A stretch of DNA of 64,000 bases from Candidatus Poribacteria bacterium (GTDB lineage Bacteria; Poribacteria; WGA-4E; WGA-3G). The notes under the pieces were generated by a model. The model was given only the letters and a program-made list of their open reading frames with translations, was not told the DNA's origin and made no database searches. The stretch's first letter is position 1. Each line of letters begins with the position of its first letter. The stretch is taken from positions 3,840,001 through 3,904,000 of the forward strand of contig CAXXLX010000001.1 in NCBI GenBank assembly GCA_963665235.2, in the 5' to 3' direction. This document shows positions 1 through 64,000 of this stretch, piece by piece. A program made the position numbers and the translations under genes.

Positions 1-69
1 CGAATGAAGCTGTAAACCCAACCGCAACGGGCGGGCTGGATGGACGAAAATGAACGTTTTACCTACTTA

Positions 70-249
70 TACCATTTTTATTAATTATTCTATCATTACC
101 GGTTGTTAGAAATCAAACGGAGAACGGAAGACCCAAACTAAAAGTTTATGCTACAAGAAAGCACACAAACTGGAAGTTTATGCTACAAAAAACAACACAA
201 ACTGGAAGTTTATGCTACAAGAAAGAGACATTTTCAATTAGAAATGGTA
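70..249 (+). mobile_element. MITE-like element family A, copy 1 (3 REP-like units)
   Basis: TIR TACCATTT..AAATGGTA with TTA on both sides (67-69, 250-252). Conserved body shared with 19947, 37283 and 39520. Internal CACAAACTGGAAGTTTATGCTAC units. Confidence 0.8.
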
Positions 250-287
250 TTATATCCTCACCGAACCGCAAGGAAAAAATCAATTTC

Positions 288-316
288 TTGACAAGTAACG
301 GTAAATATGGTATCAT
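288..316 (+). promoter_or_regulatory. sigma70-type promoter for the HD-selD-pyrE-ymdB cluster
   Basis: TTGACA(288-293)-17 bp-TATCAT(311-316), with TG upstream of the -10. Confidence 0.7.
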
Positions 317-366
317 TTTCTAATGTCTTAAGTCATTAAAAAAAGTAGAAGAGACGAGTTGAAGCC

Positions 367-981
367 ATGACACAGGTATTATTTAACGGGAAAAGCCGGA
401 TTGAATCGGCACTTGAAGTTGCCGCGGAGGCACATCACGGACAATTTCGGAAGGGCACCGACACGCCCTATATTACGCATCCGTATGCGGTTGGGTTGCT
501 GCTAATGGAGGCGGGATGCAAGGAAACGGTGATTATTGCCGGGCTCCTGCACGATACAGTGGAAGACACCGACCTGACATTGGAATTTATTCGGGAACAC
601 TTCGGTGAACAGGTGGCAGCGATTGTCGATGGCTGCTCTGAAAATAAGGCATTAAAATGGCGGGCACGGAAAACCGAGCGTATTGAAGCACTAGCAACAG
701 CAAGCCCGGAGGTATGCCTTGTAACCTGTGCGGATAAACTTCATAACCTACGGACAGTGATTTCAGAGCATCAGGTCATCGGCGATGCCGTGTGGGAACG
801 TTTTCACGGCGGTATTGAAGCACAGGCGTGGTATTATGAAGCGATCGTAGAAAGTTTGCATAAACAGATAGAATGTGATAAAATAGGTAAAGATAACAAC
901 GTCGTTCACGGACAATTTAATCCAATTTTCCAGGCACTACAACGTGCTGTGGCATATCTATTTGAGGATATAACATCCTGA
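367..981 (+). CDS. HD-domain hydrolase, RelA/SpoT (Mesh1/small alarmone hydrolase-like)
   Basis: Motifs H.GQFRK, PYITHP, LLHDTVEDT and ADKLHN typical of (p)ppGpp hydrolase HD domains. Confidence 0.85.
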   Translation: MTQVLFNGKSRIESALEVAAEAHHGQFRKGTDTPYITHPYAVGLLLMEAGCKETVIIAGLLHDTVEDTDLTLEFIREHFGEQVAAIVDGCSENKALKWRARKTERIEALATASPEVCLVTCADKLHNLRTVISEHQVIGDAVWERFHGGIEAQAWYYEAIVESLHKQIECDKIGKDNNVVHGQFNPIFQALQRAVAYLFEDITS

Positions 982-996
982 AAGAAAACAGACATT

Positions 997-2043
997 ATGA
1001 CACAAAAGAAAATTCGACTCACTGCAACAGTAAAATGTGCAGGGTGAGCGTCAAAATTAGCTCCGGGGGAGCTCTCACAAGTTTTAAGCAACATTCCGCC
1101 ATCGACGGATGCGAATCTACTTGTCGGCACTGAAACATCTGACGATGCAGGAATTTACCGGATTTCGGATGACCTTGCCCTCGTCAACACGGTGGACTAC
1201 TTTACGCCCATTGTGGATGACCCGTTCACATTTGGTGCAATTGCTGCGACGAACGCATTGAGCGATGTCTACAGCATGGGTGGCGTTCCGAAAACAGCAC
1301 TGAACATCGCCTGTTGGCCAAAAGAGGCACTTGACTTATGGATACTCGGCGATATCGTTAAAGGGGGTGTCGAAAAGGTCATTGAATCAGGGGCAGCTCT
1401 TGTTGGGGGGCATACAGTGGAGTCACCGGAGCTGATGTACGGTCTTGCGGTGACAGGAGTCGTGCATCCGGAAAAATTTGTAAAAAATTACGGCGCGCGG
1501 CCGGGGGACGTGCTCATTTTAACCAAAAACCTCGGTATCGGTATCCTAACGACAGGCTTGAAGTTCAACAAAATCGGTGAGTCGATATTACCGATGGTGG
1601 TAGAATCCATGACGCGTCTCAATGCGTCCGCATCGGAAGTGATGCTGAAATACGACGCGAATGCTTGCACCGATGTAACAGGATACGGTTTGCTTGGGCA
1701 CGGATTAGAGATGGCGGAAGGCAATGACGTTGGATTGAAAATTAATAGCGGTGCTGTGCCTTACTTTGCGGATGCCCCGGCACTTGTTAGGAAAAAAACC
1801 TATACACAAGCCTATCTTGCCAATACGTCATTTCTTGCAGAGAAGGTGACGTTCCGCTCCGGGGTTTCGGAGGAGATGCAACATATTTTGATGGAGGCGG
1901 AAACGTCGGGCGGTCTGTTATTTGCCTTGCCAGCGGAGAACGCTGACGCAGCTGTGGCAGAACTCCACGCCCGTGATTGCCCAGAAGCTGCCGTTATCGG
2001 TGAAGTTGTAACCGCAGATGCTGCGCATATTGAGGTGTACTAA
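997..2043 (+). CDS. selD: Selenide, water dikinase (selenophosphate synthetase), selenocysteine-containing
   Basis: ATG at 997 is in frame with the 1192 ORF. It reads MTQKKIRLTATVKCAG-UGA(1045-47)-ASKL, then DDAG, DYFTP, GGHT, DVTGYGLLGH and ETSGGLL. Confidence 0.93.
1059..1073 (+). promoter_or_regulatory. Putative bacterial SECIS hairpin
   Basis: AGCTC-CGGGG-GAGCT stem with G-rich loop, starting 11 nt after the in-frame UGA. Confidence 0.6.
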
Positions 2044-2105
2044 ATGTTTCGTAACCTTCTTTTTAATGCCTAACATATACATGTTTTCTTAAGGGCGGAG
2101 GTGTC

Positions 2106-2642
2106 ATGATTCAAAAAATGGAATTAGCGAAACAGATTTGTGAAACGTCCTATCTCACGGGGGAATTCAGGCTCCGCTCTGGAAAGATGAGTACTTTTTA
2201 TTGGGATAAATACCGGTTTGAGAGCAATCCTGTCCTATTATCTGCTATAGCGAAGGAGATGGCGAAGTTGTTACCAGCGGAATTTGACGGTCTCGCCGGG
2301 CTGGAGCTAGGCGGGGTGCCGTTAGCCACTGCTGTCTCGTTGCACACTGGGTATCCATGTTTCTATGTCCGAAAGACAGCGAAAGATTACGGTACCTGTA
2401 ACCTGATAGAGGGCGGCGTTGAAAAGGGGAGTACTGTTGTTGTTATAGAGGATGTAATTACCACTGCAGGGCAGGTCTGTACGTCCATTGAACAGATACG
2501 TGCAGCGGGCTTAATTGTTGAGCACGTCATTGCAGTAATCGAGCGGGAGGCGGGTGGCGAGACAAAAATTAAGGAAGTTGGGTGTTCACTAAGTTCAGTT
2601 TTCACACTAGCAGAGTTAGAAAAAGCAGCGTCTCGGTTATAG
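2106..2642 (+). CDS. pyrE: Orotate phosphoribosyltransferase
   Basis: GEFRLRSGK.S..Y.D, VRK..KDYG, PRPP motif VVVIEDVITTAG. Confidence 0.9.
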   Translation: MIQKMELAKQICETSYLTGEFRLRSGKMSTFYWDKYRFESNPVLLSAIAKEMAKLLPAEFDGLAGLELGGVPLATAVSLHTGYPCFYVRKTAKDYGTCNLIEGGVEKGSTVVVIEDVITTAGQVCTSIEQIRAAGLIVEHVIAVIEREAGGETKIKEVGCSLSSVFTLAELEKAASRL

Positions 2643-2661
2643 AGCCGGCGGAAAGGGGAAA

Positions 2662-3438
2662 ATGAAGATTTTATTTATCGGAGACATTGTCGGCAATCCA
2701 GGGAAGAACGCGACAGTCGAGTTTCTAGAAAATTATGACAAATCCGCTGATTTTATCGTTGTTAACGGCGAAAATATGGCAGATGGAAAAGGGTTAAAGT
2801 TTGCAATCGTAGACCTGTTGTTAGCATCCGGTGTTTCCGCGATTACAACGGGGAATCACGTTTGGGATAAGAAGGAAATTTTAGACTTTATTGAGACAAC
2901 ACCTCAGTTGATTCGACCCGCGAACTATCCCGGGAAGGTGCCGGGGCGCGGTTTTACCGTGGTATCATCAAAGGATAGCGAAACGAAACTTGGGGTTGTC
3001 AACCTCGCTGGACAAGTCTTCATGGGTATGTACGAGAATCCGTTTCATGCGTTGGACGCAATTTTACCGGAGGTGAAAGCGGAAACGCCTTATATCCTAC
3101 TGGATTTCCACGCGGAGGCGACATCGGAAAAAATAGCGATGGGCTGGCATGCCGATGGCAGGGTGAGCGCGGTTATCGGAACGCACACACATGTCCAGAC
3201 AGCAGATGAACGCGTGCTGCCCCAGGGCACCGCTTACATTACGGATGTCGGGATGACAGGCCCCTACGATTCAGTTATCGGCGGCAGAATAGAGCATGTC
3301 CTGAAACGATTTTTGACGATGATGCCTTCCCGTTTCGGCGTTGCACAAGATAATGTCAAGCTCTGTGCAGTTGAGATTGAACTAGACGCTGAAACAGGTT
3401 TAGCAGTCAGCATCGAACGACTTCAATATCAGTTTTAA
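2662..3438 (+). CDS. ymdB: YmdB-like metallophosphoesterase (TIGR00282 family)
   Basis: GDIVG, NGEN, TTGNHVWD, RPANYP, DFHAEATSEK, GTHTHVQTAD, TDVGMTG. Confidence 0.92.
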   Translation: MKILFIGDIVGNPGKNATVEFLENYDKSADFIVVNGENMADGKGLKFAIVDLLLASGVSAITTGNHVWDKKEILDFIETTPQLIRPANYPGKVPGRGFTVVSSKDSETKLGVVNLAGQVFMGMYENPFHALDAILPEVKAETPYILLDFHAEATSEKIAMGWHADGRVSAVIGTHTHVQTADERVLPQGTAYITDVGMTGPYDSVIGGRIEHVLKRFLTMMPSRFGVAQDNVKLCAVEIELDAETGLAVSIERLQYQF

Positions 3439-3440
3439 TT

Positions 3441-3588
3441 GTGGAAGGGTGGAAGGGTGGAAGCGTGGAAGGGTGGAAGCGTGGAAGGGTGGAAGCGTGG
3501 AAGCGTGGAAGAATGGAAATGTGGAAGGGTGGAAGAATGGAAACGTGGAAGGGTGGAAACGTGGAAGGGTGGAAGCGTGGAAGGGTGG
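3441..3588 (+). repeat. Octamer short tandem repeat (GTGGAAGG-type, about 18 units)
   Basis: Directly visible 8-bp periodicity starting 2 bp after the ymdB stop. Confidence 0.95.
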
Positions 3589-3705
3589 ATTTCGCGTGTG
3601 TATTGTCTGAATCGCGGATTAGCGCAGAGGACACGGAGGACGCGGAGTGTCCGGTGCGGAACAATCTCTTTGGCGATTAGCGCATTGACGATTGGCAATT
3701 GGAAA
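3575..3705 (+). repeat. Dispersed composite STR element (8-mer + 9-mer + 7-mer), inverted homologue at 37563-37702
   Basis: GGATTTCGC..GAATCGCGGAT..ACACGGAG.ACGCGGAGTGTCCG.TGCG.AACAATCTCTTTGGC matches the reverse complement of 37563-37702. Confidence 0.8.
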
Positions 3706-3786
3706 CCAGATGTTGTGATTCTAAAAAGAAATCTGAAGCACTGCAGTTTATTTCTCTTGCTAACGGTTTCCATAAGGTTTCCATAA

Positions 3787-3866
3787 TTCTATAAACATAT
3801 CGCCCCGATGGGGCTAGGTTGTGGGCTGGTTGCGTTTGCTATAAACATTCCGCCCCGATGAGGCTG
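3787..3866 (+). repeat. Two units of the CTATAAA..CGCCCCGATGGGGCT palindromic repeat
   Basis: Same unit as the array at 36520-36960. Confidence 0.8.
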
Positions 3867-3947
3867 TGCTTCGGCAGGAGGAGCGGGAAACCGGTTTCCC
3901 GAATACTGAACCTATTTTCTACAAGTTGTCCTTGTGTAAGGAACTTT

Positions 3948-4562
3948 TAAGCCCGAACAACGTGAAGGGCTGGATATATGGCTCATTGGCGATTAGCAAT
4001 TGGCGATTGGCAATTAGCAAGAGGTTTTGAAGATAAACAGGTTTCTGATGTGCTTCAGAGCCCGATTCCTCAAAGAAAGTGGACGGGCTGGATATGGAGA
4101 CGAAAAACCTGTCTAATTTGTGTCCAACACACCCGTAAGCCCGAACAACGTGAAGGGCTGGATATATGGCTCATTGGCGATTAGCAATTGGCGATTGGCA
4201 ATTAGCAAGAGGTTTTGAAGATAAACAGGTTTCTGATGTGCTTCAGAGCCCGATTCCTCAAAGAAAGTAGACGGGCTGGATATGGAGACGAAAAACCTGT
4301 CTAATTTGTGTCCAACACACCCGTAAGCCCGAACAACGTGAAGGGCTGGATATATGGCTCATTGGCGATTAGCAATTGGCGATTGGCAATTAGCAAGAGG
4401 TTTTGAAGATAAACAGGTTTCTGATGTGCTTCAGAGCCCGATTCAAAGAAAGTAGACGGGCTCAAAGAAAGTAGACGGGCTGGATATGGAGACGAAAAAC
4501 CTGTCTAATTTGTGTCCAACACACCCGTAAGCCCGAACAACGTGAAGGGCTGGATATATGGC
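3948..4562 (+). repeat. Tandem repeat with 188-bp unit, about 3.2 copies
   Basis: GCCCGAACAACGTGAAGGGCTGG recurs at 3951, 4139, 4327 and 4531. Each unit has two AGCCC..GGGCT hairpins and a heptamer tract. Confidence 0.92.
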
Positions 4563-4642
4563 GAGGCGGGTGGTTTATGAGACCTGCCTTATCAAACCGC
4601 AAGGAAATCTTAAAAATATCAAACCGCAAGGAAATATCAAAG

Positions 4643-5866
4643 ATGCAGATTGAGTTTTCAATGCCTGAGCCTGTTCTCAGTGTGAGTGAAATAACGTCGA
4701 CTTTGGTGAAGGTGATACAGGGTGCGCCCGAGCTGAAGGAGGTATCAGTACAGGGGCAAATTTCCGATCTGGGGCAACCTAAGTCTGGGATTATCTATTT
4801 CAGACTCAAAGATGCGAAGAGCCAGATTAGGTGTGTTATGTTTCGGCAGAATGTTATCAGACTTCAATTTGTGCCGGACAATGGCGATGAGGTGCTGGTA
4901 AAAGGCACAGTTGCTATCTATGCCGCGAATGGCGAATACCAGATTCGGGTCCGGACGATGGAGCCGCGCGGAATCGGTGCCCTGCAAATTGCGTTTGAAG
5001 CATTGAAGCAGAAACTGGCGGCGGAGGGGTTATTTGACACAAGCTATAAAAAACCGTTACCGGGATTTCCGCGTAAAATCGGGGTGATTACTTCTGACAC
5101 AGGTGCGGTTATACAAGATATGCGTCAACAGCTCCAAAAGCGGTACCCACTAGCGGAACTTCTGCTCTATCCAACATCTGTCCAAGGTGCCGATGCCGCG
5201 AGGCAAATTGCCCATGCTATTGGTGAGATGAACAAGAGAACAGACCTTGACGTTTTAATTGTCGGCCGTGGCGGCGGTTCGATTGAAGACCTTTGGTCAT
5301 TTAACGAAGAGGCGGTCGCGCGTGCTATTTTTGCTTCCAAGATTCCTGTGATATCAGCCGTTGGACATGAAACAGATTTCACGATTTCAGATATGGTTGC
5401 TGACCACCGCGCGCCAACGCCCTCTACTGCAATAGAAAATCTGGTGCCGGACCGGGTGGAGCTCCTGGCACAGTTAGAATCGCTTGAAACGCGCCTTCAG
5501 CGAAATATCACGTTTCGACTTCAAACGCAGCATACGAATGTTGCAGCATTAGAAGCGCAGCTGTCGCTTACGAGACGAAAGGATGCTATTTACCAGCTGT
5601 ATCAATTGGTTGATGGATTAGAAAATGCCTGTCAAAAGGCGATGAACCATAGAATAGAGACAGCGAAAAATGAATTACAAGCTGTTGCAGGAAAGCTAGA
5701 CGGGTTAAGCCCACTAAACACCTTAAAGCGCGGGTATAGCATTAGCAAAAATAGTGCGGGGGATATTATAACGTCCAGCCAACAGGTAGAGGTAGGAGAA
5801 CAGCTCAGTATCGACCTTTCTGATGGACGACTTGCTTGCACAGTTAATGAACGTTTTGAATCATGA
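4643..5866 (+). CDS. xseA: Exodeoxyribonuclease VII large subunit
   Basis: SG.IYF.LKD, GVITS.TGA, VQG, GRGGGSIEDLWSFNEE, SAVGHETDFT, PTPS, LKRGYS. Start may be 4643 or 4661. Confidence 0.95.
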   Translation: MQIEFSMPEPVLSVSEITSTLVKVIQGAPELKEVSVQGQISDLGQPKSGIIYFRLKDAKSQIRCVMFRQNVIRLQFVPDNGDEVLVKGTVAIYAANGEYQIRVRTMEPRGIGALQIAFEALKQKLAAEGLFDTSYKKPLPGFPRKIGVITSDTGAVIQDMRQQLQKRYPLAELLLYPTSVQGADAARQIAHAIGEMNKRTDLDVLIVGRGGGSIEDLWSFNEEAVARAIFASKIPVISAVGHETDFTISDMVADHRAPTPSTAIENLVPDRVELLAQLESLETRLQRNITFRLQTQHTNVAALEAQLSLTRRKDAIYQLYQLVDGLENACQKAMNHRIETAKNELQAVAGKLDGLSPLNTLKRGYSISKNSAGDIITSSQQVEVGEQLSIDLSDGRLACTVNERFES

Positions 5867-5973
5867 TAGACGGTTAACAAATTTGTAAACCCAACCAGCG
5901 GGCGGACTGGATATACGGAAGCGTTTGTGTCTTTTGCTTATGTCCGGAACGAACCGCAAGGAAAAATTAAAAT

Positions 5974-6210
5974 TTGACCTTTGAAGAGAAGTTAGAGCGA
6001 TTAAAAGAACTTGTTGAAAAGTTAGAGTCGGGAGATGCATTAGAATTAGATGCGTCGCTGGCCCTCTTTGAGGAGAGCATCGGCTTGGTGCGCTCATGCA
6101 GAACATACCTCGAAGCGGCTGAGGTTCGAGTGCAAAACGTGTCGGAACAGGTAGATAGTGCTGAAGTTTCGGGGCCCGTGCCTTCTGATAACGGTAACAA
6201 AAGCGAATAA
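5974..6210 (+). CDS. xseB: Exodeoxyribonuclease VII small subunit
   Basis: TFEEKLERL..LV.KLESG...L..SL.LFEE...L...C..YL..AE; TTG start; downstream of xseA. Confidence 0.9.
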   Translation: MTFEEKLERLKELVEKLESGDALELDASLALFEESIGLVRSCRTYLEAAEVRVQNVSEQVDSAEVSGPVPSDNGNKSE

Positions 6211-6211
6211 T

Positions 6212-6359
6212 AACCTAAGTTGCCACCTATAACTTTTTAGACTTGGGAACGCCGCTTTTAGTCAAAAAATGCTGTTAATTGGACCGTGAACTTCCTAGTT
6301 CGCGCCCTTATGGAAGACCCAAACTAGGAAGTTTGTGCTACTATGTGTCAACTTGCGTT
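6212..6359. mobile_element. MITE-like element family B, copy 1 (divergent)
   Basis: TIR AACCTAAGTTG..CAACTTGCGTT; ATAAT duplicated (6207-11, 6360-64); contains a CAAACTAGGAAGTTTGTGCTAC REP-like unit. Confidence 0.72.
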
Positions 6360-6435
6360 ATAATATCCATTGAGAGAACTCCTTTTGCTCAATTATTTAT
6401 CGAACTCACGTCAATACCCATTGGAGGTATCCTTC

Positions 6436-7332
6436 ATGTTGAGAAAAGTTTCGACCGCTTTAGCATTACTGCTCGCCTTTAGTTTCGGTGCATCCCTGAT
6501 GGGCGATGAATCGGTACAAACATATTTTCCAAGCACGCTCGGCAGCTATTGGGTTTACGAAGACCAAGATGGCAACGAACTAACACGCACCGCCATTGAA
6601 GGCGAAGAAATCGCAGGTGAGACGTATCACGCGTTCAGTTATGAACCGGCATTAGAGGATTGGATAAATTATAATCCTTTTATCGCACCTTCTCTCTATC
6701 AAATCAGTGATACAGGAATCACATTCCTTGTCGGCGATGAGGTAGAAAAGGCACTCAAAACCCGTCTTACCAATGAGATCAATATCTACAATGAATCAGC
6801 CAAAAATTTGCTGCCTCCCGGCGTGGAAATTGATATTACATTTGATGTTGAGGGAGAAGGACAAGAACATTTATACCTCCTCCCCGATAGTATTGTTGCT
6901 AATGAGGAATGGGACGCAAATCAGATTGAAGCGAAGATTAAGATGAAAATTTCCGGTGAAAATATTTCAGGACCGGAAGAAATAACACTCAATTTTTCCA
7001 TTTTTGAGACAGGCATCGTCCAGGGAACAGAAGCAGTTGAAACGTCTGCCGGAACGTTTGAAGCGTGTCTGAAGGTTGAATATCGCACAGAAATAACTAC
7101 AGTGATAAATCCTGAGCCACCACCTGATGCACTGTCCACACCGGGCGAAACCGTAACAACATTGTGGTTTGCCCCCAATGTTGGCATCGTGAAGTTACAT
7201 CAAGAAGCACACCCCCTATTTTTAGGAATAATTCCTGAGGCGGAGGAGCTTGGAATATCGCGTGAACCCAAAATCAAAACGTTTGAATTAAAAAAATACG
7301 AAATCAAATCGGATGCGCCGGAGGCTGAATAA
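6436..7332 (+). CDS. Secreted hypothetical protein
   Basis: GGAGG RBS, signal-peptide-like N-terminus, YFP...GSYWVY, ET.AGTF..C.KV, WFAPNVGIVK (motifs seen in uncharacterised exported beta-rich proteins). Confidence 0.75.
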   Translation: MLRKVSTALALLLAFSFGASLMGDESVQTYFPSTLGSYWVYEDQDGNELTRTAIEGEEIAGETYHAFSYEPALEDWINYNPFIAPSLYQISDTGITFLVGDEVEKALKTRLTNEINIYNESAKNLLPPGVEIDITFDVEGEGQEHLYLLPDSIVANEEWDANQIEAKIKMKISGENISGPEEITLNFSIFETGIVQGTEAVETSAGTFEACLKVEYRTEITTVINPEPPPDALSTPGETVTTLWFAPNVGIVKLHQEAHPLFLGIIPEAEELGISREPKIKTFELKKYEIKSDAPEAE

Positions 7333-7523
7333 GCACTTTTTCCATCTATCGTCTTAGAGAGCTACGCGCAAACGAAAATCTGCTCCGACTGGTCCGAGAA
7401 ACCGGTGGGGCATCGTTGAAGCGGGGGAAGAGCAAAAAGCCCCGACACTTGCGTTGCTGGTTAAAGGATGGTGGCGCATTCGGCAAAGGACATCTCCGCT
7501 TTTCACGGGAATGGAGAATATGG

Positions 7524-9380
7524 ATGGTTTTAGAGAAAATTAACGCCCCTGTGGACTTAAAAAGACTTAGTATCACCGAACTTAAAACACTTGCTGAAGA
7601 GATGCGAGCACACCTATTGGCAGTACTTTCGCAGCACCCGGGACATTTCGCCCCTAATTTTGGTACCGTCGAATTAGCGATAGCAGTACATACCGTTTTT
7701 GACACCCCACGCGACAAAGTGATATGGGATATCGGGCATCAAGCTTATCCGCACAAACTGCTCACCGGTCGGCTGGATACGTTTGAGACGCTGCGGCAGA
7801 CAGGCGGCATCAGCGGGTTTCTGAGTCGCGAGGAGAGCAAATACGACGTGTTTGGAGCGGGACATTCAAGCACATCCATTCCCGCTGCGCTGGGTATCGC
7901 TGCAGCGCGTGATATCAATCAGGACAGTTATAAGGTTGTGGCGATTATTGGCGATGGGGGATTGACTGGCGGCATGGCATTGGAAGGTTTAAACGCCGCT
8001 GGCGACTTCAAAAAGGACATCGTGGTTATCCTCAACGATAATCAGATGTCAATTTCAGCAACCGTTGGGGCGTTTTCAAAACATTTTCATAAATTGACAA
8101 GCTCCCGTGGTTACAACAGACTTCGCGATGGTGCCAAAGAGCTGGTGAACTTCATCTCCTCTGATGCCAAAGCCCTAGCACAGAAGATTGAAGCCTCACT
8201 AAAAGCCGGCACGCTCTTTGAAGAATTTGGATTTCGTTATTTTGGACCGCTTGATGGAAATGACCTAGAAACATTAATTCCTGTACTGACAGGTATCCGT
8301 GAATTGTCCGGGCCCATTTTAGTGCACGTTGTTACGAAAAAAGGGAAAGGCTATCCACCTGCGGAGGAAGACCCCGTTGCATTTTACAGCGTCAGCGGCC
8401 AGTTCGATTTGAAAACTGGCAAGTCGCTTCGCCCAGCATCAGCAACGCCAAAGTACACAGACATTTTCAGTAAAACGCTCGTTGAAGAAGCGAAACGCGA
8501 TTCACGAATTATTGGGGTAACCGCAGCAATGCTTGGTGGAACAGGTCTAGACAAGCTCGCTGAGGTGTTACCAGACCGATGCTTTGACCTTGGCTTAGCC
8601 GAGCAGTGTGCTGTGACCTTCGCCGCCGGGCTTGCAACCGAGGGACTGAAACCTGTTGTCGCCATCTATTCAACGTTCCTACAACGGGGTTACGACCAGG
8701 TGCTCCACGATGTCTGTATTCAGAATTTACCTGTTGTTTTCGCACTTGACCGGGCAGGACTTGTCGGAGCGGATGGCCCCACGCACCACGGCGTATTCGA
8801 TATCGCATACCTACGTTCAATTCCTAACATCGTATCCATGGCACCGAAGGATGAAGATGAGTTGCAACACCTGCTCAAAACCGCACTGACTTATGAGGAC
8901 GGGCCGATTGCCCTCCGGTACCCGCGTGGCACCGGCATCGGTGTTAAAATAGCCCCGGAACCGGTCCCATTGCCTATCGGAAAAGCAGAAATCTGTCGCG
9001 AAGGTGAGGACCTGCTAATTGTAGCTATAGGTAACCGAGTGCACCCGGCACTTGAAGCCGCACAGACCTTGGCTGAGACCGGCATAGATAGCACAGTGCT
9101 CAACGCCCGCTTTATCAAACCGCTGGATGCGGCATTAATTATAGAACTCGCCCAACAAATTAGCAAGGTTATTACGGTAGAGGATGGCGTTCTGATGGGC
9201 GGGTTTGGCAGTGCCATATTGGAGGCACTGGCAGCCGAAGGTGTTACGGATGTTCGTGTCACTCGGCTCGGCGTGCCAGATAGATTTATCGAACACGGCG
9301 ACGTGAAAACCTTATACGATAGATACGGATATGACACCCAAGCTATCATACAAGCAGGCGTAGCATTAGCTGTGGGGTAG
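7524..9380 (+). CDS. dxs: 1-deoxy-D-xylulose-5-phosphate synthase
   Basis: WDIGHQAYPHK, GHSSTS, GDGGLTGG, LNDN, TKKGKGY, AEQ, IYSTFLQR, DRAGLVGADGPTH. Confidence 0.97.
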   Translation: MVLEKINAPVDLKRLSITELKTLAEEMRAHLLAVLSQHPGHFAPNFGTVELAIAVHTVFDTPRDKVIWDIGHQAYPHKLLTGRLDTFETLRQTGGISGFLSREESKYDVFGAGHSSTSIPAALGIAAARDINQDSYKVVAIIGDGGLTGGMALEGLNAAGDFKKDIVVILNDNQMSISATVGAFSKHFHKLTSSRGYNRLRDGAKELVNFISSDAKALAQKIEASLKAGTLFEEFGFRYFGPLDGNDLETLIPVLTGIRELSGPILVHVVTKKGKGYPPAEEDPVAFYSVSGQFDLKTGKSLRPASATPKYTDIFSKTLVEEAKRDSRIIGVTAAMLGGTGLDKLAEVLPDRCFDLGLAEQCAVTFAAGLATEGLKPVVAIYSTFLQRGYDQVLHDVCIQNLPVVFALDRAGLVGADGPTHHGVFDIAYLRSIPNIVSMAPKDEDELQHLLKTALTYEDGPIALRYPRGTGIGVKIAPEPVPLPIGKAEICREGEDLLIVAIGNRVHPALEAAQTLAETGIDSTVLNARFIKPLDAALIIELAQQISKVITVEDGVLMGGFGSAILEALAAEGVTDVRVTRLGVPDRFIEHGDVKTLYDRYGYDTQAIIQAGVALAVG

Positions 9381-9386
9381 CGGAAC

Positions 9387-10259
9387 ATGGAACGGATAGA
9401 CGTAGTACTTGTTCAGCGAGGTTTGGCTGAAAGTCGACTTCAAGCAAAACGCCTTATTTTAGCGGGAGCGGTCAGAGTCGATAACATCTCGCAGCTGAAG
9501 CCGGGGAAACGTGTCCCGCCAGATGCCGTGATAGCGGTGGAGCAACCGACAAAATATGTTAGCCGCGGGGGGCTCAAACTTGAAAAGGCGTTGCAAACGT
9601 TCAATATTGCTGTGCAGGATAAGGTCGCTTTGGACGTTGGGGCTTCGACAGGGGGTTTCACCGATTGCTTGCTTCAACACGGGGCATGTTTTGTCTATGC
9701 TGTCGATGTAGGGTGTGAACAATTGGCACGGAAACTTCGTCAAGACTCGCGGGTGCATGTGCTTGAAAAAACAAACATTCGCTATATTGACAAAACACAC
9801 TTCACACACCCGCTTGATATAGCCGTGATTGATGTCTCTTTTATCTCGTTGCGGAAGGTGTTACCGGTGGTGATAGAACACCTTACTCCCGCTGGCGAGG
9901 GGGATAAGGGCAGGGCCGATGTTATCGCGCTCATCAAACCACAGTTTGAGGCGGGCCGCGTCCATGTGAAAAAAGGTGGTATCGTTGACGACCCAAGGGT
10001 GCACACAGAAACATTGGTGGATTTGATTGACTTTGTGCAGGAAAACCTGCATGTAACATCTATGGGGTTAACCTTTTCACCGATTCACCAAGACATCCGC
10101 AATATTGAGTACCTGCTTTGGCTGCGGAAACAGGATGTCGTTTGTTCGGAATCTGGACACCCCTCCTCAGTTATAGGCGCGCTTTGTCCGCAAGACTGCC
10201 GAGAGAATTTCGTTCGCGAGGTAGTTAGCACAGCACACCGCGCTTTTTCAAATAATTAG
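9387..10259 (+). CDS. tlyA: TlyA family rRNA 2'-O-methyltransferase (S4 + FtsJ domains)
   Basis: YVSRGGLKL, DVGASTGGFTD, DVSFISL, LIKPQFEAG; usual position after dxs. Confidence 0.93.
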   Translation: MERIDVVLVQRGLAESRLQAKRLILAGAVRVDNISQLKPGKRVPPDAVIAVEQPTKYVSRGGLKLEKALQTFNIAVQDKVALDVGASTGGFTDCLLQHGACFVYAVDVGCEQLARKLRQDSRVHVLEKTNIRYIDKTHFTHPLDIAVIDVSFISLRKVLPVVIEHLTPAGEGDKGRADVIALIKPQFEAGRVHVKKGGIVDDPRVHTETLVDLIDFVQENLHVTSMGLTFSPIHQDIRNIEYLLWLRKQDVVCSESGHPSSVIGALCPQDCRENFVREVVSTAHRAFSNN

Positions 10260-10324
10260 ATTGTGCCTATAATCAGAAGCCTGCCTGCACGGCACAGGCG
10301 AGCGGAGGCACCAGGATACAAAGC

Positions 10325-13300
10325 ATGACACGACGAAAAATCTTACTCATTACAATTCCATCCCTCATTTTTCTCTGTATGTTCGGCGGATTTCTTTTTA
10401 TCCGTTCAGACTATTTCCTAAAGTACCTCAAGTCCCAACTTGAAACAGGCATCCAAAATCATATCGATGACAAATACAAGGTCGAAGTCGGCACATTGAG
10501 TGGAAATGTCCTAACGGGTGTTCAGGTTAAGAGTTTTAACCTCAGCGAAAATGCATCTAAAGAAGCTGTTGTCTCAACAGAAGAAATAACGGTAAAATAC
10601 AAATTACTTGCCCTACTCCGCCGTAAATTTCTCGTTACCGCCTTAGAGATTTCTACGCCGCAGATTTATGCACGGCGGGATGCTGATAACCAGATTAATC
10701 TAACACAGCTCCTGAAACAGAAGGCCTCAGATTCAAACGAAACCCCCTTCGCTTTTGCTGTCTCCGAAGTGGATATAAAGAACGGTAAACTTCAATTCAC
10801 AGATAAACAACGGAATCTTGAAATGATACTCCCTGAGATTGAAGTTACGTTGGATGGACCGCTAGAAGCTTGGGCGCATAAAGGCACAGTCTCGGTGGGT
10901 AAAGGCAGATTCGCATTGAACGGCAAAGCACTGCCAATTGAACCATTTGAGAAGGTCAAGTTTTCCGTGTCAGCAGATAGCGGGGGCATGGAAGAGACGC
11001 TCCGACTGAAATTAGGTAACTCTGTACTGCAAATCAAAGGGAATTGGGAAAAAGACGCATGGCAAATGGATGCAGACCTAACGATAGACCCGGCAGACGT
11101 TCAAAAATTCGTAACCCCACAATACACACTCAAAGGGGAACCTGCAGCCATTACGTTGAACGCGAGAGAAACCGAGGCGGGTCTAACAGGCAGTCTTACG
11201 GCGACACTTCAGAGCATCTCTGTAAATGATATATTGATGGAAGCATTAGCAGTTTCTGCGGACTTCACAGACGAGACGTTCCGCGTGAAACAGATAACAG
11301 GAAAAATTGCAGGCGGTGAAATTTCCGGGACAGGTAAGATTGTCAAAACAGCAGCAGGTGAAGCCGGACAATTCAGTTATGATGGCGAAATCTTTGTGAA
11401 AGATATTCAACTTCCCCCGTTTTTGTCGATGTTGGTGGATTTACCGGAAGGAAATCCACATATCAATTCCGGAATGCTTGCCGGTAAGGCGATTGTGCAG
11501 GGTAATACTTCACGGATGCTGCACGTTGAAAGCAGCCTGCAACTTTCAGAGACAACTTTCCTTGTAAAGAGCGACACTTCGGATGATACGTCGATGATAT
11601 CCTTAAGGGATTCAGACATAGCGTGTACGATTTCGACATCGGGAGAAGGCGACACGAAGATTACAGCAACCGGGAACCTAGATGAAGCTCGCATTGGACT
11701 TGAAGGCACCTACGACAGCCTCAATCTCACGCTCCACTCTATAGGCTTCGGGAAGATTTTAAAAATCCTTAACAGTGCCCCTTTCGCAGGGGTTGGACAC
11801 TTGACAGCCGAAATCACAAAAGGGAAAACCGCCACAGGCCACTTAGAAATACCCACTGCCACCTTCATGGGCACCCCAATTGGCAGGTTAGCTGGCGACT
11901 TTCGCTATGCTGACAAGGTTATGTTTATTGAAAACGCACATCTCACCAAAAAAGGGGTTAGCGGAGATAGTAGTGTTTCCATCACGGGCAAAGTGGATAT
12001 CGTAGGCGAGCTCCCAGCAAATCTCCGTATTATCGTCGAGCCTATCGTGCTAGACGCTGAATATAACACCCTATTTTTGGGCGGTCCGCAAGATGTGCAT
12101 GGCACACTCACAGGTGAGTTGAATCTGGATGGGACACTTATGCATCTCAACGGAAACGGGACGCTCACCGTGAGTGACGGTAAAGCCTGGGGCATTCATT
12201 TAGACACGTTGACGCTCCCGCTGGAAATTGAGGATTACGCTATAACAGTCTCTAACTTCGAAATTACGACACGCGGGCAGCAGATTATTCTCAACGCTGT
12301 AGTGGATAACAACGGGGACTTTGAGGTTAGCCTCAAAAACAGGCTCGACACACCCATCCAATTGGCGGAAATAGCCGCTGCCGCAAATATAACCGATTTT
12401 CCATTTGATGCCAAGTTAGATGTTAATGTAGCCTTAGGTCAAGAAAAACCGAACGATTTTGAATTTCTGATAGAATGTAATGCCACAGACATAACGTTTG
12501 ACAGCAATCCCCTTGGAGATGCCTACCTTGCAGGGACGCTCATAGAACAGAAACGGTTGACTGGCGACCCCGACTTTTTCCGTTTTAAGGGGGATGCTTT
12601 CGAAGGCACAACCCAGATTGAAGGCACTATTAGCACTGCTGTGGAGAACCCATACCAATTCGTCCTCACGAGCATAGGTATCAACGTTTCACCTATTCTC
12701 CGTATCTTTCATCCTACACTAGAGCAGATTACCGGGACAGCGGATAGCGTCGTTAAAATAGAGGGCACTATCGCAGAATTAGCACCACCCCCAGGCGAGA
12801 TGGATAACGAGGATAACAAAAAACCTGACAACCGACGCGTCCACCCCTATAACGTCGACATAAAAATCAGTGACACACAACTTCACTATAACACGTTAGA
12901 CCTTACAAATCGGCAGCCGATTCACATCAAATTGGTAGATGACCTCTGGACGGTTTTAGCCTTCTCGCTTACAGCGGATACGGAGCAATCACCGTTTATT
13001 CAAATAGATGGCACTTATGACGCGAAAGGGGAAGAGATGAATCTTCGTGTCAGGTCTTTGCCAAACGAACATTTTGCGTTAGCCCCGCTTAGCAAAATAT
13101 TCCGGCTACCGATTTCAGGTACAGCCACCTATCTGCTGCACGCCACCGGCACACTCCCCAACCCGCGGGTTAATGTCAACTACACGGTTCCGACATTAAC
13201 CATCCAAACAGAAATAGGGGATATCAACCTAAGCCATGGTAGGGGGGGGTTGACGTATCGGAATAACACGGTCACCGTAGAACCGTCTACCCTAGTCGTT

Positions 13301-16300
13301 TTGGGAAATGCTCTACAAGTTGAAGGAGATGTGACCATTCAGCCCGAAAACGTTAACACCTCGGCACTAAACCTCCACCTCACCGCTGACAAACTTGATT
13401 TAGCCAAGTTTGAAGAGATTGTGACAAACATTATGCCCCCCGAGGTCTTAAAGCGTCTGACGCAAAATAACCATGAGCAGTCGGCAGTTAGGCTACTTGA
13501 GGGGCAACTCACGACATCACTATATATAACAGGCACCCTCACACAACCCACAATTGCTATAGGTGCTAACACAACACACGCGGCCCCGATACGTCTCAAA
13601 CCGTTCGCCAAACCTATCACATTAACACGTTTACGCGCGGTAACCACGGCTACCTCAAAATCTGTTCATATCAACACCCTAGAAGCAAACGGATGGATAG
13701 GCGAAGGCACCTTTCAGGTAAAGGCAAACGAAACTACGTTTCCAGTGATAGAGCGTTCTAAAGCGGAACAGTTTAATATAGAGATAGCTGTAACAAAATT
13801 GGAGGTATCGGACTTCGCGACCCTGTTTTACGAAGGAGATGAAAAATCCCCCGTACACGGCACCGTAACCGGTAAGCTCAACGTAGCGGGGACAGGCTTC
13901 AGTCCGAATCTGATTACAACGTCGTGTGGCATAACGGAGCTCAATCTCCAAATCTATAACACACAAATCGTTAGCACGGCCGCTTTTGAAATCCGATACG
14001 ACAAAGAGGCCCTAGATGCCTATCTCCCGCTACAAATAACCTCGTCCACGATGCAGACAACATCCAACATTCGTATTGAGGGAACACCTATAGCCCCTAT
14101 TGTGACGCTAAATTGGGTCGGGGAATTTGACACCCCTTCACCCTTACAGTGGCGTGGTGATGTGCAATACCGCAATCAACAGATAACCGTTGAACAGATT
14201 GAACTCACGTATAACAAGAATGACACATTAACCTTGACAGGCGAGATACCGTGCGATTTGAGGTTCGCAGCAATGGATATTTCAGAAAGATTTCTTGATA
14301 ACCCGCTTTCAGTCCAACTGAGCGGGCAGGAGATACCCCTTCATTTTTTTCCGGGGCTGGATACACATTTTTCAGAAATAACAGCAGGTGTTATTGATAT
14401 CAACCTGCAGCTGCTCGGTACGCCCCGTGCCCCCTATCTACACGGAGACTTTTCGGTGCAGGCAGACCGGCTATACGCTCACCGCTTCAATCAAACGCTC
14501 ACCGATGCAACGTTTCAACTCAAAGCACAACGGAATAGCATTGAAGTGACAAAACTTCAGTTTAAGATAGAGGGCAGTGAATGTACTATTGACAGCGGTC
14601 AATTGCAATTAGATGGCTTGATACCGAAACAATTTAGACTTGAGGGGTTTACGCTTACAAAATACCCGGTAGGGGCCGTAGTGGAACGCGCTGTATCAAC
14701 CGATATTTTAACAGAAATCGATGGGCATATCACTGCACGGCTTGAGACACTGACAATTCCATTTGACACCTTTTTTCAGGAGGGAAAAAATGAAGAATCT
14801 TCGATTTTTCATCAGCTCCCGATAATAAGCGAGATACCCTCTGCCGATACGCTTCTTGAAGTATCAGCTGCAAAATTCGCCATCGATACCCTCAACTTCG
14901 CCTTTACTGCCCTTGGGAAACATTACAATTTCCATAATCCGCACCCTATCGAGATTAAACTTAGCGAAGGTATACTAACGCTTGAAGAGGGATTTACACT
15001 ACAAGATAAAGCGGCCCCCGCTTCTACCGATGCACAGGAATCTGGTGCATCGGTAAACCCCATAATCCTTAGCGGTTTCGGCAAATGGGACCACCACAAG
15101 CTGTGGGGAGACGTGATGCTTAAGAATCTTGATGTTTCTGTTCTAAATGCACTTCCGTCCTGGCCTAACGAATATTCGGTTACGGGTGTTCTGTCAACCA
15201 ATATACGCATCAGAGGTAACGACACAGCCCCAGAGGTCACAGTGGAATGCAAAGGAGATAAAATAGGTATCAATCAGGCAGAGATTCATGAATTCGAAGC
15301 GGAGCTACGTTACGCTGACCAGGAGTGGAAAATAGAAGAGAACGGAGCCCGCCTTAAATTTGGCAAAAACGAGCTCACATGCACCGGAACATTGCCCTAT
15401 CTACTTTCGCTAACACCGTTTCGCGCCGAACCGCTTCCTAAGCCGATAACAGGCAGTTTAACCTTTAAAATGGAAGAACTCACACCCCTTCTGTTAATCG
15501 TCCCTTACCCCTATATCACCGCTGCGAGTGGAAAAGGTGAGCTCACTGCCTACTTTAGCGGAACGCTAAGTAACCCCAAGATTGAAGGCACCGGAAACCT
15601 CAGTGATATCGCGCTGGACATACCGACCGCGAGCATTTCCCTTAAAGACACAATGTGTAACTTCAAGTTTTCTGAACAAGCCCTTGAGCTCGAAGAACTT
15701 CACGGCGCATTGAATAGGGACCTGAATAGAGAAGGACGTTTTTTTGTCACGGGTACTATCGACCTGGAAAACAGAGACATGAATTTGGAAACCACGCTTA
15801 ACGATACAAGCTTTGCACAGTCAGAGCTGTTTCAGTTCGACATTGCCACTGCCAACCTTCAGTTACGCGGGCCCGTTACAGAACCACGGCTGACTGGCGA
15901 CATCGATATTCGAGATGGATATTACCAGCAAAACTGGGGACTTGTACGGGATTGGCTCTCCGGCACCACCGTCACAGAAGCGGACCGTGCCCTGGACAAT
16001 ATACTTTTGAGCAACCTCTACTTAGATGTCGAGGTGCAAATCAAAAAACCGAACGACTTTCGGTTGCTTTCATCACTCACCTTATACGCCTTGCTCACAG
16101 GTTCCGCCGACATTTCAATTGCTTGCTCCGGCAAACTTATCGGGTCCATTCAACGTCCAGTTTTCACGGGAGATATGTCACTTCTCAGCGGGAACATTAA
16201 ATTTCCGACAGGCACCGTTTTTGAGTTCGTTGAGAAGGATGTAGCCCTCCAAAACGAGAACCCCGTTGCGTTTAATCCCGTTTTAGACATCTCATTCCAA

Positions 16301-16663
16301 ACCCCCAACCCGATTCGCGGCGTTTTCCTCAAAGATGGTAGTACCGCAGACATGATTATCAGATTTGATGTGACCGGCTCTTTATTGGATAATCCAAACA
16401 CCCGTTTGAAAGCGGTACCACTGAACACAACATCAACCGAAGTGCTAACGGAATCAGAAATTATCGCCCTGCTGTTACCGAACAAGGCGTTCTCTGCTAT
16501 CCTTGGCGGCATTACCTTCACTGTTTCCTCCGGGCTTGAACCTGACACACGTCACATTAGTGCTGTTTATCCACTCCCCTTCGGCAAAAATATATTTCTC
16601 AAAATGGAACGGGATCAAAAAGGGGAATACGGGGCCGATATTCAATGGGAGGGACGTTTCTAA
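10325..16663 (+). CDS. TamB/AsmA-like translocation-assembly protein (2112 aa)
   Basis: N-terminal membrane anchor, long beta-rich repeats (GT..P.., G.L..P), C-terminal NP.LDI / 'YGADIQWEGRF' end; precedes an Omp85 gene. Confidence 0.8.
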   Translation: MTRRKILLITIPSLIFLCMFGGFLFIRSDYFLKYLKSQLETGIQNHIDDKYKVEVGTLSGNVLTGVQVKSFNLSENASKEAVVSTEEITVKYKLLALLRRKFLVTALEISTPQIYARRDADNQINLTQLLKQKASDSNETPFAFAVSEVDIKNGKLQFTDKQRNLEMILPEIEVTLDGPLEAWAHKGTVSVGKGRFALNGKALPIEPFEKVKFSVSADSGGMEETLRLKLGNSVLQIKGNWEKDAWQMDADLTIDPADVQKFVTPQYTLKGEPAAITLNARETEAGLTGSLTATLQSISVNDILMEALAVSADFTDETFRVKQITGKIAGGEISGTGKIVKTAAGEAGQFSYDGEIFVKDIQLPPFLSMLVDLPEGNPHINSGMLAGKAIVQGNTSRMLHVESSLQLSETTFLVKSDTSDDTSMISLRDSDIACTISTSGEGDTKITATGNLDEARIGLEGTYDSLNLTLHSIGFGKILKILNSAPFAGVGHLTAEITKGKTATGHLEIPTATFMGTPIGRLAGDFRYADKVMFIENAHLTKKGVSGDSSVSITGKVDIVGELPANLRIIVEPIVLDAEYNTLFLGGPQDVHGTLTGELNLDGTLMHLNGNGTLTVSDGKAWGIHLDTLTLPLEIEDYAITVSNFEITTRGQQIILNAVVDNNGDFEVSLKNRLDTPIQLAEIAAAANITDFPFDAKLDVNVALGQEKPNDFEFLIECNATDITFDSNPLGDAYLAGTLIEQKRLTGDPDFFRFKGDAFEGTTQIEGTISTAVENPYQFVLTSIGINVSPILRIFHPTLEQITGTADSVVKIEGTIAELAPPPGEMDNEDNKKPDNRRVHPYNVDIKISDTQLHYNTLDLTNRQPIHIKLVDDLWTVLAFSLTADTEQSPFIQIDGTYDAKGEEMNLRVRSLPNEHFALAPLSKIFRLPISGTATYLLHATGTLPNPRVNVNYTVPTLTIQTEIGDINLSHGRGGLTYRNNTVTVEPSTLVVLGNALQVEGDVTIQPENVNTSALNLHLTADKLDLAKFEEIVTNIMPPEVLKRLTQNNHEQSAVRLLEGQLTTSLYITGTLTQPTIAIGANTTHAAPIRLKPFAKPITLTRLRAVTTATSKSVHINTLEANGWIGEGTFQVKANETTFPVIERSKAEQFNIEIAVTKLEVSDFATLFYEGDEKSPVHGTVTGKLNVAGTGFSPNLITTSCGITELNLQIYNTQIVSTAAFEIRYDKEALDAYLPLQITSSTMQTTSNIRIEGTPIAPIVTLNWVGEFDTPSPLQWRGDVQYRNQQITVEQIELTYNKNDTLTLTGEIPCDLRFAAMDISERFLDNPLSVQLSGQEIPLHFFPGLDTHFSEITAGVIDINLQLLGTPRAPYLHGDFSVQADRLYAHRFNQTLTDATFQLKAQRNSIEVTKLQFKIEGSECTIDSGQLQLDGLIPKQFRLEGFTLTKYPVGAVVERAVSTDILTEIDGHITARLETLTIPFDTFFQEGKNEESSIFHQLPIISEIPSADTLLEVSAAKFAIDTLNFAFTALGKHYNFHNPHPIEIKLSEGILTLEEGFTLQDKAAPASTDAQESGASVNPIILSGFGKWDHHKLWGDVMLKNLDVSVLNALPSWPNEYSVTGVLSTNIRIRGNDTAPEVTVECKGDKIGINQAEIHEFEAELRYADQEWKIEENGARLKFGKNELTCTGTLPYLLSLTPFRAEPLPKPITGSLTFKMEELTPLLLIVPYPYITAASGKGELTAYFSGTLSNPKIEGTGNLSDIALDIPTASISLKDTMCNFKFSEQALELEELHGALNRDLNREGRFFVTGTIDLENRDMNLETTLNDTSFAQSELFQFDIATANLQLRGPVTEPRLTGDIDIRDGYYQQNWGLVRDWLSGTTVTEADRALDNILLSNLYLDVEVQIKKPNDFRLLSSLTLYALLTGSADISIACSGKLIGSIQRPVFTGDMSLLSGNIKFPTGTVFEFVEKDVALQNENPVAFNPVLDISFQTPNPIRGVFLKDGSTADMIIRFDVTGSLLDNPNTRLKAVPLNTTSTEVLTESEIIALLLPNKAFSAILGGITFTVSSGLEPDTRHISAVYPLPFGKNIFLKMERDQKGEYGADIQWEGRF

Positions 16664-16665
16664 AA

Positions 16666-19600
16666 ATGCCTAAATTGCAAAAGACCGCACCCACCCCTAG
16701 GCGGATAAACGGCGGTAAGACCGCTATATCTCTTTCTGTTTTCTTACTGTTCTGTGCTCTTATTGTTACACCCGTATCGGGCGGAGTGGAGGATGAAAAC
16801 AACCAGCAACGTCCAGAGACTGTCAGCAGTTCACAAGAAACACAAGTAGCCCAAATTATTTACCGCATCGACACACGGATTGTTACTGAAACGGTTGTTC
16901 TCGATACCCTTAAAAAACGGACACACATAACCGTCGGCGCACCGTTCTCACGACAGGCTATCCAACAGAGTGTTGTTTCGCTCCATGCTTTAGCACAATT
17001 TTCCCAAGTTAACGTTTACGCACTCGATACGCCGGAAGGAGTCATACTCACCTTTGACCTAAAACGTGTAGTGCATATCAAAAAAATTGAAATCACAGGT
17101 GTGCCTGATGAACTCAAGCGTGCGCTCCGAAATGCAATGCTCTCAAAGGTTGGTCATATATACCTGCCCGCAATTGCTGAAAGCGAAGTGCCCCGTATCA
17201 AAGCAGCATGCACAGATTACGGCTATTTTAGCCCGACAGTCATTCACAAACCTATTACAGCGGAGGGACAGGTAACCTATCAGATAACCTTAGGAAATCC
17301 ATCCCTTATCAAAACGTTGCAGATTCAAGGACATGAGTCGGTATCGACTAAAGACATACAGGATGCCTGTCGGCTGAGCCGTGTCGGAAAACCGTACCGT
17401 AAATACGCTGTGGAAACCGATATTGCCCAAATTCGCGCACTTTACCGTAAAAAGCATTACCCTACTGCTACAGTTGTCCCTACCTTTACACACAAAACAG
17501 GTGTACTGCTCCTTCAGATTAATCAAGGCAAACAGTATCTTATCGAATTTCTGTCTAAAAAGGATGGACGGCCGATTGTTTTCAGTTCAGGGTTTCGCAA
17601 TTTTCTCGCCAAATTCGGCATCGGCAACGCAAGTTCTGAAGAGATGGAACTTAAGGAGAAAATAATAAACGCTCCATTCCTTTACAAACAAACTATCCAA
17701 GCACATTTTGAAGTGAAAGGATACTACGGAACCGAGGTATCCCCTCCAGAAATTATAGATACACCCCTAAGATATCACGCGAAATTTACAATTAATCCCG
17801 GCACCCGCTATACTGTCAAAAACATCAGCTTCAGCGGCAATAAGGCGTTTTCGGATGCTGTGCTCCTGCGCGAAATGCAGGCCCGACCTCCGAATCGCCT
17901 CTCTCGGCTCATCCGGAAACGTTTTCTTTCCAAGCAGATACTTGAAACAGATAAACAGAGCCTGAAAATTTTATATAAAAAGGCGGGTTATCCAAAAGTC
18001 GTTATCGAAATAGACCTACACAAGCATACCCCCAACAACAAGGATATTGGTGAGGTCGAAATACACGTTGACATCGTAGAGCTATACAAGGAGGTAATTC
18101 AGCGATGTCATTTCATAGGAAATCAGGTCATAGATACCGCAACCCTGCTTGGTGCTTTGCCCATCCAACCTCCACAACCCAATGAAAGTCTGCTAGAAAA
18201 AGGTTACGCAAACGCTGTACTCAAAATGTATTACGAACGCGGTTACGTAGATGCTGAAGTAAAGACGAAGTACATGGATAAAACGGACACGGCTGTTCTA
18301 GAGGTACCTGGTAATTTTTCGGAACACCTCGATGCAGGTACGCTGCCACCGGAACTCCGGGATGAATTTGAAAAACAGGGACTCACATTGGCGGGAACCT
18401 TTATTGCCTCAAAAATAGACGAACATTGGATTATACAAGATGCCGAAAACAACGCCCGATACACCCTCAAGCAACACCCTACATCCCTATCTGTTTTTGA
18501 ACACGGTGTTCTCCACATTGAAATTACTGAAGGCCCCCAAGTCGTGTTCGGCACATTCTATTTCGGAGGCGACCCCGGTGTGAAACGGCAAGTCCTCACA
18601 CGCGAGGTAGAACACCTCCCAGGCACACGTTATACCCCCTCTAAATTGAGCCGTGTTTTGCAAAACCTCTATAAAACCGGTCTTTTCGAACCAGGTATTC
18701 GCACCACCGCAATAGAACGCGCTGACACTATAAAGCAAACTGCTACGGCACCGAATAGAAACGCTGAGACCTCGAACACTGTACCGCAAACTGTTAGTCT
18801 GCAAGCGACCGTCCAACCGAGAGTTAAAGATGTCCTGATTGAACTCCAAAGACAGAAACCGGGTGCCTACGGTGCCAGCATCGGTTATAATGCTTCAGAA
18901 GGCGCGCGCGGCACGCTGGCGTTAAGCCACCGAAACATCTTCAAGCGAAACATACGATTTCTCCTACGAGGCAGAGGCGGCACCCGAGCCGGTACACTCG
19001 GATATCTATACGACGCTACGCTCACAGAACCCTGGTTCCTCGGCAGAACACAGGGCAGCCTCCAGTGGGCCGAAAGGAATTTAGAGGAGGATGATAATGT
19101 CAGAGCACGGCAAGCAAGTTTTACCCTCAGCAGGGAATTACCGCGCGACAACTGGCTTGAACTCCAATACAGCTTTCGCCACCTGCGTCAACCGGACGCG
19201 ACGACAATCACACTAACAGACAAAACGACAACCGTCAGCAGCCTCCGCTTCTCATGGACGCATAACAGCCGATTTCCCTCTATTAACCCGATATCTGGTA
19301 TATTGAATGAAGTCACCCTTGAATACGCGGGTAATTTATTGGGCGGACAAACAAACTTTATCAAAACCGTAACCGATACACGTTATTATAGAAAACTCCA
19401 CAATAAGGGCCCTGTCCTTGCAACAGCCCTCCGATTCGGCATCACTACAGGAATTGGTTCAAGCCGACACGCCGAACTGATTTCGTTTGAGCGGTTTTGG
19501 GCAGGCGGTAGCACAACAGTCCGAGGCTACGCTGAACGCGGCCTCGGGCCCCTCGATAGCACCCTCAGGCACCGCGGCAATGTACAGCTTATCTTTAATA

Positions 19601-19836
19601 CTGAACTCCGTTTTCCACTCTACTCCCTATTTGATGGCGTGCTTTTCTTTGACACAGGAAACGTATGGGAAACAGCAAGCGACATCGACATTGCTGAATT
19701 GCCTACCTCTGTCGGGGCAGGGTTATATTTGGACCTCGGCCCCCTCAGGGGCGGGTTCGATTACGCTGTGCCACTCCGGACCATCGCTGACAGCTCGGAA
19801 AATACGCTCTATTTTCGCATCGGAAGTATATTCTAG
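16666..19836 (+). CDS. Omp85-family (TamA/BamA-like) outer membrane protein with multiple POTRA domains
   Basis: POTRA-like repeats (F.GN..FS..L, GY), barrel motifs ERFWAGGSTTVRGY and FFDTGNVW, C-terminal Phe. Confidence 0.85.
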   Translation: MPKLQKTAPTPRRINGGKTAISLSVFLLFCALIVTPVSGGVEDENNQQRPETVSSSQETQVAQIIYRIDTRIVTETVVLDTLKKRTHITVGAPFSRQAIQQSVVSLHALAQFSQVNVYALDTPEGVILTFDLKRVVHIKKIEITGVPDELKRALRNAMLSKVGHIYLPAIAESEVPRIKAACTDYGYFSPTVIHKPITAEGQVTYQITLGNPSLIKTLQIQGHESVSTKDIQDACRLSRVGKPYRKYAVETDIAQIRALYRKKHYPTATVVPTFTHKTGVLLLQINQGKQYLIEFLSKKDGRPIVFSSGFRNFLAKFGIGNASSEEMELKEKIINAPFLYKQTIQAHFEVKGYYGTEVSPPEIIDTPLRYHAKFTINPGTRYTVKNISFSGNKAFSDAVLLREMQARPPNRLSRLIRKRFLSKQILETDKQSLKILYKKAGYPKVVIEIDLHKHTPNNKDIGEVEIHVDIVELYKEVIQRCHFIGNQVIDTATLLGALPIQPPQPNESLLEKGYANAVLKMYYERGYVDAEVKTKYMDKTDTAVLEVPGNFSEHLDAGTLPPELRDEFEKQGLTLAGTFIASKIDEHWIIQDAENNARYTLKQHPTSLSVFEHGVLHIEITEGPQVVFGTFYFGGDPGVKRQVLTREVEHLPGTRYTPSKLSRVLQNLYKTGLFEPGIRTTAIERADTIKQTATAPNRNAETSNTVPQTVSLQATVQPRVKDVLIELQRQKPGAYGASIGYNASEGARGTLALSHRNIFKRNIRFLLRGRGGTRAGTLGYLYDATLTEPWFLGRTQGSLQWAERNLEEDDNVRARQASFTLSRELPRDNWLELQYSFRHLRQPDATTITLTDKTTTVSSLRFSWTHNSRFPSINPISGILNEVTLEYAGNLLGGQTNFIKTVTDTRYYRKLHNKGPVLATALRFGITTGIGSSRHAELISFERFWAGGSTTVRGYAERGLGPLDSTLRHRGNVQLIFNTELRFPLYSLFDGVLFFDTGNVWETASDIDIAELPTSVGAGLYLDLGPLRGGFDYAVPLRTIADSSENTLYFRIGSIF

Positions 19837-19837
19837 T

Positions 19838-19876
19838 GGCTATTGGCTGTTGGCTATTGGAAACCATTAGCAAGAG
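19838..19876 (+). repeat. Heptamer STR block with (T)AGCAAGAG anchor; near-identical inverted copy at 45308-45349
   Basis: GGCTATT GGCTGTT GGCTATT GGAAACCATTAGCAAGAG. Confidence 0.75.
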
Positions 19877-19946
19877 AAAGAAACAAAGAGGAGGATAATG
19901 GACGCAGTTCATGAAATCCTCCCAAAGAGCCCTCTTCTCCTTCTTA

Positions 19947-20383
19947 TACCATTTTTATTAATTATTCTATCATTACCGGTTGTTAGAAATGAAACGGAGA
20001 ACGGAAGACACAAACTGGAAGTTTATGCTACCATAAAGCGCACAAACTGGAAGTTTATGCTACAATAAAGCGCACAAACTGGAAGTTTATGCTACGATAA
20101 AGCACACAAACTGGAAGTTTATGCTACGATAAAGCACACAAACTGGAAGTTTATGCTACGATAAAGCACACAAACTGGAAGTTTATGCTACGATAAAGCA
20201 CACAAACTGGAAGTTTATGCTACGATAAAGCACACAAACTGGAAGTTTATGCTACGATAAAGCACACAAACTGGAAGTTTATGCTACGATAAAGCACACA
20301 AACTGGAAGTTTATGCTACGATAAAGCACACAAACTGGAAGTTTATGCTACAATAAAGAGACATTTTTCAATTAGAAATGGTA
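19947..20383 (+). mobile_element. MITE-like element family A, copy 2 (11 x 32-bp REP-like units)
   Basis: TACCAT..ATGGTA TIR with TTA flanks; unit CACAAACTGGAAGTTTATGCTACGATAAAGCA starting at 20009 through 20329. Confidence 0.85.
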
Positions 20384-20433
20384 TTATATTTCTTCTCTTC
20401 TCTTATATTTCTTGCCAATTGCTGCCAATGAGC

Positions 20434-21363
20434 TTAATCGCTCTGTTTATAAGGTTTTCCTAATGCTAAGGGTGCTTCTGCTCGCCCAACAAATCCTGCT
20501 AACACCACCAGGCAAAGCAGATATGGCAACATCGCAAACCATTGAAATTGAACCTCCCAGCCAATTGCTTGAAACCGGGCTTCCAAAGCGGTACCGAGAC
20601 CGAACAGCAGCGCAGCACCGCACGCCTTCACAGGATGCCATTTCCCAAAGATGACAATTGCCAACGCAATAAATCCACGCCCACCAGTCATCCCCGGATT
20701 AAAATACGGCACATCCGCAAGCGACAAATATCCACCCCCAATGCCTGCCATCGTACCAGCAAACAGTAAACACACTGTCCGCAAACTAAAAACATTAACC
20801 CCAACAGTAGAAATCGCCTTCGGATGTTCGCCACATGCACGAATCCTAAGCCCAGCATGTGTGTGATATAGGAAAAAGTAAACGCACGGCACTAGCAGAA
20901 ACGCCAGGAAAACGAGAATATTGTGTGAAAATAGGGCAGGTCCGACAAAAGGTATCTGTGAGAGAAGCGGCACATCAAATTGTTTGAAATCTGTGACGCG
21001 AAGCGCGCTGCCTGTCACCCCAAACAGGCGTTGATATACGACCTCTGTTAGACCCAATGCTAAAAGTGTTATTGCGGTACCGATGACAACTTGGTCACAG
21101 CGGAGCCGTATCGCAAAAAACGCGAAGAGGGCAGCCGTCGCAAGTCCACTCACCCCAGCGACTATAAGTCCGCACCACGGTGCTAAGTAGGGCAGGGCAG
21201 CTGTGTAGAACGAGCCAACCATGCCAAAGAACGCGCCCATCAACATCATTCCTTCAATGCCAATATTAATCACACCTGCGCGTTGTGAAACGACTTCGCC
21301 TAGTGCCGCAAACAGAAGAGGCGTTGCCCCGCGAATCGTCGCTGCAAGAATATCTTCAAACAT
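20434..21363 (-). CDS. ABC transporter permease (nucleoside/sugar, CUT2-like)
   Basis: ATPLLFAALGE...RAGVINIGIEG, GE.P, GRGFIALA, PY. Confidence 0.9.
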   Translation of the reverse strand: MFEDILAATIRGATPLLFAALGEVVSQRAGVINIGIEGMMLMGAFFGMVGSFYTAALPYLAPWCGLIVAGVSGLATAALFAFFAIRLRCDQVVIGTAITLLALGLTEVVYQRLFGVTGSALRVTDFKQFDVPLLSQIPFVGPALFSHNILVFLAFLLVPCVYFFLYHTHAGLRIRACGEHPKAISTVGVNVFSLRTVCLLFAGTMAGIGGGYLSLADVPYFNPGMTGGRGFIALAIVIFGKWHPVKACGAALLFGLGTALEARFQAIGWEVQFQWFAMLPYLLCLVVLAGFVGRAEAPLALGKPYKQSD

Positions 21364-21390
21364 GTTATAGCCTCCGCAGTTGCTTGAGAA

Positions 21391-22542
21391 TCATGATGCC
21401 TCTTTTGCTGACGACCGATTGCCGATTGCCGATTGCCGACGAAAGAATTTGACAGCACTATACCCAATAACAAAAAGTAGAATTACCGCCTGCATCACCC
21501 ATGTCACCTTATCCGAGATGCCGACTCCGCGTTGCATAGCATAAGACCCGGTTGTCAGCGCGCCGAACAGCAGAGCCGAGGCAACGGTTAGCAGCGGATG
21601 TAATTTCGCTAACAACGCGACAGCAATAGCAGTGTAACCGTATCCCGGTGAAAACCCAAGATAGAGGCGACGCGTCAGAGCCATCAGTTCAATCGCACCG
21701 CCGAGCCCTGCCAATGCCCCACTAATAAAAAAGACACGAAGGGTGTTACGTACAATCGAAATGCCTGCCGCCTCCGCTGCAGTTGCCCCTTCACCCACTG
21801 CCCGAAGTTGATACCCAAACGTAGTCCGAAACAGAAGATAGGTCAGGAAAATCGCTAATAGCACAGCGATGACGATACCTATATGTACTCGGTGCGGTGA
21901 TGAGAGAAGCCGTGGCAAAAATACCCACTCGGCTATTCTATTGCTTTGCGGCGCATGTCTGGCGAGCTCCTGCAAGGGGCCGCCATCTATCATCAGACCG
22001 ACGAAGTGGATGGCAATATAATTCAACATAATCGTGCTAATGACTTCGTTCACGCCGCGCGTCACCTTGAGAATCGCAGGAATGATACCCCATATTCCGC
22101 CAGCAAACACAGCAATGACCAACCCAAGCGGCACTGCAAACCACGTGTGCGACGGCAATAGACCGGCCACCTTTGTTCCGAACCATGTTACCGCCAAGGC
22201 ACCTATCAAAAACTGCCCCTCCGCCCCAATATTCCAGATGCCACACCGAAAAGCGATGGCAACAGAGAGCCCCGTCATCAGAAATGGAGTCGTTTTGACC
22301 AACGTTTCCCCAAATTTGCGACCGTTACCGAACGCTCCATCAATCGCAGCAACGTAAGCCTCCCACGGATTATAGCCGCACAACAATATAATTATCGCGT
22401 TTGTGATAAACGCACTCGCCAGAATGATTACCGGCACCGCCACCCACGGAGCAGCAACCGAAATTAACCCTGAAAACTTCGAGTAGATTCGGGAGAGAAC
22501 GGCAATCAGAGGATGCCCGTTCCCTTTAAAAAGATTAACCAT
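21391..22542 (-). CDS. ABC transporter permease (nucleoside/sugar)
   Basis: NIGAEGQ, NEVISTIMLNY, GYGYTAIAVALLA. Confidence 0.9.
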   Translation of the reverse strand: MVNLFKGNGHPLIAVLSRIYSKFSGLISVAAPWVAVPVIILASAFITNAIIILLCGYNPWEAYVAAIDGAFGNGRKFGETLVKTTPFLMTGLSVAIAFRCGIWNIGAEGQFLIGALAVTWFGTKVAGLLPSHTWFAVPLGLVIAVFAGGIWGIIPAILKVTRGVNEVISTIMLNYIAIHFVGLMIDGGPLQELARHAPQSNRIAEWVFLPRLLSSPHRVHIGIVIAVLLAIFLTYLLFRTTFGYQLRAVGEGATAAEAAGISIVRNTLRVFFISGALAGLGGAIELMALTRRLYLGFSPGYGYTAIAVALLAKLHPLLTVASALLFGALTTGSYAMQRGVGISDKVTWVMQAVILLFVIGYSAVKFFRRQSAIGNRSSAKEAS

Positions 22543-24142
22543 CTGTCCCTGCTTCTCCTGTCATCAACAAACCCAACGCTTCTATGTTCTCACGGTGTTC
22601 GGTAGCCTCAATTAACGTCCCTCTAGACATGACATAGAGCCTGTCGCTCAATTGTAAGACTTCATCTAATTCTGTTGAGATTAAAAGCACAGATTTTTTC
22701 TGGTCGCGCTGCAGTAGGAGATTTTGATGAACATAGTGTGCAGCACTGATGTCTAAACCGCGTGTAGGGTTAACGGCAATGAGAAGCTCCGGTTGCGATG
22801 AAATTTCACGAGCAAGGACAACCTTCTGTTGATTGCCCCCGGAAAGTGCTGTAGCGGGAATGTGCATGGATGGCGGCCGAATATCATACTCGGCAATTAG
22901 GTGTTCCGCGAGTTCTTTTTTTGTGCTCTGCTTGATAACCCCCAGCTTCGCTACATCTGCTAAGTGTTTCACATTGAGCAGGAGATTCTCCATAACAGAA
23001 AACGAAGCGATAACCCCCATCGTTTGCCTGTCTTCGGGAATATAACTGACTCCCTGTAACCGAATCTGCTTTGTGTCTCGCGGCTCTGTCGATAGTATTT
23101 CTATCTGACCGGACGCGATGGGTCTTAATCCCATAACTGCCTCCGCCAGTTCGCGCTGTCCATTTCCATCAACCCCAGCTATCCCGACGATTTCACCGCG
23201 ATGGGTTGCCATAGAGACATCCGACACCGCCACCTCATCGCGGCTACCGAGCACAGTGAGCCCCGAAATTTGCAGCACTGTATCCGTTGTGGCTCGGTTT
23301 TCTTTCCGTTCCAACTCCGCGACCGGTTCACCAAGCATTTCTCTCGCCAATTCGCGGGCGGTCAACTCCCCTGTCTTGCCGAGATACACCTTTTTTCCGC
23401 GTCTTAGCACAGTAATCCTATCGCTAATTTCTAAAACCTCTTTCATTTTGTGGCTAATGAAAATAATAGACCGGTTATCGTCTACCAATTTACGTAGGAT
23501 TGTGAAAAAACCGTTTACCTCTTGTGGGCTGAGTACGGCTGTCGGTTCGTCAAGGATGAGGATGCGCGCCTCAACGGCGAGTGCTTTGAGGATTTCAACG
23601 CGCTGTTTCAAACCGACTGAAAGGGTGCGGACTAATGCATTCGCATCGACGGTGAGCCCAAACCGTTCGGAGAGAGCTTCGGTGATTTCCACTGCCTCCG
23701 CCTTTTTAAAGCGGTGCGGAAGGAAAGAGTGAAAAATGTTTGATTTTTCATCTGGTAATGAATGAGCAATTTCGCCCCCCGGTTCTGTCGCCTCTGCCGT
23801 TCCATTTGCAGAACGTAATTGCGAGAGGCTCAGCGCAATATTTTCAGCGACGGTGAGATTCTCTATCAGCATGAAATGTTGATGTACCATACCGATGCCG
23901 TTTGCAATCGCATCGCGTGGCGAGCTGAAAACTTTGGGTTCGCCGGAGACAGAAAGGCTTCCCGCTGAAGGCTGGTAAAGCCCGTAGATGAGATTCATCA
24001 GGGTTGATTTCCCCGCCCCGTTTTCCCCCAAAATCGCATGGATTTCACCCGCTTGTAGTTCAAAATTGACGTTGTCAACCGCGACAAGCTCGCCAAAGGT
24101 TTTAGTAATCTGTTGAAGCTCAAGGACGTTTTCTGTTTCCAT
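22535..24142 (-). CDS. ABC transporter ATP-binding protein, tandem ABC domains
   Basis: GENGAGKST, GMVHQHF, LDEPT, LSGGNQQK, PTRGLD. Confidence 0.95.
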   Translation of the reverse strand: METENVLELQQITKTFGELVAVDNVNFELQAGEIHAILGENGAGKSTLMNLIYGLYQPSAGSLSVSGEPKVFSSPRDAIANGIGMVHQHFMLIENLTVAENIALSLSQLRSANGTAEATEPGGEIAHSLPDEKSNIFHSFLPHRFKKAEAVEITEALSERFGLTVDANALVRTLSVGLKQRVEILKALAVEARILILDEPTAVLSPQEVNGFFTILRKLVDDNRSIIFISHKMKEVLEISDRITVLRRGKKVYLGKTGELTARELAREMLGEPVAELERKENRATTDTVLQISGLTVLGSRDEVAVSDVSMATHRGEIVGIAGVDGNGQRELAEAVMGLRPIASGQIEILSTEPRDTKQIRLQGVSYIPEDRQTMGVIASFSVMENLLLNVKHLADVAKLGVIKQSTKKELAEHLIAEYDIRPPSMHIPATALSGGNQQKVVLAREISSQPELLIAVNPTRGLDISAAHYVHQNLLLQRDQKKSVLLISTELDEVLQLSDRLYVMSRGTLIEATEHRENIEALGLLMTGEAGTDG

Positions 24143-24991
24143 CTACACCCTACACCAATTATCCGCTCTGGCGGCTGTCAATTCACCATCGTAAGCGACA
24201 AACCGCAACGAAATCTGCCACGTTTCATTTTTCGGTGTCAAAACTGGTCCTGTCTGTGTCGGGTTATAGAGTGCCATACCGTAATCCCGAATGAACCACG
24301 GCCCCCGGGTGTCCCCATTAAGAATTGTCATAAAGATACCAAAATGTCCGTGTGTTGGGAGTTGATTTTGATATGCCACAAAATCTGAAATCCCTTGAAG
24401 CACTTCAACCTTCCCTCTACGGTCGTTATCTCCGATAACAACGCCTCCCATAACAGGTAAAAGTCTCGGTTCAACCCGCATGCCGATGCTGCCATACTTG
24501 GTTTGTGGATATTCAACGGCACCATAGGTGGCGACTTTTTCACTTGTCATATCGCACACTGTGGCATCAGCTAGGGCGTATAGATTGACCGTCCGAATTT
24601 CATCGAGTAAAGGCGCGTCGTTTTCATCGCGCCAGATAACCTTCTGAACAAATTGAACGCCATTCGCGTGTGGCGTGATGTCGATATCTTTCTGCGTTTC
24701 CATACGTCCCAATTTCTCAAAGAGTCTGTCTGTAAAAGAGCGGCGTGGTGGGGCACCCCAAAACCATGCTTCTCGGTCGCCTACCTTCACCGGGGCTTGT
24801 CCTACAAAAATCCCGTTGTGAAACGGATGGTCAAAAGCGAACTCCTGAATAACGGTATGTCCAGCAGGCGTATAGAATGGAAAGACAAAAGGACGGTAAA
24901 AGTTGGCACCGAGTCCGCCTAAACAACGTCCTGTATCGGTCTCAACAACTAAATGTGTTCTGGCATTAATTATAACTTTGTAAGCACTCAT
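24143..24991 (-). CDS. DUF6807 ('PmoA-family') hypothetical protein
   Basis: RPF.FP.YTPAG, DHPFH.G, PWFIRDYG...NP. AAGGAG RBS before the ATG at 24991. Confidence 0.65.
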   Translation of the reverse strand: MSAYKVIINARTHLVVETDTGRCLGGLGANFYRPFVFPFYTPAGHTVIQEFAFDHPFHNGIFVGQAPVKVGDREAWFWGAPPRRSFTDRLFEKLGRMETQKDIDITPHANGVQFVQKVIWRDENDAPLLDEIRTVNLYALADATVCDMTSEKVATYGAVEYPQTKYGSIGMRVEPRLLPVMGGVVIGDNDRRGKVEVLQGISDFVAYQNQLPTHGHFGIFMTILNGDTRGPWFIRDYGMALYNPTQTGPVLTPKNETWQISLRFVAYDGELTAARADNWCRV

Positions 24992-25133
24992 TTTTTTCTC
25001 CTTTTTGGTGTCCATCGGAAGAAGCATGTCCTATATTTTACCACGAATTGCCTGTCCAACGCAAATAGAAAATTGCCTAATTGCCTACACAAAAACTGGA
25101 CACACCCAAATTTTAAAATTTTCAACTTTTCCC

Positions 25134-25162
25134 TTGACTTTTAATCGGTTTTTTGATAAAAT
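25134..25162 (+). promoter_or_regulatory. sigma70-type promoter of the TCA gene cluster
   Basis: TTGACT-17 bp-TAAAAT. Confidence 0.6.
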
Positions 25163-25344
25163 ATTTTTAAAGCTTTAACAACAATAGGTCAGCAAACTTT
25201 TTTAAAAACGGAATCTGGAAACCTCACCGTTAATATGGCATATCACATTTACAAAACCTGCCCCCTGGTGCTGTAGATTAGTAAGCCTGCCCTTTCAGGA
25301 GGAGTCAATCCGGCGAGTCAGATTCTCAGCAAAGAGGAGATTTC

Positions 25345-26892
25345 ATGTTGAATAAGAACTTGGAGGCAAAACAGTTAGCGGCGGCCCGAAAAATCCTGTC
25401 TCATGTGCCTGATGCTTCGGCGTATGCCCCCGTAACAGACTCCTTGAACCGAGCGACAGAGCTCGGTGAGGAGGCAATTGCGGGCGTACTAAAGAGTTTC
25501 AGCTCCATGCCGCAATCGACAACTGTTTTCGCAAATCCTGTGTTACACCGGGCCGCCGTTAAGTGTGGAGAGACAGAGATAACCCTGAATATTCGGAGTT
25601 TTGCAATTCGCGGTATCATTCCGGAAAGTGAGATTGTGGCAGAACAGCTCAGTCCCACATCAGTTATTTTTACCGGTCTTTTTGGCAAGAGGCCCATAAA
25701 AGATGATATAGATGAAGAGGCACTTCTAACGGGATTAATAGATAAAAAGTTTTACAAATTCACCAGCATCCGTAGGGACAGCCTCACCGGCGATCGCCGG
25801 CTTATCAATCAGGTTGCCGAATTTGTCAAAGCCTTTCCAGAAGCTGGACCCGAGGCCGTCATCCAACATTTCTCGACACTCAGGAAGCTAAGCACGCCAC
25901 GTCAGAAAGGCATTAGCGGCACAAGACCCCCCGGGACACTGCTGCTCGACCTAATCGGAACGCACATGGAAAATGTGGCACTCGGCACAGTATCGGTCTA
26001 TATGCGGCACCAGCTCAGAGAAAGCAACGCTTTGCATCCACAAGTGCTCGCAATGCGTGCTAACGACCTTATTACTGAACACCAGAAAAATGGAAAGACC
26101 GCGTTCCAAACCTGTTACAGTCTACTTTTAGGTAGAGAAGCAACCCCTATTGAAGCAACTATTCTGGAACGGATGGGTATCATACAGACGCACCACGGCT
26201 CCGCGGGCTCCAATGTGGTTGCCCGATATCTGGCGACTTTACACACAGGCGCGGTCTCCGATTTCTTTGTTGCCTCACAGATGGCACTAGATGGCGACCG
26301 ACATTTCGGGGCCATTCACGATATGACAGCGTTCATCAATCAGCTAGAACCGTTAGACTCCGAGGCACAAGAAGAAGCAATCCGAAAACGTATGCGTATC
26401 GCACTCCCAACCTTTGGACACCCAGAAATAGCCGCTGCTGGCAGAACCGACGAAATCCAGCAAGACCCGAGACCCGCTATCTATTTTAACCCCTTCATAA
26501 AAGCTGTGAATGATGGTGATATTCAACTCAGTGACAGACAGAAAAAGCGGTTGGCAATTGTGCAACGTCTTTATCAAATCGCTTTCGTTGAAGGTATCGT
26601 TCGCCCCGGGCGCGAAGATGAACCGCCGCTCCGATTAACCCCAAATACCGACTTTGGCGGATGGGCAGTTCAAGAGGGATTAGGTATCTATGAAAACGAC
26701 AGGACATTCTTAACTTACATCTTCCGCGGATTTGGATGGATAATGGATGCACGTGAACAGCTCCAACTCAAAATCATCCGACCGGTTATTCCACCACACC
26801 CCGATGTCATTCCGGAACCGACTGACGATATGACCATCGCTGATGAGGTAGTCGCACTACATAACCAAATGGCAGGGCCGAATATCTTTTAA
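25345..26892 (+). CDS. Divergent citrate synthase-superfamily protein
   Basis: Ordered motifs THHGS, RHFGA, PTFGHP, DPR, PNTDF, R..GW and IIRP match the CS catalytic scaffold; directly upstream of icd. Confidence 0.75.
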   Translation: MLNKNLEAKQLAAARKILSHVPDASAYAPVTDSLNRATELGEEAIAGVLKSFSSMPQSTTVFANPVLHRAAVKCGETEITLNIRSFAIRGIIPESEIVAEQLSPTSVIFTGLFGKRPIKDDIDEEALLTGLIDKKFYKFTSIRRDSLTGDRRLINQVAEFVKAFPEAGPEAVIQHFSTLRKLSTPRQKGISGTRPPGTLLLDLIGTHMENVALGTVSVYMRHQLRESNALHPQVLAMRANDLITEHQKNGKTAFQTCYSLLLGREATPIEATILERMGIIQTHHGSAGSNVVARYLATLHTGAVSDFFVASQMALDGDRHFGAIHDMTAFINQLEPLDSEAQEEAIRKRMRIALPTFGHPEIAAAGRTDEIQQDPRPAIYFNPFIKAVNDGDIQLSDRQKKRLAIVQRLYQIAFVEGIVRPGREDEPPLRLTPNTDFGGWAVQEGLGIYENDRTFLTYIFRGFGWIMDAREQLQLKIIRPVIPPHPDVIPEPTDDMTIADEVVALHNQMAGPNIF

Positions 26893-26943
26893 AAGTGTCA
26901 ACAAAATCCATAGACACGCTGCACATATCAGAGAGGAACACTT

Positions 26944-28191
26944 GTGATTGAATTTGAGCAACTTGTAGTCCCCACAGTGGGTGAAAAAATCGAAACAAAT
27001 AACGGACAGCTCACTGTCCCCAATAAACCGATTATTCCGGTCATTGAGGGGGACGGTATCGGCAGAGACATCATGAAAACAACGCGTCATGTTGTCGACG
27101 CTGCTGTGCAAACCGCTTACAATGGCAAAAACCAAATCGTCTGGTTCGATATCTACGCTGGCGAAAACGCCATGGCGAAATATAACGAATGGCTACCACA
27201 AGATACGTTCAAGGCTATCGACCACTTCCGAGTTGCGCTAAAGGGGCCCTTAACAACCCCCGTCGGTGGCGGTTTTCGCAGTCTAAATGTGACCCTACGG
27301 CAGGTGCTTGAACTCTACGCTTGCGTACGACCCGTCCGATACTTCCAAGGTGTGCCCGCCCCGGTCACACATCCTGAAAAGATGGATGTGGTTATCTTCC
27401 GAGAAAACACCGAAGATGTTTACGCAGGTATCGAATGGGAACAGGGCACCCCCGAAGTCAAAAAGGTGATTGAACTGCTCCGAACCGAAATGGGAGTGGA
27501 GATTCGAGAAGACTCCGGGGTCGGTATTAAACCGATTAGCATCTTCGGGACGAAACGGCTCGCGCGGATGGCCATTCAATACGCACTCGACAACGGAAGA
27601 CGAAGTGTTACGTTTGTCCACAAGGGGAATATCATGAAGTTCACGGAAGGCGCGTTCTGTGCATGGGGATACGAGCTCGCCAAGGAGGAGTTCGGTGACA
27701 CAACCATCACCGAAACGGAACTCTATGACAGGTATGATGGAAATCTCCCGGAAGGGAAAATTCTCGTCAACGACCGAATTGCGGACAGCATGCTGCAGCA
27801 AATTCTAACGCGTACGGATGAATACGACGTTATTGTGACCCCCAATTTGAATGGCGATTATCTCTCCGATGCTGCAGCAGCGCAGGTAGGCGGCATCGGT
27901 ATGGCACCCGGTGGAAACCTCAACGATGAGGTCGCCCTCTTCGAAGCAACACACGGTACAGCCCCAAAATATACCGATCAGGATGTTGTTAACCCCAGTT
28001 CACTTATCCTCTCGGCTGTCATGATGTTAGAGCATATCGGTTGGCAAGAGGCGGCGGACCTGATTATTGCTGGACTGGAGAAGACTATTCTCCAAAAACG
28101 GGTGACGTACGATTTGGAACGGTTGATGGAAGGGGCAACGAAGGTTCGCACGTCCGAATTCGGTGCGGCGATTGTTGAAAACTTTTCGTAA
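26944..28191 (+). CDS. icd: NADP-dependent isocitrate dehydrogenase
   Basis: [59 protein letters not shown]. Confidence 0.97.
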
Positions 28192-28224
28192 AAATATTCG
28201 ATTACACATAACACGGAGCAGCAC

Positions 28225-28359
28225 ATGTCTTTAAAAACGAAAATTGTTCTCGGGGTCGGCGTGTTCACTGCCATCGGCATCGGGATAGGGATAGAACTCT
28301 ATCGCCTTCACAAGCGTATTTTAAAAGAGTTGGTTGCAATTCGCAAGCAGGGGGAATAG
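28225..28359 (+). CDS. Putative 44-aa single-pass membrane peptide
   Basis: GGAG RBS; MSLKTKIVLGVGVFTAIGIGIGIELYRLHKRILKELVAIRKQGE*; below the ORF-track cutoff. Confidence 0.55.
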   Translation: MSLKTKIVLGVGVFTAIGIGIGIELYRLHKRILKELVAIRKQGE

Positions 28360-28382
28360 CAGCGAACTGCTAGCAACTCCGG

Positions 28383-29879
28383 GTGCCCAAAATGCTGGAT
28401 AATTTGCAAACTACGTTCAATTTCTACGGAAACGGCACCTTAGATGCCCAATTATCTCCTAAAGGTTACAAAGGATTTGCCGGATTTCACAAGTATTGGG
28501 GAAAAAAACCTACCGAGGTGTGGCGATTTCTGATAGGGAATTTGACATCACCTCAGGATATTGTTTTAGACCCATTCCTCGGTGCTGGACTTATAGCGAA
28601 AACGTGTATCAGTCACAATTGTCGCCTTATCGGTTTCGATGTCAATCCAATTAGTATTGCACTAACGAAACTTTATCTAAATCCGCCAGACTACATAGAC
28701 TTAAGAAATGCTATCTATGAAATTGAAAGGCGCGTCAAGCCGCTTATTAATGCCATGTATCTCGTATCCGATGGAAATATAGCGACGCATCTCCTCTGGG
28801 ACAATGACCAGATAACGCAGGTCTGGACAAAACGGAATGGGAAGAGAATTGAACTGAACCTCAATAAGCACGAACTCTCGGCACTTCAAAATGTGGCAAC
28901 ATATCATCCACAAAGACTACGGGAGCTCCGGTTGTTCGACAATTCGAGAATTAATTCACAAAAAACGCTTACTCTTACAGAACTTTTCTCTCCGCGTGCG
29001 TTACGGGCAATTGACTTAATCAAGGCCGAAATAGAACGGTTTTCTGGTGATTTAAAGAGAGCGTTGAATCTGATATTGTCGGCCTCAGTAGGGCAGATGT
29101 CTAACATGGTTTTTGCTGTCTCAAGAAGAGGAAAAACCGAGGGCATTGAAACAGGTAAAATTGAGGTCGGGAGCTGGACAATTGGGTATTGGTGCCCAGC
29201 ACAACATTTTGAAATAAATGCATGGAATTGTTATGCAATCAAAGCCAATAAATTGTTAAAAGCAGTCGGGGAGGCAGGTGACGCGAAACCTGTCACGATT
29301 TCCCCCTCTCTAAATAGTCTCCTAAATCAGCACGAAACCGTTTATGTCCAACAGGGGGACGCAGCGCAACTACTAACAGACGTTCCAACTGAATCAATCA
29401 AAGTCATCATAACCGATCCGCCGCATGGAGACAGGATTCCGTATTTGGAACTCAGTGAGATGTGGAACAGCGTCCTGTGTTTTGATTCTAACTACGAAGA
29501 TGAATTGGTTGTTTCAAATGCGAAAGGGCGCGGCAAAGATATCCGAGCTTATAACGAGAAATTAACCTCAATCTTCCATCAATGCGCCCGAGTTCTAGAA
29601 AAAGACGGGTTCTTGATAATCATGTTTAACGCAAGGGCTGCAGCCTATTGGCAAAGTCTTCGCCAATTGGAAGCAGCTACGGGACTTGCATATATCGGGT
29701 GTTATCCGAGCGCATATTCTGCCGGCTCAATCCTTCAAGATAATAGGAAAGGCGGATTAAAAACGGATTTCGTTCTGTTGTACGGAAAACAGATAAGCGA
29801 GAAAAATCTGGAGAAAACCGTGGCAACCTTTAGCGATGTAAAAGGTTGGACAACCCGCTATCCCAAGGAAAGTGAGTGA
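28383..29879 (+). CDS. Amino (N6-A/N4-C) DNA methyltransferase
   Basis: HKYWGKKP, SAM motif DPFLGAG, catalytic TDPPH. Confidence 0.85.
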   Translation: MPKMLDNLQTTFNFYGNGTLDAQLSPKGYKGFAGFHKYWGKKPTEVWRFLIGNLTSPQDIVLDPFLGAGLIAKTCISHNCRLIGFDVNPISIALTKLYLNPPDYIDLRNAIYEIERRVKPLINAMYLVSDGNIATHLLWDNDQITQVWTKRNGKRIELNLNKHELSALQNVATYHPQRLRELRLFDNSRINSQKTLTLTELFSPRALRAIDLIKAEIERFSGDLKRALNLILSASVGQMSNMVFAVSRRGKTEGIETGKIEVGSWTIGYWCPAQHFEINAWNCYAIKANKLLKAVGEAGDAKPVTISPSLNSLLNQHETVYVQQGDAAQLLTDVPTESIKVIITDPPHGDRIPYLELSEMWNSVLCFDSNYEDELVVSNAKGRGKDIRAYNEKLTSIFHQCARVLEKDGFLIIMFNARAAAYWQSLRQLEAATGLAYIGCYPSAYSAGSILQDNRKGGLKTDFVLLYGKQISEKNLEKTVATFSDVKGWTTRYPKESE

Positions 29880-30973
29880 AAACGTTGGATTTTAATACGG
29901 CTGTGAACCTATTCAAAAACGATAAAATTCGTGAACTCTCCACAACAGCTGAGGGAATGCGGTTTTTAAAGCTACGTTCACTCTCGCGAAAGGTGCATCT
30001 CGATTACCTTATCAATGAATTTGAAATAGACATCGGAACCCGCAGCTCAAACAATGAGAGGCTGAGGCTACTTTACGAGTCAGATATTTGCTCTGTAAGT
30101 ATAAACCACGCCATACAGATATTGTTTGAAAAAGAACGAGAAACCCGACAGAAAAACGAACAACAATTGATAAATGAGTTGTACAAAGTTCAGTCTTTTG
30201 ATTGGGGGGGTTTACACCGAAACAGTTTAGAAACAACAATTGTAAATAGGTATGTGAAGAAAATAACCTCTTATGAATTCCTGCATGATGAAATAGAAGG
30301 TACACTTCACAAGCGTTTAAGGTCTTACGTCCTCGCTTCTTGGTACAATCATTGGACCTCTATCATTATTGAGGATATTTTTAAGGAACATGCGAAGGTG
30401 ATTCCAGCGGTGGGACAGATAAAGAAAATTGACTTTTTCCTTAACAATAAACCGTTCGATTTAAAAGTCACATACCTACCTGAAGGCTATATTAAAGATT
30501 GTCGCAAGGCTAACGGATTACGCCCTGAGTTGACCTTAATGAAAATTTCAGCTCGAAAACTAAATATTGCTTTCGACGCATCAGCTCCGGAATCAGTGTT
30601 AATTCCTGATTTATGGCGTAAACTTGACGACAATCCTAATGATAGTGCGCGCGAATTGATAGATGAACTACAAACATATAGGGAGGAGGTATTAAACACC
30701 GCTATCACCGAGCCGAAATCACTCGGACGATGGTTTTATGAAAATCAAGGCCTGCGGCGTTTCGATGCTTCAAATCGGTTGTTTCTTGTGCTGGTAGATA
30801 AAACCAACTTTTTTGATTCGTGGAAATTAAAAAGAGCTCGACCGTTGATTGCCGCACACGTAACCAATTACCTGGAAGAAGCTAATACAGATGTAGGTTT
30901 TCAACTCGACTTCTATTGGGATGGAGAAACCTACTCAACTGAAGCAGATGTGATATTTGTTACCAAGCAATAA
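29876..30973 (+). CDS. Putative type II restriction endonuclease
   Basis: 4-bp overlap with the MTase gene; E..F ... IDFF ... DLK resembles a PD-(D/E)xK site; AT-rich. Confidence 0.6.
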   Translation: MKTLDFNTAVNLFKNDKIRELSTTAEGMRFLKLRSLSRKVHLDYLINEFEIDIGTRSSNNERLRLLYESDICSVSINHAIQILFEKERETRQKNEQQLINELYKVQSFDWGGLHRNSLETTIVNRYVKKITSYEFLHDEIEGTLHKRLRSYVLASWYNHWTSIIIEDIFKEHAKVIPAVGQIKKIDFFLNNKPFDLKVTYLPEGYIKDCRKANGLRPELTLMKISARKLNIAFDASAPESVLIPDLWRKLDDNPNDSARELIDELQTYREEVLNTAITEPKSLGRWFYENQGLRRFDASNRLFLVLVDKTNFFDSWKLKRARPLIAAHVTNYLEEANTDVGFQLDFYWDGETYSTEADVIFVTKQ

Positions 30974-31078
30974 TAACATAAAACCCCCTTATGAATTGGA
31001 TACATCGTGAATTTCTTTTCAAATTTTTAATATAAAATATAATCCAATCCGACACATGTCTATGAAATGGAGGAAGAC

Positions 31079-32005
31079 GTGGCTAGAAAAAAAATTAGTG
31101 TTATTGGTGCCGGCAACGTCGGCGCGACCGCAGCATTCCTTATTGCACAAAAACAACTCGGGAATGTTGTCCTGATAGACATCATTGACGGAGTCCCGCA
31201 GGGAAAGGCATTAGATATGGCTGAAACTGCCCCCGTAGAAATGTTCGACGCTGCAATTAGTGGCGACCTCGATTATACCGCTACCGCAGACTCCGATTTA
31301 GTAATTATTACATCGGGCTCCCCACGCAAACCGGGGATGACTCGGGAAGACCTATTGCAAACGAACGCCAAAATCGTTGGGAGTGTCACCGAAAATGTCG
31401 TGAAACACTCGCCTGACTGTATCCTGATGATGCTGACAAATCCGCTGGACATCATGACATACCACGCGTGGAAGGTCTCCGATTTTCCATCACACCGTGT
31501 CCTCGGACAGGCGGGTGTCCTAGACTCCGCTCGGTTCCGCTATTTTATTTCGCTTGAGCTTGGCGTATCGGTAGAAGACATCCACGCGCTCGTCCTCGGC
31601 GGACATGGCGATACGATGGTCCCGCTACCCCGTTATACAACTGTCAACGGCATCCCGATTCCGCAGTTGATACCAGCAGAGCGCATCGAGGCGATGGCAC
31701 AACGTACCCGTGACGGTGGGGCTGAAGTTGTCAATCTTCTCAAGACAAGTGGCTATTATGCCGCGGGTGCCTCGTTGGCACAGATGGCCGAAGCTATCAT
31801 TCTGGATAAGAAACGTCTCTTGCCGTGTTCCGCGCATCTTACCGGACAATACGGCATAGATGACCTCTATATCGGGGTTCCGATTAAATTAGGCGCGGGC
31901 GGGGTTGAAGAGATTATTGAAATCGAATTGACCGATGACGAACGCGCATCTTTACAGCATTCCGCACAAACTTACCGTGATGGAATTGCACTGTTGGGAT
32001 ACTAA
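31079..32005 (+). CDS. mdh: Malate dehydrogenase (LDH-like)
   Basis: GAGNVG, PQGKALD, PRKPGMTREDL, NPLD, LDSAR, GGHGD; GTG start after GGAGG. Confidence 0.95.
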   Translation: MARKKISVIGAGNVGATAAFLIAQKQLGNVVLIDIIDGVPQGKALDMAETAPVEMFDAAISGDLDYTATADSDLVIITSGSPRKPGMTREDLLQTNAKIVGSVTENVVKHSPDCILMMLTNPLDIMTYHAWKVSDFPSHRVLGQAGVLDSARFRYFISLELGVSVEDIHALVLGGHGDTMVPLPRYTTVNGIPIPQLIPAERIEAMAQRTRDGGAEVVNLLKTSGYYAAGASLAQMAEAIILDKKRLLPCSAHLTGQYGIDDLYIGVPIKLGAGGVEEIIEIELTDDERASLQHSAQTYRDGIALLGY

Positions 32006-32015
32006 GCAATATGGC

Positions 32016-32065
32016 TAGGACTTACGCAGCAGGTGTTTATAACTGCAATATTTCGTGTAAGTGCT
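32016..32065. repeat. Short inverted-repeat element TAGGACTTACGCA..GTGTAAGTGCT
   Basis: Imperfect terminal inverted repeats in the mdh-LamG gap. Confidence 0.5.
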
Positions 32066-32104
32066 CCATAACACGAAAAACCCACAGAAAAGGAGAGAAA
32101 ACTC

Positions 32105-32896
32105 ATGTTTGATAAGATAATGTTGATTTTAACTTTCACGACCTGTGCCCTGTTTCTCGCTATCCCTGCGGTGAATGCCGAATTCCCCGAAGATGGCGTG
32201 GTCGGCTACTGGCCGTTCGACGATGGCACGATTCAAAACAAAAACGTCAAAGACGTTTTAGGCAAAAATGATGGTGAACTTAATGGAAACCCCAAATCCG
32301 TTGCTGGTAAAGTTGGAAAAGCACTTGAATTCAACGGTGACAATTTTGTCCATATCCCTGGCGACGATTCATTAAACTTCGTTGGTGCCGAAGCGATGAC
32401 TGTTGCGGCTTGGGTAAATGCTGACAACGATCTGCCAGTGAAAGGTGTGCTTGCTAACTGTTGCGGGACCATCGTTGCTCAACGCGATATGAATAGCTGG
32501 GCATTGCGATTTGATGGCAGAAATGGTGGAGCGGAAATGGAATTTATTGCCACCCCAGGCTGGCAGGGAGATGGCGGTTTTGGAGCCGCTGCCTTTCCCG
32601 CAGGTCAATGGAACCACCTCGTCGGAATTATTGATAAAAACAAGCGGTTTCTCTATGTGAATGGCAAATTAGAAAAAGAGGCGGATTACAACGGGCCGAT
32701 GGCTTCAAACGGTTCTGAAACGGAAATTGGTAACGCAAGCGATGGCGGCTTCATCGGGATTATCGACGAGGTCGTGATTTACAACAGAGCCCTCTCCGCC
32801 AATGAGGTGAAACAACTATTTGCTGCTGAAGGGCTGCCAGTTCAACCACAAGGCAAACTTGCCACCCGATGGGGACAAATCAAATCCTCATTTTAA
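32105..32896 (+). CDS. Secreted LamG-like jellyroll protein with C-terminal 'VQPQGKLATRWGQIK' tail
   Basis: Signal peptide, GYWPFD, GKVGKALEF.G, W.HL, GIIDEV.IYN.AL. Confidence 0.88.
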   Translation: MFDKIMLILTFTTCALFLAIPAVNAEFPEDGVVGYWPFDDGTIQNKNVKDVLGKNDGELNGNPKSVAGKVGKALEFNGDNFVHIPGDDSLNFVGAEAMTVAAWVNADNDLPVKGVLANCCGTIVAQRDMNSWALRFDGRNGGAEMEFIATPGWQGDGGFGAAAFPAGQWNHLVGIIDKNKRFLYVNGKLEKEADYNGPMASNGSETEIGNASDGGFIGIIDEVVIYNRALSANEVKQLFAAEGLPVQPQGKLATRWGQIKSSF

Positions 32897-32991
32897 ATTG
32901 GCGCTCCTTCTCAATAGGCGGATTGACGAATCTACCTATATTGCATGTAGTTCAAAGTATAGCGGGACCGTTTTCAAAAAGAGGAAAAATT

Positions 32992-33789
32992 ATGTTTTCA
33001 AAGGGACTTACGATATTCATACTCAGTATTGGCGCGCTGTGCGTTCTTATTTCTAACGCCGATGCCCAACTGCCTATAAATGGCGTTGTCGGTTACTGGT
33101 CTTTCGATGATGGCACGATTAATGGCAAAAACGTCGAAGACCTACTAGGCGACAACGACGGTGAACTAGAGGGAAATCCGAAAATTGTCCCTGGAAAGGT
33201 CGGAAAAGCACTTGAATTCAACGGCGATAATGCAGTGCGTATTGCGGGCACAGCCTCTTTAAACTTCAAAGGTGCAGAAGAAATGAGCGTCGCCGCTTGG
33301 GTCAAGCCCGCGAGTGATAAGCCCGTTAAAGGCGTAATTGCCAATACGTGTTGCGGCACAATTGTTGGACAACGTGATAGTGAGGGGTGGGTGTTAAGAT
33401 TTGATGGTAGAAATGTCGGTAAAGAGATGGTGCTGATAGTGCAACCGGGCTGGCAGGGACACAATACACTTGGCGTTCCCCCGTTTAACAAAGGGACATG
33501 GCATCACTTGGTAGGCGTTGTTGATAAAAACAGGTTGCTGCTCTATGTTGATGGGAAATTGGAAAGTGAGGTTGGATACAACGGACCGATGTCTACAAAA
33601 GGCACGGCAACCGAAATCGGCAACGCCAAAGCGGATGGCGGTTTTATCGGGATTATTGACGAAGTCCTGATTTACAACAAAGCTGTCACCGCTAACGAGG
33701 TTAAACAACTTTTTACGGCACAAGGACTGCTAGTTCACCCACAAGGCAAACTTGCCACCCGATGGGGACAAATCAAAGCGGCACGGTAG
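32992..33789 (+). CDS. Secreted LamG-like jellyroll protein, tandem paralog
   Basis: Colinear with 32105-32896; same tail VHPQGKLATRWGQIK. Confidence 0.88.
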   Translation: MFSKGLTIFILSIGALCVLISNADAQLPINGVVGYWSFDDGTINGKNVEDLLGDNDGELEGNPKIVPGKVGKALEFNGDNAVRIAGTASLNFKGAEEMSVAAWVKPASDKPVKGVIANTCCGTIVGQRDSEGWVLRFDGRNVGKEMVLIVQPGWQGHNTLGVPPFNKGTWHHLVGVVDKNRLLLYVDGKLESEVGYNGPMSTKGTATEIGNAKADGGFIGIIDEVLIYNKAVTANEVKQLFTAQGLLVHPQGKLATRWGQIKAAR

Positions 33790-33841
33790 GTGACATTCTT
33801 ATGTAGGAACGAGCTGTGCACGCGATAGGCGGTACAATTGA

Positions 33842-33876
33842 CTATGCGCGCTGTGCGTTTTAGCAAGCGCGCATAG
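33842..33876. terminator. Hairpin CTATGCGCGC..GCGCGCATAG (terminator or REP-like)
   Basis: Perfect 10-bp stem between convergent LamG sequences. Confidence 0.45.
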
Positions 33877-33899
33877 CCAAAAAAGTTAAGTGGGTTGTG

Positions 33900-34110
33900 T
33901 TAATACCGTGCTTTAACAGTTTCCCACGGAGTTGCTATTTGTTTGCCGATTCAACATCAGAGAGTGTAGGGGCAAGCCCTTTGTTCTTCAGCGTCTCAAT
34001 ATCACGCTGCTCCAGGGCAACGTTGAAAATTGTAACCTCATCAATAATTGCATTTCCCAATCTACCGGCACAACAGCTATTCCTACCGATAAAAACGGGA
34101 AATGTCACAA
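33900..34110 (-). pseudogene. LamG 3' remnant with frameshifted C-terminal tail
   Basis: IGRNSCCAGR..IIDEVTIFNVAL..DVESANK, then after a 1-nt shift ATPWETVKARY*; no 5' part present. Confidence 0.7.
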
Positions 34111-34140
34111 CACCGAATTTTTCGAGGAATATCACAACCG

Positions 34141-35283
34141 ATGAAAATTACAGCGATTCAAACCTTCATGGCGAACTTCGGCAACCGACCCCGGGGGCTT
34201 ATCAAAGTTGAAACGGACGAAGGCATCCACGGCTGGGGAGAAGCCTACTCCACAGGTCCAGACCTTTCGGTCGAACCGATTGCCGACTATATTTTTCAGA
34301 TGATTCAAGGGGACGACCCCCGCCGGATTGAATACATCATGCTGAAACTGCACCAGCAGTTCCGATTTCCGCCCGGTGGTGCGGGGCTTGCCGTTATCTC
34401 CGCAATTGACCACGCGCTGTGGGACATCAGCGGGAAAGCAGCGGGGTTGCCGGTCTACATGCTGCTTGGCGGGCACGCTCGAGACCGCATTCGGATCTAT
34501 CGCGGCATCGGCGGGAGAGACGGCATAGAAGCTGCCGAGCAGGCGCACAAACTACATGAGGAGTGGGGATTCACCGCCTTCAAAACAAGTCCGTATCAGC
34601 TCAATCCGGATGCTGATAGGTGGGGAAGGGTCTGTGCTGCTGCCGCCACGTACTTTGAACAGCTCCGGTTGAATACCCCGGACGATTGGGAGTTTGCTTT
34701 TGACCCGCACGCGAAGATTTTTGAGCCGATTCGTGCACTTCAGCTTGCTAACGCCTTAGCACCATTCGATCCGTTTTTCTACGAGGAGCCGCTGCGTCCG
34801 GAACATATACCTGCATGGGCGCGCCTCCGTTCACAAATGGCAGTGCCTCTGGCGACAGGTGAATCGCTATATACTCGGTTTGAATTCCTTGACCTCATCG
34901 CAGCGCAGGGGGCAGACATCATTCAGCCGGATGTTTGCGTTTGCGGTGGGTTATTAGAGATGCGAAAAATCGCAGCGATTGCAGAAGCACATTACGTCAC
35001 TGTTGCTCCGCACAACCCGATGGGACCGCTGGCAACTGCTGTCAATGTTCACTTCGCCGCTGCAACCCCGAACTTCAAAATCCTTGAATATCTCCTGCCA
35101 ACCGAGAGTGCTTGGAATACCTGGGTAGACGAACCGTATATGCCCAAAGATGGCTATCTGGAGCTACGAAATCGCCCCGGTCTCGGTGTAGACATCAACG
35201 AAGCAGCTGTCACAGATAACGAATACGTTCATTGGCAACGAACATGTCCCATACGGCCCGATGGATCAACCGGTTATATTTAA
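34141..35283 (+). CDS. Mandelate racemase/muconate lactonizing family (galactonate dehydratase-like)
   Basis: ETDEG.HGWGE, ALWDI.GK..G.PVY.LLGG, EEP, GES, QPD, APHNP.GP. Confidence 0.9.
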   Translation: MKITAIQTFMANFGNRPRGLIKVETDEGIHGWGEAYSTGPDLSVEPIADYIFQMIQGDDPRRIEYIMLKLHQQFRFPPGGAGLAVISAIDHALWDISGKAAGLPVYMLLGGHARDRIRIYRGIGGRDGIEAAEQAHKLHEEWGFTAFKTSPYQLNPDADRWGRVCAAAATYFEQLRLNTPDDWEFAFDPHAKIFEPIRALQLANALAPFDPFFYEEPLRPEHIPAWARLRSQMAVPLATGESLYTRFEFLDLIAAQGADIIQPDVCVCGGLLEMRKIAAIAEAHYVTVAPHNPMGPLATAVNVHFAAATPNFKILEYLLPTESAWNTWVDEPYMPKDGYLELRNRPGLGVDINEAAVTDNEYVHWQRTCPIRPDGSTGYI

Positions 35284-35333
35284 AAACAAGCACGCGGGAA
35301 ACCGCGTAACTACAAACGGAGAATAGAAAATTT

Positions 35334-36386
35334 ATGGAACCTGTAAAAATAGGTGTAATTGGATGTGGTGTCATCGGAAGTAGACACCTCAGTACCGCGT
35401 CGAACGCAGAAAATATTGAGCTGGTCGCCGCAGCGGACCTAATAGAGGCGAACAGGACGCGAGCCGCTGAACGTTTCAATCCACCGAAGATGTATGATAA
35501 CGATATTGACCTGCTTGACGATGATGCAGTGGAGGCGGTTGTCCTAGCGTTTCCAACGCAATACCGGACTGAAGTCGCTCTGCGCGCCTTTGAACGTGGA
35601 AAGCACGTCCTAATAGAGAAACCGATTGCTATGAACGCCGGGGAGGTTGAACAGATGATTGCCGCCCGGGGCGAGCTGGTGTCAGGGTGTTGCTCCTCCA
35701 GAAACCGTTTTAACAAGGCGGCCCGACTTGTTACGCAGCTGATTACGTCAGGCGGTTTGGGGGAACTCCGTACCGTTTACTGTCGCGCGATTGGCGGTGC
35801 AGGAAAAGAACCGGGCAGCCCACGTCCTGCATGGCGGTTGACGAAAGCTCTCAACGGCGGCGGTATTCTTGTTAACTGGGGATGTTACGATATTGACTAC
35901 CTGCTCGGGATTACGGGATGGCAGCTCAAACCGACAACTGTGTTAGCACAAACGTGGACGGTGCCCCCCGTATTTGACTCGCATATCGCATCCGGCTCCG
36001 ATGCTGAGACACATTACTCCGCGCTTATCCAATGCGAAGGGGGCACCGCGATTAGCCTAGAGCGAGGCGAGTTTATGACACTACAAGCACAGTCCGACTG
36101 GCAAATTGTCGGTTCAAAGGGCTCTCTCAAACTTAGGATGGGCAATGGAAACCCAGACAGTGTTGTCCACAATCAGACGACAACGGCAGAGGGGGTCAGT
36201 TCTCAGACACTTGAGGATACCGGGGACACCGATGGACCGCATCACACGGATCCGTTAGTCGATTTTGCCGCTGCAATCCGTGAAAACCGACAACCGCTAA
36301 CCGGCTTGGAAGAGTCTTTTGTGGTTCAGAAGATAACGGATGCAATTTACGCCTCTGCCGAAACGGGCAGTGCTGTTGCACTATAG
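35334..36386 (+). CDS. Gfo/Idh/MocA oxidoreductase
   Basis: GVIGCG.IG, GKHVLIEKP, GGG. Confidence 0.9.
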   Translation: MEPVKIGVIGCGVIGSRHLSTASNAENIELVAAADLIEANRTRAAERFNPPKMYDNDIDLLDDDAVEAVVLAFPTQYRTEVALRAFERGKHVLIEKPIAMNAGEVEQMIAARGELVSGCCSSRNRFNKAARLVTQLITSGGLGELRTVYCRAIGGAGKEPGSPRPAWRLTKALNGGGILVNWGCYDIDYLLGITGWQLKPTTVLAQTWTVPPVFDSHIASGSDAETHYSALIQCEGGTAISLERGEFMTLQAQSDWQIVGSKGSLKLRMGNGNPDSVVHNQTTTAEGVSSQTLEDTGDTDGPHHTDPLVDFAAAIRENRQPLTGLEESFVVQKITDAIYASAETGSAVAL

Positions 36387-36405
36387 GAGAATGGCTGGGT
36401 TCGTG

Positions 36406-36431
36406 GTAGGGAAACCATTCATGGTTTCCCT
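36406..36431 (+). repeat. GTAG-type REP-like palindrome
   Basis: GTA-GGGAAACCAT-TC-ATGGTTTCCC. Confidence 0.65.
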
Positions 36432-36519
36432 CGATTTACCGAACTATTTATGGTGTAGAGAGCCAGAATGAGGCACATCAAGCGGTCATGAGGCACGTTA
36501 GCGAATGTGTTGTTGTGTT

Positions 36520-37225
36520 TTCTATAAATATACCGCCCCGATGGGGCTAGATTGTCTGGCACTTGTGCTTCTATAAACATACCGCCCCGATGGGGCTAGA
36601 TTGTCTGGCACTTGTGCTTCTATAAACATACCGCCCCGATGGGGCTAGATTGTGTTGTGTTGTTGTGTTTTCTATAAATATACCGCCCCGATGGGGCTAG
36701 ATTGTGTTGTGTTGTTGTGTTTTCTATAAATATACCGCCCCGATGGGGCTAGATTGTGTTGTGTTGTTGTGTTTTCTATAAATATACCGCCCCGATGGGG
36801 CTAGATTGTGTTGTGTTGTGTTTTCTATAAATATACCGCCCCGATGGGGCTAGATTGTCCGGCACTTGTGCTTCTATAAACATACCGCCCCGATGGGGCT
36901 AGATTGTGTTGTGTTGTTGTGTTTTCTATAAATATACCGCCCCGATGGGGCTAGATTGTCTGGTTGTTGTGTTCACTATTAAAATGTCGCCCCGATACGC
37001 CTAGTCCCGTAGGGACGATATATTTATAGAAGCAGATGTTTCCCCAACCCCTAGTTGTTGACGATATATTTATAAATATGTTTCCCCGCCCCGATGGGGC
37101 TAGATTGTCTGGCGTTCACATTAAACCTGTCGCCCCGATACGCCTAGTCCCGTAGGGACGATATATTTATAGAAGCAGATGTTTCCACAACCCCTAGGCC
37201 CGTAGGGACGATATATTTATAGAGA
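36520..37225 (+). repeat. Array of CCCCGATGGGG palindromic units (9 direct copies at 49/52-bp period, then degenerate and inverted partner units)
   Basis: TCTATAAA(T/C)ATACCGCCCCGATGGGGCTAGATTGT at 36521, 36570, 36619, 36671, 36723, 36775, 36824, 36873 and 36925; inverted CCCGTAGGGACGATATATTTATAGA units follow. Confidence 0.92.
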
Positions 37226-37282
37226 AAATGTTTCGGCACATTTATTTTCAAACTCACGTTTAAGTACAAAAATTTTACACAC

Positions 37283-37521
37283 CCATTTCTAATTGAAAAT
37301 GTCTCTTTGTAGTAGCATAAACTTCCAGTTTGTGCATTTTTGTAGTAGCATAAATATTTTGTGCGTTTTATCGTAGCATAAACTTATAGTTTGTGCGTTT
37401 TATCGTAGCATAAACTTATAGTTTGTGCGTTTTATCGTAGCATAAACTTATAGTTTGGGTCTTCCGTTCTCCGTTTCATTTCTAACAACCGGTAATGATA
37501 GAATAATTAATAAAAATGGTA
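37283..37521 (-). mobile_element. MITE-like element family A, copy 3 (inverted, 5 units, one end clipped)
   Basis: Reverse complement of the family A body; ATGGTA|TAA at the right end; GTAGCATAAACTT..AGTTTG units. Confidence 0.8.
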
Positions 37522-37562
37522 TAATATGCGCTTTGACGCGCGTCAGAGTTCTCTTTCTCTTT

Positions 37563-37702
37563 CTCTTGCCAATTGCTATTGCCAAAGAGATTGTTACGCA
37601 TCGGACACTCCGCGTTCTCCGTGTTCTCCGTGTGTCATCCGCGATTCTGACAACACAAGCGAAATCCGCCCTTCCATTCTTCCACCCTTCCACCCTTCCC
37701 TC
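37563..37702 (-). repeat. Composite STR element, inverted homologue of 3575-3705
   Basis: Shared CCGCGATTC.GACAA.ACA.GCGAAATCC core plus CCTTCCAC octamers. Confidence 0.78.
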
Positions 37703-37763
37703 TATCATAATACAAAAACTTTACACACCCAAATGAAAGCACGCCTACAGCGGATAGATAAAC

Positions 37764-39392
37764 CTAAGGATGGGGTTCACCTGCTTTCGGTTTCTCCTTG
37801 GGCGCATTGGAATCCGCTCCGAAACGGATGTGCAGGGCAGCACCGGGGGCGTGCTCCTTTCCATAAAGGAGGTGTTTGATACCCCAGAAAGCCACGGTTG
37901 TCCCGACCATCACGACTATACCCCATATCGGTATTTTCCAGAGCCATTCAGTGAAGGAGAAAAGGGTACCTGTCTGTTTCGGTACTGCTTGGGCACCTAA
38001 GGTTACCAATACGGTGCAAATAATAGCGTTAAAGGTGATTACTCCCTCTGTCACCAACCGATGCGGACTGAATCTGACTAAGGCGCGTTCAAAATTGAAG
38101 ATGACTATCACCCACAAAAAGACAAGATATAGCAGTTGTCCCTTCCCCAACCAGCTCGCTGAAATAAACGGGATGGATCGACGGAGATTGCCCGCCAAAA
38201 TCGCGATAATTGCGATACCAAGGGCGATATAGAAGAGTTCAAACCAGCCGACCCACCCTCTGGAACGCCGAAACCAGCCGACCATGGGCAAACCGAAGAA
38301 ACGCTCAGGCAACGGTTCAACACATTCTACCCAAGTGTCCACCGCTTTCCGATAATTCAGATATGTCAAGGCGATAAGCACACTGAAAACAGCGAACATC
38401 TCTATCCAACGTGGGAAATCAGGGTCAAGTGCTAGCGGCGGTGCGCGCTTGATGAGCAAACCAAACGTTACAGCAATACCGAGCCCAAAAAGCAAACCCT
38501 GCATCTGTTCCATGACGCTGTGCCAGTTCGTTTGGAGCCCGGTTCGGATGCAGAGCAGCTTTAGCAATTGTCCAAGTGAGAAGGCGACACCTCCAGCAAA
38601 ACCTGTTAGCAGCGTAGCGAAGGCGACTCCGCCTAATTTGTAATGCCAGCAGTAGACTAATACACCGATGACCATGCCGACACACCCCGCCCAATTGTCG
38701 CCGCGAGGTGGAGTCATTCGGAGCCCGAAAACGTTAACCAGGAGCAGAAAAGCCGCGAACCATCCCACGCTCATGTATAGGATAAGTGAGGTGCCCATGT
38801 CTAAGCCGCCGCGGAAAAGGGCGACACCTATTGCTGCGGCCATGGCAACAAGCGCGGCTAACCAATCGGTATCATACCAATAGAGCGGACTTTCATGCCT
38901 TTGCATCCGTTTAGGCGCGAAAATGAAATCCACCAGGACTGCTTGTAGTGACCATCCAATAAAAACAACACACATCGGAGCAAAGAATAGCGGCAGCGCG
39001 GAAGACGTAGGCTGCTCCGCATTGAAACCTGTGAGAAAGGCGGGCAGTGCCGTACCAGCACCACCGAGTGCTGCCCACAAGAAACCGATGGCGAACAGGT
39101 TTGCGAACCCGTAAAATACCGTGGGGACGTGGGAGGAGTGCGTATAACCGACCACCTGCATGTAGGACATGCTTCCGCCGAACGACCAGCCAAGTGCACC
39201 GAACAGTGCAAAGTAATGAACATACCGCCACCAATCCTCACGCCCAGATAGCAACACGATTGCCATAGCAGCGAGTGCACCGGCGAGTGCAGCACCATAT
39301 TCATGTCCAAAGTTGCCGCGAATCCCCCATCCTACACAGAGCGACACGCCGCACAAGAGAATCATTTGCCAAGGGATAGCTGTTATTTCCAT
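37764..39392 (-). CDS. Multi-pass membrane protein of unknown function
   Basis: Many TM segments; conserved-looking GWGIRGNFGHEYGA, GGSMSY, NWHS..EQ..G. Confidence 0.8.
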   Translation of the reverse strand: MEITAIPWQMILLCGVSLCVGWGIRGNFGHEYGAALAGALAAMAIVLLSGREDWWRYVHYFALFGALGWSFGGSMSYMQVVGYTHSSHVPTVFYGFANLFAIGFLWAALGGAGTALPAFLTGFNAEQPTSSALPLFFAPMCVVFIGWSLQAVLVDFIFAPKRMQRHESPLYWYDTDWLAALVAMAAAIGVALFRGGLDMGTSLILYMSVGWFAAFLLLVNVFGLRMTPPRGDNWAGCVGMVIGVLVYCWHYKLGGVAFATLLTGFAGGVAFSLGQLLKLLCIRTGLQTNWHSVMEQMQGLLFGLGIAVTFGLLIKRAPPLALDPDFPRWIEMFAVFSVLIALTYLNYRKAVDTWVECVEPLPERFFGLPMVGWFRRSRGWVGWFELFYIALGIAIIAILAGNLRRSIPFISASWLGKGQLLYLVFLWVIVIFNFERALVRFSPHRLVTEGVITFNAIICTVLVTLGAQAVPKQTGTLFSFTEWLWKIPIWGIVVMVGTTVAFWGIKHLLYGKEHAPGAALHIRFGADSNAPKEKPKAGEPHP

Positions 39393-39519
39393 ATTGCCGA
39401 CCTCCAATACTCAGGTGAAGTGAACTTTAATATCACCTAGAGTATGCCACAAATTGCATAAAAAATCAACATAAAACAATTTCTGCAGCAGCTTATACGA
39501 GGATTACCGCGTTAACTTA

Positions 39520-40159
39520 TACCATTTTTATTAATTATACCTAAGTTGCCACATAGTAGCATAATCTTCCCAGATTGTGCATATTTGTGTGCAAATTGGA
39601 AGTGAACGGGACAAATATTAGCTCATTATCAGCATATTTTCATTAAAGACGGTGTTTCCAGGTCTAAAAACTTATAAGTAGCAACTTGGGTTAATTATTC
39701 TATCATTACCGGTTGTTAGAAATGAAACGGAGAACGGAAGACCCAAACTAAAAGTTTATGCTACAAGAAAGAGGCACAAACTGGAAGTTTATGCTACAAG
39801 AAAGAGGCACAAACTGGAAGTTTATGCTACAAGAAAGAGGCACAAACTGGAAGTTTATGCTACAAGAAAGAGGCACAAACTGGAAGTTTATGCTACAAGA
39901 AAGAGGCACAAACTGGAAGTTTATGCTACAAGAAAGAGGCACAAACTGGAAGTTTATGCTACAAGAAAGAGGCACAAACTGGAAGTTTATGCTACAAGAA
40001 AGAGGCACAAACTAAAAGTTTATGCTACAAGAAAGAGGCACAAACTGGAAGTTTATGCTACAAGAAAGAGGCACAAACTGGAAGTTTATGCTACAAGAAA
40101 GAGGCACAAACTGGAAGTTTATGCTACAAGAAAGAGACATTTTTCAATTAGAAATGGTA
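39520..40159 (+). mobile_element. MITE-like element family A, copy 4 (12 x 33-bp units) with nested family B element
   Basis: TTA|TACCAT..ATGGTA|TTA; unit CACAAACTGGAAGTTTATGCTACAAGAAAGAGG starting at 39742 through 40105. Confidence 0.85.
39538..39692. mobile_element. MITE-like element family B, copy 2 (inside A4)
   Basis: ACCTAAGTTGC..GCAACTTGGGT; AATTA duplicated; removing it restores the family A left end. Confidence 0.85.
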
Positions 40160-40293
40160 TTACTAAGAAACCCGCCTGCAACAACGGCGCAGGCGAGCGG
40201 AGGCCCACGATTCAAATTATTTGCTTGTATTGTAAGAGGATTTTTGATATACTTTGACATTAATATCTATTTATGGTGTGAGGTAAAAGAAAA

Positions 40294-41343
40294 ATGGCAG
40301 AAAAAACATATCGTGTTGGTGTTATTGGGTGCGGCGGCATGGGACGTGCCCATGCACGGAGTTGGAAAGGTACCGGGCGTGCCGAAGTGGTCACCGCCTC
40401 GGATATCAATCCGGCCTCCGCCGCGAAATTCGCCGAAGAATTATCGCTTCCCACGCATTATACAGATTTTGGTGAGATGTGCGACAAAGAGGAGCTGGAC
40501 ATTGTCAGTATTACTACTTGGCAGAGCGTCCGGGCGGAGCCGACTATCGCCGCAGCCGAAAGTGGCGTGTTAGGGGTTATCACCGAAAAACCGATGGCAG
40601 CTTCAGTCGGCGATGCGCGTGCTATGATGGACGCTTGTGAAAAAAGCGGGACCAAATTGGTAGTTGGACATCAACGACGTTTCACTCCGCAAAACTGTGA
40701 AGCACGTAGGCTTATCCAGGAGGGTGCGATTGGAAAACCGCAAGCCATGCTCCGCCGGGATGGACACGGATTGCTGAACCGCGGCACTCACGAAATTGAC
40801 GAAATGCGTTATATCCTCGGTGACCCTGATCCGTTGTGGCTTATCGCGCAGGTCGCCCGGAAAACCGACCGCTGGGAACGCCGCGTCAGATGTGAAGACC
40901 TATGTATGGCGGAACTCTGCTTTGAGGGGGGCATCCGCGGCATTTATGAAAGCGATTTACCGGGGCCAGGCCTCCGAGGCGATGCTGTCTACGGGGACGA
41001 TGGACAACTCCGCCGGGGCGGCGATGGCACAATTGAACTGCTCAACAGCAAAACCGCTGGCTGGCAACAGATAAAACCTCGCCAAGGCGAACCGAATCAG
41101 TACAACGAAATGCTGGCTTGGCTCGAAGGTGATATTGAGGAACATAGAAATGCAGGCAGACATGGGCTCTGCACAATCGAAATCCTGATGGCATTTTACG
41201 AATCGTTACGTATTCAGGATGTCGTCACCTTTCCGCTAACAACGGAGCCGAACCCACTTGACCTCCTCGTAGAGGGTGGAAAGCTGCCGGTTTTCGTCGA
41301 GGGCCGTTATGACATTCGGGCACCGTTTCCCGAACAGAAGTAG
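40294..41343 (+). CDS. Gfo/Idh/MocA oxidoreductase
   Basis: GVIGCGGMG, TEKPMA, GHQRRF, GTH..D. Confidence 0.9.
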   Translation: MAEKTYRVGVIGCGGMGRAHARSWKGTGRAEVVTASDINPASAAKFAEELSLPTHYTDFGEMCDKEELDIVSITTWQSVRAEPTIAAAESGVLGVITEKPMAASVGDARAMMDACEKSGTKLVVGHQRRFTPQNCEARRLIQEGAIGKPQAMLRRDGHGLLNRGTHEIDEMRYILGDPDPLWLIAQVARKTDRWERRVRCEDLCMAELCFEGGIRGIYESDLPGPGLRGDAVYGDDGQLRRGGDGTIELLNSKTAGWQQIKPRQGEPNQYNEMLAWLEGDIEEHRNAGRHGLCTIEILMAFYESLRIQDVVTFPLTTEPNPLDLLVEGGKLPVFVEGRYDIRAPFPEQK

Positions 41344-41363
41344 GAATAACACCTAGTGTCCTT

Positions 41364-41396
41364 GTAGGGCGGAGCAGTGCTCCGCCCGCTTTTTTT
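41364..41396 (+). terminator. GTAG REP-like hairpin followed by a T-tract (intrinsic terminator)
   Basis: GTA-GGGCGGAGCA-G-TGCTCCGCCC-GCTTTTTTT between convergent genes. Confidence 0.65.
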
Positions 41397-41411
41397 GGAA
41401 TTACCCTTACT

Positions 41412-42032
41412 TCATCGGAACCACCAGGGTCTAGCTTTAGTCCGCCGAGCACGTTGGTATTCCTCGTGTGCATCGGTTGCCTCCGAAATCGTTTCTACGA
41501 GTAGTCGGGTAACATTAAGTACCCCGTATATCCTATTCATCAAGGAACGAGCCTCTGTTTTTTCCTCATTGAAACGTTGGAATTCTTCGGTCAGTGCTTT
41601 CATCTCTTCGTTCAACGCTATAAGTGATTCATCCAACTTCAAGTTCACCACAATATTTGTTTCAATTACCGATTTGGGAAGTGCGTTCTTTTCGTTGAGA
41701 CTTCGAAGCTCCTCAATACGCAATTGGACTCCCTCGCTTGCCTTGGTGAGAGCAACACTTGCCTCAGTGCCCGTTTCAGTGTGCGGCTTGAAGTTCGTCT
41801 CCGTATCCCATTCTATTTCGCTCCATGTTTCAATCGCCGCGATTATCTTTTCGGAAGCTTTAAGTGACAATTTAAGGTGCGATACGCCAACAGATTTTTG
41901 TTGTTCCTCTTTAATCTTTTGTCGTTTTTCGTTAATCTGTTTGATAAGTTTAGGCGTATAGATGCCGACAATTATCACCACGCATAAAGAGAGAACTACT
42001 GCTCCAGCAATTTTTAACGTTCTACCATTCAT
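41412..42032 (-). CDS. Membrane-anchored coiled-coil hypothetical protein
   Basis: N-terminal TM segment and E/K-rich helices; start at 42032 or 42065. Confidence 0.6.
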   Translation of the reverse strand: MNGRTLKIAGAVVLSLCVVIIVGIYTPKLIKQINEKRQKIKEEQQKSVGVSHLKLSLKASEKIIAAIETWSEIEWDTETNFKPHTETGTEASVALTKASEGVQLRIEELRSLNEKNALPKSVIETNIVVNLKLDESLIALNEEMKALTEEFQRFNEEKTEARSLMNRIYGVLNVTRLLVETISEATDAHEEYQRARRTKARPWWFR

Positions 42033-42036
42033 GTCC

Positions 42037-43185
42037 CTAATCGCTCCTATTGTTGCATTCCGCAATTAACGTATCCAAATTCACAAATTTGACCGAAATA
42101 CCGTTGTATTCTTTGGTAAAAGGCTGTGCTACGTCGTGTGCGGCGACAAGATTCTTCCTCTCCGGATATTGTCTACGGAATGCAAGCAGGGGCCGTGGCG
42201 AAAATCCGGAAACAGTCCATTTGCATTCAATGGCGAGCGGGTTGCTACGTGCATGCGTCAGCACAAAATCAACTTCATGCCCTCTTTTGTCTCGCCAGTA
42301 CTGAATGTTGCGAGATTGGGTATAAGCCATAATTTCGTTGAGGACGATGTGTTCCCAAAGCGGGCCCAGGTCATCTTGTCGCAATTGCAACCATCGCTTG
42401 TAGTAGCAGACGAACCCGGTGTCGAAGCCGTAAACCTTCGGGGCGGTAACAATTTCAGTTGGGCATCTGGAGCTGAAAGGTCTGACAATGTGGACGACGA
42501 AAGTTGCCTCCAAAATGGCGAGATAGTTCGATATGGTGGTGCGGCTAACTTCACAGAGGCGTGCAAAGCGAGGTGCTTCAAAAATTCCGCCGCTTTGCGC
42601 CATAAGCAGTTCCGCGAATTTCTGAAACGAGTATCGGCGTTCAAGGCGAAAAAGTTCTTGTATATCCCTTGCCCAATAGGCATCCATCCATTCTTGGAAT
42701 TGATGTTCCGGGAGTTCCGCCTCAAGGAAAAAGGGCGGCACACCGCCGTGCAACAAGCGGTGGCGCATGTCTACCCGCTTGAAATCATCAAGGTCCGATC
42801 TTACCATGGGGGTTAACCACAATTCGGTTTTACGGCCGGCAAGTGTATCCCGAAATTTTGCACTTGCACCAAGCGTTGATGAACCGGTTGCCACGATATG
42901 AACTTGCGGATAGTAGTCAGCTGCGATTTTTAGGAGCTCCGATGGGTTGGACAGCCGATGAATCTCCTCCAGCACAACACGCCTATCCCCGATACTCTCA
43001 AGAAATCCCTGCGGGTCTTCCATCAATTGTCTCACGCGTGGGAGTTCACAATCAAAATATTCAATATCGGGCAACGTTTGACATAGACACGTCTTCCCAA
43101 CGCGTCGGACTCCGGACAGCCACACAACCGAGCGACGGTCCCAAGCAGTCTCAATTCGGTTAAGCCAAAATTGTCTTTCTATCAT
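42037..43185 (-). CDS. AAA-family ATPase with DUF4143 domain
   Basis: GVRRVGKT, TGSS, GG.P, PKVY.FDTG, G.LWE, EVDFV, IECK. Confidence 0.88.
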   Translation of the reverse strand: MIERQFWLNRIETAWDRRSVVWLSGVRRVGKTCLCQTLPDIEYFDCELPRVRQLMEDPQGFLESIGDRRVVLEEIHRLSNPSELLKIAADYYPQVHIVATGSSTLGASAKFRDTLAGRKTELWLTPMVRSDLDDFKRVDMRHRLLHGGVPPFFLEAELPEHQFQEWMDAYWARDIQELFRLERRYSFQKFAELLMAQSGGIFEAPRFARLCEVSRTTISNYLAILEATFVVHIVRPFSSRCPTEIVTAPKVYGFDTGFVCYYKRWLQLRQDDLGPLWEHIVLNEIMAYTQSRNIQYWRDKRGHEVDFVLTHARSNPLAIECKWTVSGFSPRPLLAFRRQYPERKNLVAAHDVAQPFTKEYNGISVKFVNLDTLIAECNNRSD

Positions 43186-43194
43186 AATAGCTTT

Positions 43195-43223
43195 ATAATA
43201 GCATATCGTGTACTATATGTCAA
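43195..43223 (-). promoter_or_regulatory. sigma70-type promoter immediately upstream of the ATPase start
   Basis: Minus strand TTGACA-17 bp-TATTAT. Confidence 0.6.
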
Positions 43224-43291
43224 CTCTATTTGCACATAGTAGCACTATATGCAAATCTGCTTGCACATAGTAGCGGTTTTAGATATTTAGT

Positions 43292-45283
43292 TCAATCTAT
43301 TCTCCTGCGTTGATACAGAAACCACTCTACGACGCTTAAAATCACAGCTAGAAATATAAGGTAGAGCCAAGGCGGATACCGAAAAAATGAGCCGCCCCCG
43401 AGCAGTTCCGAGCCTGTCAATAGCTCCTCAATTTCAGCAGCAGCCCCGATGTGTGATTCTGTTTCGCTAGCAAGATTGACAGCCCATACCTTTTTCTCGA
43501 CATCCGCTTCTATTGCTGTTTCGTTTACCGGTTCGGATGAGAGGCGCAATTCATAAAAACCTGCTTGTTGTGTCTGGTCGAAGAGCAGGGAATCATTTTC
43601 AACAGGAACATCCCACGTTTTCTCTCCGGGACCGCTAACCTGGACAGTCCTTGGCGTGTTTTCGACATGTGGGTTAGGTTGTGTCTGCGGCTCCTGCTGC
43701 GCCTCCATTTTATAACGGAGCACTTCGCCTGTCCGCAGATGGTATTCCTGAATTCCTTCGCTCTGCTGGAACCACTGAATGGTGTTGGCAATAATGACAG
43801 GAAAGGCGATACGCAACGGCAAATCGGATTGCAGAATGTTGATAGCTGCAAAGACAATTTTGCGAGTGGGCGTAACATCAACGAATAGAATAGGCGATTC
43901 AAAAGAACGCGCGAGCACATGGGCTGTCGAGGGAGGGGTAACCTGATACGCCTCACCGATTTGTACATTCTCCAAATGAACGTGCCGCAGAATCGGGTGT
44001 GTCCGTTCCCAATCGGTGATAATAGGCGTTTCAAGCGGTTCACCGATATTCCACATTGCGGTGTCCCCTTCATTCGCTTTAGGCGGATAGATGAACATAT
44101 AATTGCCATCCCCGAGTATCGGCGGACTGAACCGATCGAAGATAATAACCTGATAACCGCTTGCAGTCGGGTCATATTCCGCAGGGGTTACAACGCTGAG
44201 TGCCAATTTTTCATCGACAGAGAGGACTTTTTCAAGGAATGGATTGTCATCCGCCACAAGCAGCACAGAAATCCGTTCGCGCTTAGGCAACGTAGCATAA
44301 GCGACGTTGTCAGTGTGTAGTGCATCTTCAACATCTAACACCGCCTTAAGTTGTCCGCCTTCAAAGGCGAAATTACCGAAAATTTCGGAGCGGCTCTCAC
44401 CGGGGGCAAGCGTGTAGGGACGCACATCAAAGAGGTTTTCATTGAAATAAAGCTCAACGTTGCACCTTTTTTCTTCCGCCGAGGCGTTGACAACGGTCAG
44501 CAGTGTTTGGTAATCAAAGGCGTTAGCGATACTTTTTCGCACCCGAAATTGTGTGATGCCGACATTATCCATCTCCTCACCAATGCGGAGGAGATGAAGT
44601 TTAACTTTTTCCACCTCTTCGGGTGGAACATCTTGGGCACTCACTCCTTGAAATGTAGTGAGCAGTTCTTCAGAAACCGCCTGAAAATCGCTGAGAACAA
44701 TAATTTCAGGATTAGACTTCGTTCGGGCGACAGTGTACGCTAAATCCACAGCGGGGTTCAGGTCTGTCTCTATATCGGTAGGCTGAATCGCTTCAATTGC
44801 CTGCCGAAGGGTTTTCTGATGCCCGGTAAACGGACTGTGAATTATAGGTTGTGTATGACAACTGATGATTGTCATTTCATCCATGAAGCGAAGTCCTTGG
44901 ACGATTCGGAGGGCTTGCTGTTTTGCGGAATCCAGTCGGGATTCGGTAGAGGGGTTATCAGACTCAAAGGTCAATACCGCATTCATGCTCGCGGAATGAT
45001 CGATTATGAGGATAAGCTGCCGCGCGGACCGCGTCAGGAATGCAAGCTGCGGCCGGGCAATAGCAAACACTAACAATGCAAGAAATAGCAATTGCAACAG
45101 GAGCGATAGGAGATGTTTGAGTCTTTGAAATAGGGATGTAGTTTGCCGCTCCTTGAAGAGCTGCTCCCAGAACATTAGGGTTGAAACCGGTTCACGCCGC
45201 CGCCTTAATTTGAGGATGTACAACGCGATAATCGGAATTGCTAGGGCAAATAGGAATAGAGAGGTGGGAGATAAGAAATTCAT
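43292..45283 (-). CDS. BatA N-terminal + vWA domain membrane protein
   Basis: PII.LY.LK..R....VST..FW, ARP, DHSASM, SD; C-terminal N...ES.I and EW.L. Confidence 0.85.
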   Translation of the reverse strand: MNFLSPTSLFLFALAIPIIALYILKLRRRREPVSTLMFWEQLFKERQTTSLFQRLKHLLSLLLQLLFLALLVFAIARPQLAFLTRSARQLILIIDHSASMNAVLTFESDNPSTESRLDSAKQQALRIVQGLRFMDEMTIISCHTQPIIHSPFTGHQKTLRQAIEAIQPTDIETDLNPAVDLAYTVARTKSNPEIIVLSDFQAVSEELLTTFQGVSAQDVPPEEVEKVKLHLLRIGEEMDNVGITQFRVRKSIANAFDYQTLLTVVNASAEEKRCNVELYFNENLFDVRPYTLAPGESRSEIFGNFAFEGGQLKAVLDVEDALHTDNVAYATLPKRERISVLLVADDNPFLEKVLSVDEKLALSVVTPAEYDPTASGYQVIIFDRFSPPILGDGNYMFIYPPKANEGDTAMWNIGEPLETPIITDWERTHPILRHVHLENVQIGEAYQVTPPSTAHVLARSFESPILFVDVTPTRKIVFAAINILQSDLPLRIAFPVIIANTIQWFQQSEGIQEYHLRTGEVLRYKMEAQQEPQTQPNPHVENTPRTVQVSGPGEKTWDVPVENDSLLFDQTQQAGFYELRLSSEPVNETAIEADVEKKVWAVNLASETESHIGAAAEIEELLTGSELLGGGSFFRYPPWLYLIFLAVILSVVEWFLYQRRRID

Positions 45284-45348
45284 CTATCAATGTTTATTTG
45301 TTTCTTCCTCTTGCCAATGGTTTCCAACAGCCAACAGCCAATAGCCAA

Positions 45349-46236
45349 TCAAGACACAAAACCGCCCATTCGGAAAATACGCAGAATAAGCTCTTCAAAA
45401 GGGGATGTCGTCGTTGTCCGGACAAGGCCAATCTCTCGCTGTGTACAATATCGGTCAAGGTCATCACAATATTTTTTGAAAAGGGTTTTGTAACGTTTAA
45501 TGTGATTTTCATTAATGGTAACAGGGCGGAGTTGATTCGTCTCAACATCGACGAGGTGATAATCGCCAAGGAGCGTGGGCTCGGCTTCCTTTTCATCAAT
45601 AATGTGAATGACGAAGAGGTCATGTTTCTGAAATTTGAGCATATTCAGGCCGGCGGTGAACCCCTTCGGATCAAAGAGGTCGGAAATCAGGACGACTAAC
45701 CCGCGGCGTTTGGTCATGTGAACGAAATTGTGGAATGCAGTTTCCAAATCGGTTTCGCCTGTTCCCTGAATCTGGTCGAGGAAATTGAGGACGTTGAAAA
45801 TTTTTCCTTTTCCGCGTTCCGTAGGTAACCGATGCACGTCGGTCGTATTAAAAGCGGTAATACCGATTCGGTCGAGATTGGATAAACCGATATAGGCAAG
45901 CGCAGCGGCAACCTGTTTGGCATAGATGAGTTTCGGTAATTCTCCGTAAGTCATGGATTGACTGGCATCGACGAGGAAATAGATATGCAAGTCTTCGCGC
46001 TCTTCGTAGAGTTTTAGCAGCAGTTCATCTAATCTTGCGAAGGCGTTCCAATCGATATAGCGAAAATCGTCGCCGGGGGTGTAGTTCCGGTAATCGGCAA
46101 ATTCTACGCTAACCCCGCGCCGGGTGCTACGCCGTTCCGCCTTGATGCGTCCGGCAAAAATCTTTTTTGAGACGATATAGAGGTACTCAAGTTTTTTGAG
46201 AAACTCGCTATCGAAGGCGGACTGTGTCCCGTTCAT
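45349..46236 (-). CDS. DUF58 family protein
   Basis: G.SVEFADYR.Y.PGDD.RYIDW, DAS.SM, ISD. Confidence 0.92.
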   Translation of the reverse strand: MNGTQSAFDSEFLKKLEYLYIVSKKIFAGRIKAERRSTRRGVSVEFADYRNYTPGDDFRYIDWNAFARLDELLLKLYEEREDLHIYFLVDASQSMTYGELPKLIYAKQVAAALAYIGLSNLDRIGITAFNTTDVHRLPTERGKGKIFNVLNFLDQIQGTGETDLETAFHNFVHMTKRRGLVVLISDLFDPKGFTAGLNMLKFQKHDLFVIHIIDEKEAEPTLLGDYHLVDVETNQLRPVTINENHIKRYKTLFKKYCDDLDRYCTQREIGLVRTTTTSPFEELILRIFRMGGFVS

Positions 46237-46253
46237 CTAAATGTCCTCTTTAA

Positions 46254-46283
46254 GTTCCCCCTGCTTGCGGGGGTTAGGGGGGG
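46254..46283. repeat. G/C-run palindromic repeat (CCCCCTAACCCCCGCAAGCAGGGGGAAC on minus)
   Basis: Intergenic in the MoxR operon; a partial match CGCAAGCAGGGGGAA occurs at 28342. Confidence 0.5.
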
Positions 46284-46285
46284 CT

Positions 46286-47269
46286 TCAATCAATTTCCTC
46301 TAACAGCCGCTGAATGATTTCGTCAGGGTCAATCCCTTCCGCCTCACCTTCAAAGCTAAGAATAAGTCGATGACGCAGGCTTGGCAGTGCCACAGTCTGA
46401 ATGTCCTCACGTGCGACGTTGTATCTGCCATCAAGAATTGCTCGGACCTTGCCTGCCAGGATAAGGGCTTGCGCGCCGCGGGGACTTGACCCGTATCGAA
46501 CATATTTTTTTGTGAGTTCCGGGGCATCCTCAACTTCGGGATGTGTTCCCATAACGATTCGTAGGGCATATCTACGCACATCTTCGGCAATTAGGATGTC
46601 TCGGACTATCTGTTCCAGTTCGTTAATGGACTCACCATCGCAAACCTTACTAACAGAAGGCATTTCGCGCTTGGTTGTGCGTTCCATAACGAGGTCAAGT
46701 TCATCGAGGCTTGGGTATTCAACCTTGAGTTTGAAAAAGAAGCGGTCCAGTTGCGCCTCTGGCAGGGGATAGGTGCCCTCCATTTCGAGGGGGTTTTGCG
46801 TAGCCATGACGAAGAACGGTAAAGTTAGCTGTCGCTGTTGTCCGGCAACAGTGACAGATTTTTCCTGCATCGCCTCAAGCAGAGCCGATTGTGTTTTGGG
46901 TGTTGCCCGGTTGATTTCGTCAGCGAGGACAAGATTTGCGAAGATAGGGCCGGGTTGGAATTCAAAGAATTTTCTCCCGGCTTCATCTTCCGCCACGACA
47001 GTCGTTCCCACGATGTCGGCGGGCATCAGATCAGGCGTGAACTGAATTCGGGAATCTTCCAAATCGAGTACTTCATGCAGCGTTCGGATGAGGAGCGTTT
47101 TGCCTAAGCCGGGGACACCCTCTAATAGCGCGTGTCCCCCTGTCATGAGGCAAATCAGCACACCTTCAATAATATCCTTTTGTCCGACGATGCGTTTGGA
47201 GACCTCCTGTTGTATTTTCAGGAAGGTCTCCCGGAATTCTTCATATTTTTGTTCAGCGTGTTCGGACAT
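46286..47269 (-). CDS. MoxR family AAA+ ATPase
   Basis: EGVPGLGKT, RIQFTPDLMPAD, ADEINR, ATQNP.E.EGTYPLPEAQLDRF, SPR. Confidence 0.95.
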   Translation of the reverse strand: MSEHAEQKYEEFRETFLKIQQEVSKRIVGQKDIIEGVLICLMTGGHALLEGVPGLGKTLLIRTLHEVLDLEDSRIQFTPDLMPADIVGTTVVAEDEAGRKFFEFQPGPIFANLVLADEINRATPKTQSALLEAMQEKSVTVAGQQRQLTLPFFVMATQNPLEMEGTYPLPEAQLDRFFFKLKVEYPSLDELDLVMERTTKREMPSVSKVCDGESINELEQIVRDILIAEDVRRYALRIVMGTHPEVEDAPELTKKYVRYGSSPRGAQALILAGKVRAILDGRYNVAREDIQTVALPSLRHRLILSFEGEAEGIDPDEIIQRLLEEID

Positions 47270-47277
47270 CTCTTCCT

Positions 47278-48765
47278 CTACTCGTCGCTCGGCTTAATCG
47301 ATTCAAAATAACGTTTCACGTAGAACTTATACCCCAATGGAATCTGTTCTTGGGTGAGGGCATCTTCGGAAAGCTTCTGATATTTCATGTAGGCATCCTT
47401 ATAGCTGAGTGCGGATTGTTGTCCTTCAGCAGAGACCTCATCCGTTTGGACAGTAGAATCCCCTTCCCCCTGGACACCGGTGACGTGTTCGAGGTTCAGT
47501 TGAGAATCGAGTGAAGTGCGCTGTCCATGTTGGGTTGCGGAGGTTTGTTCACCTGCACCTTCGCTAGGTCTATTACTAAGTCGCTGTGTTAAACCGAGCC
47601 CTTTGCCTTCTCCTTTGCCTTGGCAAGCTCCAGCGATACATGCTTTGCACGCTTCGCATTCGGCGAGCAGTTTTGCCAGTTGGAGGTTACGGTTTTTGAG
47701 CAGGCTAAAGTCGCTTATCTTTTTACCTGCAGCTCGGAGTCCTTTTTGCGTTCCCTCCATGTCGTTTGCCTCCAACGCTGTGCCTGCTTTTGATAATTCC
47801 CCGCCAAGGCCATCACTTTGGGTGCCTTTAAGGCTTTTGCCGGCGCGTTTGAGTTCATCAGAGAGGTTTTGCCGTTTTTCTGCGTCAAACTTCGGTACAT
47901 CTTTGGCGACCTTTTCAAGTTTTTGTGCGGCTTTTTGGTAATCCCCGATTTTTAGCTGCTGTCCGAATTCCCCGAGGATAGGATTGCCGATGAACTGCTG
48001 CGCAAGCTCCTTCATGAGCTTCTCTTGCTGTGCAAGCTTGGCGGGGTTAAGTTTCGTTTTCAACAAAGCACTTAGTTCTGTCATTCGTGCGAGTGCTTCC
48101 TTGGGGGCAATCTGCGGTTTTTTCAATTGAAGGGTTCGTTCTTCAATCTCTTTCAAAATCTCCTCAAGTTCAGCATCGTCGCTCTGTTCGGCTTCCTTCT
48201 TTGCCTCCTCAATTTTTTTCAATAAGGTGTCGGCTTCCGCTGCGATTTGCGGCGAGAAGTCAATTTCGGTTGAGGTCGCTGGCGGTGAGAAAAACTCTAC
48301 AAACGAGAAAGTGATGAGAAAAATCGCTATAATCGCGATAAATTTGGTTTGACGCGGCACAGTGTATCGCGCAACCTGTTTAATGGGGATTGCTTCCAGT
48401 CTTTTAGACGTATCTTGCAGCTGAAGGGCAGTCAGCGGCTCATCGGTTTTACGTTCAATCTGCTCCAATCCACTTACAACGCGGTCTTTAAGGGATGCGT
48501 CTATATCAATTGCGCGGGCTGCTTCGTAGAGATTGACAGGTCGAATGAGGCAGACGACGAGTGCAACCGCAGCAATACCGCACGCCACATAGAGGAATAC
48601 CAGCGGTGAGATGTTAAACGATGTGACGAAACTATCAACGATAACCACCGGTACACAGACCAAAAGTCCGTAAAATAGAAACATGGCGAGGGTTTGAAAA
48701 TATTTCTGGACGCTTAAGCGTCGGCGTACGCTGTGAATTTTTTCGAGAATCAATTTTTCCTGCAT
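47278..48765 (-). CDS. Membrane-anchored coiled-coil protein of the MoxR cluster
   Basis: AAGGAG RBS; 3 TM segments, L.DR, long coiled coil, C-terminal IP.GY..YVKRYF. Confidence 0.8.
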   Translation of the reverse strand: MQEKLILEKIHSVRRRLSVQKYFQTLAMFLFYGLLVCVPVVIVDSFVTSFNISPLVFLYVACGIAAVALVVCLIRPVNLYEAARAIDIDASLKDRVVSGLEQIERKTDEPLTALQLQDTSKRLEAIPIKQVARYTVPRQTKFIAIIAIFLITFSFVEFFSPPATSTEIDFSPQIAAEADTLLKKIEEAKKEAEQSDDAELEEILKEIEERTLQLKKPQIAPKEALARMTELSALLKTKLNPAKLAQQEKLMKELAQQFIGNPILGEFGQQLKIGDYQKAAQKLEKVAKDVPKFDAEKRQNLSDELKRAGKSLKGTQSDGLGGELSKAGTALEANDMEGTQKGLRAAGKKISDFSLLKNRNLQLAKLLAECEACKACIAGACQGKGEGKGLGLTQRLSNRPSEGAGEQTSATQHGQRTSLDSQLNLEHVTGVQGEGDSTVQTDEVSAEGQQSALSYKDAYMKYQKLSEDALTQEQIPLGYKFYVKRYFESIKPSDE

Positions 48766-48879
48766 GAAGTTGTTCTCCTTGTAGAGGAATTCGCTGAAAA
48801 AATAGGCGAACTGTCGGTAAATACAGGTCACGGTTTTCGGAGAAAGGATTGCATCGGCCCCGTTCTCCGCGTCCATTTT

Positions 48880-49033
48880 AACCCAAATTGCTACTTATAA
48901 GTTTTTAGACCTGGAAACACCGTCTTTAATGAAGATATGCTGATAATTAGCTAATATTTGTCCCGTTCACTTCCAATTTGCACACAAATATGCACAATCT
49001 GGAAGATTATGCTACTATGTGGCAACTTGCGTT
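48880..49033. mobile_element. MITE-like element family B, copy 3 (inverted relative to B2)
   Basis: AACCCAAATTGC..GCAACTTGCGTT; ATTTT duplicated; near-exact reverse complement of 39538-39692. Confidence 0.87.
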
Positions 49034-49040
49034 ATTTTAT

Positions 49041-49070
49041 AGTATATCACATTTTTATGGGGAATGTCAA
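49041..49070 (-). promoter_or_regulatory. sigma70-type promoter for the MoxR cluster
   Basis: Minus strand TTGACA-18 bp-TATACT. Confidence 0.6.
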
Positions 49071-49090
49071 GTTTTTTTGGCTAGCTGACA

Positions 49091-50122
49091 TCAATCCACT
49101 TGCTTGATATGCCCCCATTGGATAGCGAGCTTGTCCAACGGAAACACACCCAGAAAACCCGGAGACCAATGCGGATGGTAGTCCCCCTTCGGATGCTTCG
49201 TTAGGTTTGTCAGACTACGACTATCCAGCCTATACCGATAGATTTCATAATTGGAAGTCGGAGCATCCAAGTCAGCTTTCATAGATAAAAGCACCGTCCG
49301 GTCGTCACCCATCCAACACTGTGTAGCGATGAGTGCATCGTTCCCGAAATCGTGTTCCTCACGATGCCCTGTGAATACGTTCTGAATGATGAGACGTACA
49401 GCAACAATACTCCAATCCCCGTTTCCCTTCCGTTCTGTTTCGCGATACATGATATAGGTGCCTGATGGAGACCAACTGGGGCCCCCTAAAAAGAAGTTGT
49501 GAGGTTTTCGGGGGCTGAACCGTTCTTTCCTTGTGCCATCCGCTTTCATAATCCAAATGTTTTCGCCATCCTTCCCCTCGTATTCATAAGCAAGCTGATT
49601 GCCTGATGGAGAGTAGTCCAGCCGGTGAACCCACCCTTTCCCGATATTGTCTGTCAGTTGGCGAAGGTTCGTGCCATCTAAGTCCATCGCATAGATATCC
49701 GCCTCGCCCGAACGATAACTCTTAAACGCAATCTGTTTGCCGTTTGGCGACACAACAGGGTGGCTATCTGTCGGATGGGTGTTCGGCACCTGGTCTGCCT
49801 CCGGAGCCCCTTTGACAGAGAGAATATAAAACTCGGAATCTTTGCCGATAGCTGCTCCTTTTGTTAGGTCTCGCACAAACATGACCTGTTTACCATCCGG
49901 AAACCAGCGCGGATTCCTATCATGAAATTCCGAATGCGTGAGCCGGTGAACGTTTCGACCGTTATCGTCCATCACGTAAAGCTGGCGGGTCCTCCCATCA
50001 CTACGCCTACTATTAAAAACAATCTTGGCGTGAGGGGTTTGTAGCAGCAGAAAAAGAAAAACAATGACCAGGATGGCACCGCACCAAAACCTACAGGACC
50101 CGACAAGAAGTTTATGTTTCAT
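49091..50122 (-). CDS. TolB-like (PD40) beta-propeller secreted protein with C-terminal 'VFPLDKLAIQWGHIK' tail
   Basis: Signal peptide; repeats P.WFPDGK, SPNGKQIAF, PSWSP, P.WSP. Confidence 0.85.
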   Translation of the reverse strand: MKHKLLVGSCRFWCGAILVIVFLFLLLQTPHAKIVFNSRRSDGRTRQLYVMDDNGRNVHRLTHSEFHDRNPRWFPDGKQVMFVRDLTKGAAIGKDSEFYILSVKGAPEADQVPNTHPTDSHPVVSPNGKQIAFKSYRSGEADIYAMDLDGTNLRQLTDNIGKGWVHRLDYSPSGNQLAYEYEGKDGENIWIMKADGTRKERFSPRKPHNFFLGGPSWSPSGTYIMYRETERKGNGDWSIVAVRLIIQNVFTGHREEHDFGNDALIATQCWMGDDRTVLLSMKADLDAPTSNYEIYRYRLDSRSLTNLTKHPKGDYHPHWSPGFLGVFPLDKLAIQWGHIKQVD

Positions 50123-50143
50123 GAGAAAACTCCTTTTGAGGAA

Positions 50144-50172
50144 TGCGGCTGCTCTGATGAGAGACAGCCGCG
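50144..50172. terminator. Hairpin GCGGCTG..CAGCCGC between co-oriented genes
   Basis: Inverted repeat without a clear T-tract. Confidence 0.35.
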
Positions 50173-50182
50173 ATTGGTTTCC

Positions 50183-51043
50183 CTATTCGTCCATTTCTAT
50201 GTCATCAAATGTTAGGTCCTGATACCCTTCTGCTTTGAATTTATCTTGTGGCTTCCATCCAACGTAGTGCGACACTGCCACCGTGGTCTCGGCTTCCACT
50301 CGGAACACATCTTCTTCTTCCCAGTCCCAATTTTTCAACCCATCATAAGACTTAGATGGGCTCTCAAGATCGACTAAGGGCTGGGTATCACCATCAGACA
50401 CTTTGCCCCTATTCACAACTAAAGGCAGCGTGTAAATGTCCTGAAGATGCTCGGCCTTCTCCCCGGGTTGTGTAATCCGGGTAATCCAAAGTTGGTATTT
50501 AAAAGCATAGAAGAGGTCCTGTCCTGTTATATTTGCAATCTCTCCGTATAGGTTCCAGTAGGCAGTAGCTCCGCGCCATCCTATTGAGGTGACTTCCGCA
50601 TGAACCCACGCCCCGGTGCTGCCCCCAAAGCCATTATCGGAATCTACAACGTCCGCCGTTGGGCGATAGGCTGTCACATCGTAGGACGCAGTGTCCGTTA
50701 GCGGCGCGTCCATTCTACAAGCGACCGCCTTGATTGTATGGCGGGTACCATAAACGGTGAGATCAAAGTGGGAGGGAATAGGAGTGAAAGACGCTTTTGT
50801 TTTGGCATGACCCCCATAGCTATAGCCTGCTAAAACATCATTAACATACCAGATAACGCTATAGTAGGGCTCATCCGTTTCCAATGTCGCGGTGTGTAGC
50901 ACAAGGCTACCGTCAACACGAATGTCATAATTCTTATCCTCGGGTTCCATTTTCAGAATCTCAAAACCCTCCGTGTAGCCCACAAAACCGAGGGTAAACA
51001 GTGCTGCGATTGTTGCGATGCTGAGCAATATCCTAAATTTCAT
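50183..51043 (-). CDS. Secreted hypothetical protein
   Basis: AGGAG RBS, signal peptide, Ig-like N-terminal part (PYYSV.WYVND ... HTIKA). Confidence 0.75.
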   Translation of the reverse strand: MKFRILLSIATIAALFTLGFVGYTEGFEILKMEPEDKNYDIRVDGSLVLHTATLETDEPYYSVIWYVNDVLAGYSYGGHAKTKASFTPIPSHFDLTVYGTRHTIKAVACRMDAPLTDTASYDVTAYRPTADVVDSDNGFGGSTGAWVHAEVTSIGWRGATAYWNLYGEIANITGQDLFYAFKYQLWITRITQPGEKAEHLQDIYTLPLVVNRGKVSDGDTQPLVDLESPSKSYDGLKNWDWEEEDVFRVEAETTVAVSHYVGWKPQDKFKAEGYQDLTFDDIEMDE

Positions 51044-51205
51044 GTTTCATCTCCTGTTGACACCAAGATAGGTGCCGGTAGTTTCTAAAATAAACAGTGA
51101 TCCCAAACTTCAAAGAGGGGTACCCAACAACAAACGCAGCGGGTTAATATATGGGGACCGCTCATGTCAAGCTGAGTTTGTTGTTTAATCGTAACATCTT
51201 TATTC

Positions 51206-51234
51206 ATTCTAAAATAAAGAGATAAAAAAGTCAA
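51206..51234 (-). promoter_or_regulatory. sigma70-type promoter
   Basis: Minus strand TTGACT-17 bp-TAGAAT. Confidence 0.6.
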
Positions 51235-51348
51235 GAAAAAATACTTGGCTCTTGGTAATTAGCTATTGGCTATTGGTTATTGGCAATTAGCAAGAAATAT
51301 AAGAAGAATCGCTAGCACAGCTCGCTCCTAACAAAAGAGGGTCTCCTT

Positions 51349-53532
51349 TTAATTCTGTTCAGTACTGTCGATTTTCAAATCCTCAAATGAGTTTCCATCC
51401 GTGTCGGTGATGCGGAGATAGAATCCCCAGCCGCCTATCTCCTCACATACCTTGATGAGAATGCTGTTTTTGCCTGCATTTAGGGTTACAGGAATAGTGT
51501 AATTGTCAATTTCTGCCGTATTCGTTTTCGTGTGTGAAAACACCTCTATCCCGTTCAACCAAATTACTCCTTGGTCATCGGAGTCAAATCGGAGTTGAAC
51601 TTCGCGTTCATCTGGGGAGGTTACAATTGCGAATGCATAAGCGATGCGCCAATCATCCTCTTCCCCGAGGCTGATGTAACCGTTTAGGATTTCATCTGCA
51701 TGTTTCCGCCAACGTATTTTCCCATATTTCCCATCGTATTCTGTTGTAGGGTCAATCTGTGGTAAATTTTCTGGGATGTACACTGTATCATATCCGATGC
51801 CATCCGTATTATCAAACGGTCCGAGAATTATCCAATCATCTTCTGCAACGAACCCGGTTTTTTGAATAAGTTCTTTCGCTTTTTCGGGCGCGTCATTTTC
51901 TCTGTAGAATTGCGCCAAAGCGAAAATAGCATTGAAACGTGCCGATGGATTGTGAGGCATATCGGCGATTAATCTCTCTAGCATGTCAACGTAACCCTCT
52001 TTATTCTTTACACGTCTTCCGATAGCGACGAGCCGGGCGAACCACTGACGTTCAAGATAAGGGGGTAATATTTCATCTAAGTTCGCGGCGATGACTTGAA
52101 AAGCCGCCTCATATATTCCATTGATGAGGAGTGCCTCGGTAAGGGTGAGTTCGTAAGCGAAACTTAATCTAAGCTCTGAGGCGTGCAGAGCGAATTCCAA
52201 AGCAACTTTAGGAAAAATGTTTTTGCTAAGTAGTTTTTCAGCTAGGGTGTGATATTCATCCACCCGCGCTCGCCTATTGATTTCTCTTTTTCGGATTTCA
52301 ATCCATCGCGTATAAGCAATTTCAGCTTTTTCTGTCTCACCAGCAGCTTTGTAAGCATCCCCTAAGAGCTCGTGTAGAATGGCACTTTTTTCCATTCTTG
52401 GTCTCAGCTCTTCAAGCAGCGTAACGAACGCCTCACCTGCGTCTCTGTCAGTGTAAAGTTTGTGGAGGGCACGAATTGCGTCGTTATGTTCGGCTTGTGT
52501 GAGGTGTGCGTCCAAGGCACGCAGATAGAGCTTTTCTGCTTCAGCAAAACGTTCGGTTTCGATATATATTTCGGCAAGATAACGGTAAGCCTCATAATAG
52601 TTAGTTTCACGCGTGAGGAATTCTTGATATGCGCTCGTTGCCGTGGCGAGTTGTTCCGTATCGGTTATGGCAACAACGGGCCGGATGTAATCAACCAGTT
52701 TTGCAGTGCCTATCAGTCTTCCATGGTTCCGATTCGGTGATGCATCGGAGACAATTCTGTCCGTTTGTTCGTCAAATTTCCAATATGCGACTAAACCGGG
52801 TTCATCGCCGTTAAGGTGTGCACGCATATCGGCGCGGATGTCAGCCTCAGTACGTGCGATATTCCAGACCCGTACCTCGTCGATGTTACCTACAAAAGCG
52901 GCGTGAAACGCCATTTCCTCTTCATGTGAACAGCCAATTCGGAGTGGCAGGATAGTTTTAAGGATATGTTCCTCCCCGTCAAAATCATCCATTGCGATCT
53001 CAATACCGTTTATATATAGTTTCATGACATCTTTTTCCGCATCAATGGTGCCTGCCACGTGGGACCATTCGTTTATCTCAAGTGCTCCTGGGCGCGACAT
53101 AAGGTATTGTGCGTCTTGCCCATTTGGAGATGTATCAAATTGAACAGCCCCATCATCCCTTAGCCAGAATGTGAATTGGCGATGCCTGATACCTGGGAGT
53201 CGCTTGTTACCTTTGAAAAGGATATTGGTATATCTTTTTGGAAAATCTGTCGGTTTGAGCCATGCGGATACCGTTACCTGTTTCGTAATGTTGTTTAATG
53301 TCTCACTGTCAAAGATTTCTACATAACTATCGTTGCCATCCAGTGCAAGGGCAGTATTCACGACAACCACATCGGATTCGGAAGGTTGACCGGTTTTTTC
53401 ACCATTTGCCCCCTCCTGCGCGAAAATGGGGGTGAAAACCGAAGAACTCAAGACGAACAGAGATAGGATGCAAATGAGCACTTTTTTGGTTCCAGAAACC
53501 TTCGGAGAGTGCCTACTACTCCGTTTTAGCAT
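51349..53532 (-). CDS. Secreted LamG + TPR + C-terminal beta-sandwich protein (727 aa)
   Basis: Signal peptide; LamG (AL.LDG, DEVRVWN.AR, LVAYWKFD); TPRs; W..LGPF / SDDQG..WLNG / G.N.IL.KV / GWGF..R domain. Confidence 0.85.
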   Translation of the reverse strand: MLKRSSRHSPKVSGTKKVLICILSLFVLSSSVFTPIFAQEGANGEKTGQPSESDVVVVNTALALDGNDSYVEIFDSETLNNITKQVTVSAWLKPTDFPKRYTNILFKGNKRLPGIRHRQFTFWLRDDGAVQFDTSPNGQDAQYLMSRPGALEINEWSHVAGTIDAEKDVMKLYINGIEIAMDDFDGEEHILKTILPLRIGCSHEEEMAFHAAFVGNIDEVRVWNIARTEADIRADMRAHLNGDEPGLVAYWKFDEQTDRIVSDASPNRNHGRLIGTAKLVDYIRPVVAITDTEQLATATSAYQEFLTRETNYYEAYRYLAEIYIETERFAEAEKLYLRALDAHLTQAEHNDAIRALHKLYTDRDAGEAFVTLLEELRPRMEKSAILHELLGDAYKAAGETEKAEIAYTRWIEIRKREINRRARVDEYHTLAEKLLSKNIFPKVALEFALHASELRLSFAYELTLTEALLINGIYEAAFQVIAANLDEILPPYLERQWFARLVAIGRRVKNKEGYVDMLERLIADMPHNPSARFNAIFALAQFYRENDAPEKAKELIQKTGFVAEDDWIILGPFDNTDGIGYDTVYIPENLPQIDPTTEYDGKYGKIRWRKHADEILNGYISLGEEDDWRIAYAFAIVTSPDEREVQLRFDSDDQGVIWLNGIEVFSHTKTNTAEIDNYTIPVTLNAGKNSILIKVCEEIGGWGFYLRITDTDGNSFEDLKIDSTEQN

Positions 53533-53554
53533 AGAAATAACCTCGTATTGTTTA

Positions 53555-53579
53555 ACGGCACACAGCGTGTCCCTACTAC
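53555..53579 (-). repeat. GTAG-type REP-like palindrome
   Basis: Minus strand GTAGTAGGGACACGCTGTGTGCCGT; half-copy at 53501-53520 inside the CDS. Confidence 0.6.
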
Positions 53580-53582
53580 TTT

Positions 53583-53893
53583 AACCTAAGTTGCCACATA
53601 GTAGCATAATCTTCCAGATTGTGCATATTTGTGTGCAAATTGGAAGTGAACGGGACAAATTAGCTAATTATCACGCGAGTTTGAAAAAAGTTTTGACCTA
53701 GAGCGTTCTCTGGTAGTTTTAGCAAAAAACGGCACAAACTAGGAAGTTTATGCTACAATTATACCGCTTTTTTCGCGGTGAAAAAGGTTTAGAGCAAACG
53801 GATATTTATTATCAAGCTCACGTTAATTATCAGCATATTTTCATTATAGAAGGTGTTTCCAGGTCTAAAAACTTATAAGTAGCAACTTGGGTT
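53583..53893. mobile_element. MITE-like element family B, copy 4 with nested family C element
   Basis: AACCTAAGTTGC..GCAACTTGGGTT; ACTTT duplicated (53578-82, 53894-98). Confidence 0.87.
53673..53823. mobile_element. MITE-like element family C (inside B4)
   Basis: TIR ACGCGAGTTTGA..TCAAGCTCACGT; TAATTATC duplicated; carries GCACAAACTAGGAAGTTTATGCTAC. Confidence 0.8.
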
Positions 53894-56800
53894 ACTTTAC
53901 CAGTTTCAAATCCGTAAACGGGTTTCCGTTTTGGTCAGTGATGCGGAGATAGAATCCCCAGCCGCCTGTCTGCTCGCATACCTTGACGAGAACGCTGTTT
54001 TTGCCTTTTTTGAGCGTCACAGGAACAGCGTATTTATCAATTCCTGCAGCATAGGTTTGGGTATGTGTAAACACCTTTTCACCGTTTAGGTAGAGTTTGC
54101 CCTGGTCATCGCTATCAAATCGGAATACGACCTGCCGTTCATCCGGTGATGTAATAGTTGTGAAGGCATAGGCGACCCGCCAGTCAAGGTTTTTCCCGAG
54201 CTCGATATAACCGTTCAAAACATCATCGTTAACTTTTTGCCAGCTGACGTATCCATTTCCCGCAGCATATTTTGCAGTCATGTCAATCTGGGTTAGATTT
54301 TCCGGGATGTAAGCGGTATTGTAACCGATACCATCGGTATTGTCAAAAGGCCCGAGATGCAGCCATTCATTTTCAGTGACGAAACCTGTTTTTTGAATCT
54401 GTGCTGCTGCTTCTTCATGCATATCATTTAGTTGATAAAATTCAGCCAGTACAATTTGTGCGTTTAGCAGGGCGGTTGCTTTGCCGGACATAGCCTCAAT
54501 TAATTTCTTCAGCATATCAATGTACCCGTGTTTGTCCTTTGTCCCTCTACCGATTTTGGCGAGCCGTACGAAAATGTCACGCTCAACAAATCCAAACATA
54601 TCGGTGTTTAGACCGCGTTCATACTGGACCAATGCATTCTCATGCTGGTCATTGGCGAGATATGCGTGTGCTAGGGTCACAACATAACTTGAGTTGGAGC
54701 TGCTTTGTGCAGCGCGTTCCGCATATTCCAACGCCACTTCTGGATAAACACCCCTTCTAAGCAGTTGTGTAGCAAAATCGTGATAGGTCCGGGCATCTTG
54801 GCGTTGGTTTATCTCTCTCCGTCGAAGTCGAAACCACTGTGTATTGGCAACTTCGGCTTTATCAGCATCCCCCGCTTCTTCGTAGGCATCGCCTAAGAGT
54901 TCATAGAGACGTGCACTGTTTTCTATTTTTTCTCTTAGTTCTTCAAGGAGTGCAACGCCTTTGTCTTGCTTCTCCGTGTTAGCGTAAAATGCCCAGATAG
55001 CTTGAATTGCATCATCGCGGTTACGCTGTGTAAGGGGTGCATCCAATGCCCGGAGATATACCGCCTCTGCATCTGATGAACGGTCCTGTTTCGCATAGAC
55101 CTCTGCTAAAGAACGGTATAATTGATAAGAGGTTGGGTCAATTTCAATCGCTTTTTCATAAGCTGCAGCTGCTTTTGTTAATTGCACACTTCTTGTAGTC
55201 TCGAAAATTGGACGGGTGTAAGGTGCAAATTTGGCATCTCCGATAAGTCTGCCGTGATTTTTATTAGCGGAAACGTCAAGGACCACTCCTTCCGTTTCCC
55301 CATCAAGTTTCCAGTATGCAACCAAACCGGGTTCATCCCCCTTCAGCTCCGTATTCATATTTGCGCGTATTTCAGCGTCTGTGCGTGCGATATTCCAAAT
55401 ACGCACCTCATCCATGAAGCCGACGAAAGGCGATTGTGTCGGTCTTTCCTCCTCATGTGTCCAGCCAATCCGAAGCGGGAACTGACTTTCATAAAAACTT
55501 TGTTCACCACTCAAGGTAGTACTGCCTACCTCAATTCCGTTGATAAACAGTTTTATGGAATCTCTTTTGGCATCAATAACGCCAGCGATGTGATACCATG
55601 TGTTGAGTTGAACAGTTCCGGTATCTGAATAGTATGACCTTTGTCCGCGTCCGTCCGGCGAAGAAGCGATTTGAACCTTCCCATCCTCTCGAAGATACAA
55701 GATATAGCTTCGATGACTGAAATCTGACGTTAGTTCGTCCCCTTTAAATATGATTGGCGTATATCTGTTCGGAAATGCAGTCGGTTTCATCCAAAGGGAT
55801 ACCGTCACCTGCTGTGTGATATTTCTCAAGGTGTCGGTGTTATCTACCTCTACGAAGCTCCTATTTCCATCAAGTTGCAGGGCGGTATTTTCAAGGATTT
55901 CTCCTGTTGGATGTTGCTGCACAGTTCCCGTTTGATAGAGCTCGCCTAATTTCTGCTGCCATTGTGCGGTATCAGGTTGGAGTTCGCTGAGCTTCTGATA
56001 TTGTGCAATTGTTTCATCAATCTTGTTGACCTTTTCATAAGTTTGGGCGAGCGCGAGACGTGCGTCTGGGTCATTAGGGTTTTCCTCAACCTTTTTCAGC
56101 AGTTTGGGTATCCATTTTTCATAAAGGTTGCCCAACCTTGATGCACTTTCTATCCTCTTTCTGGCTTCCTCTCTATCCCAAGAATATCTCGCCATGTTTT
56201 CCACTTGCTGATATGCATACACAGCTTCTTCATATCGTTTTGCGGCATATAAACTTTTCGCGAGAAGTTGGTATGCAGATTTTTCGGGTGAACCTGTACG
56301 GTATATCAGCATATCGACATTTTCAGCGATTGCAGCATCAGCAAATTTAATTGCCGGGTCGTACAATTTACCGTTGTAACAGACATCCCCGAGCTCTTCA
56401 AGGAGAGAGCTACTTCCCTTCCGATGGCTGACTGAAAGCGCGCTTTCACCTCGGTTTAACATCTCGTTCGCTAACTCAGATTGTCCATCTCTATTATATG
56501 CAGCAGCTGCGTTGTAATAGCTAAGAACGTTGTCGGGTTGTAGTTTGCTGATTGCTTTATACATCTCAGCAGCCTTGCCGTGGTCGTTTGCCCGCTTGTA
56601 AATTTCAGCAAGCATTTCCATATCATTAATAATATCCTTGGGCTCGTTCTCAAGTCTTGCATTAAATATTGATTTCAAAGTCTCAAGTTTGTTTTCCTTA
56701 TCGTAAGCATTGATTAGTCTGTTTCTTGCCAACTCAGCAGAATTGGAAATTGATACAGAAAAGGCGAGTTCATCATGCGTTTTGATGGCTGCCTCGTCAT

Positions 56801-59800
56801 TACCGAGTTTAGTGTAAATATCAAGCAATTGTTCATAGATTCTTTCGCGTTCGTAGCTATCAGAAGTCATATCAAGTGCCTTTTCATAGGCGGTGCTTGC
56901 CTCGGTGAGTTTTCTCTGATTTCGGAAAGTGTCTGCGCGTGCCTTTTGCATATCAAACGTAAGCGCGCCTTCATTCTCCGCCTTCTGTCCTGTCTCTTCT
57001 GGATTTTCCTGATTGTCGGAAAGTTCTAGAATTTCCCGTTGAATCTTCTCACGTTCATATTCTTGTCCAGTGAAACGTAGCGCCTCTTGGAACGCCTTTT
57101 TGGCAGAATCCTTATCCTTTTTTCGGAGATGCAGTGCAGCCAATTCACGATAACGTTCCACGTTCCCGGGGGCAAGTTCGATTAATTTTTGGTAGGTAGC
57201 GATTGCTTCATCTATCCTGTTATCATCCGCATAGAGTTTTGCTTTGCGGAGGTAATTGCTAGCATTGTCAGCGTCGCGGTTGATGTATTGTTGCGCGATT
57301 TCAAGTGCCTTCTCAATTTTACCAGCTTTTTGATAAGTACGAACAAGTCCATCCTGAAACTTTGTATTGCCTGCATCTTCGGAGAGCAGCGCCTCCCAAG
57401 TAGCAACTGCTTTATCGTCCTGATTTTGCGTTGTGTAAAGCGTAGCAAGTTGCGCGCGAGATTCGAAGTCTTCAGGCATCACCTTTTCTAGATGTGTATA
57501 GATGAGTAAAGCTTCTTGTGTATCACCACGCTGTGCGAAATCCTTTGCCAATGTCCGCAACGTACCAATGTCCATATTTTCTATTTTATCTTTTAGTTGG
57601 ACTGGACTGGAAACATTTGCGCGTCGCTTTTTAATAGCGACCAACTGTTCCTCCGCCTCTCTGCGATGATAGGATACAACTGAAAGATCATTAACGACTT
57701 TAGTCAGAAGGGGTTCAGCGTCTTCCCACATTTGGTTATGCATGTAGATTGATGCGAAATTCATATATTCAATGAAGTCGCCTCTCCCGGAACGAAATCT
57801 GAGTCTTGCCATCTTTCGGTATGCATCTTGCGCTTTCTCCTTTTCACCTTTTAGTGCATAGCTCATTCCGAGTCTATAATAGATATCCCATGCTCCTTCG
57901 GATTTTTGCACAATTTTCTCAAGGATTTGAAATTCCCGTTCTCGTCCCCCCGCGAGCCGATATGCCTCCGCCAAATTGCGGAGTTGTCCTATATTAAATG
58001 CGTCAGCATCAAGCAGTTGGTCCGTATGTTCATCTGCGCCTTTCAGGTCATTCGCTGCAATTTTCATTTTAGCAACGAAATAACGTAAGTTTTGATCTGT
58101 CGGGTTTTCTGCAAGTTTGGCTTCATATTCCTTGATGAATTGGTCCAATTCACCGTATAATTTATAGAAACGGGTCAACATTTCTAGGGTCGTTTCCTGT
58201 GAATATGCTTCCTCGTCAGTTTCTAGGAGGTCCCGCAACATCCGGATAGCTTTCTCATATTCACCCATGGCGGCGTAGGCATCTGCTAATTCGTGATAAT
58301 AGTAAGTCTGACTTGTCGGTTGTGCTTCGATGAGTTTTTCATAGATTTCGATAACAGCGTTGTGATTGTTTATGTCCTTAAGCTCCCTCGCCACATCTCG
58401 TGCAAGTTCGTTACTGAAATCATATCCGACAGATGGCATAATCAGCTCTTTGGATAGGGCGATAAGTTCGTCAACCTTTTCTGCCTTAAAGAAGCTTTCA
58501 ATTGCATCCCAGGTATCGTAACCGAGTGAATTTGGGTTATCCTTCAGCAGTTTGAGGTATTGTGGGACAGCCTCTTCATATTTTCCTCCCCGATACAACA
58601 TCTCCGCGTAACGTTTACGTGTAGTACTGTCTGTAGGTCTTAATGAGAGTGCGGTCTTGAATGCTTCTGATGCCTTGTCAATTTTGTCTTTACCTTCATA
58701 GAAAGCCGCCAAATTCATAAACGCCTTGTGTGAGTTGGGATTCTTTTCTGTAGCTGCTATTAATAACGTCTCCCGTTCTTGGGTAGATTTTGATTGGTTC
58801 GTTAGATGAGTTGCCTGCTGCCGTTTCCAAATAGAGAGCGTTTGTCCGTATCGGTCGCGTTGATTTGCGAATCGTAGGGCGCGTTCAGCCATCCGCGCGG
58901 CACCCTGGCCTCTCCCGAGTTCTTCTAAAAGGCGGCTTAAATCCATAAGAAAATCAGCATCTCGTATCCCCATCGCTAGGTGCATCGCTTTATTCATAAT
59001 AGCAGTCGCATGTTGCGTATACCCCGCACTTTGCAGCTGTTTCGAAAAGGTATAGAGTTCACGCGCGCTAGTTGGCGAATTCAGAAGTTTACCTATTAAA
59101 TCCCGAACAGCGACAGTATTCCCTGTCTGTAATGCCAATTTTAGGGTCAGGTCATAGTATTGACGGCGATTTCGTGGGTCAGCTACGGCAAGTTCCTCAA
59201 GTAATTGGAGCGTGCCAGCATGTTGTCCCGTTTGAATGGCGATAAACACAGTGCTGAGTTTGATCGAGAGGTCATGCGGAAATTCTTTCTGTAACGGGAC
59301 AAGGACTTCTTGCGATTTTTCGCGCTCCCCATTCCACCAATAGCAGTAGCTAAGGGCTAATCCTGAGAAGATTCGGTTTCGTCCTACCGCCGCATCAAAC
59401 GTAGTCCGCAACTTAGCGTATAAAACCTCAGGTTGATTTTTCAGCCACAATTGCCGAGAAAAATATTGCAGATACCGAAACCTACTCCCCTCGTAATAGA
59501 CAGTTGTTGTAGGAAAGATAGTCTGAAGAGATGCTCTGCTGGAAGAGAACGAACTTGTTGGTAGGAATGCTGTCCGTCGCGTGTTTGTGATTTGAGGTTG
59601 TGTTTTCTCACAGTAAGTCCAGAAGAGCTCAATCGCCTCGTCATACTGTTCCAAATTAAGGTATGCATCGGTAACCTTATCATAGAGCGAGCGATACTTC
59701 GCCTGTTGTGGTTGTGTTGGAATAGGCAACTTATCAATGATTCGCACAGCAACGTCAGTTTTCTTCATCAGTACAAGCGTCTCAATAAGTGCGTCTACGG

Positions 59801-62800
59801 TGTTAAGGTCCATCAACTTTATATCTTCAAATTCACCAATCAATTTTTCTGCTGCGTCCTTTTGTCCCTCACGATACCGTTTTTTGATATATTGGAACGT
59901 ATACCAAAGGCGTGTGTCTTGTGTTAACCCCGGGAGGCTATTCAGATATTTTTCTAACGTTTCAGAAGGTAGGTTTTTCTGAATTGCCCCATTTAATCGG
60001 ACCTCTTGGTATGTAAAATCGTTTGGAGATGCAGCAATCAATTGCTCAATCGTCCTATCTATTTTCTGGGTGTTCCCGGTCAAGGTATAGATTTGTGTCA
60101 AGATTTCAAGCGTTTTAATGTCCTTTGGGTTGGTTTCGAGATAGGTTTCGTACTGCTGAATAAATTCATTGAGTTTACCGTGTTGCTGAGCGATTGTGCT
60201 CAAATGCACGAGCGCGCCTGCCTGCGCCTCCTCAAAACTTTTTGGGAGCCAGCCATGGACGTTTTGTCCGAGATAGGATTCACCTTGAATCTCCCAGATT
60301 AGATCTAGCGCGAGTTCAAATTTGTTGGGGTCAATGCCGGGAGGTTTAGTTTGCGTTGCTGTTATGTGTCTACTACTCGCTTCCGGTTTCGGCATCGATA
60401 GGATTCGCTGGAAATGGGTCCGGGCGCGTTCGAATTCGCGCATACCCACCAACAGCGTCCCTACTTTGTAGTGTGCAATATGCGCATCTGCCCCTGAAAT
60501 TTTATCCGCTGCGCGGTCAATAACAGAAAGTGCCTCATCTAGGTGTCCATGCTGGATTAGCAGTACCGTCAGTTTTATCTCCGCGTCAAACGGCTGGTTT
60601 TTTGCATGGAGTAGCTTTGTCCAGGCTTGAATAGCTTCCTGCTCGCGTCCTGCATCAAACAAAAGTTCCCCGATTCGGCGTTGATGACTTGGGTCCGGGT
60701 GTACTGTGACGAGTCGTTGTTGGTATGTCAGCGCGTCTTGGTTATCGCCGAGGTCAAGGCTAATGTTCACGAGTTGTTCCAAGAGGTCAGGATTTTTGCG
60801 TTCTCTATCTAATGCCCGTGCAAGTTGGAAGCGTGCATTCTGCAAGTCTCCCTCCATCCGGTAAAGTTCAGCAAGTGCTAAGATAGGTGCAACGCCGCCG
60901 GTGTTGGATTTTGCCAGCTGCTTCAGTTTATTCTCAAACTCCGCACGCCGGCCTAGGTCGTAATATGCTTCGGAAAGCGGTTTGACAAAAACGAGTTTAT
61001 CGTTGACGGTATCACTCAATTCCCAACATCGCCAATATTGTGCAATTGCCTGTCGCGGTTTACCTGCAAGTTTGTAAGTCGCTGCCAACTCCTTACGGAT
61101 ATCAATTGCTTCCGGCTGTAAACGGAGTGCCTGTTTGAAATTATCTACGGCACTCTCATAATTTTCGGACTGTTTACCGATTTCCGCGAGCAGCTGATAC
61201 CCTTCAGGATTGCGTGGACTATGGGCTATCACCTGCTTTGCTGTAGCTGTAGCCTTTGTGAAGTCCATAACGTCTATATGCGACCGCGCAATATTGGTAT
61301 AGTATTCCCGGGCATTCGCGCTGTCAACTTGAATAAGATGCGTATAGATAGCATTCGCCTCATCTCGCTGGTTCTGCTTTGTATACACCGCTGCTAGCCA
61401 TCGATTGATAATTACATCGTCAGGTTGAAGTGCCTTTGCCTTCAAAATGATTTCAAGTGCGTAAGTCCTATTGCCCAGCTTGAGGTACATCTTTGCGAGC
61501 CGTTTCTGCTGCGTGAATATGTCCGCAGGTGTCAGGCCCGATTTTTCTAGTTCAGCTTCCACTGTTTCTATTTTGGAACGTAGGGTGCCTTGTCGTCGAT
61601 AGAGTTCAATCCGCTGGTTATCCATCTCTTCAGCAAAGAAGGCGTTCGGTGCAAGTTTTGCTGCTTCGGTAAATTCTGTTAGTGCTGCATCGAAATCCCC
61701 ATTTTTCATAAGCTGTTTCGCCAACGTCTCACGATATCCATAGACATCGGGCATCAATTCAACAGCCTTGCGGCTCGCAGCAATTGCCTCGGTGTGGAAA
61801 TTTTTCGCATTGAGGAGTTTTGCCAACCGGGCGTAATTCTCAGCGATTTCCTTGTCGCCCTCGACCATCCTATTCCATGTTTCAATCGCTTTTTCGCGAC
61901 TGCCTTGGCGAAGGTAGAATTCGCCGAAATATGCAATATAGTCCAGATTATCGGGTGATAGTGATAGCACCTTTTGGTATGCCGCAATTGCATCCGCTAT
62001 CCATTCATTTCCGGTGTAGATTTCAGCGAGCAGGAGATGGGTGCTTTCATTTTCCGGGTCGCGCGCAAGCATTCGCTGATATGTAGCCCGGGCTTTGGCT
62101 TCGTCCTCCACCTGTAGATACAATTCACCAAGTTCGCGGTAAATACCGAAATCGTCCGGGGTTTGTTCAGAAAGCACTTCGTATTCGGCTGCTGCGTCGG
62201 TGAACTTTTCAGCGTTGCGAAGCGCAGCGATAAGGTTTAAACGTAGAGTCGCGTCTGTCGGGGCAAGTTCTAGACCCTTCCGATATATATCTATTCCCTT
62301 TTCAAGCTGCTGATTTTCGACGTAAGCGGCTGCCAGCAAACCCATAAGTTCCGGCTCATTCGGTATGGTTTCAAGTTTTCGCTGGTAATACGCAATTAAG
62401 CCTTGCCAATTATTATCGGCAGCAAAAATGCCGATGATGCGGTGTTGTAAATCTTTCCGCAGCCAATTGCCGGGGGCAGTCAATGCAAGGGCGGTATCGT
62501 AGCTTTGAATAGCGTTTTGATAATCGCCTTTTGCCTCATAGATATTCCCAATTTCTCGCTGACTCAAGCAGACACGGTAAGGGTCATCCGCTTTGTGCCG
62601 AATAATTGCTTCATGTTGTGCAATTGCCTGCTCGTACAATTCCTGCTCTCGGAAAAGTGCAGCGAGTTCAATACGTGCAAAGATGTCTTGTGTATCTAGT
62701 TCAGCAATTTTGTGCCATGCTTGAATCGCTTCATCGACCCTGTCTCGACGGAAATATGCATGTCCAAGTGCCTTGTATATTGCTGTTAATTCTTCGAGGG

Positions 62801-63278
62801 GCACATCCTGTTTTTGTTCCGATAACGCTGCTGCCTGTTTCAAAGCACGGATGGCATTTTCATGCTGGTACAGTATTGCGGACATCTGTCCGAGGGCAAA
62901 GTGCGGATAATAATCGTTCGGGGCAAGTTCAACGGCGCGTTGATACGCAGAAATAGCTGAGGCATCCTGACCGAGCCGTTTGTAGATATGCCCCAAGGTA
63001 AGTTGAACGTTCGGGGCATCCGGTTTCGCTGCCGCCTCCGCTTGATAATCCGCCACCATTGCGTCTAAACCTGCCCCTTCCAGATAGAATTGATACAGCC
63101 GTTCAAACGTATTCCCCTCGCGCGGTTTGCGATTCAGCATCTGTTTATAGCGGTCGATGATTTTTGCATCGCTCGTTTCGTCTTGCGCGACGACTATGGA
63201 GGTTATCCACAAGCTAAGGCTTATGAAAATAAGACACAGAAAGTCCGCTGCAAACCGTTTTTTTTCAAATATAAACAT
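53892..63278 (-). CDS. Giant secreted TPR protein with C-terminal LamG-TPR-beta-sandwich module (3128 aa)
   Basis: Signal peptide and dozens of TPR-like repeats; the last ~680 aa are colinear with 51349-53532. Confidence 0.9.
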   Translation of the reverse strand: MFIFEKKRFAADFLCLIFISLSLWITSIVVAQDETSDAKIIDRYKQMLNRKPREGNTFERLYQFYLEGAGLDAMVADYQAEAAAKPDAPNVQLTLGHIYKRLGQDASAISAYQRAVELAPNDYYPHFALGQMSAILYQHENAIRALKQAAALSEQKQDVPLEELTAIYKALGHAYFRRDRVDEAIQAWHKIAELDTQDIFARIELAALFREQELYEQAIAQHEAIIRHKADDPYRVCLSQREIGNIYEAKGDYQNAIQSYDTALALTAPGNWLRKDLQHRIIGIFAADNNWQGLIAYYQRKLETIPNEPELMGLLAAAYVENQQLEKGIDIYRKGLELAPTDATLRLNLIAALRNAEKFTDAAAEYEVLSEQTPDDFGIYRELGELYLQVEDEAKARATYQRMLARDPENESTHLLLAEIYTGNEWIADAIAAYQKVLSLSPDNLDYIAYFGEFYLRQGSREKAIETWNRMVEGDKEIAENYARLAKLLNAKNFHTEAIAASRKAVELMPDVYGYRETLAKQLMKNGDFDAALTEFTEAAKLAPNAFFAEEMDNQRIELYRRQGTLRSKIETVEAELEKSGLTPADIFTQQKRLAKMYLKLGNRTYALEIILKAKALQPDDVIINRWLAAVYTKQNQRDEANAIYTHLIQVDSANAREYYTNIARSHIDVMDFTKATATAKQVIAHSPRNPEGYQLLAEIGKQSENYESAVDNFKQALRLQPEAIDIRKELAATYKLAGKPRQAIAQYWRCWELSDTVNDKLVFVKPLSEAYYDLGRRAEFENKLKQLAKSNTGGVAPILALAELYRMEGDLQNARFQLARALDRERKNPDLLEQLVNISLDLGDNQDALTYQQRLVTVHPDPSHQRRIGELLFDAGREQEAIQAWTKLLHAKNQPFDAEIKLTVLLIQHGHLDEALSVIDRAADKISGADAHIAHYKVGTLLVGMREFERARTHFQRILSMPKPEASSRHITATQTKPPGIDPNKFELALDLIWEIQGESYLGQNVHGWLPKSFEEAQAGALVHLSTIAQQHGKLNEFIQQYETYLETNPKDIKTLEILTQIYTLTGNTQKIDRTIEQLIAASPNDFTYQEVRLNGAIQKNLPSETLEKYLNSLPGLTQDTRLWYTFQYIKKRYREGQKDAAEKLIGEFEDIKLMDLNTVDALIETLVLMKKTDVAVRIIDKLPIPTQPQQAKYRSLYDKVTDAYLNLEQYDEAIELFWTYCEKTQPQITNTRRTAFLPTSSFSSSRASLQTIFPTTTVYYEGSRFRYLQYFSRQLWLKNQPEVLYAKLRTTFDAAVGRNRIFSGLALSYCYWWNGEREKSQEVLVPLQKEFPHDLSIKLSTVFIAIQTGQHAGTLQLLEELAVADPRNRRQYYDLTLKLALQTGNTVAVRDLIGKLLNSPTSARELYTFSKQLQSAGYTQHATAIMNKAMHLAMGIRDADFLMDLSRLLEELGRGQGAARMAERALRFANQRDRYGQTLSIWKRQQATHLTNQSKSTQERETLLIAATEKNPNSHKAFMNLAAFYEGKDKIDKASEAFKTALSLRPTDSTTRKRYAEMLYRGGKYEEAVPQYLKLLKDNPNSLGYDTWDAIESFFKAEKVDELIALSKELIMPSVGYDFSNELARDVARELKDINNHNAVIEIYEKLIEAQPTSQTYYYHELADAYAAMGEYEKAIRMLRDLLETDEEAYSQETTLEMLTRFYKLYGELDQFIKEYEAKLAENPTDQNLRYFVAKMKIAANDLKGADEHTDQLLDADAFNIGQLRNLAEAYRLAGGREREFQILEKIVQKSEGAWDIYYRLGMSYALKGEKEKAQDAYRKMARLRFRSGRGDFIEYMNFASIYMHNQMWEDAEPLLTKVVNDLSVVSYHRREAEEQLVAIKKRRANVSSPVQLKDKIENMDIGTLRTLAKDFAQRGDTQEALLIYTHLEKVMPEDFESRAQLATLYTTQNQDDKAVATWEALLSEDAGNTKFQDGLVRTYQKAGKIEKALEIAQQYINRDADNASNYLRKAKLYADDNRIDEAIATYQKLIELAPGNVERYRELAALHLRKKDKDSAKKAFQEALRFTGQEYEREKIQREILELSDNQENPEETGQKAENEGALTFDMQKARADTFRNQRKLTEASTAYEKALDMTSDSYERERIYEQLLDIYTKLGNDEAAIKTHDELAFSVSISNSAELARNRLINAYDKENKLETLKSIFNARLENEPKDIINDMEMLAEIYKRANDHGKAAEMYKAISKLQPDNVLSYYNAAAAYNRDGQSELANEMLNRGESALSVSHRKGSSSLLEELGDVCYNGKLYDPAIKFADAAIAENVDMLIYRTGSPEKSAYQLLAKSLYAAKRYEEAVYAYQQVENMARYSWDREEARKRIESASRLGNLYEKWIPKLLKKVEENPNDPDARLALAQTYEKVNKIDETIAQYQKLSELQPDTAQWQQKLGELYQTGTVQQHPTGEILENTALQLDGNRSFVEVDNTDTLRNITQQVTVSLWMKPTAFPNRYTPIIFKGDELTSDFSHRSYILYLREDGKVQIASSPDGRGQRSYYSDTGTVQLNTWYHIAGVIDAKRDSIKLFINGIEVGSTTLSGEQSFYESQFPLRIGWTHEEERPTQSPFVGFMDEVRIWNIARTDAEIRANMNTELKGDEPGLVAYWKLDGETEGVVLDVSANKNHGRLIGDAKFAPYTRPIFETTRSVQLTKAAAAYEKAIEIDPTSYQLYRSLAEVYAKQDRSSDAEAVYLRALDAPLTQRNRDDAIQAIWAFYANTEKQDKGVALLEELREKIENSARLYELLGDAYEEAGDADKAEVANTQWFRLRRREINQRQDARTYHDFATQLLRRGVYPEVALEYAERAAQSSSNSSYVVTLAHAYLANDQHENALVQYERGLNTDMFGFVERDIFVRLAKIGRGTKDKHGYIDMLKKLIEAMSGKATALLNAQIVLAEFYQLNDMHEEAAAQIQKTGFVTENEWLHLGPFDNTDGIGYNTAYIPENLTQIDMTAKYAAGNGYVSWQKVNDDVLNGYIELGKNLDWRVAYAFTTITSPDERQVVFRFDSDDQGKLYLNGEKVFTHTQTYAAGIDKYAVPVTLKKGKNSVLVKVCEQTGGWGFYLRITDQNGNPFTDLKLVK

Positions 63279-63350
63279 CGAATACCCTCGATTTTAAGTT
63301 GGCTATTGGCTATTGCCAATAACCAAATAAACAGCGCGTCTTCCTGATTT

Positions 63351-64000
63351 TTACTCGATAGACACCTTCGTTTTTTCCTTTGCCGATTCGTAGGTTGCAA
63401 GCACGATGGCTACAGCGTGTTTGCCGCCCCTACCATCGATGAGCGGGGTTTTATTATCACGAATGCACTCTACAAAATGGGTTAGTTCTCCAACGACTCC
63501 GTGCGGTCCGGAGCGGTCCGGTACAAGTTCCTGCCATTCAGACTCCCCCCGTTTTTTGAGATAAGCCACATCCGCTGACATGTCGAGACGGAGCGACCCT
63601 TCCGTGCCATCAATAATGGTTTCGTTAGTGCCGCGTGCCCCGAGGAAACCACCCCATCGCAGAATACCGACCGCCCCTGAATCGTAGCGGATAAGGGAGA
63701 CGGTGTAGTCCTCCCAATCATCGTGTCCAGAAAAACTGCCGACCTCTGCAGCGACCGTGAGCGCGGTTCCACCGAACCAGTTAATCAGGTCAGATTTGTG
63801 TATACCGTTTTCTAATAACCCCCCGACTGTGCCGTACCAACTCCCCGGACGATTGCGTGGGGCATTATAGGGGCCGGTGTAGTCCGTTTCAATATAGACG
63901 ATATCCCCGATTGCTCCATCATCGACGAGCTGCCTTCCGAGCTCGTGGACAGGATAGAAACGCAGCACCTGCCCTACCATGAGATGCGTGCTCGCCTTAT
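63351..64000 (-). CDS. Gfo/Idh/MocA oxidoreductase (5' end outside the window)
   Basis: VGQVLRF, GG.L...IH..D, F...I.....P, YES. Confidence 0.85.
   Translation of the reverse strand, partial: KASTHLMVGQVLRFYPVHELGRQLVDDGAIGDIVYIETDYTGPYNAPRNRPGSWYGTVGGLLENGIHKSDLINWFGGTALTVAAEVGSFSGHDDWEDYTVSLIRYDSGAVGILRWGGFLGARGTNETIIDGTEGSLRLDMSADVAYLKKRGESEWQELVPDRSGPHGVVGELTHFVECIRDNKTPLIDGRGGKHAVAIVLATYESAKEKTKVSIE

Follow-up and report, generated by a model that had tools for sequence, protein, structure and literature searches.

The window considered here is the whole stretch of DNA that was analysed, comprising 64,000 nt from Candidatus Poribacteria bacterium (assembly GCA_963665235.2, contig CAXXLX010000001.1, positions 3,840,001-3,904,000 of the forward strand). 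It contains four copies of a MITE-like family A, four of a family B and one of a family C, together with some partial ends and a remnant of a further family, E (Table 1), and every copy of A, B and C carries a 9-bp hairpin tagged with TTT-GTAG, which we call REP1. The initial annotation of this sequence had proposed three families with different ends and a common GTAG hairpin, and at the positions listed in Table 1 this is what is found; the hairpin is shared by A, B and C as claimed, except that in family A it is not single, occurring there in arrays of 3-12 units.

Table 1 Hairpin-bearing elements and partial ends in the 64-kb window (positions are those of the window).
Family	Position	Strand	Flanking duplication	Content
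A	70-249	-	TTA 67-69 and 250-252	3 REP1 units, the innermost degenerate
A	19947-20383	-	TTA 19944-19946 and 20384-20386	11 tandem 32-bp REP1 units (array 20008-20358, 98% matches); flanked by convergent genes
A	about 37281-37521	+ (reverse orientation)	TAA 37522-37524 at the intact end	left end degenerate; 5 REP1 units, loops TCC and TAT; 4 of 5 satisfy the unit criterion, the fifth having an internal deletion
A	39520-40159	-	TTA 39517-39519 and 40160-40162	12 tandem 33-bp REP1 units (array 39744-40136); split by family B 39538-39692
B	6212-6359	-	ATAAT 6207-6211 and 6360-6364	partly degenerate REP1 6318-6341
B	39538-39692	+	AATTA 39533-39537 and 39693-39697	nested in A 39520; REP1 variant 39556-39580, stem AATCT/AGATT, 4-nt loop
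B	48880-49033	-	ATTTT 48875-48879 and 49034-49038	REP1 (AATCT/AGATT) 48992-49015
B	53583-53893	+	ACTTT 53578-53582 and 53894-53898	REP1 53601-53624; split by family C
C	53673-53823	-	TAATTATC 53665-53672 and 53824-53831 (exact, 8 bp)	nested in B 53583; REP1 with 4-nt loop 53732-53756
C, lone right end	6397-6411	+		adjoins B copy 6212; left partner not found
C, lone right end	37245-37259	+		between GCCCCGATGGGGC array and A copy at about 37281
E, short remnant	about 32015-32070	+		exact 12-nt E end at 32017, opposite end degenerate; no hairpin

Altogether 36 REP1 units were counted across the window. A search with a 24-mer REP1 core gave 29 matches there at up to 3 mismatches, where none was expected from 100 shuffles, and a stricter finder requiring GTAG plus a perfect stem returned 40 GTAG hairpins, of which 33 were REP1, as against 1 to 12 for each of eight control tetranucleotides. 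The arrays in the family A copies run head to tail with a unit of 32-33 bp, made up of the hairpin plus 8-9 nt; a CRISPR array was considered for them and rejected, the spacers being only 8-9 nt long and near-identical within an array. Within the window a degenerate second REP arm is seen in B copies only. Other GTAG-tagged hairpins lie directly after genes, at 36406 and 41364.

The flanks of these elements had been read as target duplications, a reading that survives closer inspection: TTA flanks are present for family A, an exact 5-bp direct repeat for all four copies of B, and an exact 8-bp repeat for C. In addition, there are two nested insertions in the window, B at 39538 within A at 39520 and C at 53673 within B at 53583. 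The uninterrupted target of the first is visible in the family A copies at 70 and 19947, and that of the second in the family B copy at 39538, so that these uninterrupted copies serve as empty sites with a single copy of the duplicated sequence, as had been predicted, and comparison of filled with empty sites confirms the exact 5-bp and 8-bp duplications. The earlier statement that no mobilising enzyme is encoded in the window also holds, in that a Pfam scan of its 36 ORFs of at least 110 aa revealed no transposase, and tblastn searches of it with IS630-type proteins and with the RAYT-like protein described below gave no match. No Rfam family reached its gathering score in the window or in three related loci, the only matches being at chance level, on an A copy.

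A genome scan for REP1 yielded at least 102 stretches from at least about 47 assemblies, amounting to 1.37 Mb and nearly all labelled Candidatus Poribacteria, so the hairpin is spread across species; loci entered this survey by containing REP1, and the window's own genome is not among them. Among the loci listed, REP1 is found inside at least five TIR/TSD families (A-E, of which D is not present in the window), but as these families were discovered through the hairpin, and hairpin-free MITE families would escape detection, it cannot be claimed that every family carries it. As to how often REP cores lie inside TIR pairs, 71 of the 177 REP1 clusters in the loci listed are enclosed by the two ends of a single family and another 58 adjoin one recognisable family end, and most A and B copies in these REP1-selected loci do carry the REP, as the initial annotation implied. 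With the empty sites in the window, all three checks that the initial annotation had set up as refuting conditions thus spoke for its proposal. For the other 48 clusters no family end lies within 220 nt, and 31 of 46 inspected among them lack any inverted repeat, implying that the REP spreads or persists in the absence of TIRs as well.

The same loci show that the flanking repeats vary between copies and match within a copy. For family A (modal length 112 bp in the related loci) the duplication is TTA/TAA, identical 3-bp flanks being present in 34 of 43 paired-end copies, with 21 cases of TAA/TAA, 12 of TTA/TTA and just 2 discordant (TAA/TTA). Perfect 5-bp TSDs occur in 8 of 15 copies of family B and 15 of 28 of family E, compared with 1.9% and 0.4%, respectively, of mismatched control pairs, while for family C a direct repeat of at least 7 bp (7-8 bp) was read by eye in 8 of 10 copies, a scripted search for perfect 8-mers giving 2 of 10. 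TIRs, small size, absence of coding capacity, multiple copies, TSD lengths specific to each family, and filled and empty sites, i.e. the features by which MITEs are recognised, are all seen, and the evidence supports A, B and C as separate TIR elements whose insertion duplicates the target. These duplications by themselves point to DDE enzymes as the probable movers of A, B and C. For family D there is a more direct connection: 13 REP1-adjoining ends have 70-87% identity over 30 nt (background median 50%) to the ends of a 910-bp IS630-type IS, with an HTH ORF and a DDE_3 ORF, at positions 1-914 of locus L045. The search for autonomous IS with the families' ends, suggested in the initial annotation, gave this candidate for D and none for A, B, C or E in the 1.37 Mb of related loci.

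The consensus of the hairpin is TTT-GTAG-CAYAAACT-loop-AGTTTGTG-C, with a 9-bp stem of about 38% G+C and a loop of 3-4 nt. Folded as DNA it is predicted to be more stable on the GTAG strand (-5.5 kcal/mol, z = -3.5) than on the opposite strand (-3.9 kcal/mol). The scan pattern left one stem pair free; this pair is A/T in 107 and T/A in 13 of 122 instances, with only 2 unpaired (Fisher p = 2e-15, uncorrected for relatedness of the copies), and in doublet partner hairpins, which lie outside the pattern selection, another stem pair changes from A:T to G:C; the scan-pattern instances have 16 loop variants. T is preferred before the tag (84% at -1, 70% at -2, 58% at -3), while positions +2 to +8 after the stem show mixed bases and no T-run. 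In the related loci REP1 occurs free and single, in arrays, and as inverted, REPIN-like doublets (e.g. L006, L010, L013, L014, L076 and L078), and 136 of 139 clusters are intergenic. With its GTAG tag, strand-asymmetric stem, compensatory changes, free loop and intergenic location, the shared hairpin is supported as behaving like a REP.

A RAYT-like gene flanked by this REP, of the kind that the initial annotation suggested looking for, exists in one case, locus L079 of a related genome, which has the one RAYT-like gene whose DNA flanks are in view (352-1023, minus strand). The 223-aa protein has the motifs HVHVV and YILNNPVK, corresponding to the HUH motif and catalytic Tyr of Y1 transposases; it scores 24.1 bits against Pfam Y1_Tnp (cut-off 23), its sole NCBIfam match is REP_Tyr_transpos at 66.1 bits (below the family cut-off of 80), and its sole PDB match, which is weak (E = 0.009), is 4ER8 (TnpArep). 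An AlphaFold model was too poor for use (pLDDT 39.6). Homologues number 1115 at E <= 1e-5, the 6 named ones all being from Poribacteria, and H120, H122 and Y195 show no variation across 14 aligned homologues. Five REP1 units lie directly downstream of the gene and three upstream, all of them missed by the scan pattern, and both arrays share the orientation of the gene rather than being inverted as in the classical layout. The ends of homologous proteins suggest that a RAYT-like gene is flanked by REPs elsewhere too. A sense-strand REP overrunning the stop codon would encode protein ends of the type xN[F/C], and such a C-terminus is present in 45 of 120 listed homologues (the preceding residues including R, C or G in 44 of the 45), while the N-terminus M[H/N]KLKV..T, which is the expected product of an antisense REP upstream, is present in 9 of the 120; this argument is indirect, since a conserved C-terminus could be a feature of the protein. 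REP1 may be a substrate of the RAYT-like enzyme.

It could nevertheless be that the hairpin is chiefly a motif useful to the host (for example an RNA 3'-end stabiliser or terminator, or a protein-binding site), and that MITEs carrying it are those which the host retains or tolerates, in which case the RAYT link would be incidental, since the hairpin is everywhere in intergenic DNA. The almost wholly intergenic location of the clusters, the greater stability on the GTAG strand, the conserved stem with compensatory changes and free loop, and the GTAG-tagged hairpins right after genes at 36406 and 41364 are all as this explanation would have it, and in 46 of 68 cases lying between co-directional genes the sense strand is the one with GTAG (p = 0.005, from crude ORF calls). 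However, this sense bias is modest and could equally be a replication-strand bias of a single-strand transposase, the lack of a T-run after the stem means that REP1 is not an intrinsic terminator, there is no Rfam match, and an RNA role alone leaves unexplained both the arrays of 11-12 identical units and the REPs on either side of the RAYT-like gene. On balance we consider this explanation unlikely.

Whether the REP is cargo or, as the initial annotation put it in the alternative, a functional part of each MITE can be approached by asking what else the same ends enclose. Among 8 family A copies outside the pattern selection, 4 have REP1 (with tags ATAG, GTAC, GTAG and GTGG) and the other 4 have three other hairpin types, each GTAG-tagged by our own reading of the sequences. 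Of 24 family E copies, 11 contain REP1, 10 a CCCCC..GGGGG hairpin, 1 REP2 and 1 another core, while 1 is N-masked; members of A, B, D and E also contain REP2, with 9 of its 33 instances lying between both ends of one family. The presence of other palindromic cores in some copies of frameworks A and E favours cargo, and this, together with the 48 end-less clusters, speaks against the REP being a functional part of each MITE. In an alignment of 29 A copies, conservation is 0.8-0.9 in the columns of the REP stem, 0.9 in the TIRs and 0.4-0.7 in the spacers, although the figure for the hairpin is inflated, 21 of the 29 having been selected by an exact hairpin pattern.

Such free combination of frameworks and cores (four core types in A, at least that number in E, and REP2 in A, B, D and E) might also arise if the REP were a site of breakage and rejoining, whether by the Y1 enzyme or by homologous recombination, so that left and right halves of different elements were swapped there and the "families" were continually reshuffled mosaics instead of lineages each having taken up a REP once. 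In keeping with this, the downstream REP array at L079 continues directly into a family E element of which just the right half is present, and there are a few half elements ending at a REP edge (L001, L089 and L029). Yet among 13 one-ended A copies inspected, most proved to have mutated ends or nested insertions and about 3 were truly truncated at or near the REP, while 9 mixed cases looked like neighbours or nestings and included no clear chimera of two families around one REP; we regard such reshuffling as distinctly improbable.

Single-strand transposition of the IS200/IS605 type is not known to make a target duplication. That a Y1 (RAYT-like) enzyme moves all the elements via the hairpin, the TIRs being an outer palindrome and the flanks a target preference, is disfavoured as very improbable, for although the hairpin is common to every family and RAYT-like genes with long flanking TIRs are on record in the available text of PMC3733652, the matching flanks are specific to each copy (see the control comparisons for E and B above), both nested insertions have the repeat just once at the empty site, frameworks A and E exist without REP1, and family D ends match an IS encoding DDE_3.

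Among known systems, DDE-derived bacterial MITEs share with the present elements a length of 100-300 bp, non-coding content, TIRs, family-specific TSDs, multiple copies, intergenic location and nesting, as well as, for family D, ends in common with an IS630-type IS; the differences are that unrelated families here share one internal hairpin of a different transposition system, and that identical ends occur with alternative palindromic cores. Examples of bacterial MITEs arising from DDE-type IS are Correia/NEMIS, RUP, Nezha, and IS630-derived and IS5-type elements. The REP1 arrays find a likeness in BIME clusters, which reach about a dozen REPs. E. coli BIMEs and Pseudomonas mosaics also combine REPs with other conserved motifs, and in Pseudomonas TIRs of degenerate GTAG-1 units are joined to unrelated stem-loops, but the available text of PMC3733652 and PMC3184786 does not report TIRs of their own with target duplications or nestings, whereas the outer parts here behave as independent transposon ends. 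In IS1397, IS621 and other REP-inserting IS, a REP likewise meets a DDE/DEDD-type element; there, as far as PMC3184786 was available, the IS splits the REP and the halves flank it, while here the geometry is the opposite, an intact REP lying inside the element, and target sites are AT-rich and non-REP. The BrickBuilt MITE of Porphyromonas gingivalis (PMC4596501) similarly has as its interior a tandem array of variable length, with leader and tail parts having small inverted-repeat ends, but its short unit is of 23 nt rather than 32-33 nt. In contrast to what that text describes, each unit here consists of a spacer and a GTAG-tagged hairpin, the hairpin is not confined to this MITE but turns up in MITEs of other families and next to a RAYT-like gene, and family A in most other genomes has a single unit.

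Closest to REP1 itself are the REP/REPIN and REP/RAYT systems, in so far as they are covered by the available parts of PMC3733652 and PMC3337134, which already report the GTAG-tagged REP superfamily from deep-branching phyla. In common with these, REP1 is short and imperfectly palindromic with its 5' GTAG left unpaired, has in the REP1-selected loci many intergenic copies as singles, inverted doublets and tandem clusters, and at L079 flanks a Y1 HUH transposase gene. Unlike the systems described there, it is also carried, in at least five frameworks, by elements that have TIRs and target duplications; its stem is AT-rich where known REPs are GC-rich; its arrays, of up to 12 units, are directly head to tail where known ones alternate in orientation; and at L079 both arrays have the orientation of the gene, whose product falls below the NCBIfam cut-off.

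Taking all of this together, the explanation we think probable, while allowing considerable room for doubt, is that a Poribacteria REP belonging to a REP/RAYT system forms the core of several unrelated MITEs moved in trans, likely by DDE enzymes; the interpretation in the initial annotation is to that extent partly supported. REP1 would be the REP of this lineage, GTAG-tagged and best folded on the GTAG strand, and the REP/RAYT system would be old in Poribacteria. Single or inverted-doublet copies may have come to form the core of several non-autonomous transposons unrelated to one another, which would then have been moved in trans by transposases making staggered cuts, likely of the DDE type, and if so every jump would disperse the REP as well. 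Given that the same frameworks occur with other palindromic cores, the ends apparently do not need the REP, which would make it cargo, and the fact that it is kept intact once carried points to some benefit, possibly as a stable 3' RNA hairpin for a neighbouring gene or as a binding site for the RAYT or for a host protein. As for the window's long arrays, they may reflect local amplification of one REP-plus-spacer unit inside the element. What would be new here is that palindromes of the REP/RAYT type ride in MITEs that bear the hallmarks of DDE transposition.

The 24-nt core of REP1, the GTAG-tagged hairpin with a 9-bp stem that is common to the MITE-like families, has 29 matches in the window when up to three mismatches are allowed, against 0 expected from 100 dinucleotide-preserving shuffles. 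If GTAG has to be followed by a perfect stem of 7 bp or more, 40 hairpins are found, and 33 of these are REP1 (eight control tetranucleotides gave from 1 to 12). Reading the sequence bears out the three families, A, B and C, that the initial annotation had placed here, with the ends and copies listed in the table. In the window copies of family A, REP1 occurs not singly but in head-to-tail arrays of 3, 11, 5 and 12 units, each unit comprising 32–33 bp (the hairpin plus 8–9 nt) and the identity within the long arrays reaching 98%; a reading of these arrays as CRISPR was ruled out, their spacers being constant. Some elements are nested, one B copy (39538) lying within an A copy and the C copy within the B copy at 53583, and since other, uninterrupted copies of A and B in the window have the duplicated bases only once, filled and empty sites can be compared directly. 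The predicted empty sites, in which the target duplication (TSD) occurs once, are thus present within the window itself. The absence of any mobilising enzyme from the window is likewise upheld, none of the 36 ORFs with 110 aa or more being a transposase according to Pfam, and tblastn of the RAYT-like and IS630-type enzymes discussed below against the window gave no match. Genes that Pfam does recognise there include BamA, TamB-like, MoxR/BatA, Laminin_G_3 and GFO/IDH/MocA, a content that is that of a diderm bacterium.

Repeats and selected genes of the window, and three features of related loci
Feature	Location	Remarks
Family A copies	70-249; 19947-20383; ~37281-37521; 39520-40159	ends TACCATTT.. 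/ ..AAATGGTA; flanks TTA or TAA; third copy reversed, one end degenerate
Family B copies	6212-6359; 39538-39692; 48880-49033; 53583-53893	ends AACCTAAGTTGC.. / ..GCAACTTGGGTT; exact 5-bp direct repeat at all
Family C copy	53673-53823	exact 8-bp repeat TAATTATC
Lone family C end	37245-37259	~250 bp downstream of the GCCCCGATGGGGC array
Family E end, exact 12 nt	61458-61469	within the 3128-aa TPR gene
Palindromic repeat, GCCCCGATGGGGC then TAG	36506-36996	~10 tandem units of 49/52 bp
Isolated copies of the GCCCCGATGGGGC repeat	3787-3860; 37086-37113	
Other GTAG-tagged 9-bp hairpins	36406-36430; 41364-41387	~20 nt past the stops of two GFO/IDH/MocA oxidoreductase genes
188-bp repeat	3948-4562	3.2 units (94% matches), intergenic, before the exonuclease VII gene; ATTGGCG/ATTAGCA heptamer runs in each unit
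Heptamer TTGGC(T/G)A runs	3985; 19835; 51245; 63284	intergenic
Octamer GTGGAAGG/GTGGAAGC	3441-3589	~18 copies directly 3' of a YmdB-like gene; spurious ORFs overlap on both strands
DNA methylase-domain gene, then overlapping 365-aa ORF	28383-30973	the ORF without Pfam match
Tandem paralogous Laminin_G_3 genes	32105-33789; 51349-54203	72–86% DNA identity in blocks
RAYT-like gene	L079 352-1023(-)	223 aa
Units upstream of the RAYT-like gene	L079 1130-1290	three; every 50-bp unit a REP without the 5' half of its stem, and an intact GTAC-tagged hairpin
IS with ends similar to family D	L045 1-914	910 bp

Among the other features of the window, the GCCCCGATGGGGC repeat may be another type of cargo, and the two further GTAG-tagged hairpins may be either additional REP classes or terminator-like hairpins; the family E end is either a chance match or the trace of an old insertion, the methylase gene and the ORF overlapping it are possibly a restriction-modification pair, and a 300-bp stretch is common to the 727-aa and 3128-aa TPR/Laminin_G_3 genes.

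The spread of REP1 was followed using a pattern in which one stem pair and the loop were left free, which matched at least 102 stretches (1.37 Mb) from about 47 assemblies, approximately 44 of them labelled Poribacteria, two “uncultured bacterium” and one Bacteroidota; this last stretch (L046, 38.6% G+C) looks like a chance pattern match. Megablast of the window against the collected loci gave no match, so that the window's own genome lies outside the sample and the locus counts concern relatives. REP1 is found within at least five families of terminal inverted repeats (TIRs), A to E, among these loci, in a census that is biased towards REP1-bearing families because they were discovered via the hairpin. 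Family A has a modal size of 112 bp with one hairpin, and its 3-bp flanks, which are direct repeats outside the inverted ends, are identical in 34 of 43 copies (21 TAA/TAA and 12 TTA/TTA; 2 copies are TAA/TTA-discordant). A perfect 5-bp TSD is present in 8/15 copies of family B, against 1.9% of mismatched control pairs, and in 15/28 copies of family E (modal size 116 bp), against 0.4% of controls. For family C, 8 of 10 copies were judged by eye to be flanked by direct repeats of 7 bp or more; the corresponding script found perfect 8-mers in 2/10, a count judged too low because the script was too rigid as to the element boundary.

The proposal that REP cores lie inside TIR pairs is borne out for 71 of the 177 distinct clusters in the listed loci, which fall between both ends of one family, a further 58 being beside one recognisable end and 48 beside none. 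Inspection of 46 of these 48 end-less clusters showed flanking inverted repeats to be absent from 31 (and a good one of another kind to be present in 4), which implies that REP1 also exists free. It takes the form of singles, of REPIN-type inverted doublets, and of arrays with periods of 30, 34, 40 and 48 bp. At the stem pair left free by the scan there are 107 A/T and 13 T/A combinations, with just 2 of 122 unpaired (p = 2e-15, uncorrected for relatedness), while the loop has 16 different variants; the partner hairpins of the doublets, which were not selected by the pattern, show a second compensatory change, from A:T to G:C. These patterns speak for a structural constraint on the stem. As DNA, the hairpin folds with -5.5 kcal/mol on the GTAG strand and -3.9 on the other, the former being the stronger owing to a T.G pair within its stem; upstream, positions -1 to -3 show a preference for T, and the stem is closed by a downstream C at +1.

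One rival explanation is that the hairpin has mainly a host-level role, as RNA or as DNA. REP1 clusters are intergenic in 136 of 139 cases, and where the neighbouring genes are co-directional, GTAG stands on the sense strand in 46/68 (p = 0.005, using crude gene calls). No Rfam family matched the window or three of the loci at gathering score, and one family A copy gave hits at chance level (E from 0.17).

A RAYT-like gene flanked by REP1, of the sort that the initial annotation led one to look for, does exist, in a single instance. A motif screen of 3028 ORFs gave one Y1-type protein, encoded at locus L079, which passes the Pfam Y1_Tnp cut-off (24.1 vs 23), has REP_Tyr_transpos as its sole NCBIfam match (66 bits, below the cut-off of 80) and has E. 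coli TnpArep (4ER8, E = 0.009) as its sole PDB match. Five REP1 units directly adjoin the gene downstream, followed by the right half of a family E element, and three units with a GTAC-tagged variant of REP1 lie upstream; all are on the strand of the gene, and 0 were selected by the scan pattern. No second RAYT-like copy was found in the collected loci by tblastn. Database homologues number 1115 at E <= 1e-5, the six named ones all being from Poribacteria, and HUH and Tyr are invariant among 14 aligned sequences; a structure model based on this alignment was too poor to use (pLDDT 39.6) and was set aside. The C-termini of these proteins offer indirect support of a different kind. They read xN[F/C] in 45 of the 120 homologues listed (of 1115), 44 of these 45 having R, C or G four residues ahead of the last, and such termini would be encoded by NGT-AGC-GCA-AAC-T[T/G]T-TAG, which is the sense-strand REP with one of its two commonest loops; this suggests a sense-strand REP overrunning the stop codon. 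Similarly, the N-termini M[H/N]KLKV..T, seen in 9 of the 120 listed, may represent a translated antisense REP just upstream.

As regards autonomous insertion sequences sharing the ends of the MITEs, the listed loci contain a candidate for family D. Family D ends start with TATAGTAAAAC; a strict end motif gave 4 pairs, 0 of them with a hairpin, and the family was then followed from the REP1 side. Thirteen D ends adjoining REP1 are 70–87% identical over 30 nt (background median 50%) to the ends of the IS at L045, which has one ORF of HTH type and one of DDE_3 type and is without REP1. IS630/Tc1-mariner elements, the type that family D matches, duplicate TA, and IS5/Harbinger-type elements typically duplicate TTA/TAA. 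No autonomous partner with A, B, C or E ends was found in the 1.37 Mb of listed loci: the 21 ORFs enclosed by distant A, D or E end pairs comprise, by Pfam, 20 ordinary genes or unknowns and the L045 DDE_3 gene itself, and inspection of the listing of ORFs beside unpaired B, C, D or E ends revealed no clear transposase.

It was left open initially whether the REP is cargo between the ends or a functional part of each MITE, and here it is the first alternative that gains. Conservation across an alignment of 29 A copies from many species is about 0.9 in the TIR columns, 0.8–0.9 in the REP stem (inflated, because 21/29 were chosen by the exact hairpin pattern) and 0.4–0.7 in the spacers. Four of the 8 A copies not selected by pattern contain REP1 with an intact stem and the tags ATAG, GTAC, GTAG and GTGG; the remaining four have three other hairpin types in the same place, each by reading with a GTAG tag. 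One core in those copies, REP2, occurs 33 times in the sample, 9 times between both ends of family A, B, D or E. Likewise, the 24 E copies comprise 11 with REP1, 10 with a CCCCC..GGGGG hairpin, one with REP2, one with another core and one that is N-masked. The ends of A and E thus do not need REP1, and frameworks and cores combine freely, which favours cargo whose hairpin is kept intact once it is aboard. REP2 itself, a second GTAG-tagged class (GTAGGTNCGGTTTCCTAACCG..), is widespread in the relatives (for example L001, L006, L007, L010 and L019) and absent from the window, and is also found in at least two further TIR families, with ends starting ACCAAATTAACG and GAAGATTAAG.

On this evidence the likeliest mechanism is that REP1, as the REP of a RAYT-type system old in this lineage and presumably acted on by the RAYT, gained entry into several MITE frameworks; transposases that make staggered cuts, probably of DDE type also for A, B, C and E, would mobilise these in trans and thereby disperse REP1, its arrays being local amplifications. 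A second rival is that element halves are exchanged at the REP; half elements ending there were mostly not borne out on inspection, and mixed-family contexts had the look of neighbours or nestings rather than of chimeras. That a Y1 enzyme moves all the elements is disfavoured, since the target duplications count against it. Returning to REPs carried by MITEs, one may speculate further, in a version that we regard as possible and rather doubtful, that vertically kept HUH (RAYT-type) REPs and REPINs use several DDE-type frameworks as vehicles, the cores being swapped among them by hairpin exchange (through the Y1 enzyme or recombination), so that the pool would be one of “ends x cores” with the REP as selected unit and the MITE as carrier, coupling the two chemistries phylum-wide.

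REPs and MITEs are regarded as two separate classes of small repeat in bacteria, served by different enzymes. Here, several MITE families that make TSDs have an intact REP as their conserved core, in dozens of species. A literature search, with subscription journals outside its coverage, turned up no description of intact REPs as the common core of several such families, nor any publication dealing with the REPs or MITEs of Poribacteria. Already described are GTAG-tagged REPs, REPINs, RAYTs and REP clusters, together with RAYT genes that have TIRs or composite repeats derived from REPs at their flanks (PMC3733652, PMC3337134, PMC3184786), and a MITE with an internal minisatellite (PMC4596501). 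Insertion of IS into REPs, as reported in PMC3184786, has the opposite geometry to the REP inside a MITE seen here, and according to PMC3337134 the way in which REPs and REPINs spread is still unsettled. In practical terms, modular repeats of this kind, among them 400-bp arrays with a 32-bp unit, will cause short-read assemblies of these uncultured symbionts to break or collapse and can mislead repeat and CRISPR finders. If this picture of REPs as MITE cores holds, it would provide a second, concrete route of REP dispersal, a testable interplay of HUH and DDE enzymes, and a system in nature where carrier-level selection can be told apart from selection on the cargo.
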